NCBI GenBank assembly: GCA_004297005.1
Contig: SCVA01000020.1
Span: 12,789-76,788, forward strand
Source: Nevskiaceae bacterium
Lineage (GTDB): Bacteria; Pseudomonadota; Gammaproteobacteria; Nevskiales; Nevskiaceae
Direction of reading: 5' to 3'
DNA length: 64,000 nucleotides
Shown here: one piece after another, positions 1 through 64,000 of the stretch
How the letters are laid out: each line of letters opens with the position of its first letter
Position numbering within the stretch: the first letter of the stretch is position 1
Position numbers and translations under genes: made by a program
The notes under the pieces: model-generated
Database searches by the model: none
Told to the model about the DNA's origin: nothing
The model's input: the letters and a program-made list of their open reading frames with translations, nothing else

Positions 1-70
1 CCAGCGCGCCCAGCACGAAGGCCAGCACGAGGCCGGCGACGATGGTGGCGATGAGTGGGCTGTGATGCAT
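1..70 (-). CDS. 5' end (first 23 codons) of a YbaL/KefB-type monovalent cation:proton antiporter; gene continues beyond window start
   Basis: Reverse-strand ATG at 70 gives MHHSPLIATIVAGLVLAFVLGAL. This closely resembles my recollection of the E. coli YbaL N-terminus (MHHATPLITTIVGGLVLAFILG). Only 23 residues are visible. Confidence 0.5.
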   Translation of the reverse strand, partial: MHHSPLIATIVAGLVLAFVLGAL

Positions 71-163
71 GTGGTTCCGTCGGAGGCTAGAGGCAGCGGG
101 CGGCGGCTAACAGCCGGAGAATACCGACCTCGGGGCGCGATGTCGGTTCCTTAAGTCCGCGGA

Positions 164-2077
164 TCAGACCTCCGCGCGATTTCCTTCGCGTTCCAACCAG
201 TCTTTGCGGTCGCCCGCGCGCTTCTTGGCTAGGAGCATGTCCATCAGGCCGTCGGTCCCGACCACACCCGATCCGGGCTCCGGCTCGTCCAGACTCAACT
301 GCACCAGCCGCCGGGTATCGGCGCTCATGGTGGTCTCGCGCAACTGCAAGGGGTTCATCTCGCCCAGGCCCTTGAAGCGGGTGACCTGGATCTTGGCGCG
401 GTTGCCCTCGGCGGCGAGGCGATCGAGTACGCCCTGCTTTTCGGACTCATCCAGGGCGTAGAACACCTGCTTGCCAGCGTCGATGCGGAACAGCGGCGGC
501 ATGGCGATGTAGACATGGCCCGCCTGCACCAGCGGCCGGAAGTGGCGCAGAAACAGCGCGCACAGCAGGGTAGCGATGTGCAAGCCGTCGGAGTCGGCAT
601 CAGCCAGCACGCAGATCTTGCCGTAGCGCAGACCGCTGAGGTCGGGGCTGCCGGGATCCACACCAATCGCGACGCTGATGTTGTGGATTTCCTCGCTGGC
701 GATGGCCTCGCCGGCAGTGGCTTCCCAGGTGTTCAGGATCTTGCCGCGCAGCGGCATGATCGCCTGGGTGTCGCGGTCGCGCGCCTGCTTGGCGCTGCCG
801 CCGGCGGAGTCGCCCTCGACCAGGAACAGCTCGGTGCGGTTCAAGTCGGTGAGCACGCAGTCGGCGAGCTTGCCGGGCAGCGCCGGGCCGGAGGTGATCT
901 TCTTGCGCACTACCTGCTTGGCGGCCTTCATGCGCGCCGAGGCATTGGCGATGACCAGTTGGGCGACGCGCTCGCCCTCGTCCGGGTGCTGGTTGAGCCA
1001 GAGCCCGAAGGAGTCGTGCACCACGCCGCTGACGAAGGCGGCGGTCTCGCGCGAGGACAGGCGCTCCTTGGTCTGGCCGGCGAACTGCGGATCCTGCATC
1101 TTCACGCTCAGCACATAGGCCAGGCCCTGCCAGATATCTTCCGGAGCCAGCTTCATGCCGCGCGGCAGCAGATTGCGGAACTCGCAGAATTCGCGGATCG
1201 CCTCGGTCAGGCCGGTGCGCAGACCGTTGACGTGGGTGCCGCCCTGCATGGTCGGGATGAGGTTGACGTAGCTCTCCGCCAACAGCTCGCCGACGCCATC
1301 GGCATTGACCCAGGCCAGCGCCCACTCGGCCTCTTCGCGCGGCGACTTGAACTGGCCGGTGAACGGCGCGGCCGGCACGATCTCCTGGCCCTTGACCGCG
1401 TCGAGCAGGTAGTCGGTGAGGCCGTTCTCGTAGTACCAGACCGTCTCCTCGTTGCCCGGCTCGTCCTTGAGCGTGATCTTGAGCCCCGGGCAGAGCACCG
1501 CCTTGGCGCGCAGGATCTGCTTGAGCCTTGGCAGCGAGAACTTCGGCGAGTCGAAATACTTCGGGTCGGCCCAGAAGCGCACCCGGGTGCCGGTGTCCTT
1601 CTTCGCGCAGGTTCCCACCTCGCGCAGGGGACTGGCGGTGTAGCCGTTCTCGAAGTGCATGGCCTGCTCGACGCCATTGCGGCGCACCGAGACTTCCAGG
1701 CGGGTGGACAGGGCATTGACCACCGACACACCGACACCGTGCAGGCCGCCAGAGAACTGGTAGTTGTTGTTGCTGAACTTGCCGCCGGCATGCAGCTTGG
1801 TCAGCACCAGCTCGACGCCGCTGATCTTGTGCACCGGGTGGATGTCGGTGGGGATGCCGCGGCCGTCGTCCTGCACCTCGCAGGAACCGTCGGCGAACAG
1901 CGTCACCCGGACCTGTTTCGCGTAACCACCGAGCGCCTCGTCGACGGCGTTGTCGATGACTTCCTGCGCCAGATGGTTGGGGCGGCTGGTGTCGGTGTAC
2001 ATGCCCGGGCGCTTGCGCACCGGGTCCAGGCCGTCGAGGACTTCGATGGCATTGACGTCGTATTGCTGCTGAGCCAT
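164..2077 (-). CDS. parE: DNA topoisomerase IV subunit B
   Basis: GHKL ATPase and TOPRIM motifs (GLDPVRKRPGMYTDT, EVIDNAVDEA, GGLHGVGVSVVNALS, LFLVEGDSAGGSAKQARDR, PLRGKILN). About 637 aa as for ParE, and it lacks the long GyrB insertion. Start moved from the ORF-track 2389 to the ATG at 2077 (MAQQQYD). Confidence 0.9.
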   Translation of the reverse strand: MAQQQYDVNAIEVLDGLDPVRKRPGMYTDTSRPNHLAQEVIDNAVDEALGGYAKQVRVTLFADGSCEVQDDGRGIPTDIHPVHKISGVELVLTKLHAGGKFSNNNYQFSGGLHGVGVSVVNALSTRLEVSVRRNGVEQAMHFENGYTASPLREVGTCAKKDTGTRVRFWADPKYFDSPKFSLPRLKQILRAKAVLCPGLKITLKDEPGNEETVWYYENGLTDYLLDAVKGQEIVPAAPFTGQFKSPREEAEWALAWVNADGVGELLAESYVNLIPTMQGGTHVNGLRTGLTEAIREFCEFRNLLPRGMKLAPEDIWQGLAYVLSVKMQDPQFAGQTKERLSSRETAAFVSGVVHDSFGLWLNQHPDEGERVAQLVIANASARMKAAKQVVRKKITSGPALPGKLADCVLTDLNRTELFLVEGDSAGGSAKQARDRDTQAIMPLRGKILNTWEATAGEAIASEEIHNISVAIGVDPGSPDLSGLRYGKICVLADADSDGLHIATLLCALFLRHFRPLVQAGHVYIAMPPLFRIDAGKQVFYALDESEKQGVLDRLAAEGNRAKIQVTRFKGLGEMNPLQLRETTMSADTRRLVQLSLDEPEPGSGVVGTDGLMDMLLAKKRAGDRKDWLEREGNRAEV

Positions 2078-2222
2078 GTCTTGAGGGCTACCTGCGAGAG
2101 GGCGGCAAGGTACCGGAGCCGGCGTCAGCCCACAACCGCCCTGGAATTTCGCGATCGGGCCCGCAACACCGGCCCGGAGCTGGCTACACTCGGTCACGGA
2201 TCCCATCCATAGCGAGCGCGCC

Positions 2223-4844
2223 ATGCAAGGCCAGACCTTTCGCCTCGAGTTACGCCCCCGTATTCCCAGCAATATCCGTCGGTTGGAGGAAATGGCGGCG
2301 AATCTGGCGTATTCCTGGGACCGCGAGGTGCGCGGGGTGTTCTGGCGGCTGGACCGCGAGCTTTGGCGCGACTGCGGCAACAACCCCAAGCTGTTCCTGC
2401 GCCGGGTCGACCAGGCCCGGCTGGAACAGGCGGCGGCGGACCGTGACTTTCTCGAGGACTACCACTCGGCGCTGTCTTCCTTCGATTCCCATCTGGCCGC
2501 CGGCCACCGGCCGGAGATCGACAAATACCTCGACGCCGACCGGGACCTGGTCGCCTATTTCTGCGCTGAGTTCGGCTTGCACGAAAGCTTCCCGATCTAT
2601 TCCGGCGGTCTGGGCATCCTGGCCGGGGATCACTGCAAGGCGGTAGCGGACCTTGGCGTTCCCTTTGTCGGCGTTGGACTGCTGTACCGCCAGGGCTATT
2701 TCACCCAGCAGATCGACGGCCAGGGCAACCAGCAGGCCATTGCCCACGCGGTGGACTTCGCCGACCTGCCGATCTCGCTGTGCCAGAACGCCGACGGCAG
2801 CGAGCTGAGGGTGATGGTGGAAATCGCCGACCGGGTGGTGCAATTGCGGGTGTGGGTGGCGCGGATCAGCCTGTCGGCGCTTTATCTGCTGGATTCCGAC
2901 GTCGCCGAGAACTCCGCCGCCGATCGCATGATCACCTACCAGCTCTACGGCGGTGACGGCGACACCCGCATCCAGCAGGAGATCGTGCTCGGCATCGGTG
3001 GCGTGCGCGCGCTGCGGGCGCTGGGCCGGCAGCCCAGCGCGACACCGGCCCTGGCCAGCGGGCCGACGGTCTGGCACATGAACGAAGGCCACGCCGCCTT
3101 CATGATCCTCGAACGCATCCGCGAGCAGGTGCCGGCGGGGCTGGATTTCGACTCGGCGCTGGAGCTGGTCGCGGCCAGCCATGTGTTCACCACCCACACC
3201 CCGGTGCCCGCCGGCCATGACGTGTTCGACCACGGCAAATTGCGCTGGTATCTGGGCAGTCTGCTGCCGCAACTCGGGGTGCCGGAGGCGCGGGTGCTGC
3301 AACTCGGAGCGCTGGAACCGAGCGCCGAACACTTCAATATGACCACCTTCGCCCTACGTGGCAGCCGTTTCCACAATGGCGTCTCGAAGATCCACGGCGG
3401 GGTCGCCAGCCGCATGGAGCAGGCGCTGTGGCCGCAGGTGGCGCCGGAAGACAACCCGATCGGCTACGTCACCAACGGCGTGCACATGCACACCTTCATC
3501 GCCCGCGCCTGGACGCAGTTGTTCCACGACAGCTTCCGCGAATGGCGCAGCAAACTGCTGGATGTCGACCACTGGCGCTGCATCGACCACATCCCCTACG
3601 ACGCCTTCGTGGCGGTGCGTCACAAGCTCAAGCACGACCTGCTGCTGGATGTCGCCGAGCGGCTGCGCCGGCAGTTGCGCCGGAACGGCGTGCCGGAAGC
3701 GATCATCAACCACGCCACCCAGTACATCGCCAATCCCGACAGCCGCAGCCTGGTGCTGGGCTTCGCGCGGCGCTTCGCCACCTACAAGCGCGCCACCCTG
3801 GTCCTCGCCGACGAGGCGAGGCTCGCGCGGCTGCTGAACAACCCCGATCACCCCGCCATCCTGATCTTCGCCGGCAAGGCGCATCCCAAGGATCTGCCCG
3901 GCCAGGCGCTGATCAAGAAGCTCTACGAGACCAGCATGAAGCCGGAGTTCATCGGCCGGCTGATCATGATCGAGGGCTACGACATGCTGCTCGCGCGCAA
4001 CCTCGTGCAGGGTTGCGACGTCTGGCTCAACAACCCCGAATATCCGATGGAGGCCAGCGGCACCAGCGGCGAGAAGGCCGGCATCAACGGCGTGGTCAAT
4101 GTCTCGGTGCTCGACGGCTGGTGGGACGAGGGCTATGTCGGTGGCGACCTGAGCCAGATCAACGGTTTCGCGATCAAGCCGGTCGATCCCCGCTACTGGG
4201 GGCAACTGGCGGACGACGCCACCGCCCGCGCCCACCGCGACCAGGAGGAATGCCGGCAACTGCTCGACATCCTCGAACACCAAGTGGCGCCGCTGTATTA
4301 CGGTCCGCGCAAGTACGGCTACGCGCCCGAGTGGGTGCAGATCAGCAAGAACGCGATGAAGACGCTGATCCCTCGCTTCAATTCGGCGCGGCAGGTCATG
4401 GACTACGTGCGCCAGTACTACGGCCCGGCGGCGCGGCAGACCGCGCGGTTCACCGCCACCGGCGGCAGCCTCGCCAAGGATCTGGCGGCCTGGAAGCGCC
4501 GGGTCCACACACAGTGGCCGGGCGTGTCCCTGCAGACGGCGGCTCCCCACCCCGAGGCGCTCTACCACGGCGAGACCCTGCCGCTGCGGATCCACGCCCG
4601 GCTGAATGGCCTGACGCCTGCCGACGTAGTAGTTGAATGCGTGGTCGGTCGCGAGGACGCACAAGGGGTGTTCCAGCCCCAGAAGACCGAAACCCTGACC
4701 AGCACCGGCACCGTCGGCGAGGCCCACCTGTACGCACTCGACCTCGAACCACTGCCGGGTCTGCAGAGCTACCGCTTGCGCATGCGCCCTCATCACGACG
4801 CCTTGTCGCACCCGTTCGAGATGGGCTGCGTCGTCTGGGTCTAG
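2223..4844 (+). CDS. glgP: alpha-glucan (glycogen/maltodextrin) phosphorylase, GlgP-family GT35 with DUF3417-type N-terminus
   Basis: 873 aa. Contains FGLHESFPIYSGGLGILAGDHCKAVADLGVPFVGVGLLYRQGYFTQ and EASGTSGEKAGINGV (PLP-lysine region). Lies in the glycogen locus. Confidence 0.88.
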   Translation: MQGQTFRLELRPRIPSNIRRLEEMAANLAYSWDREVRGVFWRLDRELWRDCGNNPKLFLRRVDQARLEQAAADRDFLEDYHSALSSFDSHLAAGHRPEIDKYLDADRDLVAYFCAEFGLHESFPIYSGGLGILAGDHCKAVADLGVPFVGVGLLYRQGYFTQQIDGQGNQQAIAHAVDFADLPISLCQNADGSELRVMVEIADRVVQLRVWVARISLSALYLLDSDVAENSAADRMITYQLYGGDGDTRIQQEIVLGIGGVRALRALGRQPSATPALASGPTVWHMNEGHAAFMILERIREQVPAGLDFDSALELVAASHVFTTHTPVPAGHDVFDHGKLRWYLGSLLPQLGVPEARVLQLGALEPSAEHFNMTTFALRGSRFHNGVSKIHGGVASRMEQALWPQVAPEDNPIGYVTNGVHMHTFIARAWTQLFHDSFREWRSKLLDVDHWRCIDHIPYDAFVAVRHKLKHDLLLDVAERLRRQLRRNGVPEAIINHATQYIANPDSRSLVLGFARRFATYKRATLVLADEARLARLLNNPDHPAILIFAGKAHPKDLPGQALIKKLYETSMKPEFIGRLIMIEGYDMLLARNLVQGCDVWLNNPEYPMEASGTSGEKAGINGVVNVSVLDGWWDEGYVGGDLSQINGFAIKPVDPRYWGQLADDATARAHRDQEECRQLLDILEHQVAPLYYGPRKYGYAPEWVQISKNAMKTLIPRFNSARQVMDYVRQYYGPAARQTARFTATGGSLAKDLAAWKRRVHTQWPGVSLQTAAPHPEALYHGETLPLRIHARLNGLTPADVVVECVVGREDAQGVFQPQKTETLTSTGTVGEAHLYALDLEPLPGLQSYRLRMRPHHDALSHPFEMGCVVWV

Positions 4845-5113
4845 GGCCTGTCACGAACTGCGGGGTCGCTGCGTTGCCGGCCAAAATAGCGTCAGGCAAG
4901 GCGCCTGCCGACGCGAAGGCTGGTTGCCTTCGCTAGGCGGGCAACGCCGCATGACGCAATTTTGGCCAGCAACCCCTCGGGGCGGGACGGTTTTGGGGCA
5001 TTGCGGCGTCAGCCAGTGTTTCAATAGGCCCGCTATTGCACACACTGGCTTCCTTGCACTGCCCCAAAACCGCCTTCCGCCGCAGCGATCCCGCAGTTCG
5101 TGACAGGCCCTAG
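4841..5113. repeat. ~273-bp nested-palindromic intergenic element (MITE/REP-like), copy 1
   Basis: 33-nt terminal inverted repeat (4841-4873 vs 5081-5113, 1 mismatch). Internal palindromes. Three blocks are identical to the reverse complement of copy 2 at 61530-61804: 35 nt at 4889-4923, 37 nt at 4977-5013, 40 nt at 5049-5088. Confidence 0.85.
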
Positions 5114-7191
5114 GCCCCGCGCTCCCTGCGGACCAGCGCCAATCGGGCGCCGACCTCGGCCTGTTCCAGCAACCGTCCCGCCTCGCCCGGCAGCCGGCGC
5201 TGCCAATTGGGGTGCCCGCTGACGGTGCCGGGCAGGTTGGGCGCCTCCTCCAAGGCCAGCAGGTCTTCCAGCGGCAGTAGCAGCAGCGGCGCCGGGCTGC
5301 GGGCGACGAAGGCGCAGGCGGCATTGACGACCGCCGCGCCAGCCGCCGTCTCCGGCCGCGCGCCCTGGACCAGACCGGCGTGCTCCAGCGCCGCCCACAG
5401 GCATTGCCGCCCCTCCTCCCGCTCTGCTTCTTCGCCGGCCTGCGCTTCGGCATCGACCAGATCCAGGCGGCGGCGCCAGTCCAGGTCGCGGCCCGCCCAC
5501 CAGCCGGCGACGGTCGGCAGATCGTGGGTGGAGGTGGTGGCCACGGCGCTCGCCGACCAGCGCCCCGGCTCGAAGAACAGCTTGTGCTCGCGCTGGAAAT
5601 ACAGCACCCGCAGGCCCAGCACGCCGGCCTCGGCAAGCTCGCTCTGGAAACCGGCCGGCAGGGTGCCGAGGTCTTCGCCGAGGATGATGGCCCGGTGCCG
5701 GTGCGATTCCAGCGCCGCCAGCCGCAGCAGGTCCTGCGTGGGGTAGCGCAGATAGGCGCCCTCGCCGGGTGCCGCGCCTTCCGGCGCCAGCCAGAGCCGG
5801 CGCAGGCCGAGCACATGGTCGATGCGGATTCCACCGGCATGCCGCAGGTTGGCGCGCAGCAGCTCCAGGAATGGCCCGTAGCCCTGGGCTTTCAGGGCCC
5901 GCGGCGAGAAGGTGGTCAGCCCCCAGTTCTGCCCCAGGGGGCCGAGGGGATCGGGCGGCGCGCCGATGCTCACCCCGCGCAGCAGATCGTGCGGATTGCT
6001 CCAGGCGTGGCTACCACCGCCATCGGTGCCCACCGCCAGATCGCCGATCAGGCCGATCCGCATACCACCAGCGCGCGCGCCGGCCTGCACGGCGGCCAGG
6101 CCGTCCGCGGCCAGCCACTGCACAAAGCAATGGAATCCCACCTCCGCCGCGTGATTGGCGGCGTAGGCCTCGACTGCCGCGCTGCCGGACTCGCGCAGCT
6201 CGGCCGGCCAGCGCCGCCAGTCCGCCCCGCCCTGCCCGACCTGCAGGGCCTCGAAGCGCGCGTGATCGAGCAGCGCGCGACCGCCGCCCGCGCGGTAGGC
6301 GCGAAACCGCCGCGCCAGCGGCGACTCGCCCTGCTCCAGCTCGCCGGCCTGCGCCTGCCATAGCACCCGCAACAGGCGCCATTTGGCGCGCGCCGCGCGG
6401 GGGTAGTCGATCAGCGGCAGCGCCTCCAGTTCCGCATAGATCCCGGCCAGGCCGTTGGCGGCCAGGGCCGAGGCCACCGCCGCCTCGCCCAGCACCATCG
6501 CCGGATCGGCGTGAAGCGGATTGAGGAACAGCCGGCTCGACGGCGAATAGGGCGCATAGCGGTCGGGATCACCGGCGTAGAGCGCGTGTACCGGGCTGAT
6601 GGCGAGCGCATCCACTCCGGCCGGAGCCGCTGCCGCGACCAGTTGCGTCAGGCCGCCGAAGTCGCCGATGCCGCCATCGCCGGCCCTGCGCAGCGAGGCC
6701 AGCTGCGCCACTAGGCCATGCAGGCGGCGACCCTCGGCCAGGGTCGAGATCGGAAAGGCCTTGGCCGGAGCGATGGCCAGCGTCGGTGGCGCGCCCGAGC
6801 CAACCAGCAGGAGGTGGTAACCGGTCTCCGGAATCGCCGCCAGCCAGGGCCTGCCATCGGCAGCGCGCGAGACCGGCAGGCGCCGCTGGCCTCCGGCTTC
6901 GAGCAGGACGTCGACGGCAGGCAGGTCGGCCGCGCAGGACGGCAGCGGCAGCGCTCGCCCGGCCTCGCCGGTCAGCAGTGCCGGCCACTGCCCGGCGGCG
7001 CCTTCGGCCGCCAGTTGGGCGCGGCTATGGGCGATGTCGCCGCAGCTCGCGCAGGGCAGCTCCAGGGCACTCAGCAGCGCCCGCAGCACCGGGTCGGAAA
7101 CCGTCCTGGTCTGCCCCTGGTAGTCCTGCCAATGCACCGCGATGCCGGCCTCCTCGGCCAGCGCCATCAGCGCCGAACTGGACTCACTCAT
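5110..7191 (-). CDS. malQ: 4-alpha-glucanotransferase (amylomaltase)
   Basis: 693 aa. GH77-like motifs (GDLAVGTDGGGSHAW, GIRIDHVLGLRRLW, AIILGEDLGTLP, STHDLPT). ATGA overlap with the glgX stop. Confidence 0.88.
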   Translation of the reverse strand: MSESSSALMALAEEAGIAVHWQDYQGQTRTVSDPVLRALLSALELPCASCGDIAHSRAQLAAEGAAGQWPALLTGEAGRALPLPSCAADLPAVDVLLEAGGQRRLPVSRAADGRPWLAAIPETGYHLLLVGSGAPPTLAIAPAKAFPISTLAEGRRLHGLVAQLASLRRAGDGGIGDFGGLTQLVAAAAPAGVDALAISPVHALYAGDPDRYAPYSPSSRLFLNPLHADPAMVLGEAAVASALAANGLAGIYAELEALPLIDYPRAARAKWRLLRVLWQAQAGELEQGESPLARRFRAYRAGGGRALLDHARFEALQVGQGGADWRRWPAELRESGSAAVEAYAANHAAEVGFHCFVQWLAADGLAAVQAGARAGGMRIGLIGDLAVGTDGGGSHAWSNPHDLLRGVSIGAPPDPLGPLGQNWGLTTFSPRALKAQGYGPFLELLRANLRHAGGIRIDHVLGLRRLWLAPEGAAPGEGAYLRYPTQDLLRLAALESHRHRAIILGEDLGTLPAGFQSELAEAGVLGLRVLYFQREHKLFFEPGRWSASAVATTSTHDLPTVAGWWAGRDLDWRRRLDLVDAEAQAGEEAEREEGRQCLWAALEHAGLVQGARPETAAGAAVVNAACAFVARSPAPLLLLPLEDLLALEEAPNLPGTVSGHPNWQRRLPGEAGRLLEQAEVGARLALVRRERGA

Positions 7192-9293
7192 GCCCTGGCT
7201 CCCGGTTCCGGCAGAGCTGCCGCCAGCAGCGCCACGCTCTGGCCACGCAGTCGGTAGCTGGCCGAACGCCAGGGACGTGGCATCGGCGCCGGGTCCTCGC
7301 TATCGAACAGCAGTTCGGTGTCCAGCAGCGGCGGCGGCAACTGGACCTCCTGATCGACGAAGCCGGCGTTGAACAGCAGATACAGCACCTCGTAGCCCTC
7401 GCCCTGCTCCCGCGCGGCCACTCTGCGCAGCCCCAGCAACTGTCCCAGCGGCGACTGCCAGTCCTGGGTCGAGAGCGGCCGGCCTCGCTCGTCGAACCAA
7501 CTGGTGTCCGGCCAGCCCGGCAGGATCTCCCGGCCGTGCTGGAAGTCGGCGCTACGCAGCGCAGGATGCTCGCGGCGCAGGCGCAGCAACTGGCGCAGGC
7601 AGGCGTGCAGCATGCGTCCGTGCGGCTGATCGAGCCGGTTCCAGTCCAGCCAGGTCAGCGGCGAGTCCTGGCAGTAGGGGTTGTTGTTGCCGGACTGGGT
7701 TTGCCCGAACTCGTCGCCGGCCAGGAACATCGGCGTGCCGTGACTGAACGCCAGGGTGGCCAGCAAGGCCCTCTGGATACGTTCGCGCCTGGCCCGGACC
7801 TCGGCGTTGTCGCTCTCGCCCTCGACCCCCCAATTGCAGGACTCGTTGTGGGGATGTCCGTCCCGTCCATGCTCGCCGTTGGCGGCGTTGTGCCGGTGGC
7901 TGTAGCTCACCAGATCTTCCAGGGTGAAGCCGTCGTGCGCAGTAACGTAGTTGATGCTCGCCCAGGGATGGCGGCGCGCATGGTCGAAGCGGTCCGCCGA
8001 GCCCTGAAGACCGGTGGCCAGCGCGCCGCGGGTGCCGGCATCGCCTCTCCAGTAACGCCGCAGCTGATCCCGGTAGTGGTCGTTCCATTCCGCCAGGCCG
8101 GTAGGCTGCCGACCCAGTTGATAGCCGTCCGGCCCCAGATCCCAGGGTTCGGTGATGAGCTTGAGCCGACCGAGCACGGGGTCCTGCAACAGGGCGTGGA
8201 AGAAGCCGGTGGCCGGGTCGTAGCCGCCCGCCCCACGGCCCAGCACCACGCCCAGGTCGAAGCGGAAGCCATCGACGTGATAGGCCTGGACCCAGTGGCG
8301 CAGGGAGTCCATCACCAGTTGGACCGTGCGCGGCCGGCTGAAATCCAGGGTGTTGCCGCAGCCGCTGTAGTTCAGATAGCGCGACCGGTCCTCGGGCTGC
8401 AAGCGGTAGTACTCGGCATTGCCCAGGCCGCGCAGACTCAGGGTGGGGCCGGTCTCGTCGCCCTCGCCGCTGTGGTTGTAGACGACGTCGAGGATCACCT
8501 CGATGCCGGACTTGTGCAGCTCCCTGACCGCCCACTTCAGATCGTCGCGACTGCCATAGGCGGGCTCCGGCGCGAAATAGGCCAGGCTGTTGTAGCCCCA
8601 GTAATTGGTCAGGCCGCGTTCCAGCAGCCGGCGTTCACGAACCATGGCGTGCACCGGCAGCAGCTCCACCGCCGTCACTCCCAGATCGCTCAGATAGGCC
8701 CGGACTTCCGGCCGGCCCAGCGCCCGGTAACCGCCACGCAAGGCCTCGGGCAGATCCGCACGCAGGCGGCTGTAGCCCTTGACGTGCAACTCGTAGATCA
8801 CCGTCCGTGACCAGGGAACCTCCGGCGGACGATCGCCCTGCCAGTCGTAGTCCTCGCTGACCACCACCGCCTTGGGCATGTAAGGGGCGCTGTCGCGCTC
8901 GTCCGGCTGCGCCGCCGCGACCTCGCGGTGATGCCCGAACAGGGCGTCGTGCCAGATCAGCTCGCCGCGCAACTCGGTGGCATAGGGGTCCAGCAGGAGC
9001 TTATGCGGGTTGAACCGCAGGCCGCGGGCGGGTGCGTAGGGACCGTGGGCGCGATAGCCATAGACCAGGCCCAGGCCGGCTCCGGGCAGATAGCCATGCC
9101 AGACGCCACCACTGCATTCGGGCATACGCAGCCGCGCCAGTTCGGACTGGCCATCACGATCGAACAGGCAGAGTTCCAGCCACTCCGCGGCCGCCGAATA
9201 GACGCAGAAGCGCAAGCCCTGGCGATAGGGATGCGCGCCCAGCGGCCCTGGCGGGCAGGGTTCCAGGTGCGGCAACGGCGCCGGCAACGGCAT
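7188..9293 (-). CDS. glgX: glycogen debranching enzyme
   Basis: GH13 motifs (VILDVVYNHSGEG, DGFRFDLG, LITEPWD, YVTAHDGFTLEDLVSY). Start placed at ATG 9293 ([11 protein letters not shown]), which forms an ATGA overlap with the glgB stop. The upstream 176 codons of the ORF-track frame are Arg/Gly-rich shadow sequence. Confidence 0.88.
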   Translation of the reverse strand: MPLPAPLPHLEPCPPGPLGAHPYRQGLRFCVYSAAAEWLELCLFDRDGQSELARLRMPECSGGVWHGYLPGAGLGLVYGYRAHGPYAPARGLRFNPHKLLLDPYATELRGELIWHDALFGHHREVAAAQPDERDSAPYMPKAVVVSEDYDWQGDRPPEVPWSRTVIYELHVKGYSRLRADLPEALRGGYRALGRPEVRAYLSDLGVTAVELLPVHAMVRERRLLERGLTNYWGYNSLAYFAPEPAYGSRDDLKWAVRELHKSGIEVILDVVYNHSGEGDETGPTLSLRGLGNAEYYRLQPEDRSRYLNYSGCGNTLDFSRPRTVQLVMDSLRHWVQAYHVDGFRFDLGVVLGRGAGGYDPATGFFHALLQDPVLGRLKLITEPWDLGPDGYQLGRQPTGLAEWNDHYRDQLRRYWRGDAGTRGALATGLQGSADRFDHARRHPWASINYVTAHDGFTLEDLVSYSHRHNAANGEHGRDGHPHNESCNWGVEGESDNAEVRARRERIQRALLATLAFSHGTPMFLAGDEFGQTQSGNNNPYCQDSPLTWLDWNRLDQPHGRMLHACLRQLLRLRREHPALRSADFQHGREILPGWPDTSWFDERGRPLSTQDWQSPLGQLLGLRRVAAREQGEGYEVLYLLFNAGFVDQEVQLPPPLLDTELLFDSEDPAPMPRPWRSASYRLRGQSVALLAAALPEPGARA

Positions 9294-11533
9294 CAGGCCT
9301 CGCCTTCCCAGACCAGCCAGATCGTCGCCAGCGAGGGCAGGAACAGGCTCAAACTGGCCGGCCGGCCGTGATAGTCGCCCGGCTCCGCCAGTACGCCGCC
9401 GAGATTGCCGCCGCCGGCGCCGCCGTACTCGGCGGCATCGCTGTTGAACAGCTCGCGCCAGCGCCCGGCCCTGGGCACGCCCAGCCGGAGTCCGTGACGC
9501 GGCACCGGTGTGAAATTGCTGACCACCAAGACCGGTGGCGCGTCGACCGCGTAACGGCAGAACGCGAACAGACTCTCGGCACGGGCATCGACCAGCCGCC
9601 ACTCGAATCCCTCCGGGCGGTGATCCTCGGCATGCAGCGCCGGCTGTTCGCAGTAGCGCCGGTTGAGGTCGCGCACCACCGCCTGCAGGCCGCGATGCCA
9701 GACCCCCTGGGGGGCGGCATGCGCCAGGGCCGCCCAGTCGAGTTCGGCGTCGTGGTTCCACTCGGCTTTCTGCGCCAGCTCGCCGCCCATGAACAGCAGC
9801 TTGCCGCCCGGATGCGCCCACATCCAGCCGAGCAGGCCGCGCAGGCCGGCGTAGCGCTGCCAGTCATCCCCCGGCAGCTTGCGCCAGAGCGAGCCCTTGC
9901 CATGCACCACCTCGTCGTGGGACAGCGGCAGCACGAAGCGCTCCGCATAGGCGTACATCAGGCCAAAGGTCAGGCGCTCGTGGGCATGGCGGCGATAGAC
10001 CGGGTCCAGACGCGCGTAGGCCAGCGTGTCGTTCATCCAGCCCATGTTCCACTTGTGGGAAAAGCCGAGTCCGCCATCGGCCACCGCCGCCGTGACCCCC
10101 GGCCAGGAGGTCGATTCCTCGGCGATCATCAGGCAGCCCGGACTGTGTTCCCGCACGGCCTCGTTGAGGGCGCGGAGAAAGTCCACCGCTTCGAGGTTCT
10201 CCCGGCCGCCGTAGCGGTTGGGCAGCCACTCGCCCGGCGTCCGCGAGTAGTCGCGGTACAACATCGAGGCGACCGCATCCACCCGCAGGCCGTCGAGGTG
10301 GTAGTGGCGCAGCCAGTACAAGGCGGAAGCGATCAGGAAGCCAGCGACTTCGCTGCGGCCGAAGTTGTAGATCAGCGTCTTCCAGTCGCGATGAAACCCC
10401 TCGCGCGGATCGGCGTGCTCGTAGAGCGCACTGCCGTCGAAGCGGGCGAGGCCGTGGGGGTCGGCGGGAAAATGGGCGGGAACCCAGTCCAGCAGCACGC
10501 CGATCCCGGCCTGATGACAGGCATCGACAAAGCCGGCGAACGCCGCCGGCTCACCCCATTCCGGCTGCGGCGCGAACAGCGACAACGGCTGATAGCCCCA
10601 GGACCCGCCGAAGGGATGCGCCATCACCGGCAGCAGCTCGATGTGGGTGAAGCCCAGTTCCAGCACATAGGGGATCAGCGCCTGCGCCAGCTCCCCCCAT
10701 TGGTAGGCGCGTCCGTCCGGGTGCCGGCGCCAGGAGCCGGCATGGACTTCGTAAATGCTCATCGGCCTGCCACTGGACTGGCGCTGTCCACGCTCGGCCA
10801 GCCAGCCTGCGTCGTTCCAGGCGAACGGCGTCGGATCGAAGACCACCGAGGCGGTCTGCGGCGCGGTCAGCGCCTGACGGGCCAAGGGGTCGGCCTTGCG
10901 CGACAGGGTTCCGTCGGCGGTCAGCAGCTCGTACTGATAGACCTCCCCTGGCGCCAAGCGAGGCAGGAACAACTCCCAGACTCCGTTCTCGACGCGGCGA
11001 CGCATGGCGTGGCGGCGGCCGTCCCAGGCGTTGAACGCGCCAACCACCGACACCCGCCTGGCCGTCGGCGCCCAGACCGCGAAACGGACACCGGCCACGC
11101 CCTCCACCACCATCGCCTGAGCGCCCAGGCAGTGCGCGAGTTCGCGGTGGCGGCCCTCGGAGATCAGGTGCAGATCCAGCTCGCCCAGCAACAGGCCAAA
11201 GGAATAAGGGTCTTCGGTCTCCTGCTCGGCCTCGCCACCACCAGCCGCCGGCCAGCGGATACGCAGGCGGTAAGGTCGGCGCAACCCGAGCCGCGCCGCG
11301 TAGAGCCCAGGCGGCGACAGCGCCTGCATCGCCGCCAGCACCTGGCCGCTGCCGGCATCGACCAGATCGACGCCCAGCGCGCCGGGCAGGTAGGCGCGTA
11401 CCAGCCAACCGACCCCGCAGGGCTGCGGACCCAGCAGCGAAAACGGATCGCCCACCTGCCCCGCGGCCAAGGCCGCCGCGGCGCGCGCGTCCACCTCCAG
11501 GGAAACAGACTCGGTTTCGGCGGGGCCGGCCAC
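9293..11533 (-). CDS. glgB: 1,4-alpha-glucan branching enzyme
   Basis: 746 aa. GH13_9 motifs ([75 protein letters not shown]). Confidence 0.93.
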
Positions 11534-11536
11534 GCC

Positions 11537-12808
11537 TCAGGCGTCCAGCATTTCGCGCGTCACCAGGGTCACGCCGCCGGCGCTGACGTAGTACTGCTTC
11601 TTGTCGATGCCGAGGTCGCAGCCGATGCGGCTGCCGTCGGGAATGACGCAGCCCTCGTCGATGATGGCGCGCCGGATCTCGCAATTGCTGCCGATACGCG
11701 CGCCCGGCAGCAGCAGCGAGTCCTCGATCTGCGTGCCCCTTTCGATCCGGACGTTGACCGAGAGCACGCTGCGCCGCACCTGCGCGCCCGAGACGATGCA
11801 GCCGCCGGCGACCAGGGATTCGACGGCGGTGCCGGCGGCCGGGCCCTGCTCGAACACGAACTTCGCGGGCGGCACCTGCTCCTGCAGGGTCCAGATCGGC
11901 CACTGTGCGTCGTAGAGATTGAGTTCCGGCACCAGATAGGTGAGCTCGATGTTGGCCAGCCAGTAGGAGTCGATGGTGCCGACATCGCGCCAGTAGCCCT
12001 GGCGGCCGGGTTCGTTGAGGTCGCTGAAGCGGTACGAGTAAACCTTGCCGCCGGCGATGAGCGAAGGCACCACGTCCTTGCCGAAATCGTGGCTGGATTC
12101 GCGGATGCCGGCATCGCGCGACAGCTGCTCCAGCAGGAAGCGCGCGTCGAACACATAGATGCCCATGCTCGCCAGCGCCACACCCGGCTTGTCAGCGAGG
12201 CAATGGGGCGCTTGCGGCTTCTCCTGAAACTCGACCACGCGGTTGGCGGCATCGACCTGCATCACTCCGAAACCGCTGGCCTCCTCGGCCGGCACCTCGA
12301 TACAACCGACGGTGACCTGCGCCCCGGTGCGCGCGTGCTGCGCCAGCATCGGCCCATAGTCCATCTTGTAGATGTGATCGCCGGCGAGCACCAGCACATA
12401 GGCCGGCTGATGGCGGCGGATGAAGTCCAGGTTCTGGTACACCGAGTCCGCGGTTCCCGAGTACCAGTCGTAGGCCTCGCCGCGCTGCTCGGCGGGCAGC
12501 AGTTCGATGAACTCGCCAAACTGGCCGCGCAGAAAACCCCAGCCCTGCTGCAGATGGCGGATCAGCGAGTGGCTCTTGTATTGGGTGAGCACGCCAACCC
12601 GGCGGATGCCGCTGTTGATGCAGTTGGAGAGCGTGAAGTCGATGATGCGAAACTTGCCACCGAAGGGCACCGCCGGCTTGGCGCGCGACAGCGTCATCTG
12701 CATCAGCCGGCTGCCGCGTCCTCCCGCCATGATCAGCGCCAGGGTGTCGCGAGTCAGGCGGCTGACAAAACGGCTGTCCTGCTCGTTGCTAGTGCTCGTG
12801 CTGCTCAT
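11537..12808 (-). CDS. glgC: glucose-1-phosphate adenylyltransferase
   Basis: [40 protein letters not shown] and the C-terminal left-handed beta-helix region. ATG at 12808 preferred over 12841 because a GGAAGGA Shine-Dalgarno-like sequence precedes it. Confidence 0.92.
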
Positions 12809-12921
12809 GCAGTCCTTCCCCCGATCCGACGCCAGCGCCACCTACGGATTGATGCGCTTATCCTAGTGGTTAAGTGGGGTCGTCTGTCGATATCCGGAGC
12901 GGATTGGCTACTCTGTAAAAC

Positions 12922-14406
12922 ATGACATCCGACTTGCGTGTTCTCCACGCCGCCGCAGAGTGTTTCCCCCTGGCCAAGACCGGCGGCCTAGGCGACGTCG
13001 CTGGCGCCCTGCCCGCCGCACTTCGCACGCTGGGTTGTGATGCCCGCGTGGCCTTGCCGGCCTATCGCGGAGTGGCCCGGAGCCTGGGCCGGGTCGAGCC
13101 GCTGTCCAGCCATGAGATCAACGGCATCCGCTACACAGTGCTGCGCGGTGCCTTGGCGGACGGGCTGCCGGTCTATCTGTTCGACGCACCCCTGTTGTTC
13201 GACCGCGCCGGCGGCCCTTACGCCGACGAGTCGCAACAACCCTATGCCGACAACGCCCTGCGTTTCGGCACGTTCTCCGCCGCCTTGGCGGCCTTCGTCG
13301 CGCAGGGTGCCGCCGGCTTCGATCCGCAGATCCTGCATCTGCACGACTGGCAGACCGCGCTCGCCGCCCCCTGGCTTGCCGCGGCGCCGCGACGGCCGGC
13401 CCTGATCTTCACCATCCACAACCTGGCCTATCAGGGACAGTTCGGCCGCGAGGCGTTCGAGACCTTGGGCCTGCCTCTGGAATGGTGGTCCCCCGAAGCC
13501 CTGGAATTCTGGGGCGGGTTTTCCTGCATGAAGGGCGGCCTCAACTACGCCGATCTGATCACCACGGTCAGCCCCACCTATGCAAGGGAGATCCAGACAC
13601 CCGCCTTCGGCTGTGGCCTCGATGGCCTGCTCGCGACCAGGGCCGACCGGCTGATCGGTATCGTCAACGGCATCGACACCGCGATCTGGAATCCGGCCAC
13701 CGACCTGCATCTGGTCAGGCATTACGACTCCCGCACGGTCGAGGCCGGCAAGCAGGCCAACCGCCTTGCCGTTTCCTCGACGCTGGGCCTGACGCCGCCG
13801 ACGCGCGGCCAGACGCTGCCCCTGGTGGTGTTCATCGGCCGCCTGGCCGACCAGAAAGGCGCCGACCTGCTGCTTGCTGCCCAGGACGAGCTGATGCAGT
13901 TGCCTCTGCAGTTGGCGGTGCTGGCCAGCGGCGACCCAAAGCTGGAAGCGGCTTTCCGCGATTGGGCCGGGCGGGCGCCTGCCGGCCGTCTGGCGGTGCG
14001 CCTCGCGCACGATGAGGTGCTGGCGCACCAGCTGACCGCTGCCGCCGACCTGCTGGTGATGCCTTCCCGCTTTGAACCCTGCGGCCTCAACCAGATGTAC
14101 GCGCAGCGCTACGGAACCATTCCGGTCGTGCACCGGACCGGCGGTCTGGCGGATACCGTCGTCGAAGCGCGCGGCGGCTCGCCGGCGGCGGAAGAAGGCA
14201 GCGGAGTTCTGTTCGATCATGCCGATGTCGACGGCCTGCTCTGGGGGCTGCGGCGCGGCCTGGAGTTCTGCGCCGACCAGCAGCTGCGCAAGCGGCTGAG
14301 GCGTCAGGGCATGGCGCGCGACTTCAGTTGGTCGGCCTCGGCGCAGCAATACCGGGAGAGCTACACCCGGGTGCTGAGTTCGCGGCGGGACTCCAGTAGT
14401 TGTTGA
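12922..14406 (+). CDS. glgA: glycogen synthase (ADP-glucose type)
   Basis: N-terminal AAECFPLAKTGGLGDV motif, GLNQMYAQRYGTIPVVHRTGGLADTV, 494 aa. Divergent from glgC. Confidence 0.93.
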   Translation: MTSDLRVLHAAAECFPLAKTGGLGDVAGALPAALRTLGCDARVALPAYRGVARSLGRVEPLSSHEINGIRYTVLRGALADGLPVYLFDAPLLFDRAGGPYADESQQPYADNALRFGTFSAALAAFVAQGAAGFDPQILHLHDWQTALAAPWLAAAPRRPALIFTIHNLAYQGQFGREAFETLGLPLEWWSPEALEFWGGFSCMKGGLNYADLITTVSPTYAREIQTPAFGCGLDGLLATRADRLIGIVNGIDTAIWNPATDLHLVRHYDSRTVEAGKQANRLAVSSTLGLTPPTRGQTLPLVVFIGRLADQKGADLLLAAQDELMQLPLQLAVLASGDPKLEAAFRDWAGRAPAGRLAVRLAHDEVLAHQLTAAADLLVMPSRFEPCGLNQMYAQRYGTIPVVHRTGGLADTVVEARGGSPAAEEGSGVLFDHADVDGLLWGLRRGLEFCADQQLRKRLRRQGMARDFSWSASAQQYRESYTRVLSSRRDSSSC

Positions 14407-14464
14407 AGCTGCGTCGGCCGCTACGGGGTACCGCTAAAATGCCGGCCTTCGACTTGGAATCGGC

Positions 14465-14707
14465 ATGTCCTCGATACCCACAACCAGCCCGCAAACGCCC
14501 GACCCGGTCGCGCGCTTTGAAGAGGCGATGAAAGAACTGGAAACCATCGTCCAGAAGCTGGAACGGGGCGAGCTGAAGCTGGAGGAATCCCTAAGCCTGT
14601 TCGAGCGCGGCATGGCACTGAGTCAAGAATGCCGTGGCGCGCTGGACAGTGCCGAGCTGAAGATCAAGACCCTGGTTCCGGGCAAGCCGGCTGACGACAG
14701 CGAATGA
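14465..14707 (+). CDS. xseB: exodeoxyribonuclease VII small subunit
   Basis: 80 aa. FEEAMKELETIVQKLERGELKLEESLSLFERGMALSQEC is typical XseB. ATGA overlap with ispA. Confidence 0.9.
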   Translation: MSSIPTTSPQTPDPVARFEEAMKELETIVQKLERGELKLEESLSLFERGMALSQECRGALDSAELKIKTLVPGKPADDSE

Positions 14708-15594
14708 ACCGCTGCGATTTTTCCGCGTGGGAACTGTCCCGCCGCGCGCGCTTGCACGCGGCGCTGGACGCCGCGCTGCCGCCGGCCGAGGCCTATCCCG
14801 CGCGTCTGCACGGCGCCATGCGCTACGCCAGCGAGGGCGGCAAGCGTCTGCGCGCGCTGCTGGTCTACGGCGCGGGCGAGGCGCTGGGCCTGGCCCCCGA
14901 GCAGCTCGACGCGCCGGCGCTGGCGGTGGAACTGATCCACGCCTTTTCACTGGTGCATGACGACCTGCCGGCGATGGACAACGACGACCTGCGCCGTGGC
15001 CGCGCGACCGTGCACAAGGCTTACAACGAAGGCACCGCCATCCTGGTCGGTGACGGCCTGCAGACCCTGGCCTTCGAGGTGCTGGCCGCGTCCGTGTACC
15101 TGAGCGCGCAGGCGCGGTCCGAGATGCTGCTGCGCCTCGCGCGCGCCAGCGGCTCGCGGGGCATGACCGGGGGCCAGCAGGCCGATCTGGAAGCCGAAGG
15201 CGCCAGCCTGAGCCTGGCCGAGCTGGAACAACTGCACAGCCACAAGACCGGCGCCTTGATCCTCGCCTGCCTGGAGCTGCCGCTGGCGGCGGCGCCCAAG
15301 GCCGAACCGGATTCGCATCTGGCCCTGGACCGTTATGGCCGCGCCCTGGGACTGGCCTACCAGATTCAGGACGATGTGCTGGACGTCACCGCCAGCACCG
15401 GCACGCTGGGCAAGACCGCCGGCAAGGACATCAGCAGCGTCAAGTCCACCTACGTGCGCCTGCTCGGGCTGGAAGCCGCCCAGGCCAGAGCCAGCGCCCT
15501 GTTCGAGGAAGCCCAGAGTGCGCTCACCGGCTTCGACGAGCGCGCCGACCCCTTGCGCGATCTCACCGACCGCATCCGGGCTCGGCGGCACTGA
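14704..15594 (+). CDS. ispA: farnesyl-diphosphate synthase ((2E,6E)-FPP synthase)
   Basis: First and second Asp-rich motifs (LVHDDLPAMDNDDLRRG, YQIQDDVLD). Classical xseB-ispA-dxs synteny. Confidence 0.92.
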   Translation: MNRCDFSAWELSRRARLHAALDAALPPAEAYPARLHGAMRYASEGGKRLRALLVYGAGEALGLAPEQLDAPALAVELIHAFSLVHDDLPAMDNDDLRRGRATVHKAYNEGTAILVGDGLQTLAFEVLAASVYLSAQARSEMLLRLARASGSRGMTGGQQADLEAEGASLSLAELEQLHSHKTGALILACLELPLAAAPKAEPDSHLALDRYGRALGLAYQIQDDVLDVTASTGTLGKTAGKDISSVKSTYVRLLGLEAAQARASALFEEAQSALTGFDERADPLRDLTDRIRARRH

Positions 15595-15678
15595 TTTTGC
15601 TGCAACGCACAAATTCGTCAGAATAACGACCCTGTGACCCTGCACCTTGCTGGTGCGCCGCTCCGTCATAATTGCGAC

Positions 15679-17577
15679 ATGACCACCCATTCCGCAGACA
15701 CGCCCGGCTATACCCTGCTGGGGCGAGTCAACACTCCTGCCGACCTGCGCCAGTTGCCAGTCGGTGAACTGCCCCACCTCGCGGTGGAAATGCGCCGTCA
15801 CCTGATCGAGACCCTGGGCCGAATCGGCGGGCATTTCGCCGCCAACCTCGGCACCGTCGAGTTGTCGATCGCCCTGCACCATGCGTTCGACACGCCATAC
15901 GACCGTCTGGTCTGGGATGTCGGCCACCAGGCCTACCCGCACAAGATGCTTACCGGCCGCCGCGCGCGCCTGGAGTCGATCCGCAAGCTGGGTGGGCTGA
16001 TGCCGTTCTGCCACCGCGGCGAGAGCGAGTACGACGCCTTCGGGGTCGGCCATTCCTCCACCAGCATCAGCGCCGCCGCCGGCATGGCCGCCGCGGCGCG
16101 GGTCAAGGCCGAGCAGCGCCGCGTGGTCGCCATCATCGGCGACGGCGGCATGACCGGCGGCATGGCCTACGAGGCGATGAACCACGCCGGCCATCTCGGC
16201 CTGGACCTGCTGGTGGTCTACAACGACAACGACATGTCGATCTCCGAGAACGTCGGCGCCCTGCGCAACCACTCGGCGCGGATCGCCGCCAAGCTCGGCT
16301 TCCCCACTCCACACCGCGAGGCGGAGGCGTGCGAGAACGCCATGCACCTCGCCGATCGGCCGGGCGCGCTGTTCGAGACCCTGGGTTTCAGCTACCACGG
16401 CCCCATCGACGGCCACGATCTCGACGCGCTGCTGACGGCTTTCGCGCAGCTCAAGGACGCCAAAGGTCCGCAGTTCCTGCACATCATTACCACCAAGGGC
16501 AAGGGCTTCGAGCCGGCCGAGGGCGACCCGATCAAGTATCACGGCGTCACCCAGTTCGATCCGGTCACCGGCGCCTTCCCTGGCAAGAAGCCGGGCGCCA
16601 AGCAGACCTACACCCAGGTGTTCGGCGACTGGCTGTGCGAGGCCGCCGCGCGCGACTCCAAGCTGGTGGCGATCACCCCGGCGATGCGCGAGGGTTCCGG
16701 CCTGGTCGAGTACTCGCAGAAGTTCCCCGAACGCTACTTCGACTGCGGCATCGCCGAGCAGCACGCGGTGACGCTCGCCGCCGGCCTGGCCTGCGAAGGC
16801 CTGAAGCCGGTCTGCGCGATCTATTCCACCTTCCTGCAGCGCGGCTACGACCAGCTGATCCACGACGTCGCCATCCAGAACCTGCCGGTGCTGTTCGCCA
16901 TCGACCGTGGCGGCTTGGTCGGCGCCGATGGCGCCACCCACCACGGCGTGTTCGACCTGAGCTTCCTGCGCTGCATCCCCAACCTGGTGGTGATGGCGCC
17001 TTCCGACGAGAACGAGCTGCGCCGCCAGCTCGCCACCGGGCTGGCGCATGCCGGCCCCAGCGCGGTGCGCTATCCGCGCGCCAATGTGCAAGGCGTGGAG
17101 GTGGACGCCGTCGCCAAGCCGCTACCACTGGGCAAGGGTCGCATCGTCCGCGAGACCCACGGCCGGCGCCGGCCCCGGGTCGCCTTCCTGGCCTTTGGCG
17201 CCATGGTGCAGACCGCGCTGGAAGCGGCGGAGATCCTCGACGCCACGGTCGCCGACATGCGCTTCGTGAAGCCGCTGGACGTGGAGCTGATCCTCGACCT
17301 CGCCCAGGAAAACGACCTGCTGGTGACCCTGGAGGAGAACGCCCGTCTGGGCGGCGCCGGCAGCGGTGTCAACGAAGTGCTGGCCGCCCACCACCAGCCG
17401 CTGTCGGTGCTCAACCTCGGCCTGCCCGATCACTTCGTCGAGCATGGCACCCGCGAGGAGCTGCTGGCGCAGATCGGCCTGGATGCCGCCGGCGTACTGC
17501 GCGCGGTGCAGAAGCGCCTGCGCGGCAAGGAATTCGACGCGCGCGAAAGCGGCGCGCTGCCGCGCCAGGCCTCCTGA
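15679..17577 (+). CDS. dxs: 1-deoxy-D-xylulose-5-phosphate synthase
   Basis: [34 protein letters not shown], the ThDP-binding [19 protein letters not shown], and a transketolase C-terminal domain. ATG at 15679 (MTTHSAD) preferred over the GTG at 15634. Confidence 0.93.
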
Positions 17578-17580
17578 GCC

Positions 17581-19131
17581 TCAGTGCCGCCGGCGCAAGC
17601 CGGCGGCCACTAGCAGCAGGCTCAACAAGCCCAGCGGTAAGGCACCGCCGTCGGCAGTCTCGGTCGGCGACTGCGCCAAGACCTTGCCGGTATCCGGCGT
17701 CGAAGCCTGCATCGCCAGCACCTCGCGCTGCGCGGGGCCGTTGCCGGCGAACAGCGTCTTGTTCGGATCCCAGGGGCTCTCGCCCCAGCCGCGCTCGAGC
17801 AACTGCACCACGTCGTTCTCGACCTGCACATAGGCGTAGGCGACGTTGTCGTTCTCGTTGCTTTCGAGGATGGCGTCGCGCTCGTCAACGCGGGACTGCA
17901 CCACGTAGCGCCCGTTGGGCTGGCCGTAGAACTCCACGTACATGCCGGGCCGCTGCCAGCGATAGACATCGCCCCAGCCCACCGACAAACCCATCACGCC
18001 ATTGGCCGGCGAGGTGCAGTTGCCCAGTGGCTCGTCGCCGCCCGGCACCTCGTAACCCTGGTCGAAGCTGTACCAGTCTCCCCAGAGCTGATCGGCCGGG
18101 CAGAAGCCCGACTTGGTGCCCTCGCCTACCCGCTCCATGACGCCGCCGGCGGTGTCGTGCACCGCGTAGAGCCGGAAGCTCAGCACGTAGTCGTCGTGGA
18201 AGTGCGCGTGGATGGGATGGAAGCTGTAGGTGCCGGCCGAGCGCTCCTGAGTGCTGCCGTCGCTGTAGTGGATGACCTGGCGCATCGGCCCGATCACCAG
18301 TCGCGACAGAGCCTCCTGCGGCGCCAACTGCGCAGTACCGGCGATGAAGTCGCCGATCATGTCGAAGCGCATGTCGTAGAGACCTTCACCCAGATTGATC
18401 GGCCCGGAGGTGAAGCGCAGGCATTTCTTCGCCGCGCCGCCGCCCAGGGCAATCGGCGCCATCTCGTCCACCGTGCAGGAGATCGGATGGATGCCGGCGA
18501 TATCCAGCGGCGGATTGATGGTGTCCGGCGGATACAGACCATTGAGCGGATTCAGCGGCGCGATGAAGCCGAACTCGTAGGGCGGCACCACCTTGAGATT
18601 GGGCAACTCAGGGACCACGCCGGGCGCGCGCGGCAGGTCTTCCGGCAGCATGGACTCCAGCTTGGCACGCATGCGGTAGGAACCCTGCTTCACCGACTGC
18701 GGCCTTACCCGCACCGTGTAGACCCCGCCGGCCGGCTGCAACAGCATGGCCTCGGAGTTGAACTGGTTGGAGTTGTCCTCGCTGGCCAGCACCGTGCCGG
18801 CGGCGTCCAGCAGCTCCACGACGAAGGTGTTGGTGCGTACCGGACTGTCGATACCCACACGCAGCCGCGCGCCGCCGTGGGCGATGCTGAGCTTATAGGT
18901 GGGGCATGCACCAGCGGCGGTATCACAGAGCGCGGCGGAGGGCACATTGCCCGCCAGCGTGCCGCCGTCCCAGAACACCGCCTCGTCCAGGCCCAGCACA
19001 CCGCCATTGAGGCCGGCCTTGGCCGTCACCGGCGCATGCGTGGTGCCATGCGCCCAGACGAGGCCCGAAGCCGTAGTCAGTATCGCCGCCGCCATCCACC
19101 GCCCGGCCCGCCAATTTGCGTCTTGCCGCAT
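17581..19131 (-). CDS. secreted lysyl-oxidase-like (LOX catalytic-domain-like) protein with C-terminal GlyGly-CTERM sorting signal
   Basis: N-terminal signal peptide (AAAILTTASGLVWA-HG). HPIHAHFH matches the H-x-x-H-x-H-x-H spacing of the LOX copper site (HSCHQHYH). TKSGFCPAD resembles HKASFCLED (LTQ lysine region). GLSVGWGDVYRWQ..G.Y resembles GLSPGCYDTY...G.Y. The C-terminus GGALPLGLLSLLLVAAGLRRRH has Gly-Gly + TM helix + Arg cluster. Confidence 0.6.
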   Translation of the reverse strand: MRQDANWRAGRWMAAAILTTASGLVWAHGTTHAPVTAKAGLNGGVLGLDEAVFWDGGTLAGNVPSAALCDTAAGACPTYKLSIAHGGARLRVGIDSPVRTNTFVVELLDAAGTVLASEDNSNQFNSEAMLLQPAGGVYTVRVRPQSVKQGSYRMRAKLESMLPEDLPRAPGVVPELPNLKVVPPYEFGFIAPLNPLNGLYPPDTINPPLDIAGIHPISCTVDEMAPIALGGGAAKKCLRFTSGPINLGEGLYDMRFDMIGDFIAGTAQLAPQEALSRLVIGPMRQVIHYSDGSTQERSAGTYSFHPIHAHFHDDYVLSFRLYAVHDTAGGVMERVGEGTKSGFCPADQLWGDWYSFDQGYEVPGGDEPLGNCTSPANGVMGLSVGWGDVYRWQRPGMYVEFYGQPNGRYVVQSRVDERDAILESNENDNVAYAYVQVENDVVQLLERGWGESPWDPNKTLFAGNGPAQREVLAMQASTPDTGKVLAQSPTETADGGALPLGLLSLLLVAAGLRRRH

Positions 19132-19204
19132 CGCACCTTCCCCTGGAGATTTCCAGGGGTAAGCGCAAGCAGTATGCCAAGGCGCGTGCGGATCGCACCG
19201 CCGG

Positions 19205-20902
19205 TTAGGCGGTGGGCAAGCCCTGCCAGATCACCGCCTGCCTGCGCCGCGCCCAGACCTCGAACTGCCCGGCGTAGCTGGACTCGATGCTGGGGCGCTT
19301 GACCTTCAGGGTCGGCGTGATCAGGCCGTTCTCCACGGTCCACTGCTCGGGCACGACCACCAGGAAATCGAGTTTCTCGTGCTCATCCAGCGTCGCATTC
19401 ACCTCATTCAGCAACTGCTGCAGCGAGGCGCTCAGCTCCGCCCGCCGGCCGGCGTCGGCGGCGCAGGCCGCGGCGACATCGGCATTGAGCATCAGCAGCG
19501 CGAAAGGCTGCGGAAAGCTGACACCCACCACGCAGCAGGCCTCCACCGCCGGATGCACGCTGAGCTTGTTCTCGATCGGCGCAGGCGCCACGTACTTGCC
19601 CTTGCTGGTCTTGAACTGTTCCTTGAGCCGACCAATGATGCGCAGCCGCCCCAGCTCGTCGATCTCGCCCAGATCGCCGGTACGCAGCCAGCCGTCCTCG
19701 GTCATGGTCTCGCGGGTTTTTCCCGGCTCTTTGTAGTAGCCGAGCATGGTGGTCGGCCCGCGGGTCTGCACCTCGCCCTCGGGTGATAGGCGATGCTCGG
19801 TACCTTCCCAGACCTCCCCAACATAGCCGATGCGGGTGCGACCGACGCGGCAGCCGTGCGAGCAGCCAAAGTTCTCGGTCATGCCATAGCCCTCCAGCAG
19901 CTCAAGGCCGAGATCGCGATACCACTGGATCAGCGAGGGCGGCATCGGCGAGGCACCGCCGCCGGCGTAGCGGCAGTGCTCCAGGCCCAGGCCCTTGAGG
20001 ATCTTCTTCTTCATCAAACCGCCCAGTAGCGGCAGCTTGAAGATCAGATCCAGCTTCTGCTTCGGCAGCTTGCTGAACACGCCCTGCTGGAACTTGGTCC
20101 ACAGCCGTGGCACGGAGATGAAGTGGGTGGGCCGCGCGCGGCGCAGATCGCTCAGGAAGCTGTCCAGCGACTCGGCAAAGTAGACGCGAAAGCCGGCGCG
20201 GATCGAAGCCGCCTCCACCAGCCAGCGCTCGGCGACATGCGCCAGCGGCAGGTAGGAGAGCATGCGGTCGTCGGCACCGATGCCGCTGGCGGCGGTCACT
20301 GGACCGGTGGACCAGCCTATGGATCCGAAGCTGTGCATCACACCCTTGGGCATGCCGGTGGTGCCGGAGGTATAGACGATGGTGGCCAGTTCGTCGGCAT
20401 CGCGGATAACCTCGCCTTCCAGCGGCTCGGTCTCGGCCACGATCTGCTCCCACTGTGGGTAGTCGTTCTTCGGCGACAGTGGCGTGGCAAAGCACAGCAC
20501 GCCTTCGGGGATGCCCGGACGCATGGCTTCCCAGCCATCGAGTTTGCCGACCATGCAGGCCTTGGCGCCGCTGTGCTCCAGAATCTGGCGCACGCTCTCG
20601 GCGGTCAGTGTCGGATACACCGGCACGCTGACGTAGCCGGCCATCCAGATCGCGAAGTCGGCCATGATCCAGTGCGCGCAGTTCTTGGAAAGAATCGCCA
20701 CCCGCGAGTCCGGCTCCCAGCCCTGAGCCTGCAACCAGGCCGCCACCCGCCGAGCCTCGCCTACCGCCTGTGCCCAGCTGTAGTCGCGCACCAGACCACC
20801 ACCCATGGGTTGGGTGAGATAGGGGTAATGGGCCCGCTCGCGCTCCCAGTAGAAGATGCGTGCCAGAGGCAGAAATTCGGGGGCACAGGGGTGCGCGGAC
20901 AT
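19205..20902 (-). CDS. AMP-dependent acyl-CoA synthetase (long-chain fatty acid--CoA ligase-like)
   Basis: 565 aa. AMP-binding signature YTSGTTGMPKGVMHSF, and TGDLGEIDELGRLRIIGRLKEQFKTSKGKYVAP. Confidence 0.85.
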   Translation of the reverse strand: MSAHPCAPEFLPLARIFYWERERAHYPYLTQPMGGGLVRDYSWAQAVGEARRVAAWLQAQGWEPDSRVAILSKNCAHWIMADFAIWMAGYVSVPVYPTLTAESVRQILEHSGAKACMVGKLDGWEAMRPGIPEGVLCFATPLSPKNDYPQWEQIVAETEPLEGEVIRDADELATIVYTSGTTGMPKGVMHSFGSIGWSTGPVTAASGIGADDRMLSYLPLAHVAERWLVEAASIRAGFRVYFAESLDSFLSDLRRARPTHFISVPRLWTKFQQGVFSKLPKQKLDLIFKLPLLGGLMKKKILKGLGLEHCRYAGGGASPMPPSLIQWYRDLGLELLEGYGMTENFGCSHGCRVGRTRIGYVGEVWEGTEHRLSPEGEVQTRGPTTMLGYYKEPGKTRETMTEDGWLRTGDLGEIDELGRLRIIGRLKEQFKTSKGKYVAPAPIENKLSVHPAVEACCVVGVSFPQPFALLMLNADVAAACAADAGRRAELSASLQQLLNEVNATLDEHEKLDFLVVVPEQWTVENGLITPTLKVKRPSIESSYAGQFEVWARRRQAVIWQGLPTA

Positions 20903-21001
20903 GGACTCTCCTCTACACGCTTGGGCGGTTCTCGTTGTGTTTCGATGCTAGCGCATCGCCAACATCTCCCGTAACCTGCCGAAACAACAATTCTGGAGGA
21001 G

Positions 21002-22159
21002 ATGGAAATGTCTGTATCCGGCACAAGTCCTTTCTATAACCAAGAACATGAGGACTTTAGAAGCCAGGTTAGACGCTTTGTGGAAAGAGAGATTGTTCCA
21101 CACATCGAACACTGGGAAGGCGCCGAGCAACTGCCCCGCGAACTGCACCGCAAGGCGGCAGACGCGGGGCTGCTACAGATCGGCTTTCCCGAGCAGGCCG
21201 GCGGCGTCGAAGTGCCCGACCTGTTCTACATGATCGTGCTGACCGAGGAGCTGGCACGCGCCGGCAGTGGCGGCCTGATCGCCTCGCTGATGAGCCACGG
21301 CATCGCCACCCCGCCGATCTGCCATGCCGGTAGCGCGGAGCAGATCGCGCGCTTCGCGGCGCCGGTACTGGCGGGCGAGAAAATCGGCGCTCTGGCCATC
21401 ACCGAGCCCTCCGGCGGCTCCGATGTCGCCGCGCTCAAGACCCGCGCGGTACGCGACGGCGAGCACTACGTGGTGAACGGCTCCAAGACCTTCATCACCT
21501 CCGGCATGCGTGCCGACTACATCACCTGTGCGGTACGCACCGGCGGCGAGGGCATGGGCGGCATTTCCCTCCTGGTGATCGAGGCCAATACCGCCGGCTT
21601 CAGCCGCTCCCCGCTACAGAAGATGGGCTGGTGGGCTTCGGACACCGCCAGCCTGTACTTCCAGGATTGCCGGGTGTCGGTCGCCAACCGCATCGGGCCT
21701 GAGAACATGGGCTTCATGGCGATCATGATGAACTTCAACCAGGAGCGGATCATGCTCGCCACCCAGGCCTGGGCCTTCGCCAAGGTCTGCTACGAGGACA
21801 GCCTGGCCTATGCCCGCGAACGGCAGACCTTCGGCAAGCCGCTGATCCGCAACCAGGTGATCCGCCACAAGCTGGCCGACATGAAGATGCGCCTGGACGC
21901 GGTGAAGGCGCATCTCGATATCCTCGCCTGGCGCGTCAGCCACAAGCAGATGCCGGTCGCCGAGGTCTGCCTGCTGAAGAACCATGCCTGCACCGCGCTG
22001 GAATGGATCGCCAACGAGGCCATGCAGATCTTTGGCGGCGCCGGCTACCTGCGCGGCTCCAGGGTGGAGCGCATCTACCGCGAGACCAAGGTGCTGACCA
22101 TCGGCGGCGGCTCGCTAGAAATCATGAAGGATCTGGCTGGCAAGCAGATGGGGTATTGA
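21002..22159 (+). CDS. acyl-CoA dehydrogenase
   Basis: 385 aa. ACAD fold motifs (ALAITEPSGGSDVA, NGSKTFITSG, QIFGGAGY..ERIYRETKVLTIGGGSLEI). Confidence 0.88.
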   Translation: MEMSVSGTSPFYNQEHEDFRSQVRRFVEREIVPHIEHWEGAEQLPRELHRKAADAGLLQIGFPEQAGGVEVPDLFYMIVLTEELARAGSGGLIASLMSHGIATPPICHAGSAEQIARFAAPVLAGEKIGALAITEPSGGSDVAALKTRAVRDGEHYVVNGSKTFITSGMRADYITCAVRTGGEGMGGISLLVIEANTAGFSRSPLQKMGWWASDTASLYFQDCRVSVANRIGPENMGFMAIMMNFNQERIMLATQAWAFAKVCYEDSLAYARERQTFGKPLIRNQVIRHKLADMKMRLDAVKAHLDILAWRVSHKQMPVAEVCLLKNHACTALEWIANEAMQIFGGAGYLRGSRVERIYRETKVLTIGGGSLEIMKDLAGKQMGY

Positions 22160-22198
22160 TGCCAACAGGCTCACGCCCGGCGCAGCTCGAAGCGACGC

Positions 22199-22231
22199 AA
22201 AAAAAAGAAGGGCGCCTTAACGGCGCCCTTC
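22199..22231 (-). terminator. rho-independent terminator for the Ig-like lipoprotein gene (hairpin also faces the acyl-CoA dehydrogenase gene)
   Basis: GAAGGGCGCC / 5-nt loop / GGCGCCCTTC stem, directly followed on the minus strand by a T8 run (A-run at 22199-22206 on the plus strand). Confidence 0.65.
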
Positions 22232-22258
22232 TAACTGGCTGACAGCTACCAGTATCAG

Positions 22259-24256
22259 CTACTCCACATTCACCTTGGCACAGGCCGAGTAGACATTGAA
22301 CTCCGTGCTGTTGCCGCCCAACAGCAACTGGAACAGTCCAGTCAGAATTGTGGTGGGATCAGTGAAGTCGAAATACCCAGGCACATCAACTTCGAGATCA
22401 AGGCGGTCAAACTTCGTCGGAGCAGTCGGCACATTCACGTAGATCAACTGGCGCCGACGATCAGTTCCGGTGGCGCCGCCCAAGGACTTCACGGCAACCG
22501 CGCTGCTAGGCGCGATCCTGCTCCCGTTCTGGTAGCTAGCAATCACCATGTCAGCAGCGGGATCAATCTGGCTGTTGTTGGCGTGCTCGATGATGAAACC
22601 CGCCTGACCGTTGGCGTCGAACTCAACTACATCACCCGCAGTGATGGTCAGCGTAACCGTCGAGGACACCGGACCGGCGGCCAGCGTAACGGTAGCGAAG
22701 TTATTTGCCTCGCTATCAATCACATTGGAGGGACTGGCAACATCAGAGTCGCCGCTGGCGGTCGCGCCATTGGCCGCCAAGAAGGGCAGCACGCAGACAC
22801 GGTCAGTGACATTCACCTGGATGGAGTCGCTACGGGTGGTGGCATTCGGGTAAACACCAGCCTTGATCGCGCCCGTCAAAGCAGCGGAGCCAACCACAGT
22901 GCCCGCCGAAACGACACCCTGAGTGCTGACCGTCGCGACCGTAGTTCCCGTCGGGAAAGTCCAGTCAATGAAGCTGTCATTGATGACCTGCGGGCTGTCG
23001 CTATTCGAGAACCGCCCCAGCAGACGCACCTCGCGGGTCGAATCGGGCGAAGTACTGGAGAGCGACGCCGCCAGATCGAAGGCGTCGGTACCAGTCGGGC
23101 AGTTCACAGCCGTACCGTCGGTGAGCGACACCGGGCAAGCACGCAGCACTTCCAGCAGATCAGCCTGGGTCACCACGAACAGAGCGGTATCGATAATGGG
23201 ATCGCCATTCTGGTTCGTGATCGCATTGCCGCTCTTGGTCTTCGCGCAGGCAAAAATCGTGACCGTAGCGGAAGAATTCAGCGCCGAAGAACCAGTGCTG
23301 TCGGCAGACGCCACCGTGGAGGTAGCCGGTCCGGTATTCACCGAAGCATTCGTCGAGGTGGACTGCGAGCAATCAGTGTGGGAAGTCGACCAGAACACAT
23401 CCACCGAAGACACCGGAATCTCTCCGAACTCAGTGGAGTTGCTGAAACGACCGGACGCCGAGAAGTTCTTAGTGGTACCCACCGCCGCCGACTGGTTGTC
23501 GGGAGAGATGCGGATCTCCTCCAGCACCGGCTGCGTCACCGAGAACGACTGGCTGGCAATGATCGCCTCGCCTTCGGCATTGGTCACCGTGGCGCGCACG
23601 GTGGTCGAACCCTGCTGGGTGCTCTGAACAATCGTATCGCTACCCTGCGCCGGGCTCGGGGTACCAAGGGTCGGATTCGCCAGCGACCAGGCAACGCTGA
23701 CCGGCGCGGTGCGCGTGGTCGTGGTGCAGGCGGTATCGCTTGTGCAATTGCTATAGGTCGTGTACGTCCCCGTGGCCGAGTACGCGATCGAACGACCCAG
23801 CGCGGTAGAAGTGCTGCCGCCGTTTTCGGTGGAAGCTACCACCACGGCCGTCAGGACCTCACCACCCACCGCCAGCGTGGCGCTGTCGGTGAAGGTGCGG
23901 AACTGTGCCGCCACTGTTGCCGTACCATGACGCAGGCCTCGGACCAAGCCCGAAGCAGAATCGACGCTGGCGTTCTGGCTAGCATTCCCGCCGTCAACGG
24001 TCCAAGTCACGCTGGAGGGCGCCGGGCCCAACGAGCAGAATCCGGTACCGCAGGCGTAAGCGGAAGTCGAGCCCGGAGGCAACGAGTACAGACCCTGGAC
24101 AACCATCTGGGTGGTGCCGCCGACATCCACCTGCACCGGGTCAGGGGTAATCAGGATGCCAGCCACCTGATCATCAAAATTCGGGCTTTCGACCCCACCG
24201 CCACAAGCCGAGAGAACGGCCGCACTCATTACCGCTAACCACGCAAAGCGCATCAT
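22259..24256 (-). CDS. surface lipoprotein with multiple bacterial Ig-like (Big_2-type) domains and an unassigned ~200-aa C-terminal domain
   Basis: Lipobox MMRFAWLAVMSAAVLSAC-GG. Repeated ~90-aa Ser/Thr-rich modules end in patterns like SGLVRGLRHGTATVAAQF..SATLAV. Start at 24256/24253 is preceded by GGGGAA. G+C is lower than in neighbouring genes. Confidence 0.6.
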   Translation of the reverse strand: MMRFAWLAVMSAAVLSACGGGVESPNFDDQVAGILITPDPVQVDVGGTTQMVVQGLYSLPPGSTSAYACGTGFCSLGPAPSSVTWTVDGGNASQNASVDSASGLVRGLRHGTATVAAQFRTFTDSATLAVGGEVLTAVVVASTENGGSTSTALGRSIAYSATGTYTTYSNCTSDTACTTTTRTAPVSVAWSLANPTLGTPSPAQGSDTIVQSTQQGSTTVRATVTNAEGEAIIASQSFSVTQPVLEEIRISPDNQSAAVGTTKNFSASGRFSNSTEFGEIPVSSVDVFWSTSHTDCSQSTSTNASVNTGPATSTVASADSTGSSALNSSATVTIFACAKTKSGNAITNQNGDPIIDTALFVVTQADLLEVLRACPVSLTDGTAVNCPTGTDAFDLAASLSSTSPDSTREVRLLGRFSNSDSPQVINDSFIDWTFPTGTTVATVSTQGVVSAGTVVGSAALTGAIKAGVYPNATTRSDSIQVNVTDRVCVLPFLAANGATASGDSDVASPSNVIDSEANNFATVTLAAGPVSSTVTLTITAGDVVEFDANGQAGFIIEHANNSQIDPAADMVIASYQNGSRIAPSSAVAVKSLGGATGTDRRRQLIYVNVPTAPTKFDRLDLEVDVPGYFDFTDPTTILTGLFQLLLGGNSTEFNVYSACAKVNVE

Positions 24257-24484
24257 CTGAAATTCCCCTGTCCCGAGATTGGTGGAGGCTGACACAAAAT
24301 TCTTTCCGTTTCCATGCTGTTGGACGGTTTACGACGCCGCCCTCAGCGAATCATAATCGGAAGAGCGGTTGAAAAGTCGTGGCTGAGCGGTAGTACATGC
24401 AACTCTTGCACCACAAGTCAGGGCATGTGGGGCCACGGCGACCAAGAACTCTTAACGCAACGGCAGCATCCACGGATGACACTC

Positions 24485-25978
24485 ATGAAGCGGATTAAAT
24501 GGTTGTATACGGTGCTCGCCACCGTCGGACTGGCGGCCGCCGCTCAGGCCGCGGAACCCGACTACCGGTGGTATGTTTCCCCTTCGGTTGGGGCAATTTT
24601 CTCTGGCACCGGTGGCGGCGCCCACTTCAGTCTGGCCGCGGGCCGCGACGTGCTGCCCAACTTCGGCATTGAACTGGAACTGGCGACCGGCAGCCAGAGC
24701 GTCGACGATCTGCCCTCCGGCAACGACTACGAGCGCAGCATCTTTGGCGTCAATGCCCTGGCGTACCTGACGCCGCAGGGCGAGAAGATCCGTCCCTACC
24801 TGCTGGCCAACGGCAATTTCCACGCGATCGACTTTCTGGGCGAGAGCCTTTCGGGTGCCGGCATCGGCCTCGGTGGCGGCGCCTTCATCAGCATCACCAA
24901 GAGCCTGGATCTGCGTCTGGACGGCCGCTACAACCTCGACTTCGTGTCGGCTTCCGGTCCGGTGGCCGAGAAGACCTTCAATGTCGGCACCGGCACCGTG
25001 GGCGTGCGCTACAAGTTTGGCGCCGACCCGGATGACTCCGACGGCGACGGCGTGCCGAACGGCAAGGACAAGTGCCCCGACACCCCGCGCGGCGTGAAGG
25101 TGTACTCCGACGGCTGCCCCACCGACCTCGATGGCGACGGCGTGCCGGACTACCTCGACAAGTGCCCCGGCACCCCCAAGGGCACCGCCGTCAACAAGGA
25201 TGGCTGCCCGGCCGACGCCGACGGCGACGGCGTGCTCGACTATCTCGACAAGTGCCCCGGCACTCCCAAGGGCGTGCCCACCGGCAAGGATGGCTGCCCG
25301 CTCGACAGCGATGGCGACGGCGTGCCGGACTATCTCGACCAGTGCCCGAACACTCCCAAGGGTGAGCGCGTCGATGCCCGTGGCTGCACCTTTGTCGACA
25401 AGGACGGTGACGGCGTGCCGGACTACCTCGACAAGTGCCCGGATTCGCCCAAGGACATTCCGGTCGGCAAGGACGGCTGCCCGCTCGACAGCGACGGCGA
25501 CGGCATCCCCGACTACCTCGACGAATGCCCCAACACTCCGCCTGGCCTGAAGGTGCTGCCCAACGGCTGCGCGCTGAAGGGTGACTGCCGTCGTCCGCGT
25601 CCGGGCGAGGCGGTGGACAAGAAGGGCTGCGCGCTGGATCAGCGCTTCATCCTGCGCGGCGTGAAGTTCGAGTTCGACTCCGACCGCCTGACCGAACCCT
25701 CCAAGGAGATCCTGGCCGAGGTGGCGGTGACGCTGCTCAGCTACCCGGACGTCAAGGTGGACGTGGAAGGTCACACCGACGATGTCGGCACCGACGCCTA
25801 CAACCTGGGCCTGTCGGAGCGCCGCTCCAACGTGGTGAAGAAGTTCCTGGTCGACAACGGCGTCAACCCGGTCAACCTCAAGCCGGTGGGTTATGGCGAG
25901 AGCGTGCCGATCGACACCAACCTCACCGAAACCGGCCGCGACAACAACCGTCGCGTCGAATTCAAGGTGACCAACTGA
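24485..25978 (+). CDS. OmpA-family outer-membrane protein: N-terminal small beta-barrel, six thrombospondin type 3 (Ca-binding) repeats, C-terminal OmpA/peptidoglycan-binding domain
   Basis: Signal peptide MKRIKWLYTVLATVGLAAAAQA. Six repeats of D-G-D-G-V-P-D-Y-L-D-K-C-P. C-terminal FEFDSDRLT...GHTDDVGTDAYNLGLSERRSNVVKKFL...NRRVEF. An alternative ATG lies at 24476. Confidence 0.88.
   Translation: MKRIKWLYTVLATVGLAAAAQAAEPDYRWYVSPSVGAIFSGTGGGAHFSLAAGRDVLPNFGIELELATGSQSVDDLPSGNDYERSIFGVNALAYLTPQGEKIRPYLLANGNFHAIDFLGESLSGAGIGLGGGAFISITKSLDLRLDGRYNLDFVSASGPVAEKTFNVGTGTVGVRYKFGADPDDSDGDGVPNGKDKCPDTPRGVKVYSDGCPTDLDGDGVPDYLDKCPGTPKGTAVNKDGCPADADGDGVLDYLDKCPGTPKGVPTGKDGCPLDSDGDGVPDYLDQCPNTPKGERVDARGCTFVDKDGDGVPDYLDKCPDSPKDIPVGKDGCPLDSDGDGIPDYLDECPNTPPGLKVLPNGCALKGDCRRPRPGEAVDKKGCALDQRFILRGVKFEFDSDRLTEPSKEILAEVAVTLLSYPDVKVDVEGHTDDVGTDAYNLGLSERRSNVVKKFLVDNGVNPVNLKPVGYGESVPIDTNLTETGRDNNRRVEFKVTN
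25040..25570 (+). repeat. six in-frame tandem ~90-bp repeats (one of 93 bp) encoding the TSP3 repeats
   Basis: Repeat units start at 25040, 25130, 25220, 25310, 25403 and 25493. Each begins GA(C/T)GGCGACGG(C/T) and contains GACTACCTCGACAAGTGCCC-like cores. Confidence 0.85.
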
Positions 25979-26009
25979 GGCAAGCCAGCCTAACGGCTGG
26001 TAGCCCCAA

Positions 26010-26042
26010 CCCGGCGGATGGCAACATCCGTCGGGTTTTTTA
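26010..26042 (+). terminator. rho-independent terminator of the ompA-TSP3 gene
   Basis: CCCGGCGGATG / GCAA / CATCCGTCGGG stem-loop followed by TTTTTTA. Confidence 0.7.
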
Positions 26043-26071
26043 TTGCCCGCAATCGACCCTATCCAAAGCTC

Positions 26072-26479
26072 ATGACCGCCGTCGCCCGCCAACTGATCGA
26101 GAACTATTACGCCGCCTTCAATGCCGGCGACATGCCCGCCTTCCTGGCCATGCTGACCGACGACGTCGCCCACGACATCAATCAGGGTGGCCGGGAAACC
26201 GGTCGCGCGGCCTTCGTCACCTTCATGGAGCGGATGAACCGCAGCTACCGCGAGCAGATCGTCGACCTCTGCGTGTTCGCCAGCGAGGACGGCCGCCGCG
26301 CTGCCGCCGAGTTCACCGTGCTGGGCGAATACCTGAAGACCGACGAGGGCCTGCCCGAGGCGCGCGGCCAGACCTACCGTCTGCCGGCCGGTGCCTTCTT
26401 CGACATCCGCGACGGCAAGGTCGCGCGCATCAGCAACTACTACAACCTGCAGGATTGGCTGCACCAGGTCGGCGCCTGA
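26072..26479 (+). CDS. SnoaL/ketosteroid-isomerase-like (NTF2 superfamily) protein
   Basis: 135 aa. N-terminal IENYYAAFNAGDMPAFLAMLTDDVAH is typical of SnoaL-like domains. Start moved from 26018 (which lies inside the terminator) to ATG 26072. Confidence 0.7.
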   Translation: MTAVARQLIENYYAAFNAGDMPAFLAMLTDDVAHDINQGGRETGRAAFVTFMERMNRSYREQIVDLCVFASEDGRRAAAEFTVLGEYLKTDEGLPEARGQTYRLPAGAFFDIRDGKVARISNYYNLQDWLHQVGA

Positions 26480-26490
26480 GGTCGCCCAGC

Positions 26491-27081
26491 GTGTCCGACT
26501 TGCGCTACGAATTGGTGCAGGGCGAGGCCATCGCCGCGCGAATGGCGCCCTTGGCCGCACTGCGACTAAAGGTGTTTCGGGACTGGCCCTATCTGTACGA
26601 GGGCACGCTGGCCTATGAGCGCCGCTATCTGGAGACCTACAGCCGCTGCCCGGACAGCTTGGCGGTGCTGGTCTGGGACGGCTCGACCTGCATCGGTGCC
26701 ACCACCACCCTGCCCCTCCGTGATGCCGCTCCGGAGATGCTGGAGCCCTTCCTGCGCGCCGGCGTTGCCACCGGAGACATCCTCTACTTCGGCGAATCGG
26801 TCGTGCTGAGCCTCTATCGCGGCCGCGGCATCGGCCTGCGCTTCTTCGCCGAGCGCGAAGCGCATGCGCGTCGCCTGGGTCTGGGTCGTTGCGCCTTCTG
26901 CGCGGTGGACCGCCCAGAACAGCACCCCATGAAACCCGCCGGCTACGTTCCCAACGACGCGTTCTGGCGACGACGCGGCTACCAGCGCCAGCCGGAACTG
27001 GTCTGCCACTTCGACTGGCAGGATCTCGGCGAGGCCGCCCCCAGCCCTCACCCACTCACCTACTGGCTGAAGACCTTATGA
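26491..27081 (+). CDS. GNAT-family N-acetyltransferase
   Basis: Acetyl-CoA loop YRGRGIGLRFF. GTG start at 26491, 12 nt after the SnoaL stop. ATGA overlap with the next gene. Confidence 0.65.
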   Translation: MSDLRYELVQGEAIAARMAPLAALRLKVFRDWPYLYEGTLAYERRYLETYSRCPDSLAVLVWDGSTCIGATTTLPLRDAAPEMLEPFLRAGVATGDILYFGESVVLSLYRGRGIGLRFFAEREAHARRLGLGRCAFCAVDRPEQHPMKPAGYVPNDAFWRRRGYQRQPELVCHFDWQDLGEAAPSPHPLTYWLKTL

Positions 27082-27977
27082 GCGCCAGCGTCCGCATCGC
27101 CGCCGCGCAATACCCGGTCAGCGAACCCGCGCACTGGCAAGCCGTGGACACGCAGTTGGAGAGCTGGGTGGCCGAAGCCGCTCGGGCTGGCGCGCAGTTG
27201 CTGGTGTTCCCCGAGTACGCCGCGATGTCCCTGGCGGCGCTGTTTCCGCCTGCGGTGCGCGGCGACCTGCAAGCGCAGTTGCAGGCCTTGCAGGAGCTGC
27301 ACGCCGACTACCGGAGTCTGCATCGCCGCCTGGCTCAGCAGTACCACCTCTACATCCTGGCTGGCAGCTTTCCGCTGCGGGTCGGCGAGGTCTACCGCAA
27401 CCGCGCCGAGCTGTTCGCGCCGAGCGGCACCAGCGGCTGGCAGGACAAATGGACCATGACCCGCTTCGAGACCGAGCAATGGGGCATCAGCGCCGGCCGC
27501 CAGCTCAAGGTCTTCGACACCGCCCTGGGTCGTATCGGCATCAACATCTGTTACGACGTGGAGTTCCCGCTGCTCGCCCGGGCGCAGGTGGAGGCCGGCG
27601 CCGAGCTGATCCTGGCACCCAGTTGCACCGACACCACCGCAGGCTACTGGCGGGTGCGACTGGGGGCCCAGGCCCGTGCGCTGGAAAATCAGTGCGTGGT
27701 CGTCCAAGCTCCGCTGGTCGGCGATGCGCCCTGGAGCCCGGCCATCGATATCAACGTCGGTGCCGCCGGCATCTACGCGCCGCCGGACCGTGGCCTGCCG
27801 GATGACGGCCTGATCGCATGCGGCGAATGGAATCGGCCGCAGTGGCTGCATGCCGAGATCGACCCGCAGCGCTTGCTTGCCGTGCGCGAGAATGGTCAGG
27901 TCTTCAACCACCGCGACTGGTCGCTGCAGCCCGGCCTGACGACGATGCCGGTCGTGGAAGTCGAGCCGCTCAGGTGA
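27078..27977 (+). CDS. carbon-nitrogen hydrolase (nitrilase superfamily) protein
   Basis: Catalytic triad context LLVFPEYA (Glu) and GINICYDVEFP (Cys). 299 aa. Start at ATG 27078 (MSASVRIAAAQYP). Confidence 0.8.
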   Translation: MSASVRIAAAQYPVSEPAHWQAVDTQLESWVAEAARAGAQLLVFPEYAAMSLAALFPPAVRGDLQAQLQALQELHADYRSLHRRLAQQYHLYILAGSFPLRVGEVYRNRAELFAPSGTSGWQDKWTMTRFETEQWGISAGRQLKVFDTALGRIGINICYDVEFPLLARAQVEAGAELILAPSCTDTTAGYWRVRLGAQARALENQCVVVQAPLVGDAPWSPAIDINVGAAGIYAPPDRGLPDDGLIACGEWNRPQWLHAEIDPQRLLAVRENGQVFNHRDWSLQPGLTTMPVVEVEPLR

Positions 27978-28056
27978 TGGCCGCGCCGATGTCGCCACCC
28001 GAATCCACCGCCTGCGGCAACCACGCCAGGCCCGCACATTTTCCGGAAACTCCCGC

Positions 28057-28872
28057 ATGATCCGCTCATCCCTATCCCGCCTGCTCAAGTCCCTCCCTCT
28101 GCTAGGCATGCTCATGACCGGTTCCGCCCAGGCCGCGGTTACCGAAACGCCGGTCGACTACCAGATTGCCGGCGACCACTACCGCGGCTACGTCCTCCAC
28201 GACCCGGCGGTGAAGGCCAAGCGGCCGCTGCTGGTGCTGGTGCCAAACTGGCTGGGGGCCAACGCCGCCAACCGCAGGCAGGCCGCCGAGATCGCCGGCA
28301 AGGACTACGTGGTGTTCGTGGCCGACATGTTTGGCGCCGACAAGCTGCCTAACAACACCGACGAGGCCGGCAAGGCGGTGGGCGCGATCTACGCCGACCG
28401 CACCTTGCTTCGCAGCCGCGTGATCGCTGCCAAGACCACCGCCATCGAGACGGTTAAAACCAGAAAGCTGCCGGCCGATCTCGGCAAGATCGCCGCCATC
28501 GGCTTCTGCTTTGGCGGCGCCAGCGTGCTGGAACTGGCCCGCAGCGGCGACAACTCCGCCGCCGTGGTTTCCTTCCACGGCAATCTCTCGCTGAAGGGCG
28601 CGGCCGAGGACCAGCCGATCACCGCCAAGGTGCTGGCGCTGCACGGCGACGCCGATCCCTTCGTGCCGGCCGAGCAGGTCGATGCCTTCCTCGCCGAGAT
28701 GCGCGCCGGCAAGGCCGACTGGGAGCTGGTGCGTTATGGCGGCGCCGTGCACTCCTTCACCGACCCGGAAGCCAACTGGCCTGGCAAGGCCGAGTACAAC
28801 CCCAAGGTCGCCAAACGCGCGTTCGCGCGCATGAAGGATTTCCTCGACGAGGCCTTCGCCGGGAAACCCTGA
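28057..28872 (+). CDS. secreted dienelactone-hydrolase-family protein
   Basis: Signal peptide ending SAQA. Nucleophile motif IGFCFGG. HGDADPFVP and GAVHSF are typical of the DLH fold. Confidence 0.75.
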   Translation: MIRSSLSRLLKSLPLLGMLMTGSAQAAVTETPVDYQIAGDHYRGYVLHDPAVKAKRPLLVLVPNWLGANAANRRQAAEIAGKDYVVFVADMFGADKLPNNTDEAGKAVGAIYADRTLLRSRVIAAKTTAIETVKTRKLPADLGKIAAIGFCFGGASVLELARSGDNSAAVVSFHGNLSLKGAAEDQPITAKVLALHGDADPFVPAEQVDAFLAEMRAGKADWELVRYGGAVHSFTDPEANWPGKAEYNPKVAKRAFARMKDFLDEAFAGKP

Positions 28873-28890
28873 GCGAGGCGATCAGGCCAC

Positions 28891-28920
28891 AAAAAAAGCC
28901 GGCACCAGGCCGGCTTTTTT
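28891..28920. terminator. bidirectional rho-independent terminator between convergent genes
   Basis: AAAAAAGCCGGC / ACCAG / GCCGGCTTTTTT: a perfect stem flanked by an A-run and a T-run. Confidence 0.75.
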
Positions 28921-28930
28921 GCCTCGGATC

Positions 28931-30925
<1,995 letters not shown>

Positions 30926-30947
30926 TGGCGGCTCTCTATTAACTCTC

Positions 30948-31757
30948 TTATTGCGCCCACTTCGGCGCGCGCTTCTGCATGAAGGCGGTAATGCCTTCGG
31001 GCGCTTCCGGCCCGCGCACGCAGGCCGCGAACTTGGTCGCCGCATCGTCGAGCACGGCGTCCATGTCGAGCTTGCCGACGTTGAGCAGGATGGCCTTGGT
31101 CACCGCGTTCGCCTTTGGCGCGCAGCCCAGCACCTGCTTCAAGCTGTCGGCGAGCTTGGCCTGCAACTCCTCTTCACTGGCAAAGCCCTCGTGCACCAGG
31201 CCCAGCCGCAGCGCCTCGGCACCGCGAAACTGCGCGCCGGTCAGCGCCAGCCGGCGCGCCTGGGTCAGGCCGATGCGCTCGACCACGAAGGGCGCGATCT
31301 GCGCTGGCGGCAGGCCACGGGTGGTTTCCGGCATGCCGAACTTGGCGTCCGTGTGCGCAAACGCGATGTCGGAGACACAGGCGAGGCCAAAGCCGCCGCC
31401 CAGCACCGCGCCCTCGCAGACCGCGATCACCACCTGCGGCGCGTTCTGCACCCGGCGCAGCATGCTGCCGAAGGCGCGGTTCACAACCGCAATCGGGTCG
31501 GGCTCGCCCGGCGCTGGCTTTTTGCCGGCGCTGGCGAACATGTTCTTGAGATCGGCGCCCGCGCAGAAGTGACCACCCGTGCCACGCAGCACCACCGCAC
31601 GCACCGACTCATCCCCGGCAATCGCCGTGAACACCGCTTCGATGTCGGCCAGCATCTCCGGCGACATGGCGTTGCGCGACTCGGGGCGGTTGAAGCTCAC
31701 CCGCAGCACGCCGCCCTGTAGGTCCAGTAGCAGGGTCTTGGTTTCCGGCAGGCTCAT
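30948..31757 (-). CDS. enoyl-CoA hydratase/isomerase family protein (AtuE/LiuC-like)
   Basis: 269 aa. Crotonase motifs (FCAGADLK, GAVLGGGFGLA). Confidence 0.82.
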   Translation of the reverse strand: MSLPETKTLLLDLQGGVLRVSFNRPESRNAMSPEMLADIEAVFTAIAGDESVRAVVLRGTGGHFCAGADLKNMFASAGKKPAPGEPDPIAVVNRAFGSMLRRVQNAPQVVIAVCEGAVLGGGFGLACVSDIAFAHTDAKFGMPETTRGLPPAQIAPFVVERIGLTQARRLALTGAQFRGAEALRLGLVHEGFASEEELQAKLADSLKQVLGCAPKANAVTKAILLNVGKLDMDAVLDDAATKFAACVRGPEAPEGITAFMQKRAPKWAQ

Positions 31758-31763
31758 GCGGCT

Positions 31764-32930
<1,167 letters not shown>

Positions 32931-32962
32931 GGAAAAACTCCTCGCGTGACGTAGCAGCGCCT

Positions 32963-34588
32963 TTAAAGGCGCGCAACGCCGAAGCTGTTGGGGAAGGTCT
33001 GGCGCAGCTTGGCTTCGCGGCAGACCGAGAGCGTCAGGCCCAGCACCCGGCGGGTGTCGCGCGGGTCGATCAGGCCGTCGTCGAACAGCCGCGCGGTGGC
33101 GGCGAAGGCGTGGCTTTCCTTGTCGAACTGGCTGATGACCTGCTGGCGCAACATCGCCAGCATCTTCTCGTCGGTCTCGCCCATCACCTTGCCTTCGGCC
33201 TCCCACTTCTGGCGGGTGATGATCTCCATCACTCCGGCGGCCTGCTCGCCACCCATTACCGAGGTGCGGCTATTGGGCCAGGCAAAGATGAAGTGCGGGC
33301 CAAAGCCACGGCCGCACATGCCGTAGTTGCCGGCGCCGAAGCTGCCGCCCATGACGATGGTGATCTGCGGCACCGTCGCGTTGGCCACCGCCTGGATCAT
33401 CTTCGAGCCGTGCTTGACGATGCCGCCCTGCTCGCTCTCGGTGCCCACCATGTAGCCGGTGGTGTTCATCAGATACACGATGGGGATGTTGGACTGGCAG
33501 CACTGCTGGATGAACTGCCCGGCCTTGGTGGCGCCCTTCACGGTGATCGGCCCGTTGTTGCTGATGATGCCGATCTGGTGGCCCTGCAGGACCGCGCGGC
33601 CGCAGATGGTCTGCTGGTCGTACTCGGTCTTGAAGTCGAGGAATTCACTGCCATCGACCAGGCGGGCGATCACCTCGCGGCAATCCACCGGCTTCTTGTA
33701 GTCCGGCGGCACCACGCCGCACAGCTCCTCGATGTCGTAGAGCGGTGCACGCACCTCGCGCAGTTCCAGCTTCGGCTTCTGCGCGTTCCAGTGGATGCTC
33801 TTGACGATCTCGCGGGCGATGCGAATGCCGTCGGCGTCGTTCTCGGCCAGGAATTCGGCGGTGCCGGCCACCGAACAGTGCATGTCGGCGCCACCCAGGT
33901 CTTCATCCTTGGCGATCTCGCCGGTGGCGGCCTTGAGCAGCGGCGGGCCGGCCAGGAACACCTTGGCGCGCTTGCGGATCATCACCACGAAGTCCGACAG
34001 GCCCGGCATGTAGGCGCCACCCGCGGTGCTCGAACCGTGAACGACGGTGATCTGCGGAATACCGGCGGCGGACAGCCGGCACTGGTTGGCGAAGGTCTTG
34101 CCGCCGGGGATGAACACCTCGGCCTGGTACAGCAGGTTGGCGCCGCCGGACTCGATCATCGAGACCACCGGCAGCTTCTGCTGGAGCGCGATCTCCTGCA
34201 GCCGCAGGGTTTTCTGCACGCCCCAGGGCGTCATGGTGCCGCCCTTGATCGCCGAGTTGCTGGCGACGATCAGACAGCGGGTGCCGGACACATAGCCGAT
34301 GCCGGCGATCATGTTGCCGCCGGCCAGCGAGCCGTCCTTGTCGTCGTGCTGCTTGTAGCCGCAGAGCGTGCTGAATTCGAGCCAGGGCGAACCGCGGTCG
34401 AGCATCAGGTGCACGCGCTCGCGCGGCAAAAGCTGCTTACGTTTGTGGAAGCGCTCGCGCTTGCTCTCTTCCTCGGCCCGGCCCTTGGCCTCGACCGCAC
34501 GCCAGTCGGCGATGAACTGGAGCATGCCCTCGCGATAGGCCGCGAACTGGGCGCTGTTGGTGTCAATCTTCGATTCAATGACCGGCAT
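32963..34588 (-). CDS. acyl-CoA carboxylase carboxyltransferase (beta) subunit (AtuC/LiuB-like)
   Basis: 541 aa. Carboxyl-transferase domain pattern (GGTMTPWGVQKTLRLQEIA, ESGGANL, GSFGAGNYGMCGR). Confidence 0.88.
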   Translation of the reverse strand: MPVIESKIDTNSAQFAAYREGMLQFIADWRAVEAKGRAEEESKRERFHKRKQLLPRERVHLMLDRGSPWLEFSTLCGYKQHDDKDGSLAGGNMIAGIGYVSGTRCLIVASNSAIKGGTMTPWGVQKTLRLQEIALQQKLPVVSMIESGGANLLYQAEVFIPGGKTFANQCRLSAAGIPQITVVHGSSTAGGAYMPGLSDFVVMIRKRAKVFLAGPPLLKAATGEIAKDEDLGGADMHCSVAGTAEFLAENDADGIRIAREIVKSIHWNAQKPKLELREVRAPLYDIEELCGVVPPDYKKPVDCREVIARLVDGSEFLDFKTEYDQQTICGRAVLQGHQIGIISNNGPITVKGATKAGQFIQQCCQSNIPIVYLMNTTGYMVGTESEQGGIVKHGSKMIQAVANATVPQITIVMGGSFGAGNYGMCGRGFGPHFIFAWPNSRTSVMGGEQAAGVMEIITRQKWEAEGKVMGETDEKMLAMLRQQVISQFDKESHAFAATARLFDDGLIDPRDTRRVLGLTLSVCREAKLRQTFPNSFGVARL

Positions 34589-34847
34589 GTCGCTCTCTCA
34601 CTCCCACGTCACTCCCGCCGCGCGGCTGGAACCAGATTTTTCTTGCCTCAACCGCCCTTCCCGCCCGACTCACTCCCCGGGGCAACACCGAGGCGGGCTC
34701 CCGGATACGGCGGAGGACGAGCATGATAACGAGGCTTTCCATAAACCTCGAAATTCAGGCGGCGATAGGGCTTTTTTACCAGTCTTTACGCCGGCATTCA
34801 CGAACAATATTTCTTACCATAACCACAGGAAACCACCCGCCATCGCG

Positions 34848-35525
34848 TCACGCCTGACTTTTCCAGGCCGCCGCACCCAGAAAGATCAGCATGATCTGCT
34901 TCTCGGCGTTGCGATGGATGCGCGCCACCTCGGCCGTGTCCTTGGTATCCACATCCAGAATCAGCTCGGTGGCGGCGATGACGGTATTCACCACCAGCCC
35001 GGCCATCATCCTCAGGTCGTCGCCATTGAAAGACTTGAGCTTGGGAAACGGCGCCAGGTCGGCGGCCAGTTCGCTGGTCCAGAGCCGGATCTCGCGGCGG
35101 ATCGCCAAGCGCACGGCGGAGGAGCCGCTGTAGCGTTCCTTGGCGATGAACTCGAAATGCGGGCGGTGATCCTGCGTGTACTTGAGGAAGGTCGCCACCG
35201 AGTTGGCGATGAGGTTGGAAGGCGGCAGGGGGGCGCTGCGCGCCTCGCGCATCATCGTGTGCAGGGTGCGGAAGGAATCATCGACGAGGGCCAGACCCAG
35301 GTCTTCCATGCCGCTGAAGTGCCGATAGAACGCGGCCGGAACCACCCCGGCAACCTTGGCCACCTCGCGCAGACTGATTGAACTGAAGCTGCGTTCGCCC
35401 TGGATCAGCTCCAGCGCCGCGTCCATCAGCGCGCGCCGGGTGCGCAGCTTGCGCTCGTCCCTTGGGCCACCCGAACTGCCGCTCGCCGCTTCGCTGTCGT
35501 CGTTATTTTTTTTCCGCAATCTCAT
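34848..35525 (-). CDS. desT: TetR-family repressor of the FabR/DesT type
   Basis: TRRALMDAALELIQGERSFSSISLREVAKVAGVVPAAFYRHFSGMEDLGLALVDDS aligns by eye with E. coli FabR ([51 protein letters not shown]). Divergent from a desaturase operon that carries palindromic operators. Confidence 0.8.
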   Translation of the reverse strand: MRLRKKNNDDSEAASGSSGGPRDERKLRTRRALMDAALELIQGERSFSSISLREVAKVAGVVPAAFYRHFSGMEDLGLALVDDSFRTLHTMMREARSAPLPPSNLIANSVATFLKYTQDHRPHFEFIAKERYSGSSAVRLAIRREIRLWTSELAADLAPFPKLKSFNGDDLRMMAGLVVNTVIAATELILDVDTKDTAEVARIHRNAEKQIMLIFLGAAAWKSQA

Positions 35526-35627
35526 TCGTCATTGTAGCGTGAACACCCCGCCCGCCCTTGCTGGTGGAATCACTGGATAGGGCCTGCTTACCAGCACAAG
35601 TAACTGTTTTCATTGATTCTGTTTTTC

Positions 35628-35645
35628 AGTGAACACTTGTTGACT
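35628..35645. promoter_or_regulatory. candidate DesT/FabR-type operator 1 (18-bp imperfect palindrome)
   Basis: AGTGAACACTTGTTGACT: 14 of 18 positions self-complementary. Overlaps the -35 hexamer of the predicted desC promoter. Confidence 0.5.
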
Positions 35646-35669
35646 TATTTGGCGACTCCAAACTATAGT
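35640..35669 (+). promoter_or_regulatory. candidate sigma-70 promoter of the first oxidoreductase/desaturase pair
   Basis: TTGACT (35640-35645), 18-nt spacer, TATAGT (35664-35669). About 50 nt upstream of the GTG/ATG start at 35718/35721. Confidence 0.45.
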
Positions 35670-35684
35670 GCACACATGTTCACT
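35667..35684. promoter_or_regulatory. candidate DesT/FabR-type operator 2 (18-bp imperfect palindrome)
   Basis: AGTGCACACATGTTCACT: 14 of 18 positions self-complementary. Shares the half-site AGTG(A/C)ACA with operator 1 and overlaps the -10/+1 region. Confidence 0.5.
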
Positions 35685-35717
35685 GAACTGTTTGCTGCTT
35701 GAAGCCCCGGAGCCGTC

Positions 35718-36830
35718 GTGATGAATGCCAGTCAGACCCACAGCCAGACCAGCCCGCAGAAGCAGTCGGGCTTCGTGCGCCTCGCCGCCCTGCTGGCGAC
35801 GCCACTGATCCCTGACGACTACATCGAGCTGATCAATCCGCTCTGGACCCGCACGGCCCTGCGCGCCCGGGTCGAGGCCGTCATCCCCGAGACCACAGAC
35901 AGCGTCAGCCTGGTGCTGAAGCCGGGCCTGCGCTGGCAAGGCCACAAGGCCGGTCAGTTCCTGCGCGTGGGCGTGGATATCGAAGGCGTGCGCCACTGGC
36001 GCTGCTACTCGATCAGTTCGGCGCCGGAACGCGCCGACGGCCGGATCAGCATCACCGTCAAGGCGGTCGAGGGCGGCCGGGTTTCCAACTACCTGGTGCG
36101 CGAGCTTCAGGCCGGTGCGGTGCTGGAACTGGCCGCCGCCGAGGGCGAGTTCGTCCAGCCGCAGGGCGGCCCGGAACCACTGCTGATGATCACCGCGGGC
36201 AGCGGCCTGACCCCGGTGATGAGCCAGTTGCGTAGCACCGCCGCTCGCGGCGCCATGCCCGAGTGCACAGTCATTCACTATGCACCGACGCCCGAGGACT
36301 GCCTGTTCCGTGACGAGCTGCTGTCCCTGGCCGCGCAGTACCCGCAACTGAAGCTGCATCTGATCTACACCCGCGGCGCTCAACAGGGCGCGCACTTCGC
36401 GGCCGCTCAGCTCGAAAAACTGTGCCCGGACTGGCAGAGCCGTCGTGCCTACTCCTGCGGCCCCGCGGCCCTGCTGACCACCGTCGAAGCCCATTGGGCC
36501 GGGGCCGGCCTGGATGAACGACTGATCGTGGAGCGCTTCCGCCCTGCCCTCACCGCGATCAACGCCGGCGCCACCGGTGGCGCGCTCAGCTTCGTCGCCA
36601 GCGCCCGCCAGGCCGACAGCGATGGCCGGACCTCGATCCTGGAAACCGCCGAGCAGGCCGGCCTCGCGCCCGCCCACGGCTGCCGCATGGGCATCTGCCA
36701 CGGCTGCACCGCCCGCCTCATCTGCGGTCAGGTGCGCGACCTGCGCAGCGGCCAGGTGTTCGGCGAAACCGACGACCTCATCCAGATCTGCGTCTGCGCC
36801 CCGGCGGGCGACGTGCGGATCGACCTCTAG
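35718..36830 (+). CDS. desC: ferredoxin-NAD(P) reductase-type oxidoreductase with C-terminal plant-type 2Fe-2S domain (DesC-like electron donor for the desaturase)
   Basis: FAD-binding RCYSISS motif, NAD-binding MITAGSGLTPVMS, C-terminal C-x4-C-x2-C..C (GCRMGICHGCTARL...QICVCAP). Adjacent to desT and a desaturase, as in the Pseudomonas desT-desCB arrangement. Confidence 0.75.
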   Translation: MMNASQTHSQTSPQKQSGFVRLAALLATPLIPDDYIELINPLWTRTALRARVEAVIPETTDSVSLVLKPGLRWQGHKAGQFLRVGVDIEGVRHWRCYSISSAPERADGRISITVKAVEGGRVSNYLVRELQAGAVLELAAAEGEFVQPQGGPEPLLMITAGSGLTPVMSQLRSTAARGAMPECTVIHYAPTPEDCLFRDELLSLAAQYPQLKLHLIYTRGAQQGAHFAAAQLEKLCPDWQSRRAYSCGPAALLTTVEAHWAGAGLDERLIVERFRPALTAINAGATGGALSFVASARQADSDGRTSILETAEQAGLAPAHGCRMGICHGCTARLICGQVRDLRSGQVFGETDDLIQICVCAPAGDVRIDL

Positions 36831-36859
36831 TTCTTCCCCGCAGTATCAGGAGCGACGCC

Positions 36860-38065
36860 ATGACCCTACTTCATAGCCCGGCCAGCGACGCCGAAACCGG
36901 CAGCCAGGATGCGGTCGGCAGCAAGATCCGCAAGCCGCGCGCGAAAACGCGCGCCACGCCGACTGCGGTTACCGCCACCTCCGCCTGGCTGAGCAAGGCC
37001 CAGGCCGACGCCTTCGGTCGCGAGATGGACGCCATCCGCGAGCAGATCCTCGCCAGCCTCGGCGCCAAGGATGCGGCCTACATCCGCCGCATGATCCGAA
37101 TCCAGCGCGGCACCGAGATTGGCGGCCGTGCGCTGATCTACGCCGGCATCGTCTTCCCGCCCGCCTTCCTGGCCGGCGCCGCGACGCTGGGGGTGGCGAA
37201 GATCCTCGACAACATGGAAGTCGGCCACAACATCATGCATGGCCAGTGGGACTGGATGCGCGATCCCAAGATCCATTCCAGCAGCTGGGAGTGGGACACC
37301 GCCTGCCCCGCCGACCAGTGGAAGCACAGCCACAACGTCGAGCACCACACCTGGACCAATGTGGTCGGCAAGGACAAGGACGTCGGCTACGGCATCCTGC
37401 GCATGAGCACGCAGGAGCCCTGGCAGCCGCGCCATCTGCTCAATCCGATCAACAACCTGCTGTTGGCAACCCTGTTCCAGTGGGGCGTGGCGGTGCACGA
37501 CACCGGCATCGAGCAGGTGCGCACGCCCGCAGGCCTGATGAACCTGAAGCCGGAAACCAAGACCAAGCTGCGCGGCGTCTGGAAGAAGGCGAAGAAGCAG
37601 GTGCTGAAGGACTACGTACTGTTCCCAGCGCTGGCCGGCCCGTTCTTCCTGCCGGTGCTGGCGGCCAATGTGGCCGCCAACCTGATCCGGAACTTCTGGA
37701 CCTACATGATCATCTTCTGCGGCCACTTTCCTGATGGCGTGCAGCAGTTCAGCGAGGAGAGCATCGAAGGCGAATCGCGCGGCCAGTGGTATCTGCGCCA
37801 GTTGCTGGGCTCGGCCAACATCGAGGGCGGCAAGCTCTTTCATGTGATGAGCGGCAACCTGAGCTTTCAGATCGAGCATCATCTTTTCCCCGATCTGCCC
37901 AGCAACCGCTACGCCGAGATCGCGCCGCAGGTGCAGGCACTCTGCGAGAAGTACGGCCTGCCGTACAACAGCGCCTCCCTGACGCGACAGTTCGGCACCA
38001 CCATCAAGCGGGTGTTCCAGATGGCGGCGCCCAGCCGCCAGGAACTGAAGGCCGCCTTCGCCTGA
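36860..38065 (+). CDS. desB: membrane acyl-CoA/acyl-lipid fatty-acid desaturase (DesB-like)
   Basis: Three His boxes: HNIMHGQWDW, HSHNVEHHTWTN, QIEHHLFP. Hydrophobic segments between them. Confidence 0.8.
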   Translation: MTLLHSPASDAETGSQDAVGSKIRKPRAKTRATPTAVTATSAWLSKAQADAFGREMDAIREQILASLGAKDAAYIRRMIRIQRGTEIGGRALIYAGIVFPPAFLAGAATLGVAKILDNMEVGHNIMHGQWDWMRDPKIHSSSWEWDTACPADQWKHSHNVEHHTWTNVVGKDKDVGYGILRMSTQEPWQPRHLLNPINNLLLATLFQWGVAVHDTGIEQVRTPAGLMNLKPETKTKLRGVWKKAKKQVLKDYVLFPALAGPFFLPVLAANVAANLIRNFWTYMIIFCGHFPDGVQQFSEESIEGESRGQWYLRQLLGSANIEGGKLFHVMSGNLSFQIEHHLFPDLPSNRYAEIAPQVQALCEKYGLPYNSASLTRQFGTTIKRVFQMAAPSRQELKAAFA

Positions 38066-38179
38066 GCCGCAAGACTGCGGCAAGCCGCCTGGTCTGCCGC
38101 AGTGCATCAATGACCAATAGCGCCTTCGGGCGCATATTGGCCAAACAAGAACTCAAAGCAGCCACATGGAGGAGACACC

Positions 38180-39301
38180 ATGCAGCCCCAGCCGAGCAGG
38201 ACTCTGCTCGATCGATTTCTCGCGGTAACCGATGCCTTCGCCTGGCCGCTGCGCACCTCCCACTACCTGGAACTAGTCAACCCGCTCTGGACCACGCACG
38301 CCCTGCAGGCGAGGGTTGAGAGCGTCTGGGACGAGACGGCGGATGCCCGCACGCTGACGCTGCGCCCCGGCCGCAACTGGCGCAGCCATCGCCCAGGTCA
38401 GCACTTGCGCGTTGGCGTGCCCATCGGAGGCATGCACTACACCCGCACCTACTCGATCAGCTCCGCGCCCGAGCGCGAGGACGAGTGCTTCACCATCACC
38501 GTCAAGGCGATCCAGGGCGGGCGCATGTCGCACCATCTGGTGCGGCAGATCAAGCCTGGTGATTACCTGCCCATCGGCGTGCCGCAGGGCGACTTCTACC
38601 TGCCGGACGCCAATCCGGTGCAGCCGCTGTTCATCAGCGCTGGCAGCGGCATCACGCCGATCATGAGCATGCTGCGCAGCCTCGACGCGCAGGAACGGCT
38701 TCCGGACATCACCCACATCCACTACGCGCCGCACGCCTACGACGTCATCTTCGGCCAGGAGCTGAAACGCCTGGCGCAGAAGCACCCGCGCTACAAGCTG
38801 TATCTGGTCTACACCCGCGAGCCGGGCGAAAACCCTGCCGAGGTGGCCGACCGCCGCAAACCCTACTTCGGCGCCGAGCAGCTGGAACAGATCTGCCCGG
38901 ACTGGCGCACGCGCGATGTCTACGCCTGCGGCCCGCAGGGCCTGCTCGACGCCGTCGAAGGCCACTGGCGTGACGCCGGCCTGAGCCGCCAGCTGCACAC
39001 CGAGCGCTTCCGTGCCCAGATCGCGCCGGCGCCTACCGAGATCACCGCCGGCACCGTGCGCTTCGCCAACAGCGCGGTCGAGGCGAAGAGCGACGGCATC
39101 ATCAACCTGCTGCGCCTGGCCGAAGACCAGGGCCTGAACCCGCCGCACGGCTGCCGCATGGGCATCTGCCACGGCTGCGACGCGGTGCTGAAATCCGGCT
39201 GCGTGCGTGACCTGCGCACCAACGCCCTGCTCAACGAAACCGGCCAGATCGTGCAGATCTGCGTCTGCGCTGCCGCCGGCGACGCCGAGCTGGCCCTCTA
39301 A
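38180..39301 (+). CDS. second ferredoxin-reductase-type oxidoreductase with 2Fe-2S domain (paralog of 35718-36830)
   Basis: RTYSISS, FISAGSGITPIMS, GCRMGICHGCDAVL...QICVCAA. Collinear with the first copy. GGAGGAG Shine-Dalgarno sequence. Confidence 0.8.
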   Translation: MQPQPSRTLLDRFLAVTDAFAWPLRTSHYLELVNPLWTTHALQARVESVWDETADARTLTLRPGRNWRSHRPGQHLRVGVPIGGMHYTRTYSISSAPEREDECFTITVKAIQGGRMSHHLVRQIKPGDYLPIGVPQGDFYLPDANPVQPLFISAGSGITPIMSMLRSLDAQERLPDITHIHYAPHAYDVIFGQELKRLAQKHPRYKLYLVYTREPGENPAEVADRRKPYFGAEQLEQICPDWRTRDVYACGPQGLLDAVEGHWRDAGLSRQLHTERFRAQIAPAPTEITAGTVRFANSAVEAKSDGIINLLRLAEDQGLNPPHGCRMGICHGCDAVLKSGCVRDLRTNALLNETGQIVQICVCAAAGDAELAL

Positions 39302-39328
39302 TCCATCCCGCTTCCCAGGAGTACCACC

Positions 39329-40510
39329 ATGGGCATGCCCACACATCTGTCCGCCGCCGAAATCGAAGAGTTTGGCCGCGAGATGGACGCCATCCGCAAC
39401 GAGGTCATGGATTCGCGCGGCGAACGCGACCGCGCCTACATCCTCTCGATCATCCGCTGGCAGCGCAGCCTCGCACTCGGCGGCCGCATCCTGATGTTCC
39501 TGAGCCTGCTGCTGCTCCCCGCGAGCGCGCTGCCCTATGCCGGCTGGCCGCAGTTCCTGGCCGCGCTGGGCCTGGGTGCGGCCATGCTGGGCATCGCCAA
39601 GATCATCGAGAACATGGAGATCGGCCACAACGTCATGCACGCCCAGTGGGACTGGATGCGCGACCCGCAGATCCAGAGCAACACCTGGGAGTGGGACAAC
39701 GTCTGCCCCTCGGATCAGTGGAAGCACAGCCACAACGTCGTCCACCACACCTGGACCAATGTCTTCGGCAAGGATCCGGACATCGGCTATGGCGTGCTGC
39801 GCGTGACCCCGCAGCAGCGCTGGAGGCCGAAGTACCTCGCCAACCCCGTCATCAACTTCTTCCTCAACATCTGGTTCCAGTGGGGCGTGGCCGTCCACGA
39901 CGTGGAGGCCGACAAGATTCTCGAAGGCAAGAAGTCGCTGGCCTCGGTCAAGCCGCTGCTGCGCCGCATCGCCTGGAAGGCCTCGCGCCAGCTGATGAAG
40001 GACTACGTGCTCTGGCCCGCCCTCGGCGCCGCGCTCACCGTGCCGGCCTCGCTCGCTCTCGGCCTGGGACCCGGCAGCATCGCGCTGGCGGCCTTCCTCT
40101 GGATCGTCGGCGGTAACGCCGTCGCCAACCTGATGCGCAATGTCTGGTCAAACGTGATCATTTTCTGCGGCCACTTCCCGACCGGCGTACAGCACTTCAC
40201 CCAGGAGGAAGTCGCGGGAGAAACCCGCGCGCGCTGGTACGTGCGCCAACTGCTCGGAAGCTGCAACATCGGCGGTGGCAAGCTCTTCCACATCCTCAGC
40301 GGCAACCTCAGCCACCAGATCGAGCACCACCTGTTTCCGGACATGCCCAGCAATCGCTATCCGGAAGTCGCACCAAGGGTGCGCGCGCTGGCCCAGCGCT
40401 ACGGCCTGCACTACAACACCGGCTCGCTGACGCGGCAGTTCGGCACCACCACCTGGACGATCTGGCGCCTTGCGCTACCCGGTGGCGGCAGCGTCCACGC
40501 CGCGGCCTAG
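39329..40510 (+). CDS. second membrane fatty-acid desaturase (paralog of 36860-38065)
   Basis: His boxes HNVMHAQWDW, HSHNVVHHTWTN, QIEHHLFP. By-eye similarity to the first desaturase is high across the core. Confidence 0.8.
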   Translation: MGMPTHLSAAEIEEFGREMDAIRNEVMDSRGERDRAYILSIIRWQRSLALGGRILMFLSLLLLPASALPYAGWPQFLAALGLGAAMLGIAKIIENMEIGHNVMHAQWDWMRDPQIQSNTWEWDNVCPSDQWKHSHNVVHHTWTNVFGKDPDIGYGVLRVTPQQRWRPKYLANPVINFFLNIWFQWGVAVHDVEADKILEGKKSLASVKPLLRRIAWKASRQLMKDYVLWPALGAALTVPASLALGLGPGSIALAAFLWIVGGNAVANLMRNVWSNVIIFCGHFPTGVQHFTQEEVAGETRARWYVRQLLGSCNIGGGKLFHILSGNLSHQIEHHLFPDMPSNRYPEVAPRVRALAQRYGLHYNTGSLTRQFGTTTWTIWRLALPGGGSVHAAA

Positions 40511-40532
40511 ACGCGCCCCGGGGTTCTGGAAC

Positions 40533-41573
40533 TCAGCTCACCGCCGCGCGCTGCGCGCGCATCCGAGACGGCGGCACGCCGTAGCGCCGGCAGAAGGCGC
40601 GCGTGAAGGCGCTGGGCTCGGAATAGCCGAGCAGGCTGGCGATGTCGGCCAGCGGCAGTTGCGGCTGCGCCAGATAGGCCATGGCGAGGTCGCAGCGCAC
40701 CTCTTCCACCAGCTCGGAATAGCTGTAGCCGTGCTCGGCAAGGCGACGTTGCAGGGTCCAGCGCGGCAGTCGCAGCAGCTCGGCGACGGTCTCGATGTGC
40801 GGCGCCCCCTCGCTCAGCGAGGCGCGGATCTCGCTGCGCACCCGGTCCATGAAGGCCAGCGCAATCGGCCCGCTGCCGCCACCGACCCGCGTCAGCTCCT
40901 CGCAGAGTCGGGGCAGTTGCGCGAGGTCGCGGCCGGGCATGGCGCGCTGCAGATCGCGGTTGCGGAACACCAGCGCATTGCTGCGGCGTCCGAAGTACAC
41001 CGGCGCGTCGAAGGCACGCTCGTGCTCGCGCCAGTCGCCCGGACGCGGATGCTCGAACTCCACCCGCTCCGGCGCCCAGCCGCGTCCCAGACAGCGGCGC
41101 AGCACATTGGCGAACATGCCTAGGGTTAGCTCGGCATCCTGGCGGCGCTCGACGATATGGCCGTCGAGAATGCGGTACTCCAGGCGTAGCAGACCCTCGG
41201 ACTGGTAGAAGCGGGTCTCGGTGACCTGCTGGTGCAGGTGGAACAAGCGGGCGAGATTGTCGAGCGCGCTACCCAGAGTCGGTGAGGCCAGGGCGATGCG
41301 CCCGATCAGGCCCAGTTGCTCGGGCTCGAACTGCTGGCCGAACCACAGGCCGAAATTGCCATTGCCGGTCTGCGCGGCGGCGGTCTCCATCAGCCGGCAG
41401 TAGGCGCCGAGATCGACTTGCAGGCAGGGATTCTCGATCTGCTGCGGCGCCAGGCCGGCGCGCGACATCAGCGTCAGGGGATCGCTACCCTGCGCGGCGA
41501 TGAAGCGGTCAACACCGTGCGCGGCGGCGGCGAGCACATGGCGCTGGCGTTGATATGGGGTTGCGACGGACAA
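40533..41573 (-). CDS. AraC-family transcriptional regulator (N-terminal ligand-binding domain + C-terminal double HTH)
   Basis: C-terminal IETVAELLRLPRWTLQRRLAEHG...IASLLGYSEPSAFTRAFCRRYGVPPS. Immediately downstream of eutC on the same strand. Confidence 0.8.
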   Translation of the reverse strand: MSVATPYQRQRHVLAAAAHGVDRFIAAQGSDPLTLMSRAGLAPQQIENPCLQVDLGAYCRLMETAAAQTGNGNFGLWFGQQFEPEQLGLIGRIALASPTLGSALDNLARLFHLHQQVTETRFYQSEGLLRLEYRILDGHIVERRQDAELTLGMFANVLRRCLGRGWAPERVEFEHPRPGDWREHERAFDAPVYFGRRSNALVFRNRDLQRAMPGRDLAQLPRLCEELTRVGGGSGPIALAFMDRVRSEIRASLSEGAPHIETVAELLRLPRWTLQRRLAEHGYSYSELVEEVRCDLAMAYLAQPQLPLADIASLLGYSEPSAFTRAFCRRYGVPPSRMRAQRAAVS

Positions 41574-41584
41574 GACCCAGCCTC

Positions 41585-41620
41585 CAAAACCGACGGCCCG
41601 GACGTAACATCGCCGGGCCG
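41585..41620 (-). terminator. possible (partial) terminator/attenuator after eutC
   Basis: CGGCCCGG / 11-nt loop / CCGGGCCG, followed on the minus strand by TCGGTTTTGG. Lies in the 63-nt gap before the AraC gene. Confidence 0.4.
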
Positions 41621-41636
41621 GAACCGGAACTGCGTT

Positions 41637-42419
41637 CTACTCCAAGCAAAGATCGTTCCGCGCCGGCTCGCCGAGAGCCGGCGCGGCATCCACCTTCAGC
41701 TCGACACCGGTGAGCCGGCGCTGACGCGCCTCGGCCATCAGCCAGACCAGGGTGTCGGCGGCCTGCGCATAGGACAGACCATCGGCGTGGATGTTGGAGA
41801 TGCAGTTGCGCTCGGAATCGGCGCGGCCCAGCCTCGGCGCCCAGGTCAGATAGATGCCCAGGCTGTCGGCAATGGAGAGACCAGGACGCTCGCCCACCAG
41901 CACTGCCACCAGGCGCGCGCCCAGCGCTTCGCCGACTTCGTCGCCCAGCGCCACCCGCGCCTGCCGCGCCAGCACCACCGGCGCCAGCTTCCAGTTGGGG
42001 ATGCGCTCCAGCAGCGCCGCGATCAGCGGCGCGGCGTGGGCGTTGACCGCCGCCGCCGAAAGGCCATCGGCCACCACCAGGGCGAGGTCGTAGTCGCCAT
42101 GCAGCGCACTCAGCGCCGGCAGGTCGTCGGCGTGCAGACGGCGCCCCCAGTCCGGGCGGCGCAGATAACTGGCGCGATCCGGCGCGCGCGAGCGCAGCAC
42201 CAGGCTGGGTAGCGGCCGCAGTAGCTCGGCGATGCGCGGGTAGTCCACCACGCCGTGCACGGCGTCTCTAGCGCGGCCGTGCGCACTCTGGAAGTCCAGC
42301 AGCGCCGTGGTTGGCAGCGCGTCGCCGCTGCGGCCCAGGCCGATGCGCGCGCGGGTGGCGACCCGCAGGCCGGCAAAGGGATCGACCGGACCCGATGGCG
42401 GTGGCTTGAGCGCGCTCAT
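41637..42419 (-). CDS. eutC: ethanolamine ammonia-lyase small (light) subunit
   Basis: 260 aa from ATG 42419 (ATGA overlap with the eutB stop). RARIGLGRSGDALPTTALLDFQSAHGRARDAV and VVADGLSAAAV, LVGERPGLS are typical EutC. Confidence 0.88.
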   Translation of the reverse strand: MSALKPPPSGPVDPFAGLRVATRARIGLGRSGDALPTTALLDFQSAHGRARDAVHGVVDYPRIAELLRPLPSLVLRSRAPDRASYLRRPDWGRRLHADDLPALSALHGDYDLALVVADGLSAAAVNAHAAPLIAALLERIPNWKLAPVVLARQARVALGDEVGEALGARLVAVLVGERPGLSIADSLGIYLTWAPRLGRADSERNCISNIHADGLSYAQAADTLVWLMAEARQRRLTGVELKVDAAPALGEPARNDLCLE

Positions 42420-43813
42420 CGCGGCAGCCCCTCCAGAGCCAGCAACTGACGCAGCGCACGGCTGTCGGCACCCGGCGGCGGCAGCCGGCCCCGCTCGTCG
42501 AGCAGACCCATGCGCGCCAGCCAGGCCTCGAACTCCGGCGCCGGCCTGAGCCGCATCAGATGCCGGGTCGCCACCACGTCGTGGTAGGACAGACTCTGGT
42601 AGCTGAGCATCACATCGTCGGCGCCCGGCACCGCGATGACGAAGTTGACGCCCGCGGTCGCCAGCAGCACCAGCAGCGTGTCCATGTCGTCCTGATCGGC
42701 CTCGGCATGGTTGGTGTAGCAGACGTCCACGCCCATCGGCAGGCCCAGCAGCTTGCCGCAGCAATGGTCCTCCAGGCCGGCGCGGATGATCTGCTTGGCG
42801 TCGTAGAGGTATTCCGGGCCGATGAAGCCGACCACGGTGTTGACCAAGAGCGGCTTGAACTCGCGCGCCACCGCGTAGGCGCGCACCTCCATGGTCTGCT
42901 GATCGACGCCGTGATGGGCATTGGCGGACAGCGCCGAACCCTGGCCAGTCTCGAAGTACATGCAGTGCTCGCCGACCGTGCCGCGCTTCAGGCTCAGCGC
43001 CGCCGCATGGGCCTCGCGCAGCAACGCCAGGTCGATGCCGAAACCGCGGTTGGCGCCCTCGCTGCCGGCGATGGACTGGAACACCAGATCCAGCGGCGCG
43101 CCGCGCTCCATCGCCCGCAGGCTGGTGGTGACATGCGCCAGCACGCAGGACTGGGTGGGAATCTCGAAGCGCTGGCGCAGCGCGTCGAACATCTCCAGCA
43201 GGCGGATGCAGTCCGGCACGCTGTCGGTCGCCGGGTTGAGGCCGATCACCGCGTCGCCGGCGCCGAACAGCAGGCCGTCGAGGGTGGAGGCGGCGATGCC
43301 CAGGGGATCGTCGGTGGGATGATTGGGTTGCAGCCGGCAAGCCAGGCGGCCGGGCAGGCCCAGGGTGCTGCGGAAGGCGGTCACCACCCGGCACTTGGCG
43401 GCGACCGCGATCAGATCCTGGTTGCGCATCAGCTTGGATACCGCCGCCACCATCTCCGGCGTCAGCCCGGGCGCCAGCGCGCTCAGCGCCTCGGTCGTCG
43501 CTTCGTACGAAAGCAGCCAGTCGCGGAAGCCACCGACGGTGAGATGTGCGACCGGCGCGAAGGCGGCGGCCTCGTGGCGGTCGACGATCAGCCGTGTCAC
43601 CTCGTCGTCCTCGTAGGGGATCAACGCCTCGGTGAGAAACGTACGCAGCGGCAGCTCGGCGAGCGCGTAGCGCGCGGCCATGCGGCGCTCGTCGCTGTCG
43701 GCGGCCAGGCCCGCCAGCTCGTCGCCGGAGCGGCGCGGCGAGGCGCAGGCCAGCAAGGTCTTCAGGTCATCGTAGCGATGACGCTGCACCCCGAGGTCGT
43801 GGTGATAGGCCAC
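42416..43813 (-). CDS. eutB: ethanolamine ammonia-lyase large (heavy) subunit
   Basis: 465 aa. ...YRFRDLKTLLA-like N-terminus (HRYDDLKTLLACASPRRSGDELAGLAA), ...NHPTDDP..., GADDVMLSYQSLSYHD. Confidence 0.92.
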   Translation of the reverse strand: MAYHHDLGVQRHRYDDLKTLLACASPRRSGDELAGLAADSDERRMAARYALAELPLRTFLTEALIPYEDDEVTRLIVDRHEAAAFAPVAHLTVGGFRDWLLSYEATTEALSALAPGLTPEMVAAVSKLMRNQDLIAVAAKCRVVTAFRSTLGLPGRLACRLQPNHPTDDPLGIAASTLDGLLFGAGDAVIGLNPATDSVPDCIRLLEMFDALRQRFEIPTQSCVLAHVTTSLRAMERGAPLDLVFQSIAGSEGANRGFGIDLALLREAHAAALSLKRGTVGEHCMYFETGQGSALSANAHHGVDQQTMEVRAYAVAREFKPLLVNTVVGFIGPEYLYDAKQIIRAGLEDHCCGKLLGLPMGVDVCYTNHAEADQDDMDTLLVLLATAGVNFVIAVPGADDVMLSYQSLSYHDVVATRHLMRLRPAPEFEAWLARMGLLDERGRLPPPGADSRALRQLLALEGLPR

Positions 43814-43816
43814 GGC

Positions 43817-44473
43817 TTAGCCGCGCAGGCTGATCGCCCGCCAGCCGCGCTTGGCGGCCTCGGCGCTCAGTACCGGGTCGGCGTCCACCGCCACCGCCTC
43901 GTCGGCCATCTCCAGCAACGGAATGTCGTTGCGGGAATCGCTGTAGGCGATGGTGCTGGTGTAGGCCTGCGGCTGCTGCGCCAGCCATTGCCGCAGTCGC
44001 GTCACCTTGCCACCCTGAAAGTTGGGCAGGCCGGCGACCCGGCCGGTGTAGCGGCCATCGACCATCTCCACTTCGGTCGCGATCAGATGCTCCACGCCCA
44101 GCAGTTCGGCAATCGGCTCGGTGACGAAGCGGTTGGTGGCGCTGGTGATGAGCAGGGTGGCGCCCTCGGCGCGGTGGCGCGCCAGCAGCTCCGGCGCCTT
44201 CGGCGCGACGATGGGCGCGATGCGCTCGGCGATGAATTGCCGGCGCCAGGCGTAGAGCGTCTCGGGATCCTGCGCCGCCAGCGGCCGCAGGCTGAAGGCG
44301 CAGAACTCCAGCATGTCCAGGGTGCCGGCCAGGTATTGCTGGTAGTAGGCCTGGTTGGTGGCCTCGTACTCGGCGCGGTCGACATGGCCCTCGTCGCACA
44401 GGAACTGCCCCCAGAGGAAGTCGCTGTCGTCGGTCAGCAGGGTGTGGTCGAGGTCGAAGATGGCGAGGCGCAT
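43817..44473 (-). CDS. HAD-superfamily subfamily IB hydrolase (SerB-like phosphatase), cytoplasmic
   Basis: Motif I LAIFDLDHTLL, motif II LITSATN, motif III/IV GGKVTRL..YSDSRNDIPLLE. Start at ATG 44473. Stop lies 3 nt before the eutB start. Confidence 0.8.
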   Translation of the reverse strand: MRLAIFDLDHTLLTDDSDFLWGQFLCDEGHVDRAEYEATNQAYYQQYLAGTLDMLEFCAFSLRPLAAQDPETLYAWRRQFIAERIAPIVAPKAPELLARHRAEGATLLITSATNRFVTEPIAELLGVEHLIATEVEMVDGRYTGRVAGLPNFQGGKVTRLRQWLAQQPQAYTSTIAYSDSRNDIPLLEMADEAVAVDADPVLSAEAAKRGWRAISLRG

Positions 44474-44519
44474 GAGCGGAGCGGGAGTAATACGGTTCGG
44501 AGGCGAGCGATGCGGAGCT

Positions 44520-46670
44520 TCAGACACCCATGGCCGGGTCGCTGACCGAGGCCGCGCCGGTTTCGACCCGGCCGGCGTAGCGACGGCTATAGCCACTGCT
44601 GTCGCCTTCGACGGTCACCGTGAAGTCGTACCAGTGGAAGCTGTCGGCCAGCGACCAGGCGTGGTCGGCGCTGCCATAGCCAGGCAGCCGCAGACGTGCC
44701 GGGCCGCTGCTGAAGTAGGCATTGGGCGTGATAACCAGGGTCTTCGCCTCCTTGGAAGGATTGCGGGTCTGCAGGTAGACGTCGCCATTGGCGGCGTCGT
44801 AACAGACACGGATTTCCGGCGTCGGCGCCTGCGTCGAGGCCTTGCCGGTGAAATGCCGGTGCCAGCCATTGTGGCTCAACACCCAGAGATCGTAGGCGCC
44901 ACCGTCTTCGGCGAGGTCCCAGGTGTCGTCCAGCATCTTGCCGGCCTCGATGCCGTAGCGACGCGGATTGCGGTCCAGATGCAGACGGTCGTAGACGTGG
45001 AACACTGCGCCGGCGCTGCCGGTGTTGGCCAGCAGCAGCTTCAGGCGGCGGTCGGCGTGATCGACCTCGGCGGTCACATGCAGCTCGTAAGGCAGCGCAC
45101 AGGAGGGCTTCACGCCCAGCTCCTGCACCGGATAGGCCTGGCTGGCCTCGTCCGGCACCGCCACCTGCGACTGGATCTCCTGGCTGTAGCGGATCAGATC
45201 GGCGCTCAGCTTGGTCTGCAAGGGCAGGCTGTCGCCGCTGTCGTCATTGGGATTGACGAAGTTGAAGCAGCCCATCAGATCGCCAGAGAAGGTCTTGCGC
45301 CAGGCGCTGATATTGGGCTCGGCGACCCCGAAGCGCTGTTCCAGAAAGCGCAGCACCGAGGTGTGGTCATAGGCCTGCGAGTTCACCCAGCCGCCGCGAC
45401 TCCAGGGCGAGATCACGTACATCGGCACCCGCGGGCCGGGGCCGAACACATGCTGGTGGTACTGCTCGCCGATGTAGTACTCGCTGGCGATGTCCGCGAG
45501 CGTGCTCTTGCCGGCCAGGCTGCCGTCGGCGTTCAGCGAGGGCGCGGCATGCGGCGGTACATGGTCGAAGAAGCCGTCGTTCTCGTCGAAGCAGACCAGG
45601 AGCACGGTCTTGGCGAAGACATCCGGGTTGGCGGTGAGGGCGTTGAGCACCTCCTGGGTGTACCAGGCGCCCTGCACCGGGCTGGATGGCCCCGGGTGCT
45701 CGGAGTAGTTGGCCGGCGCCACCACCCAGGACACCTGCGGCAGGCTGCCGGCCAGCACCTCCGCGGCGAAATCCATCAGCATCAGCGGATTCAGCATGTT
45801 GCCGTTGGGCATGGTGTTGGAGCAGCCCTTGTACAGCGGGATGTCGCCGTGCAGCGCCTCGGTGTAGGTGATATAGGGAAACCCTTCGCTGGTGTTGCCG
45901 GCCGCCTCGTTGGCGACCCGGTACTGCTTGAACCCATGCAACGGATTGTCGGTGAAGTTGTCCGGCAGGTTCTGGTAGACCTTCCAGCTCACCCCGGCCT
46001 CTTCCAGCCGCTCTGGATAGGTTGTCCACTCGTAGCCCTCGCTGGAGGCGCCCATCGAGTCCCAGGTGTTGTCGATGGCCGGGCCACCACCGACGCCAGT
46101 GGGGTTGTTGGTGCCGGTCCAGTAGAACAGGCGATTGGTGTTGGTGCCGCCCTGGAAGGCACAGTGGTAGTCGTCGCAGAGCGTGAAGGCATTGGCCAGC
46201 GCGAACTGAAACTCCAGCTCCGCCTGCTTGTAGTAGCCCATCGACTGCGGCTGCTTGTAGGTGGGCCACTGGTCGATGCGGCCGTTGTTCCAGGCCGGCT
46301 GGGCATTGTCCCAGCCGTGCGGGGTACCCTCGACGCGCTGGGCGTTGCCGGCGCTGCTGTCCAGGTGGTAGGGCATGATGACGCGGCTGCCGCCATCCAC
46401 CGCGTAGGTCTGCTCCCAGACCTTGCGCCCGCCCGGCAGCGGAATGCCGAAGCGGTCGCCGAAGCCGCGCACGCCGGCCATGGTGCCGAAGTAGTGATCG
46501 AAGCTGCGGTTCTCCTGAATCAGGATCACCACATGCTCGACATCCATGATGGTCCCCGACTTGTTGTTGGCCGGGATCGCCAGGGCGTCGCGGATGCATT
46601 GCGGCATCAGTGAGGCAGCGGCGCTGCTGCCCGCGAGCTTCAGGAAGCGGCGGCGGTCGAGTGTGCTCAC
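44520..46670 (-). CDS. Tat-exported phosphocholine-type (non-haemolytic/PlcN-PlcH family) phospholipase C, copy A
   Basis: Twin-arginine signal MSTLDRRRFLKLAGSSAAA. Phosphoesterase core VEHVVILIQENRSFDHYFG..GVRGFGD. Two C-terminal DUF756-like repeats. 716 aa. Confidence 0.88.
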   Translation of the reverse strand: MSTLDRRRFLKLAGSSAAASLMPQCIRDALAIPANNKSGTIMDVEHVVILIQENRSFDHYFGTMAGVRGFGDRFGIPLPGGRKVWEQTYAVDGGSRVIMPYHLDSSAGNAQRVEGTPHGWDNAQPAWNNGRIDQWPTYKQPQSMGYYKQAELEFQFALANAFTLCDDYHCAFQGGTNTNRLFYWTGTNNPTGVGGGPAIDNTWDSMGASSEGYEWTTYPERLEEAGVSWKVYQNLPDNFTDNPLHGFKQYRVANEAAGNTSEGFPYITYTEALHGDIPLYKGCSNTMPNGNMLNPLMLMDFAAEVLAGSLPQVSWVVAPANYSEHPGPSSPVQGAWYTQEVLNALTANPDVFAKTVLLVCFDENDGFFDHVPPHAAPSLNADGSLAGKSTLADIASEYYIGEQYHQHVFGPGPRVPMYVISPWSRGGWVNSQAYDHTSVLRFLEQRFGVAEPNISAWRKTFSGDLMGCFNFVNPNDDSGDSLPLQTKLSADLIRYSQEIQSQVAVPDEASQAYPVQELGVKPSCALPYELHVTAEVDHADRRLKLLLANTGSAGAVFHVYDRLHLDRNPRRYGIEAGKMLDDTWDLAEDGGAYDLWVLSHNGWHRHFTGKASTQAPTPEIRVCYDAANGDVYLQTRNPSKEAKTLVITPNAYFSSGPARLRLPGYGSADHAWSLADSFHWYDFTVTVEGDSSGYSRRYAGRVETGAASVSDPAMGV

Positions 46671-46702
46671 GGAAGTCTTTCTCTAAAGAGTGGAAAAGAG
46701 GT

Positions 46703-48859
46703 TCAGCCCAAGCCCATGGCCGGGTCGCTGAGGAGGGGCTCGCCGGTTTCGACACGGCCGGCGAAGCGGCGGCTGTAGCCGCTGTCGTCGCCCTCGATGG
46801 TCACCGTGAAGTCGTACCAGTTGCTGCTGCTCTCCAGCGACCAGCCGTGGTCGGCGGCGCCGTAGGGCCGCAGGTAGAGGCTCCAGGGGCCATCGCCGAA
46901 GTAGGCGTTGGCGCTGATCTTCAGCGTGCGCGCGGTGGCGCTGTCGTTCTTGGTCTGAACATAGACGCCGCCGTTGGCGATGTCGTAGCAGACCCGCAGC
47001 TCCGGCAGCGGCTCGGCCTGCGCGAACAAATTGCCGGTGAAGTGCCGGTGCCAGCCGTTGTGGCTCAGCACCCAGAGATCGTAGGCGCCGCCATCGGCAT
47101 TGAGATCCCAGTGATCGTCGAGCAGCTTGCCGGCCTCGACGCCGTAGCGGCGCGGGTTGCGGTCCAGATGCAGGCGGTCGTACACATGGAACACCGCGCC
47201 GGCAGCGCCGGTGTTGGCGAAGACCAGGCGCAGGCGGCCGGTCCTGGCGTCCAGCTCGGCGCTGGCGTGCAGCTCGTAGGGCAGCGCCCGTGACAGCCTC
47301 ACCCCGGTTTCCTGCACCGGGAAGCTCTGCTCGCTCTCCGAGGGCACTGCCACCGGCAGCATCAGTGACTGCGTGAGCGTGACGGTATCGACGCCGAGCT
47401 TGGTCAGCGCCGGCAGCTCGGCGCTGTTGTCGTTGTTGGGGTCGACGAAGTTGAAGCAACCGGTGAGATCACCGCAGAACGCCCGGCGCCAGGGCCCGAT
47501 GTTGGGCTCGGCCACGCCGAAACGGCGTTCCAGGAATTGCAGCACCGAGGTGTGATCGAAACTCTGGCTGCACACCCAGCCGCCACGGCTCCAGGGCGAG
47601 ATCAGCATCATCGGCACGCGCGGGCCGGGACCAAAGGCGTGGTTCTTGTACTCGTCGCCGATGTAGTACTCGCTGGAGGCATCCGCGAGCGTGCTCTTGC
47701 CGGCCAGCGTGCCGTCGTCGTTGAACGAGGGCGCGCAGGGCGGCGGCAGGTGGTCGAAGAAGCCGTCGTTCTCGTCGAAGTTGACGATCAGCACGGTCTT
47801 GGCGAAGACCTCCGGGTCGGCGGTGAGCGCGTTCAGCACCTCCTGCACATACCAGGCGCCCTGCACCGGACTCGAAGGCCCTGGATGCTCGGAGTAGAAG
47901 GCCGGCGCGATCACCCAGGACACCTGCGGCAGCTTGCCGGCGGTGATGTCGGCGGCGAAGTCGGTGAGCATGTTCGGGTTCAGCGCGTTGCCATTCGGCA
48001 GCGTATTGGCGACGCCCTTGTAGAGCGGATTGCTGGCGTCCTGCGCCTCGTCGTAGGCGGGGTACGGAAAGCCATTGCTGCTGTTGCCGGCCGCCTCATT
48101 GGCGGCGCGGTACTGCTTGAAGCCGGCCAGCGGGTTGTCGGTGAAGTTGTCCGGCAGGTTCTGGTAGACCTTCCAGCTCACCCCGGCGGCCTGGAGGCGC
48201 TCGGGATAGGTGGTCCAACTGTAGCCGCTGCTGCTGGCGTCCAGCGAGTCGTTGGCATTGCTGATAGCCGGGCCGCCGCCGGCACCGCTGTGGTCGTTGG
48301 TTCCGGTCCAGTGGAAGATGCGGTTGGGATTGGTGCCGGCGTGGATCGCGGCGTGGTAGTGGTCGCAGACCGTGAAGGCATTGGCGAGCGCAAACTGGAA
48401 CTCGACCTCGGCCTCCTTGTAGTAGCCCATCGACTGCTCGGTCTTGTAGGTGGGCCACTGGTCCATGCGGCCGTTGTTCCAGGCCGGCTGCGCGTCGCTC
48501 CAGGTGTGCGGCAGCGCGGTGAACTGGGCCACCCGCAGGGCATTGCCCTTGCTCTTGTCCAGGTGGTAGGGCATCAGCGTGCGCGAGCTACCGTTGGCGG
48601 TATAGGTCTGCTCCCAGACCTTGAGTCCACCCGGCAACGGGATGGTGAAACGGTCGCCGAAGCCGCGCACCCCGGCGAGGGTGCCGAAGTAGTGGTCGAA
48701 GGCGCGGTTCTCCTGCATCAGGATCACCACGTGCTCGACATCCTGGATGGTCCCGGACTTGTTGTTGGCGGGGATCGCCAGGGCGTCTCGGATGCACTGC
48801 GGCATCAGCGAGGCGGCAGCGGTGCTGCCGGCCAGTTGCAGGAAGCGGCGACGGTCCAT
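46703..48859 (-). CDS. Tat-exported phospholipase C, copy B (tandem paralog)
   Basis: MDRRRFLQLAGSTAAA, VEHVVILMQENRAFDHYFG. Collinear with copy A along its whole length. 718 aa. Confidence 0.88.
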   Translation of the reverse strand: MDRRRFLQLAGSTAAASLMPQCIRDALAIPANNKSGTIQDVEHVVILMQENRAFDHYFGTLAGVRGFGDRFTIPLPGGLKVWEQTYTANGSSRTLMPYHLDKSKGNALRVAQFTALPHTWSDAQPAWNNGRMDQWPTYKTEQSMGYYKEAEVEFQFALANAFTVCDHYHAAIHAGTNPNRIFHWTGTNDHSGAGGGPAISNANDSLDASSSGYSWTTYPERLQAAGVSWKVYQNLPDNFTDNPLAGFKQYRAANEAAGNSSNGFPYPAYDEAQDASNPLYKGVANTLPNGNALNPNMLTDFAADITAGKLPQVSWVIAPAFYSEHPGPSSPVQGAWYVQEVLNALTADPEVFAKTVLIVNFDENDGFFDHLPPPCAPSFNDDGTLAGKSTLADASSEYYIGDEYKNHAFGPGPRVPMMLISPWSRGGWVCSQSFDHTSVLQFLERRFGVAEPNIGPWRRAFCGDLTGCFNFVDPNNDNSAELPALTKLGVDTVTLTQSLMLPVAVPSESEQSFPVQETGVRLSRALPYELHASAELDARTGRLRLVFANTGAAGAVFHVYDRLHLDRNPRRYGVEAGKLLDDHWDLNADGGAYDLWVLSHNGWHRHFTGNLFAQAEPLPELRVCYDIANGGVYVQTKNDSATARTLKISANAYFGDGPWSLYLRPYGAADHGWSLESSSNWYDFTVTIEGDDSGYSRRFAGRVETGEPLLSDPAMGLG

Positions 48860-48867
48860 GGCGGGTC

Positions 48868-49116
48868 TCAGGAGTGGCTGGCCTTGGCGTGCTCGGCCTC
48901 GCAGGCGGCGCTATCGACCGTCGCCACCGCGACGCCATCGGCCGACTTCGCCGCCACCGTCGCCGGGTCCGGCGCGCAGCGCAGCTCGCGCGGCGCCGGC
49001 GCAAAGCTGGCCTCCGGCGCGTGCGAGGGGCCGCAGGCGGCGAGGCCAGCGGCCAGCGCCAGGCCCAGACAGAGGCTGGCGGCGGCGCGGCTAAAGCTTT
49101 GGGCGTGATGGGTCAT
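48868..49116 (-). CDS. small (82-aa) predicted lipoprotein of unknown function
   Basis: MTHHAQSFSRAAASLCLGLALAAGLAAC-G lipobox. GC3-rich codons. ATGA overlap with the upstream HD gene, and only 8 nt before the PLC start. Two further Cys residues and a His-rich end (EAEHAKASHS). Confidence 0.55.
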   Translation of the reverse strand: MTHHAQSFSRAAASLCLGLALAAGLAACGPSHAPEASFAPAPRELRCAPDPATVAAKSADGVAVATVDSAACEAEHAKASHS

Positions 49117-49721
49117 GGCGTGGCTCCGGTCTGGGCTGACAGCGAATCGGGGGTTGCGGCTGGCGTCCACGTCTCGGCCTGGGCGCGACGCAGATGCGGG
49201 AGAAAATGATCGGCCTCGGGGCTGCGCGCCGAGGGGTCCTTGGCCTGGTCGTCGTAGCGGCGCAGACGCAGCGCCGCCTGCGCCTGCGGCAGGCGGATGA
49301 AGGCGGCGGCCTCGTCGGCCGACATCACCCCGCCCTGCACCGCCAGGCTGGCGCGGGAGGCCTCGGACAGCGCCGCGAGGTAGCCCGGCTCCAGCGCGCA
49401 GAGGTAGCGCTTGGCCTGCACATGCAGGCGCACCGGCTCCACCACGGCGGCGCCGAACTCGCGCTTGAGCAGGCGCAGCGCGCGCAGCTCGTGATGGTCG
49501 TCCTCGCCGCGCGCCAGGCGCGCCACCTCGCTGCCGTCGACCAGATGGCCGAGATCGTGCAGCAGCGCGGCGGCCACCAGCGGCGCGCCCTCGCCCGCCG
49601 CCTCGGCGAGGCTGGCGGCTTGCAGGGCGTGGGCCAACTGGCTCACCGGCTCGTAGCCGTACTGCCCGCCGCCCCGGCTCACCAGCAGCTCCAGCAGGCG
49701 CTCGACGCCCTCGCCGCTCAC
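49113..49721 (-). CDS. HD-domain protein of the phosphonate-operon-associated (PhnZ-like) type
   Basis: 202 aa. H..Q helix (SQLAHALQAASLAE), LLHDLGH, DDHHE, HVQAKRYL: the ligand pattern of PhnZ-type diiron HD oxygenases. Embedded in a phosphonatase cluster. Confidence 0.7.
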   Translation of the reverse strand: MSGEGVERLLELLVSRGGGQYGYEPVSQLAHALQAASLAEAAGEGAPLVAAALLHDLGHLVDGSEVARLARGEDDHHELRALRLLKREFGAAVVEPVRLHVQAKRYLCALEPGYLAALSEASRASLAVQGGVMSADEAAAFIRLPQAQAALRLRRYDDQAKDPSARSPEADHFLPHLRRAQAETWTPAATPDSLSAQTGATP

Positions 49722-50857
49722 AGTCGCGCCTCCAGCACTTCCTCGGCGAGCCCGAACGACAGCGTCATGCCGGCGCCGCCCAGGCCGTTGACCACGGTCA
49801 CGCCCTTGAGCGGATCGGCGACGAGCTCGGTGCCGCCCTTGAGCTTGGGGTAGATGCCGTGCCAGCTCCGCGCCGGGCGATGTCCTGGCAGGCGCATGAA
49901 CTCGTGGATGTAGTCGAGGATGGCCTGGTTGATCTCCTCGCGGTCGAAGGGCTCCAGGGTGTGGCCGTACTCGTGCGAGTCGCCGAGGATCAGCTCGCCG
50001 CTGGCGTGCTGCGAGATCAGCGCGTGGATGCCCCAGCGCCTTTGCAGCGGATAGACCGCGTCGGCGCGCGCGCGCAGCGCCGGCAGGCTATCGGTGCAGC
50101 CGTTGAAGGCGTCGTAATGCAGCAGCGTGAGGCCGGCGCAGAGGCCGGGGCCCAGGCGGTAGCCGCTGTCTTCCGGCGCCACCGAGAGCATCTGCAGCTT
50201 GCACAGCGTCAACGGCGCCAGCAGTTGCGGGAACAGGGTCTGCAGGTCCGGGCCACTGCACACGAAGACATGGCCGGCGCGGATGCGCCCCTGCTCGGTA
50301 TAGAGCAGGCCGCTGTCGATGCCGGTGACCATGCAGCGATTGAGCAGGCGCACGCCCCACTGCTCGGCCAGATGGCTTGCCAGGCCGCGCACGCACAGCG
50401 GCGAGGTGGCGGTGAGTTCGGTGGCGCTCCACAGCGCGCCGAGCAGACCCTCGCGACGCAAGGCCGGCGCCCGGGCGACCGCCTCGTCGGGCGTCAGCAG
50501 GCGCATCTCGTAACCGGCATCGGCGTAACGGGCGAGGAATTCCTCCAGCACCGCCAGCTCGGTGGGATGCCGCGCCGCGTGCAGGCTGCCGCTTTCCGCC
50601 AGCGGCAGGCCGGCCGCGGCCTTGAGATCCAGCCAGTGCCGGCGGCTGCGCATAGCGCGGTCCAGCAGCAGGCCGGGCGGCTGGCCGATGGGCCAGATCA
50701 GGCCGAAGTTGCGCACCGAGGCGCCGACCGCGAACTCGCTGCGGTCGATCAGCGCCACCTTCAGGCCGCGACGCGCGGCCTGATAGGCATGAGCGAGGCC
50801 GACGATGCCGGCGCCGACCACGGCGACGTCGAAGTCACGCGCGCTATCCGCGCTCAT
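49718..50857 (-). CDS. FAD-dependent (DAO-family) oxidoreductase of the phosphonate-cluster-associated type
   Basis: DVAVVGAGIVGLAHAY dinucleotide fold, RNFGLIWPIGQ. 379 aa. ATGA overlaps with both phnX and the HD gene. Confidence 0.75.
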   Translation of the reverse strand: MSADSARDFDVAVVGAGIVGLAHAYQAARRGLKVALIDRSEFAVGASVRNFGLIWPIGQPPGLLLDRAMRSRRHWLDLKAAAGLPLAESGSLHAARHPTELAVLEEFLARYADAGYEMRLLTPDEAVARAPALRREGLLGALWSATELTATSPLCVRGLASHLAEQWGVRLLNRCMVTGIDSGLLYTEQGRIRAGHVFVCSGPDLQTLFPQLLAPLTLCKLQMLSVAPEDSGYRLGPGLCAGLTLLHYDAFNGCTDSLPALRARADAVYPLQRRWGIHALISQHASGELILGDSHEYGHTLEPFDREEINQAILDYIHEFMRLPGHRPARSWHGIYPKLKGGTELVADPLKGVTVVNGLGGAGMTLSFGLAEEVLEARL

Positions 50858-51687
50858 GGCCGTTCACCGCAGGTAAGGCGCATCTCGATGTCGTCGAGGC
50901 AGGCTTCCAGACCGGCGACGCTGTCGATCACGTAGTGGGCGCCGGCCTGCTTCAGGCGCTGGCTGGCGGCGGCGGCGCGGGCGCTGCGCTCACCTGGCGG
51001 CAGCCGCGCCCAATCGTCCAGAGACAGGCCCAGCTCGTTGCCGCTCAGACTCACGGCCACCGTCCACATGCCGGCGGACAAGCCTTCCTGGATGCCGGCC
51101 ACGGTGTCGTCCACCTTCACGCAGGCCTGCACGCAGGACACCCCCAGGCGCAACGCGTTGAGCAGCGCGAGATCGGGCCAGGGCCGGCCGCGCGGTGCGT
51201 CCTCGGCGGCGAGGCTGCAATCCGGCGCATAGCCCTGCGCCAGCGCCGCGCGCTCGCAGAGCGCCAGCATCTCGCGGTTGTAGCCGGTGTTGGCGCCGAT
51301 TTTCAGGCCGCGCGCGCGCAGCCGCTGCACCAGGGCCACCGCGCCGGGAATCATCCGGGCGTTGCTGGCGATGGTCGCGAGCTGGATCGGCAGGAACTCC
51401 CGGTACAGCCGGTCGACGTCGGCCTCGCTGGCGGCACGGCCCTTGGCAGCCTGCCAGTCGGCGGCCACCGCCGGGATCGCCAGCAAGCGACGGATGTGCT
51501 CGCGCTTCTCGGTGCCCATGGGCTCGCGCGCCTGGGCCGGGCTCAGCGCCAGGCCTTCGCGGCGGAACAGTTCGACAAAAGCCTCGACCGGCGCCAGGCA
51601 GCCGTAGTCGATGACAGTGCCGGCCCAGTCGAAGATCACCGCCTGCAGCGGGCCGGCGTAGCGACGTTGGTAACGATACGGAGTCAT
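50854..51687 (-). CDS. phnX: phosphonoacetaldehyde hydrolase (phosphonatase)
   Basis: 277 aa from ATG 51687. LQAVIFDWAGTVIDYG (HAD motif I), EPMGTEKREH (Schiff-base Lys region), GRPWP, KVDDTVAGIQEGLSAGMWTV. Aligns by eye with P. aeruginosa PhnX. Confidence 0.9.
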   Translation of the reverse strand: MTPYRYQRRYAGPLQAVIFDWAGTVIDYGCLAPVEAFVELFRREGLALSPAQAREPMGTEKREHIRRLLAIPAVAADWQAAKGRAASEADVDRLYREFLPIQLATIASNARMIPGAVALVQRLRARGLKIGANTGYNREMLALCERAALAQGYAPDCSLAAEDAPRGRPWPDLALLNALRLGVSCVQACVKVDDTVAGIQEGLSAGMWTVAVSLSGNELGLSLDDWARLPPGERSARAAAASQRLKQAGAHYVIDSVAGLEACLDDIEMRLTCGERP

Positions 51688-51695
51688 GGTCGGAA

Positions 51696-53387
51696 CTAGG
51701 ACTGGCGCCAGTGCTGTAGACGCGCCAGCAGGAACTTCGACACCAGCCAGTGCAGCAGGCGCACCAGCAGGCAGGCCAGCACGATCAGCACCGCCATCGC
51801 GCAGGCTTCGGCGGTCTCGCCGGAGTCGTCGAGATTGAGCGAGGCGACCGAAGCCAGGGTGGTGTCGGTGGCGTAGAGGAAGATCACCGCCGAGACGGTG
51901 CGGATACCGTTGACGAACAGGTAGAACCAGATGTCGAGGATGGCCGGCAGGCAGACCGGCAGCGTCACCTTGCGCAGCAGCCGCCAGGCCGGCGCGCCGA
52001 GCATGGCGTTGGCGGCCTCGAACTCGCGGTCGAGCTGGTTGATGGCGGTGGCGGCGGTCATGTGCACCACGCTGTAGAAGTGCACCACGGTGCAGATCAC
52101 CAAGAGACTCATGCCGCCGTAAAGCACGTTCAGCGGATTGCCCGGCGCGTTGAAGTAGAAGACGTAACCGAGACCGAGCACCAGGCCGGGGATCGCCAGC
52201 GGCAGCATCGCGAACAGGCGGAAGGCATTGCGCAGCACCACGCCCTTGCGGCCCTTCTCGGTGAAGTAGGCGAACAGGAACACCAGCACGGTGCCGAAGC
52301 AGGCGGTGTGGAAGGCCAGTTCCAGCGAGTTGCGGAAGGCGCGCCAGCCGGTGCCGGGCACCGACTCGAAGCGGTAGTTGTCCAGGGTCAGCGTCAGGTT
52401 GTAAGGCCAGTAGCTGACCAGCGAGGCGTACACCGCCATGCCCATGACCGCCAGCACCGCCGCCGACAGCAGCAGCGCGTAGCCCCCGGCCAGGCCGTCG
52501 CGCAAGCGGTCCGGCGGCGGCGTGTAGCGGGTGGCGCGCGCGCCCAGGGCGGCGCTCTGCTTGCTCGCCGACCAGCGGTCCACCGCGAAGCTCAGCAGCG
52601 CCGGCAGGATCAGCACCAGACTGATCGCCGAGCCCATGCCGAAGTTGTGCTGGCCGATGACCTGCTTGTAGATGTCGGTGGGCAGCACGTTGTACTGACC
52701 GCCGATCACCTTGGGCACGCCGAAGTCGGTGAACACCTGGGTGAACACCACCACCGCCGAACCGATCAGGCCGTAGCGCACCGAGGGCAAGGTGACGGTG
52801 CGGAACACCCGGAACGGACTGGCGCCGAGCACCCGCGCCGCCTCGAACAGGCGGCCGTCGGCATTGGCGAAGGCGGTGCTCAAAATCAGAAAGGCCAGCG
52901 GCAGGGTCCAGAACACCGAGCCGATGACGATGCCCACCGGCCCGTACAGCTCGGCGCCGAACAGCAGACCCTTGGCCAGGCCCTGCTCGCCGAACCAGTA
53001 GACCAGCGCCAGACCCGGCATCAGCGAGGGCGCCATCAGCGGCAGAAACAGCACCAGCCGCAGCAGCCCACGCCCCGGCAGCAAGGTGCGCGACACGCTG
53101 TAGGCGGCGAGAAAGGCCAGCGTCACCGAGATCAGCGTCGACACCGTGGACACCCACAGCGAGTTGCGCAGCGAGCGCTGCAAGGCCGGGTCGGCGAGAT
53201 AGCCGAGAAAGCGGGCAAAGCCGACCCAGCGGCCGGAGTCGTCGAAGAAGGCGTGCTCGACCAGGGTGCCCAGCGGCAGCAGCAGGGTCGGCACCGCCAG
53301 CGCCAGCGCGAACAGCAGCAGGCCGCGATCCGACAGGCCCTGCCAGAGCGGGCGCCAGCGCGGCAGCTTCAGGGCCAGGCTGCTCAT
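51696..53387 (-). CDS. ABC transporter fused double permease (2-aminoethylphosphonate/iron(III)-type, PhnU-like)
   Basis: 563 aa from ATG 53387 (MSSLALKLPRW). Two tandem 6-TM permease halves, each with an EAA-like loop (EAARVLGASPFRVFRTVTLP; EAANAMLGAPAWRLLRKVTLP). Confidence 0.82.
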   Translation of the reverse strand: MSSLALKLPRWRPLWQGLSDRGLLLFALALAVPTLLLPLGTLVEHAFFDDSGRWVGFARFLGYLADPALQRSLRNSLWVSTVSTLISVTLAFLAAYSVSRTLLPGRGLLRLVLFLPLMAPSLMPGLALVYWFGEQGLAKGLLFGAELYGPVGIVIGSVFWTLPLAFLILSTAFANADGRLFEAARVLGASPFRVFRTVTLPSVRYGLIGSAVVVFTQVFTDFGVPKVIGGQYNVLPTDIYKQVIGQHNFGMGSAISLVLILPALLSFAVDRWSASKQSAALGARATRYTPPPDRLRDGLAGGYALLLSAAVLAVMGMAVYASLVSYWPYNLTLTLDNYRFESVPGTGWRAFRNSLELAFHTACFGTVLVFLFAYFTEKGRKGVVLRNAFRLFAMLPLAIPGLVLGLGYVFYFNAPGNPLNVLYGGMSLLVICTVVHFYSVVHMTAATAINQLDREFEAANAMLGAPAWRLLRKVTLPVCLPAILDIWFYLFVNGIRTVSAVIFLYATDTTLASVASLNLDDSGETAEACAMAVLIVLACLLVRLLHWLVSKFLLARLQHWRQS

Positions 53388-54454
53388 GCCGCCGCCGACT
53401 CGCTCAGGGGCTCGGCGGGAAACAGCCGCAGGTAGTCGGGATTGAAGTCCAGCGCCAGCGCCCCGCCCACCTCCGGCAGGCCGGCGGCGGCCTCCACCGG
53501 CAGCAGCAACTGCAATTCGCTGCCGTCCGCCAGCCGCGCCAGCAGGCGCAACTGGCTGCCCAGGAACTCGCGCGCCAGCAGCGTCGCCGGCAGGCCGCTG
53601 GCGGCCAGCCGCACCCGCTCGGGGCGGATGCCGGCAGTGATCGGCAGGCCGGGCAGCAGCGAAGCCGGCTGTGGCAGCTCGATGAGCGTGCCAGCGACTT
53701 CCAGCAGGCTGGCATTGCGCAGCCGCGCCGGCAGGAAGTTCATCGCCCCCACGAAGTCGGCGACGAAGCGGGTGCGCGGCTGCTCGTAGATCTCGTAGGG
53801 CGTGCCCACCTGCTCGATCTCGCCGCGATTCATCACCACGATGCGGTCGGCCATGGTCAGCGCCTCTTCCTGATCGTGGGTGACCATGATGGTGGTCACG
53901 CCCAGTTGCGCCTGCAAAGCCTTGATCTGGCTGCGCAGGTGCACCCGCACGCGGGCGTCGAGCGCCGACAGCGGCTCGTCGAGCAGCAAGAGGCCGGGCT
54001 TGGGCGCGAGCGCGCGGGCCAGGGCAACGCGTTGCTGCTGCCCCCCCGAGCACTGCGCCGGATACTTGCGCTCGAAGCCTTCCAGGCCGACCGTCGCCAG
54101 CAACTCGCGCGCCCTAGTCTCGCGCTCGGCGCGCGGCAGCTTGCCGACCAGGCCGTAGGCGACGTTGTCCAGCACCGTGAGGTTGGGGAACAGCGCGTAG
54201 GACTGGAAGACGATGCCGAATCCGCGCTTCTCGGCCGGCAGCGCAGAGATTTCCGCCTCGCCCTGGTGGATGCTGCCGGCGCTCTGCGGGTCGAGGCCGG
54301 CGATGGCGCGCAGCAGGGTGGTCTTGCCGCAGCCGGAGGGGCCGAGGAAGCACAGGAACTCGCCGGCATGCACGTCGAGATGGATGCGATCCAGCGCGAT
54401 GGCCTGGCCATAGCGCTTCTGCAGCTTGCGGATGCGGAGCAGCGGCTCGGTCAT
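53384..54454 (-). CDS. ABC transporter ATP-binding protein (PhnT-like)
   Basis: Walker A GPSGCGKTT, signature CSGGQQQRVALARAL, Walker B LLLLDEPLSALD. C-terminal TOBE-like domain. Confidence 0.9.
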   Translation of the reverse strand: MTEPLLRIRKLQKRYGQAIALDRIHLDVHAGEFLCFLGPSGCGKTTLLRAIAGLDPQSAGSIHQGEAEISALPAEKRGFGIVFQSYALFPNLTVLDNVAYGLVGKLPRAERETRARELLATVGLEGFERKYPAQCSGGQQQRVALARALAPKPGLLLLDEPLSALDARVRVHLRSQIKALQAQLGVTTIMVTHDQEEALTMADRIVVMNRGEIEQVGTPYEIYEQPRTRFVADFVGAMNFLPARLRNASLLEVAGTLIELPQPASLLPGLPITAGIRPERVRLAASGLPATLLAREFLGSQLRLLARLADGSELQLLLPVEAAAGLPEVGGALALDFNPDYLRLFPAEPLSESAAA

Positions 54455-54475
54455 GGGGAGCGGTTCCGGCGCGGC

Positions 54476-55537
54476 CTAGGTCTTGGGCTCGGTCTTGCTG
54501 GAGTAGCGCTTCTGCCACTCCGCCAGCACCCGCTCGCGGTTGCCGGCGACCCAGGCGAAGTCGTTCTTGGCGTACTTGCTGGCGATGTCGGCCGGATAGC
54601 CGGTCACCGGCTGCGCCAGGGCCGGAATGCCGATCATCGGGTAGGCCTGGTTGTAGAGCTTGTTGGCGGTTTCGCTCACCGCGAAGTCCATCAGCTTCTT
54701 CACCGCCTCGGTCTTCTTGGTGCCGGCGACGATCGCCTGCGCCTCCATGTCCCAGCCCAGGCCCTCGCTGGCGAACACGATCTCCACCGGTGCGCCCTTG
54801 GCCTTCTGCTTGACGCCGGTATAGCCCAGCGAGATGCCCACCGGCACTTCGCCGGTGGCGACTTCCTTGCAGGGCTTGGAGCCGGAATGGGTGTAGCGCG
54901 CGATGTTGGCGTCCAGCGCGTTCATGTACTCCCAGGCCTTGTCCTCGCCCATCATCTGCAACCAGCCGGCGACAGCCAGGAAGCCGGTGCCCGAGGAGTT
55001 GGGATTGGGCATCACCACATAGCCCTTGTAGACCGGCTTGGTGAGATCGGCCCAACTGGCCGGCATCGGCAGGTTCTTCTTCTTCAGCTCTTCGGTGTTG
55101 ACGCAGATCGCCGCCTCGTAGGCGTCGGCGGCGGTCCACAGCGGCGGCGTGTGGCTGTCGACGAAGCGCGGATCGAGCTTTTCCACGCCCTGCGGCGCAT
55201 AGCCTTCCAGCAGCTTGTAGTTGTCGAGCAGCAGCAGCGAGCTGGCGGCCAGGCCCCAGACCGCGTCGGCACGCGGGTTGTCCTTCTCGGCCAGCAGGCG
55301 GGCGGTGATGACGCCGGTGGAATCGCGCACCCAGTCGATGCTGATGTTCGGGTTGGCGGCCTCGAAGGCCTGCTTGAAGGCCGGCAACTGCTCCGGCTCG
55401 AAGGCGGTGTAGACCACCAGGCTGGTCTTTTCGGCAGTGGCCGGGGCGGCGTCCTCGGCGCTCTTCTTGCCGCAGGCGGCAAGCAGGCTCAGCGCGGCGG
55501 CGGCCAGGGCGAGGTGCAGACGGTGCTTGATGAACAT
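54476..55537 (-). CDS. periplasmic substrate-binding lipoprotein of the 2-AEP/iron(III)-type ABC importer (PhnS-like)
   Basis: Signal/lipobox MFIKHRLHLALAAAALSLLAAC-G. SBP_bac_6-like pattern (LVVYTAFEPEQL...). Start at ATG 55537. Confidence 0.8.
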   Translation of the reverse strand: MFIKHRLHLALAAAALSLLAACGKKSAEDAAPATAEKTSLVVYTAFEPEQLPAFKQAFEAANPNISIDWVRDSTGVITARLLAEKDNPRADAVWGLAASSLLLLDNYKLLEGYAPQGVEKLDPRFVDSHTPPLWTAADAYEAAICVNTEELKKKNLPMPASWADLTKPVYKGYVVMPNPNSSGTGFLAVAGWLQMMGEDKAWEYMNALDANIARYTHSGSKPCKEVATGEVPVGISLGYTGVKQKAKGAPVEIVFASEGLGWDMEAQAIVAGTKKTEAVKKLMDFAVSETANKLYNQAYPMIGIPALAQPVTGYPADIASKYAKNDFAWVAGNRERVLAEWQKRYSSKTEPKT

Positions 55538-55566
55538 GGCGTTGGTATCCCGAAGAGACGCGGTGC

Positions 55567-56871
55567 TTAGAAAACCCACTGGACGCGGCCGACCACGGCG
55601 CGACCGCTGTCGCCAGCGGCGCCGGTGTCGAGGCCATCGACGGTGGCTTGGGTGACGTCCAGCGCCAGTTTCACGGCGCGGATCGGATACCAGTTGGCGC
55701 CCACCGTGTAGGCGTCGGCGCTGACCTCGGTGCCACCCTGCGGCGAGACCGTGGCGCTCTGGATGCGGGCGACCAGCTCGATGGCGCCGAAGCGGTGATT
55801 GGCGGGCACGATCTTGTCGAAGCGGCCATCCTTGCGCTTGTAGCCGCGCGATTCGCCGGTGAGCGTATAGGTGCCGGTGAGGTAGTAGCCGCTGACGTCA
55901 ATGTCGCCGCTGCCTTCGGCGCCGCCGATGCTGCGGCTCAGGTACTCGGCCTGGAAGGACATCGGCCCGAAGATGCCGGCCGCCTCCAAACCGTACTGGC
56001 TGTCGCTGTCGATGGGTTGGCTGGCCGCCAGGGTGAGCTTGCTGATGCCGTGGACGCCCAGTCGCGAGCGGACGTTGGTGGTGGCGCCGTCGCCGGGGTT
56101 CTGGTCGCCGTAGGAGAGTCCCAGATGCAGCACGCGGCCCTTGTCTACCCAGGGGGTGTAGACCAGGCGGCCGTTGAGGGCGTAGTGGTCCTTGCCGCTC
56201 TTGGTCGGCTCGTCCTCGGCGTAGGCGTCGGACAGTGCCAACTGGTAGACCAGGCCGGACTTGTTGCCGAACTCGAACAGCTTGCTGGCCTGCAGCGAGA
56301 ACTTGGTGATGTCATTGGCCGGCGCCAGCTCCCAGATATAGGCCAGCTCGGTGAGTGGCTGCCAGTTGGAGCTGGTGAGGATGTCCAGCGACACCGGGCG
56401 CTTGAAGCGGCCGACGGTGACATCGGCGTACTTGAAGCCGGTGTACTGCACCATCGCGGTGTCGATGGTGGTGGCGGTCTCGTCGATGCTGCGGGTGTCT
56501 TCGGCGAGATTGACCAGGAAGGTGTAGTTCCAGTCCTTGCTGTACCAGCCATTGAAGCCGAAGCGGGCGCGGCGCAGCTCGCTCTCGCTGCCGGTGGCGC
56601 CATCGCCACCCTGGTTGTAGAAGCCGTCGAAGTAGTTGACGTCGAACACCGTGCGGCCCTCGATGTCGAAACCGGCGCTGCCATCATCCGACTCGATGCT
56701 GAAACCGCCGCGGGTCTTCACCTTGAAGCCGATCTCGCGGACTTCCGGCTTGGCCGGTTCGGCCAGGGTCTGCACCGGAATGGTGTTGGTCATCGGCTGC
56801 TGCGCCGCGACCGAGTAGGAAACCGCGAGCAGGGCCGCTCCGGCGAGACGGGCAGGCAAAGACTGGTGCAT
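55567..56871 (-). CDS. phosphate-selective porin O/P (OprP/OprO) family outer-membrane porin
   Basis: Signal peptide ...AVSYSVAAQ. FQAEYLSR...SGYYLTGTYTLTGESRGYK...DGRFDKIVP...YTVGANWYP...GRVQWVF parallels P. aeruginosa OprP (FSAQAEYLRR..SGYYAQLAYTLTGEPRLYK..HTLGVNWY..RLQYVF). Confidence 0.82.
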   Translation of the reverse strand: MHQSLPARLAGAALLAVSYSVAAQQPMTNTIPVQTLAEPAKPEVREIGFKVKTRGGFSIESDDGSAGFDIEGRTVFDVNYFDGFYNQGGDGATGSESELRRARFGFNGWYSKDWNYTFLVNLAEDTRSIDETATTIDTAMVQYTGFKYADVTVGRFKRPVSLDILTSSNWQPLTELAYIWELAPANDITKFSLQASKLFEFGNKSGLVYQLALSDAYAEDEPTKSGKDHYALNGRLVYTPWVDKGRVLHLGLSYGDQNPGDGATTNVRSRLGVHGISKLTLAASQPIDSDSQYGLEAAGIFGPMSFQAEYLSRSIGGAEGSGDIDVSGYYLTGTYTLTGESRGYKRKDGRFDKIVPANHRFGAIELVARIQSATVSPQGGTEVSADAYTVGANWYPIRAVKLALDVTQATVDGLDTGAAGDSGRAVVGRVQWVF

Positions 56872-57170
56872 GGAAGTCCCTATTTCTTGAGCAGTGGGTA
56901 CGGAAGTGAAGTCAGCGCGGATCGCCGGAACCACCCCGGATGGGGCTTCGAGCTTGGCTGGGAGTCTAGGCAGCGCCTCGCGGCGGCCATTTGACATTTG
57001 GATACAAGTTGACCGCACCCGCTTGGTGCGCCTGCACCAGCGCTGACAATTTCGCCAGCCACCCCGCGCCGCGGGCCGGCGAACCCAGCCAAAAAACCGG
57101 GGTCGGATGCGCTGCTTCGCCGCAACTGAATCTAAACTTCGCGCGCCTGCCCCCAAAAAAACGCCAGCTC

Positions 57171-58748
57171 ATGAATCGCAGAGGCTTCCTGAAGTCCGCC
57201 GCCGCCCTTGCCGCCTACGGCATCCCGCTCGCCGCCCTGCTGGAGGCGCTGCCGGCCGAGGCCGCCACCGCCAAGGCACAGGCTTTCGACTACGCCTGGC
57301 TCAAGGGCCATGCCCGGCACCTGTCGGAATCGCCCTACGTCTCGCATCAGGGCGAGCTGCCGAAGTCGCTCAAGGACATCACCTGGGACGACTACCAGCG
57401 CCTGCAGTTCAAGGCCGAGCACTCGCTCTGGCGCACGCCGGACAGTCCCTTCCAGGCGCGGCTGTTCCATCTGGGCCTGTACTTCCAGACCCCGGTGCAT
57501 CTGTTCGAGGTGGTGGACGGCCAGGCGCGCGAGATCGCCTACAAGCCGGAGTACTTCAAGTACGACGGCAAGGCCAAGCTCGGCAAGCTGCCGGAAGACT
57601 TGGGCTACGCCGGCTTCCGCATCCAAGTGCCGCCCAAGTTCGAACTGGATGTCGCCGCCTTTCTCGGCGCCAGCTATTTCCGCGCGGTGGGCAAGGACAA
57701 GCAATACGGCCTGTCGGCGCGCGGTCTAGCCATCGACACCGGGCTGCCGCGTCCGGAGGAGTTCCCGATCTTCAGCGCCTACTGGCTGGAGCGCCCGAAG
57801 AAGGGCGACCAGCATCTCACCGTCTACGCCCTGCTCGACTCGCCGAGCACCACCGGCGCCTACCGCTTCCTGCTCACTCCCGGCGACAGCCTGGTGATGG
57901 AGATCGACGCCGCGCTGTACCCGCGCAAGACCATCGAGCGCCTCGGCATCGCGCCGCTGACCAGCATGTACCAGTACGGCGAAAACGATAAGCGCATGGC
58001 CTGGGACTGGCGTCCGGAGATTCACGATACCGACGGCCTGGCCATGCTCACCGGCGCCGGCGAATGGCTGTGGCGCCCTCTGGTCAACCCCACCGGTGTG
58101 CGGGTGAACAGCTACTTCGACAACAACCCGCGCGGCTTCGGCCTGTTGCAGCGCGACCGCAACTTCGACCACTACCAGGACGACGGCGTGTTCTACGAGA
58201 AGCGCCCCAGCCTCTGGGTGGAGCCCAAGGGCGACTGGGGTCTGGGCGCGGTGCAACTGGTGGAGATTCCCACCGTCGACGAGACCTTCGACAACATCGT
58301 TGCCTTCTGGAACCCGAAGGAGCCGGTGCAGCCGGGTCAGGAATATCTGCTGTCCTACAAGCTGCACTGGGGCGCGGTGCCGCCGGCGACGCCGCCGCTG
58401 GCTACCGTGCAGGACACTCGCACCGGCCTGGGCGGCGTGATCGGCCAGAAGCGCACCCGGTTCTCCTGGCGCTTCGCCATCGACTTCGCCGGCGGCAAGC
58501 TGGCGGAGCTGGACCCCAAGGCGCCGGTCGAGGCGGTGATCGAGGCCTCGCGCGGCAAGGTGGAGATCACCTCGGCCCGCCCCCTGCATTCGCTCAAGGG
58601 CTACCGCGCGATGTTCGATCTGGTGCCCGACGACAGCCTGGAGCCGATCAACATCCGGCTGTATCTGAAGAGCGGCAAGGAAACTCTGAGCGAGACCTGG
58701 CTGTACCAGTACACGCCGCCGCCGGCAGGCGAGCGCAAGCTGTACTGA
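57171..58748 (+). CDS. opgD: periplasmic glucan biosynthesis protein, Tat-exported (OpgD/MdoD type)
   Basis: Twin-arginine signal MNRRGFLKSAAALAA. MdoG-family core (FRIQVPP...ASYFRAVG...GLSARGLAIDT...EEFP.F..YWLERP). Confidence 0.85.
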   Translation: MNRRGFLKSAAALAAYGIPLAALLEALPAEAATAKAQAFDYAWLKGHARHLSESPYVSHQGELPKSLKDITWDDYQRLQFKAEHSLWRTPDSPFQARLFHLGLYFQTPVHLFEVVDGQAREIAYKPEYFKYDGKAKLGKLPEDLGYAGFRIQVPPKFELDVAAFLGASYFRAVGKDKQYGLSARGLAIDTGLPRPEEFPIFSAYWLERPKKGDQHLTVYALLDSPSTTGAYRFLLTPGDSLVMEIDAALYPRKTIERLGIAPLTSMYQYGENDKRMAWDWRPEIHDTDGLAMLTGAGEWLWRPLVNPTGVRVNSYFDNNPRGFGLLQRDRNFDHYQDDGVFYEKRPSLWVEPKGDWGLGAVQLVEIPTVDETFDNIVAFWNPKEPVQPGQEYLLSYKLHWGAVPPATPPLATVQDTRTGLGGVIGQKRTRFSWRFAIDFAGGKLAELDPKAPVEAVIEASRGKVEITSARPLHSLKGYRAMFDLVPDDSLEPINIRLYLKSGKETLSETWLYQYTPPPAGERKLY

Positions 58749-58757
58749 GCCGCCGAC

Positions 58758-58791
58758 AGCACGAAGCCCCGGTTTCCCGGGGCTTCGTGCT
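58758..58791. terminator. strong GC hairpin between convergent opgD and SDR genes (no flanking U-tract)
   Basis: AGCACGAAGCCCCGG / TTTC / CCGGGGCTTCGTGCT: a perfect 15-bp stem. Confidence 0.5.
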
Positions 58792-58814
58792 ACTACCGCC
58801 GGATTTGCGGCGGT

Positions 58815-59681
58815 TCAGTTGCCCTGCACCGCTTTCGGCTTCGTCGCCCGATGGAAGCCGTCGTAGGGCTCATTGCCCTTGCCCTGCAGCGGGAACAGCT
58901 TGGTGTTGAGGCTGGCGCCGCCGTCGATCTTGAGGGTGTGGCCGGTGACGAAGCTGGCGCCATCCGAGAGCAGGAAGACGATGGCGGCGCTGATCTCGGC
59001 CTCTTCGGCCATGCGCCGCAGCGGGATGGTGCTGGCCATCTGCGGAATCACCTGGGCGGTGAAGGCCGGGTCGTACTGATCCATGCCGGAGCTGGCGACA
59101 AAGCCCGGCGCCACCGCGTTGACCCGCACGCCGACGCTGGCCCATTCGGTAGCCATGGTCTCGGTGAGGTTCATCATGCCGGCCCGCGCCGCGCCCGAGT
59201 GCGCCATACCGGGCATGCCACCCCACATGTCGGCGAGCATGTTGACGATGGCGCCGCCGTGCTTCTTGAAGTGCAGGTTGTACAGCTCGCGGGCGACCAG
59301 GAAGCCGCCGGTGAGATTGTTGGCGACCACCGCCTCGAAGCCCTTCTTGGAGATCAGCGCCACCGGCATCGGGAACTGCCCGCCGGCGTTGTTGACCAGG
59401 CCGTGGACGGCGCCGTGCTCGGCGAGCATCTGCTTGAGCGCGGTCTTCACCGCCTCCTCGTCGCGGATGTCGAAGGCATAGCCGGCGGCCTGGCCCCCGT
59501 CCTCGATGATTTCGGCGACGGTCTTGTCGAGCTTTTCGGGTTTGCGGCCGGTGATCAGCACCTTGGCGCCGAGGCTGGCCAGCTCGTGCGCGGTGCAGCG
59601 GCCGATGCCGGAGCCACCGCCGGTAACGATATAGGTGCGTCCGGCAAAGGCCTCGCGCGCGAACACGGAACGGTAAGCCAT
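58815..59681 (-). CDS. short-chain dehydrogenase/reductase (enoyl/dienoyl-CoA-reductase-like SDR)
   Basis: TGGGSGIG cofactor motif, NNAG, Ser..Y/K region. ATG at 59681 is preceded by GGAGGA and preferred over 59705. Confidence 0.8.
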
Positions 59682-59700
59682 CTTTTCATCCTCCAGATAC

Positions 59701-59728
59701 GACAAAGGCCGGTCACCCGGCCTTTGTC
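59701..59728 (-). terminator. hairpin downstream of etfA (terminator/attenuator before the SDR gene)
   Basis: GACAAAGGCCGG / TCAC / CCGGCCTTTGTC: a perfect 12-bp stem with no clear U-tract. Confidence 0.45.
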
Positions 59729-59749
59729 AGTTTCAGCGTGCAGCGCGCA

Positions 59750-60682
59750 TTACATCTTCGCGGTCAGCTCCGGCACCACGGTGAACAGATCGCCGACCAG
59801 GCCGATGTCGGCCACTTCGAAGATCGGCGCTTCCGCGTCCTTGTTGATGGCGACGATGGTGCGGGCGTCCTTGATGCCGGCGAGGTGCTGGATCGCGCCC
59901 GAGATGCCGATGGCGAAGTACAGCTCCGGCGCGATGATCTTGCCGGTCTGGCCGACCTGCATGTCGTTCGGCACGTAGCCGGAGTCGACCGCCGCGCGGC
60001 TGGCGCCGACGCCGGCGCCGATCTTGTCGGCGAAGTCGAAGATCACCTTGAAGTTCTCCGACGAACCCAGGGCGCGGCCACCGGAGACCACCTTGTTGGC
60101 GGACTGCAGGTCGGGGCGCGCGGACTTCTGCGCTTCCAGCTTCACGTAGCGGGTGTGGGCAGCGGCGGTGACGCCCACCGAAACCTTCTCGACCGCGGCG
60201 CTGCCGCTGGCGGCAACGGCGGTGAAGGAAGCCAGGCGCACGGTGATGACAATGGTGCCGGCCGGCGCTTCGACGGTGGTGATGGCATTGCCGGCGTAGA
60301 CCGGGCGGTCGAAGGAGCTGCCGGAGTGCACCGCCATCACGTCGCTGATCTGCGGCACGCCGAGCTTGGCGGCGACGCGCGGGGCGACATCCTTGCCGAA
60401 GGTGGTGCCCGGGAACAGCACATGGCTGTAGCCGGCGGCGACTTCGACGATGGCCGGCGCGAGGTTGGCGGCGACCGGGTTGGCAAGCGCGGCGCTATCG
60501 GCGACCAGCACCTTGGCCACACCATCCAGCTTGGCGGCTTCGGCAGCGACGGCGGCGCCGTCGGCAGCCAGCACCAGCACGGTGACTTCGCCGCCGATCT
60601 TGCTGGCGGCGGCCAGCACCTTGGCGACGCCGGCATTCAGCTTGCCGTCGGCGTGTTCCGCAATGACGAGAATCTTGGACAT
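59750..60682 (-). CDS. etfA: electron transfer flavoprotein alpha subunit
   Basis: 310 aa. [10 protein letters not shown].., C-terminal FAD motif [37 protein letters not shown]. Confidence 0.93.
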
Positions 60683-60773
60683 GAGTTACTCCGTGAAGGG
60701 TGAGTCGTGAGGGGCGAGGCGCTGGAGGGGCTTTAAGCCTCACTCCTCACGCCTTTCGCCTCGCGACAGAGAT

Positions 60774-61520
60774 TTAGGCCAGGCCCTTGGCCTTGAGCGC
60801 GGCGATCAGGTCGTCGACGGTCTTCACCACTACGCCCTTGCTGCGGGTCGGCGGCGGCGCGGTCTTGACGGTCTTGACGGCGGCAGCGGCGGTCACGCCC
60901 AGGTCGGCCAGGGTGGTGGCCTCGATGGGGATGCGCTTGGCCTTCATGATGTCCGGCAGCTTCAGGTAGCGCGGCTCGTTCAGACGCAGGTCGGCGGTGA
61001 TGACGGCCGGCAGGTCGATTTCCAGGGTTTCCAGGCCGGCGTCCACTTCGCGGACCACGGTGGCCTTGTTGCCGTCGACGTCCACCTTGCCGGCGAAGGT
61101 CGCCTGGGCGATGTCGAGCAGGGCGGCGACCATCTGGCCGGTCTGGTTGGCGTCGTCGTCGATCGCCTGCTTGCCGGCGATCAGCAGCGAGGCGCCTTCC
61201 TTCTTGAACACCGCGGCCAAGGCGCGGGCGGCGGTCAGCGGCTGCACCTCGCCTTCGTCCTTGATGTGGATCGCCTTGGTGGCGCCGAAGGCCAGCGCGG
61301 TGCGCAGGGTCTCTTCGTTCTTCGCACCGCCGATGGTGACGGCGATGATCTCGGTGATCTTGCCCTTCTCCTTCAGACGCACCGCCTCTTCCATGGCGAT
61401 TTCGTCAAAGGGATTCATGCTCATCTTGACGCCGTCGGTGACGACGCCGGAGCCGTCCGGCTTGACCTGGATGCGGACGTTGTAGTCCACCACGCGCTTG
61501 ACGCTGACGATTGCTTTCAT
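60774..61520 (-). CDS. etfB: electron transfer flavoprotein beta subunit
   Basis: 248 aa. MKAIVSVKRVVDYNVRIQVK...MSMNPFDEIAMEEAVRLKE. Confidence 0.93.
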   Translation of the reverse strand: MKAIVSVKRVVDYNVRIQVKPDGSGVVTDGVKMSMNPFDEIAMEEAVRLKEKGKITEIIAVTIGGAKNEETLRTALAFGATKAIHIKDEGEVQPLTAARALAAVFKKEGASLLIAGKQAIDDDANQTGQMVAALLDIAQATFAGKVDVDGNKATVVREVDAGLETLEIDLPAVITADLRLNEPRYLKLPDIMKAKRIPIEATTLADLGVTAAAAVKTVKTAPPPTRSKGVVVKTVDDLIAALKAKGLA

Positions 61521-61529
61521 GCGGTCTCT

Positions 61530-61804
61530 CTAGGGTGTGTTGACAGTTACTTTGTCGCTGCGGCGGAAGGCGGTTTTGGGGCAGTGCAAGGAAGTTAGAG
61601 AGGGGAATAGTGGTTCTATTTCCCTCTCTAGCTGACGCCGCAATGCCCCAAAACCGTCCCGCCCCGAAGGGTTGCTGGCCAAAACCGCGTCATGCTGCGT
61701 TGCCAGCCTAGCGAAGGCGGCCAGCCTTCGCGTCGGCAGGCGCCTTGCCTGACGCGATTTTGACCGGCAACGCAGCGACAAAGTAACTGGCAACACACCC
61801 TCGG
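61530..61804. repeat. ~270-bp nested-palindromic intergenic element, copy 2 (opposite orientation to copy 1)
   Basis: 31-nt terminal inverted repeat (61532-61562 vs 61771-61801, 1 mismatch). Blocks 61555-61594, 61631-61667 and 61721-61755 are exact reverse complements of 5049-5088, 4977-5013 and 4889-4923. Confidence 0.85.
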
Positions 61805-61813
61805 TTCAAAACG

Positions 61814-61879
61814 AAAAAAAGCGGGGTATTGTGCGATGCGGCAAGGCGGGCGGGATTGGCCGTAGCGACGCAACCCCGC
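61814..61879 (-). terminator. possible terminator of the ETF-QO gene
   Basis: On the minus strand, GCGGGGT...ACCCCGC (long loop) followed by T7 (A-run at 61814-61820 on the plus strand). Confidence 0.35.
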
Positions 61880-61890
61880 CTACCGGCGCC

Positions 61891-63540
61891 TTACATCGCC
61901 GCGTAATTCGGGCCGCCGGAACCTTCCGGGGCCACCCAGTTGATGTTCTGGGCCGGATCCTTGATGTCGCAGGTCTTGCAGTGCACGCAGTTCTGGGCAT
62001 TGATCTGGAAGCGCTTGGCCTCGCCCTCGCCCACCACTTCGTAGACCCCGGCCGGGCAGTAGCGCTGCGCCGGCTCGTCGTACATCGGCAGGTTCTTCGC
62101 GAGCGGAATGCTCGGATCCTTGAGCTGCAGATGGCAGGGCTGCTCCTCCTCGTGATTGGTCGAGGACAGGAACACCGAGGACAGCTTGTCGAAGCTGAGC
62201 TTGCCGTCCGGCTTCGGGTAGACCGGCTTCACGCAATCCTTGGCCAGCTTGAGGGTGGCGTAGTCCGGGATGCGGTCGTGGACGGTGAACGGGAACTTGC
62301 CACCGAACCAGTTCTGCTCGATGTAGTTGATGCCGCCACCCACCAGGGCGCCGAACTTGTGCAGGAAGGGCCCGAAGTTGCGGCTGCGGTACAGCTCATC
62401 GTAGAGCCAGCTCGCCTTGAACTTGTCGGTGTAGTTGTCCAGCACGTCGGCCTCGCGGCCGGCGGCCAGGGCCTCGGCGGCGGCTTCGGCGGCCAGCATG
62501 CCGCTCTTCATCGCGGTGTGGCTGCCCTTGATCTTGGCGAAGTTCATGGTGCCGAGGTCGCAGCCGATCAGCACGCCGCCCTGGAAGGCCATCTTCGGCA
62601 GCGAGTTGAAGCCACCCTTGCTGATCGCGCGGGCACCGTAGGCGACGCGGGTGCCGCCCTGCAGGTACTGCTTGATCACCGGGTGCTGCTTGTAGCGCTG
62701 GAACTCGTCGAAGGGCGAGAGGTGCGGATTGCTGTAGGAGAGGTCGACGATCAGGCCGACCACCACCTGGTTGTCTTCCAGGTGATACAGGAAGGAGCCA
62801 CCCAGGCTCTCGGTGCCGCCCACCGACAGCGGCCAGCCGGCGCTGTGCACCACCAGACCCGGCTTGTGCTGACCGGCGGGGACCGTCCACTGCTCCTTGA
62901 TGCCGATGGCGTAGTGCTGCGGATCGGCGTCCTTGTCCAGCTCGTACTTGGCGAGCAGGCGCTTGGCCAGGTGGCCGCGGCAGCCTTCGGCGAACAGGGT
63001 GTACTTGGCGCGCAGCTCCATGCCCGGCGCGAAGTCGGGCTTGTGGTGGCCTTCGCGGTCCACGCCCAGGTCACCGACCTGGATGCCGCGGACGATGCCC
63101 TGCTCGTCGATCAGCACTTCCTGCGCGGCGAAACCGGGGTAGATCTCCACGCCCAGTTCCTGGGCCTGGTCGCCCAGCCAGCGCACCAGCTTGCCCAGCG
63201 AGATGATGTAGTTGCCCTCGTTGTGCATCGGCTTGGGCACGAACAGGCCGGGCATCTTGAAGGCTTTTTCCTCGGAGAGGAGGAAGTAGATGTCGTCGCC
63301 GGCCACCGGGGTCTTGAGCGGCGCGCCCTTGGCCTTCCAGTCCGGGATCAGCTCGTTGAGCGAGCGCGGCTCGAACACCGCGCCGGAGAGGATGTGGGCA
63401 CCGACTTCAGAGCCCTTCTCCACCAGACAGACCGAGAGGTCGGGGTTGATCTGCTTGAGGCGGATGGCGGCGGAAAGGCCCGCGGGGCCCGCGCCGACGA
63501 TCAGCACGTCGTACTCCATCACGTCGCGTTCGATGCTCAT
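61891..63540 (-). CDS. electron transfer flavoprotein-ubiquinone oxidoreductase (ETF-QO)
   Basis: 549 aa. YDVLIVGAGPAGLSAAIRL FAD fold. C-terminal 4Fe-4S ferredoxin-like CPAGVYE....NCVHCKTCDIKDP. Confidence 0.92.
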   Translation of the reverse strand: MSIERDVMEYDVLIVGAGPAGLSAAIRLKQINPDLSVCLVEKGSEVGAHILSGAVFEPRSLNELIPDWKAKGAPLKTPVAGDDIYFLLSEEKAFKMPGLFVPKPMHNEGNYIISLGKLVRWLGDQAQELGVEIYPGFAAQEVLIDEQGIVRGIQVGDLGVDREGHHKPDFAPGMELRAKYTLFAEGCRGHLAKRLLAKYELDKDADPQHYAIGIKEQWTVPAGQHKPGLVVHSAGWPLSVGGTESLGGSFLYHLEDNQVVVGLIVDLSYSNPHLSPFDEFQRYKQHPVIKQYLQGGTRVAYGARAISKGGFNSLPKMAFQGGVLIGCDLGTMNFAKIKGSHTAMKSGMLAAEAAAEALAAGREADVLDNYTDKFKASWLYDELYRSRNFGPFLHKFGALVGGGINYIEQNWFGGKFPFTVHDRIPDYATLKLAKDCVKPVYPKPDGKLSFDKLSSVFLSSTNHEEEQPCHLQLKDPSIPLAKNLPMYDEPAQRYCPAGVYEVVGEGEAKRFQINAQNCVHCKTCDIKDPAQNINWVAPEGSGGPNYAAM

Positions 63541-63654
63541 CTGGGTGCTACCTGGATCGAAAAGGAACTGTTTAGGCGCCGCTGCGGGCAGCCAAGCCGG
63601 TCGATTTTACGTGCTTTACCCCCCCGAAGCGACGGCCCCGGGGCGGTAGCGGCC

Positions 63655-64000
63655 TCAATCGGGGCGGTTGGTGTGGGTCCGGCGGGCCTCGCTGATGTCG
63701 CGCACGGCCCGCTCGCGCAGCTTGCCCAGATCGGTGGGACCGCTCACCGAGACATCCAGGTGGCGAACCAGACCATCGCCCAGACCGTAGATCCAGCCGT
63801 GGACGGTCAGTGGCTGACCGCGCGCCCAGGCGTCCTGGACGGTCAGGGAGGAACAGACATTCAGCGCCTGCTCCAGCACGTTCAGTTCGCACAAAAGGCT
63901 GAAGCGGCAGGCCTCGTCCGGCTCCAGGTCGATCAGGGGCTGGTGGCGGCAGGCTACATCGCGGACATGCCCCAGCCAATGGTCGGCGACGCCGTTCACC
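63655..64000 (-). CDS. can: beta-class carbonic anhydrase, 3' portion (gene continues past window end)
   Basis: WLGHVRDV...LCELNVLEQALNVCSSLTVQDAWARGQPLTVHGWIYGLGDGLVRHLDV parallels E. coli Can ([56 protein letters not shown]). Confidence 0.8.
   Translation of the reverse strand, partial: VNGVADHWLGHVRDVACRHQPLIDLEPDEACRFSLLCELNVLEQALNVCSSLTVQDAWARGQPLTVHGWIYGLGDGLVRHLDVSVSGPTDLGKLRERAVRDISEARRTHTNRPD

Follow-up and report, generated by a model that had tools for sequence, protein, structure and literature searches.

Gene content and packing of the array

Thirteen co-directional genes occupy the minus strand between positions 41637 and 56871 of the window (the whole 64,000-nt stretch of DNA analyzed), and an exact junction check places their adjoining ends -4 to +46 nt apart. 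A previous sequence-only reading had listed these 13 genes, from a porin gene to eutC; all 13 frames are indeed present, with strong third-position GC (0.80 to 0.92), and Pfam and NCBIfam profiles assigned families across the array. The first gene (55567 to 56871; minus strand, as for all genes below) encodes an OprO/OprP-type, anion-selective outer-membrane porin of 434 aa with a Sec signal peptide and a full-length match to Porin_O_P (PF07396, E 8e-54); its orthologues stand first in the arrays of Stagnimonas aquatica (L001), Solimonas sp. K1W22B-7 (L002), and a metagenomic contig (L003). It is followed after 29 nt by a PhnS2-type periplasmic substrate-binding lipoprotein (54476 to 55537; TIGR03261, 475 bits versus a cutoff of 393; lipobox LLAAC), after 21 nt by a PhnT2-type ABC ATPase (53384 to 54454; ABC_tran and TOBE_2 domains; TIGR03265, 450.5 bits, just below the cutoff of 457.7), and, through a 4-nt ATGA overlap, by a PhnU2-type fused permease of 563 aa (51696 to 53387; TIGR03262, 737 bits versus 593). 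Eight nucleotides further lies phnX (50854 to 51687), encoding a phosphonoacetaldehyde hydrolase (phosphonatase; TIGR01422, 330 bits versus 220) with the nucleophile motif FDWAGT in its translation. An ATGA overlap of 4 nt joins phnX to the gene of a PbfD-family FAD-dependent AEP/N-methyl-AEP oxidase (49718 to 50857; TIGR03364, 398 bits versus 285), which shares 71% identity with its counterpart in Solimonas sp. K1W22B-7, and a further 4-nt overlap leads to a PhnZ/TmpB-type HD-domain mixed-valent diiron oxygenase (49113 to 49721; TIGR03276, 216.0 bits versus 214.6), which retains the HD motif and aligns over its full length with TmpB (6NPA, E 3e-31) and PhnZ (4MLM, E 2e-20).

The HD gene overlaps by 4 nt (ATGA) a gene for an 82-aa lipoprotein (48868 to 49116; lipobox ACG, motif HCAP[DE]P), the one product matching neither Pfam nor NCBIfam and annotated in S. 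aquatica as "hypothetical protein." Small homologous open reading frames sit 5' of phospholipase C (PLC) genes in L001, L003, L005, L095, L096, and L097; judged from these neighborhoods, the lipoprotein is a partner conserved upstream of PLCs in Nevskiales. In the window, 8 nt separate it from PLC1 (46703 to 48859), a Tat-exported phosphocholine-type PLC of the PlcH/PlcN family (TIGR03396, 915 bits versus 580; Pfam Phosphoesterase and two PLipase_C_C domains; Tat motif RRRFLQ), and 32 nt further begins, with a GTG start, its tandem paralogue PLC2 (44520 to 46670; TIGR03396, 908 bits). The two PLCs are 73% identical by BLASTP and are mutual nearest relatives in a neighbor-joining tree. After 46 nt comes a cytoplasmic HAD-IB phosphatase of the PA0335 histidinol-phosphatase family (43817 to 44473; NF052360, 301.5 bits versus 280), then, 3 nt on and with a GTG start, eutB (42416 to 43813; NF011649, 707 bits; Pfam EutB, E 3e-216, the match beginning at residue 4), and, through a last 4-nt ATGA overlap, eutC (41637 to 42419; NF003971, 303 bits versus 230), these two encoding the large and small subunits of ethanolamine ammonia-lyase. 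The widest gap, previously given as 46 nt, is exact and lies at PLC2/HAD, with 12 of 12 junctions at or below that value; five 4-nt overlaps do exist, four of them ATGA as claimed, and the one at FAD/HD is GTGA, since the HD gene starts with GTG. The earlier labels HD, FAD oxidase, and HAD can now be refined to PhnZ/TmpB-type, PbfD family, and, by profile score, Pseudomonas-type histidinol-phosphatase, respectively. The gene identities and the predicted cell topology otherwise agree with what had been proposed: Tat signals are present on both PLCs and lipoboxes on the small protein and the substrate-binding protein, and PhnX, PbfD, the HD and HAD proteins, and EutBC have no signal peptide.

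A 14th co-directional gene, overlooked before, starts 63 nt past eutC and encodes a QhpR-like AraC-family regulator of the amine-operon type (40533 to 41573; Arabinose_bd and HTH_18 domains; NF049968, 332 bits versus 250), which accompanies eutBC in relatives (in L003, a 75% identical orthologue follows eutC) and would probably govern at least the eut part. The claim that no terminator-like hairpin precedes the end of eutC was borne out: none was found between genes ahead of eutC by scanning and spacer folding, the eight candidates of the scan are not in excess of shuffled sequences (6.6 +/- 2.6), the four on the minus strand each lie within coding sequence, and little structure is predicted for either of the two longest spacers (-1.6 and -2.8 kcal/mol). 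The eutC-regulator spacer (41574 to 41636, minus strand) holds a hairpin followed by UUUU (minimum free energy -31.1 kcal/mol, z -2.0), which might act as a weak terminator or as an attenuator between the two genes; S. aquatica retains the stem, built of other bases and weaker (z -0.7), and nothing comparable was found in L003. Upstream of the porin, a divergent intergenic region of ~300 nt (56872 to 57170), in common with opgD/mdoG, is the presumed main promoter region; its 11-mer CCAAATGTCAA also occurs in S. aquatica and, in the opposite orientation, in L003.

Modules and their fusion among relatives

A survey of other genomes had been suggested for the PLC-phnX-eutBC linkage, and the whole order was found in S. 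aquatica, with identical gene order and 89 to 99% protein identity. The metagenomic contig L003, from a more distant relative, has the order porin-STU-PLC-lipoprotein-PLC-HAD-EutBC-AraC, with orthologues 56 to 85% identical and gaps of at most 57 nt up to eutC; the fusion is present there in part, from importer to AraC regulator, and in other relatives the modules are separable. The L003 sequence stops 83 nt past its Fe-ADH gene, so that phosphonate genes could follow shortly after the contig end. The lipoprotein-PLC pair occurs alone in Nevskia, Solimonas, and others, HAD-EutB alone on the contig L008, and the phosphonate operon lacks both PLC and eut genes in Solimonas and at further PbfD loci. 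The fusion is absent from 80 HAD loci, from six further PbfD loci, and from five further PLC neighborhoods (L005, L007, and L095 to L097); within the loci compared, the full fusion is confined to one narrow, genus-level clade.

This distribution can be read in terms of a mosaic, in which rearrangement juxtaposed a phosphonate operon, a duplicated lipoprotein-PLC pair, and an HAD-eutBC-AraC unit, each with its own regulation and its own promoter inside upstream coding sequence, the eut genes being metabolically unlinked to the PLCs and the importer. Every module being found alone in relatives, the complete fusion in just one genus-level clade, the dedicated AraC regulator accompanying eutBC, and the position of the L008 HAD-eutB pair 117 nt past an unrelated regulator gene, where it can be expressed alone, all favor such independence. 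However, the intermodule gaps are only 8 nt at lipoprotein/PLC1, the lipoprotein gene itself overlapping the HD gene by 4 nt, and 46 nt at PLC2/HAD, and they contain neither a hairpin nor a conserved spacer element. Moreover, L003 shows the same PLC-to-HAD-EutBC join behind another upstream arrangement, and the porin-STU-PhnX...PbfD-HD operon of Solimonas sp. K1W22B-7 carries, at the PLC position, an unrelated pair of exported phosphoesterases, one NPP-type with a lipoprotein signal and one PhoD with a Tat signal. An exported-esterase slot beside this importer thus recurs with unrelated enzyme families, a layout that independently supports a putative coupling of exported esterase to importer. 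We regard a mosaic of independent units as rather unlikely, and propose instead four separable modules packed closely enough for read-through as one or few transcripts.

The HAD phosphatase beside eutB

An HAD gene adjoins eutB only in the window, L001, L003, and L008, that is, in 4 of 4 members of one monophyletic HAD clade and in 0 of 80 other HAD loci, and the distance from the HAD stop to the eutB start is 3 to 4 nt in every member of this clade. Housekeeping HAD copies adjoin a NUDIX gene; the gene beside eutB is a relocated member of the housekeeping histidinol-phosphatase family. Its product keeps 54 of 55 near-invariant family positions, and neither this comparison nor the profile score gave any sequence sign of altered function (neofunctionalization). 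Because the enzyme is of housekeeping type and bears no such sign, we infer, rather than observe, its conversion of phosphoethanolamine to ethanolamine.

With those positions kept and a score above the equivalog cutoff, it may simply be the histidinol-phosphate phosphatase of histidine biosynthesis, by chance upstream of eutBC, ethanolamine then coming by another route, e.g., through a permease with its gene at another locus or from glycerophosphodiesterase products. Its 71 to 75% identity to Solimonas copies, matching the 64 to 75% of other cluster orthologues between genera, and the genetic validation of the family founder PA0335 as a histidinol-phosphatase (PMC12220765) speak in the same direction. 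Nevertheless, the gene has gone from the NUDIX/inositol-phosphatase neighborhood that Nevskiales otherwise retain, and a Stagnimonas-assigned metagenome-assembled genome keeps a NUDIX-site copy that is only 62% identical, suggesting that the eut-linked HAD is an extra copy. Translational packing of a constitutive biosynthetic gene with an inducible catabolic lyase, here at 3 to 4 nt from eutB throughout the clade, would also be unusual, and we consider a plain histidine-pathway role doubtful.

The eut part resembles the short proteobacterial eut loci (an eat permease with eutBC and a regulator) reportedly described by Tsoy et al. in 2009 in its overlapping eutB/eutC, its AraC-family regulator at the 3' end, and its lack of microcompartment genes. 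The enterobacterial eut operon likewise has an AraC-type regulator, EutR, at its 3' end; the regulator of the array is QhpR-like and not a EutR match. Unlike those loci, the window has neither an ethanolamine permease nor the EutA reactivase, and the phosphatase gene occupies the expected permease position; the missing permease fits ethanolamine made inside the cell.

A putative head-group salvage route

Altogether, a composite head-group nutrient-salvage locus of a freshwater Stagnimonas species is a plausible reading of the array, which we favor with moderate confidence. PLC1 and PLC2, with their lipoprotein partner, would hydrolyze phospholipids and their phosphonate analogues at the glycerol- or ceramide-O-P bond, freeing phosphoethanolamine or phosphocholine, plus 2-aminoethylphosphonate-type head groups, as suggested by their family. 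The porin and the PhnS2T2U2 importer would take up these small anionic amines; the importer family is named for AEP by gene context, and uptake of phosphoethanolamine would be an extension of that role. PbfD would then oxidize AEP or N-methyl-AEP, and PhnX would hydrolyze the resulting phosphonoacetaldehyde to acetaldehyde and Pi, going by the biochemistry of family members, while the HD oxygenase, from what is known of its family, would cleave already 1-hydroxylated head groups to glycine (or betaine) and Pi. The relocated HAD phosphatase would dephosphorylate phosphoethanolamine, histidinol phosphate being a C-substituted 2-aminoethyl phosphate, and EutBC, as its family does, would yield acetaldehyde and NH3. 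The net gain from lipid head groups would be Pi, NH3 (or methylamine), and C2 units.

Several features argue for this salvage reading: all parts with curated cutoffs score above them or a few bits short, the export and import signals agree with the proposed flow, the array is conserved in S. aquatica, and the nearest solved structures of the substrate-binding protein include 6WCE, a pyridoxal-5'-phosphate-binding protein and hence a binder of a phosphate monoester. Against it count the PLC family name, which refers to phosphocholine; the absence from the window of an acetaldehyde-handling enzyme (although L002 and L003 have Fe-ADH genes beside their clusters) and of a PhnY*/TmpA-type 2-oxoglutarate dioxygenase as partner of the HD oxygenase (such a gene adjoins the HD gene at the distant PbfD locus L098); and the lack of a canonical Pho box in front of the porin gene, the best candidates matching 9 to 10 of 14 positions.

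The lipids attacked might also be the cell's own, the PLCs stripping phosphatidylethanolamine head groups at phosphate starvation and the array recycling them. Phosphatidylethanolamine is the main proteobacterial lipid, and plants do exactly this under Pi starvation, where NPC4/5, non-specific PLCs of PF04185, free phosphoethanolamine/phosphocholine and the HAD phosphatases PECP1/PS2 recover Pi (PMC7862535, PMC5853852, PMC6549246). The plant route is, however, eukaryotic, intracellular, and unclustered, relies on an HAD of another subfamily, and has no import step, phosphonate branch, or ethanolamine lyase. Pairing Tat-exported PLCs with a high-affinity importer and a porin in the outer membrane is a layout typical of external scavenging, no role in the cell's own lipids is known for the phosphonate enzymes, and phosphonate-synthesis genes are absent from the window; we thus hold remodeling of the own membrane to be improbable, and external salvage stays our preferred reading.

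A bacterial parallel to salvage is the circuit of Pseudomonas aeruginosa, reportedly worked out by Wargo and colleagues, which links PlcH/PlcN through PchP to choline catabolism, and in which the catabolized amino alcohol is said to feed back on expression. There too, a Tat-exported TIGR03396 PLC frees a phosphorylated amine head group and an HAD-superfamily phosphatase liberates the amino alcohol. The P. aeruginosa circuit differs in its head group, choline, in having its genes dispersed, and in its periplasmic PchP, which works ahead of uptake, whereas the array has contiguous genes, a signal-less phosphatase, EutBC as the amine end-point, and an attached phosphonate branch. The HD protein, above its TIGR03276 cutoff and alignable in full with both oxygenases, recalls the oxidative C-P cleavage pairs PhnY*/PhnZ and TmpA/TmpB (reportedly McSorley 2012 and Rajakovich 2019), but the window lacks the dioxygenase that makes the 1-hydroxy substrate.

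The phosphonate part belongs to the PbfD-PhnX(-PhnZ) aminophosphonate clusters (Zangelmi et al. 2023, iScience 26:108108, PMC10590968), in which a TIGR03364 FAD amine oxidase adjoins phnX without phnW, along with a phnZ homologue and a PhnS2T2U2-type importer. For this family, the FAD oxidase with PhnX and without PhnW has been shown experimentally to convert AEP or N-methyl-AEP to acetaldehyde and Pi (PMC10590968), in agreement with the route first suggested from the array. Table S1 of that work lists the Solimonas sp. K1W22B-7 cluster as PbfD/phnX/phnZ without discussion of its porin or exported esterases; phospholipase, phosphodiesterase, and ethanolamine are all unmentioned in text and supplement, and no PLC, small lipoprotein, HAD-IB phosphatase, or eutBC appears in the published descriptions. 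The supposition that the whole fused unit was undescribed therefore holds for the PLC/HAD-EutBC fusion, but not for the porin-importer-PhnX-PbfD-PhnZ cluster type, and the new element is the joining of the PLCs and HAD-EutBC to a known phosphonate cluster. This fusion points to candidate enzymes for gaining phosphorus and nitrogen from the head groups of lipids.

Layout and candidate control elements of the array

GC3 frame analysis and translations confirmed 13 consecutive minus-strand genes at 41637-56871, in a window of ~67% GC from a species of Stagnimonas (Nevskiales, Gammaproteobacteria), encoding in order an outer membrane porin, an ABC importer (substrate-binding protein [SBP], ATPase, and permease), PhnX, a FAD enzyme, an HD-domain protein, a small lipoprotein, two phospholipases C (PLC1 and PLC2), a HAD phosphatase, EutB, and EutC. 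From the porin gene to eutC, the junctions measure 29, 21, -4, 8, -4, -4, -4, 8, 32, 46, 3, and -4 nt, so that the largest gap is 46 nt, as the sequence-only reading had stated. The same reading counted five ATGA overlaps; five 4-nt overlaps do exist, but the one between the FAD and HD genes is GTGA because the HD gene begins with a GTG start codon, which is also used by PLC2 and eutB. Its observation that no terminator-like hairpin interrupts the array before eutC was borne out, all four minus-strand scan candidates being intragenic and the two longest spacers unstructured, while the consensus terminator scan gave 8 sites versus 6.6 +/- 2.6 in shuffled sequence, i.e., not above chance. The short gaps, the lack of intergenic hairpins, and the unstructured spacers indirectly support the possibility of a single transcript. 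A hairpin (-31.1 kcal/mol, z of -2.0) followed by a short run of U residues lies 3' of eutC and is kept in Stagnimonas aquatica with a different stem sequence and in a weaker form. A 14th co-directional gene, previously overlooked, begins 63 nt past eutC and encodes an AraC-family regulator (40533-41573), which scores 332 bits to QhpR (amine-operon type) and not to an EutR model.

No canonical Pho box, modeled as a pair of CTGTCAT-like repeats spaced at an 11-bp period, was found upstream of the porin gene in four loci (the window, S. aquatica, Solimonas sp. K1W22B-7, and L003, a 16.2-kb metagenomic contig); the best matches reach 9/14 in the window and S. aquatica and 9 to 10/14 in the other two. 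Likewise, no operator 5' of the HAD gene is shared among the window, S. aquatica, L003, and L008 (a contig carrying HAD-EutB alone), and this spacer is not conserved even between the two Stagnimonas sequences. Rfam and tRNA scans gave no match within the window, hence no B12 riboswitch near eutBC. An AT-rich 11-mer, CCAAATGTCAA, occurs at 56985-57010 (minus strand), ~115 to 125 nt upstream of the porin start, and likewise in S. aquatica; a copy in reverse orientation stands at L003:1-20, the very start of that contig, upstream of its porin gene. The chance expectation for such matches is ~0.03. We did not adopt CCAAATGTCAA as an operator.

Several features of the surrounding window were also recorded. 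The plus-strand GC skew switches sign at ~40000-44000, and its cumulative curve bottoms out near 42 kb, right where the 3' end of the array lies, which implies that the coding strands of the minus-strand array are C-rich; the direction of replication could explain this change, or the segment could once have been inverted or inserted. The plus strand at 35703-40510 contains two tandem gene pairs, each comprising a ferredoxin-NAD(P) reductase and a fatty-acid-desaturase-family member (35703-36830 with ~36830-38065, and 38180-39301 with 39329-40510), which are convergent with the AraC gene; a TetR regulator gene (34848-35528, minus strand) lies upstream of them. On the other side of the array, S. 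aquatica carries a HigB-like toxin/HTH antitoxin pair between an SDR gene and mdoG (L001:1268-1864), a pair that is absent from the window, where only 67 nt (58748-58815) separate the SDR gene from mdoG. Farther away, a 549-aa open reading frame (17581-19230, minus strand) has a weak match to the lysyl-oxidase domain (PF01186, E value of 6e-6), which is unusual in bacteria, and a 689-aa predicted lipoprotein (22259-24328, minus strand) lies where the GC content of the window is lowest (0.61); its GC3 of 0.72 is below that of its neighbors, and it may have been horizontally acquired.

Predicted functions of the phosphonate, phospholipase, and ethanolamine genes

The first gene of the array (minus strand) encodes a porin of family PF07396 and is followed by a predicted importer of the PhnS2T2U2 type. 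The SBP (475 bits versus a cutoff of 393, TIGR03261) and the permease (737 bits versus 593, TIGR03262) score above their cutoffs, and the ATPase just under (450.5 bits versus 457.7, TIGR03265). The name of these families (TIGR03261/03265/03262), "putative 2-aminoethylphosphonate (AEP) ABC transporter," comes from gene context. Solved relatives of the SBP include the pyridoxal-phosphate binder 6WCE, making phosphate monoesters plausible ligands; phosphoethanolamine was not among the compounds tested in the AEP-transporter study. PhnX is assigned at 330.5 bits versus an equivalog cutoff of 220 (TIGR01422). Its gene overlaps by ATGA that of the FAD enzyme (397.6 bits versus 285.1, TIGR03364; PF01266 over the full length, E value of 1e-49), which by family score is a predicted AEP/N-methyl-AEP oxidase of the PbfD family. 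Zangelmi et al. gave this name to the TIGR03364 family, whose members convert N-methyl-AEP, and some also AEP, to phosphonoacetaldehyde; PbfD replaces PhnW where clusters lack the transaminase, and only two members, Acinetobacter baumannii PbfD1 and M. fucicola PbfD2, were shown to have the oxidase activity (PMC10590968). No aminotransferase gene appears among the family assignments of the array genes.

The HD protein barely exceeds its family cutoff (216.0 bits versus 214.6, TIGR03276); it aligns over its full length to 6NPA (E value of 3e-31) and 4MLM (E value of 2e-20), keeps the LLHDLGH motif, and is, by these alignments, a PhnZ/TmpB-type diiron oxygenase. No hydroxylase partner (the 2-oxoglutarate dioxygenase PhnY*/TmpA, of the TauD/PhyH type, which acts on C1) was found among the genes called in the 64-kb window, nor does the window encode an acetaldehyde-handling enzyme.

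Both phospholipases are predicted phosphocholine-specific PLCs of the PlcH/PlcN type, scoring 915 (PLC1) and 908 (PLC2) bits versus an equivalog cutoff of 580 (TIGR03396); each has a Phosphoesterase domain, two PLipase_C_C stretches, and an RRRFL Tat motif. They share 73% identity. One-to-one orthology of the PLC pairs of the window and L003 was rejected, as the tree, displayed without bootstrap values, joins PLC1 with PLC2; this grouping suggests lineage-specific or independent duplications, or gene conversion between tandem copies. The ~45 N-terminal residues of the two proteins (44520-48859, minus strand), comprising the signal peptide and the start of the mature protein, are nearly identical.

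The small lipoprotein (82 aa) matches no Pfam or NCBIfam model. It belongs to an unannotated Nevskiales family of 69 to 89 aa with an ACG lipobox, a conserved HCAP[DE]P motif, and a further Cys, whose members lie at 48868-49116 (minus strand) in the window, at L003:7634-7864, and in four other Nevskiales PLC neighborhoods (L005:9775-10014, L095:9735-10004, L096:9795-10004, and L097:9750-10004). Across Nevskiales, the lipoprotein gene is directly upstream of PlcH/PlcN-type PLC genes, mostly overlapping the PLC start, and this pairing is independent of phn or eut linkage. The PLCs of L005, L007, Nevskia soli, Solimonas variicoloris, and one JGI genome stand in unrelated neighborhoods, and a lipoprotein homologue precedes each of them, that of L007 excepted. 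The family may act as a PLC accessory or secretion factor.

The HAD phosphatase scores 301.5 bits versus an equivalog cutoff of 280 for the PA0335-type histidinol-phosphatase (NF052360), a function that is genetically validated for PA0335 (PMC12220765). Neofunctionalization could not be read from its sequence: among the 55 positions with 95% or greater conservation across 80 relatives, 54 are unchanged in this protein, as in the other eut-linked copies, and the sole near-invariant change is a conservative T111S in motif II. Homologues with 50 to 75% identity are widespread in Gammaproteobacteria, and none of 80 species, a sample of housekeeping loci among the matches listed that does not include the closest genomes, has eutB, eutC, or a PLC gene within 10 kb of the HAD gene. 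The housekeeping address of this gene in Nevskiales has a NUDIX gene in divergent orientation, with those for bacterioferritin and inositol monophosphatase nearby; the NUDIX-type neighborhood is kept in six HAD loci (L009, L012, L014, L015, L017, and L080), and the housekeeping address is also found in a metagenome-assembled genome assigned to Stagnimonas, whose HAD is only 62% identical to the window copy. The window gene is not at this ancestral address and sits between PLC2 and eutB. In a neighbor-joining tree, the four eut-linked HADs form one clade, sister to the copies of Solimonas sp. K1W22B-7 and L009, so that a single relocation or duplication event, without sequence sign of a new function, gave rise to them. 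In chemical terms, activity on phosphoethanolamine is a plausible inference, histidinol phosphate being a C-substituted 2-aminoethyl phosphate.

The identities predicted for EutB (707 bits versus 554) and EutC (303 bits versus 230) are unambiguous, and their genes adjoin with an ATGA overlap. No ethanolamine permease gene (Eat/EutH) was found in the window, which fits ethanolamine being made inside the cell.

Distribution and separability of the modules

Four architectures were distinguished. The complete 14-gene order is found in the window and in S. aquatica, the cluster proteins of which are 89 to 99% identical. In L003, with orthologues at 56 to 85% identity, the order is porin, importer, PLC, lipoprotein, PLC, HAD, EutBC, and AraC, then a phosphonate-type LysR gene and an Fe-ADH gene; PhnX, PbfD, and HD are absent between its permease and PLC and may lie just beyond the contig end, which comes 83 nt past the Fe-ADH gene. 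In Solimonas sp. K1W22B-7, listed as "PbfD / phnX / phnZ" in Table S1 of PMC10590968, the cluster consists of LysR, Fe-ADH (TIGR03405), porin, importer, PhnX, an NPP-type phosphodiesterase with a lipoprotein signal, a PhoD with a Tat signal, PbfD, and HD, and has no PLC or eut gene. Finally, L008 carries HAD (88% identical) and EutB (90%) downstream of an unrelated regulator gene and lacks PLC and importer genes upstream of them.

No PLC or eutBC was found at more distant PbfD loci (L098, which has a TmpA-TmpB-like pair, and those of Chitinophaga, Ralstonia, Burkholderia, and Gloeocapsa), and a survey of plasmids and chromids with PbfD gave Ralstonia, Burkholderia, and Gloeocapsa loci without PLC or eut genes. 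A permease-based metagenome scan retrieved only four importers, all distant (26 to 47% identity) and none flanked by PLC, eut, or PbfD genes. The modules are clearly separable, and the fusion of PLC, HAD-EutBC, and phosphonate genes is confined to one narrow clade. At L098:9174-12806, importer, PhnX, and PbfD genes are joined with a TmpA equivalog (428 bits versus 400) that adjoins a TmpB/PhnZ-type HD gene, so that one cluster there would hold both the hydrolytic and the oxidative (trimethyl-AEP type) routes.

A possible route from lipid head groups to acetaldehyde

We propose a model in which the exported PLCs, together with the lipoprotein, would release phospho- and phosphono-amine head groups, to be taken up via the porin and the ABC importer. 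AEP or N-methyl-AEP would then be converted to acetaldehyde and Pi by PbfD and PhnX, with the HD oxygenase taking already hydroxylated head groups in a side branch, and phosphoethanolamine would yield acetaldehyde, NH3, and Pi through HAD and EutBC. The sequence-only reading of the array as one unit along these lines stands in part. Functional coupling is favored by the tight packing of the genes, by L003, where PLC, HAD, and EutBC are again joined behind the same importer, and by the recurrence of the exported-esterase slot with unrelated enzymes in Solimonas. Weak points of the model are the separability of the modules, the narrow distribution of the fusion, an HD protein without its partner, the absence of an acetaldehyde-handling enzyme from the window, and the lack of both a canonical Pho box and a conserved element 5' of the HAD gene. 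Tentatively, and with rather less than even confidence, we suggest that the importer also carries phosphoethanolamine, that the relocated HAD is a cytoplasmic phosphoethanolamine phosphatase providing the entry to EutBC in place of a permease, and that the PLCs (NPP and PhoD in Solimonas) free aminophosphonate head groups from phosphonolipids. If this joint reading is true, one array would obtain P, N, and C both from phosphatidylethanolamine and from its C-P analogues.

The circuit of Pseudomonas aeruginosa formed by PlcH, PchP, and choline catabolism couples a PLC, a phosphatase, and amine catabolism, and the logic proposed for the array parallels it. A parallel PLC-phosphatase logic is found in the plant NPC-PECP1 phosphate-starvation route (PMC7862535, PMC5853852). 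The eutBC-AraC layout resembles that of short eut loci, except that the array has a phosphatase gene where a permease would be expected, and its phosphonate half is a member of the published PbfD cluster type (PMC10590968). Our literature search found no paper that treats the combination of eutBC with PLC and aminophosphonate genes as a single unit; the array is a new assembly of known parts, of which the phosphonate half has already been described.

In nature, AEP-type phosphonates are mostly bound in lipids and glycans. To our knowledge, the known aminophosphonate clusters take the free head group as their starting point, and the releasing enzymes are poorly defined. Exported PLCs inside a PbfD-PhnX-PhnZ operon are concrete candidates for this missing release step, and the exported NPP and PhoD at the equivalent position in the sister genus are further ones. 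The array also predicts that a "phosphonate" importer takes up phosphoethanolamine and that a phosphatase for this compound evolved from a histidine-pathway enzyme. Its main value lies in these testable candidates for phosphonolipid head-group release and for channeling phosphoethanolamine to EutBC, and it illustrates the assembly of P-, N-, and C-scavenging modules in low-phosphate freshwater bacteria.
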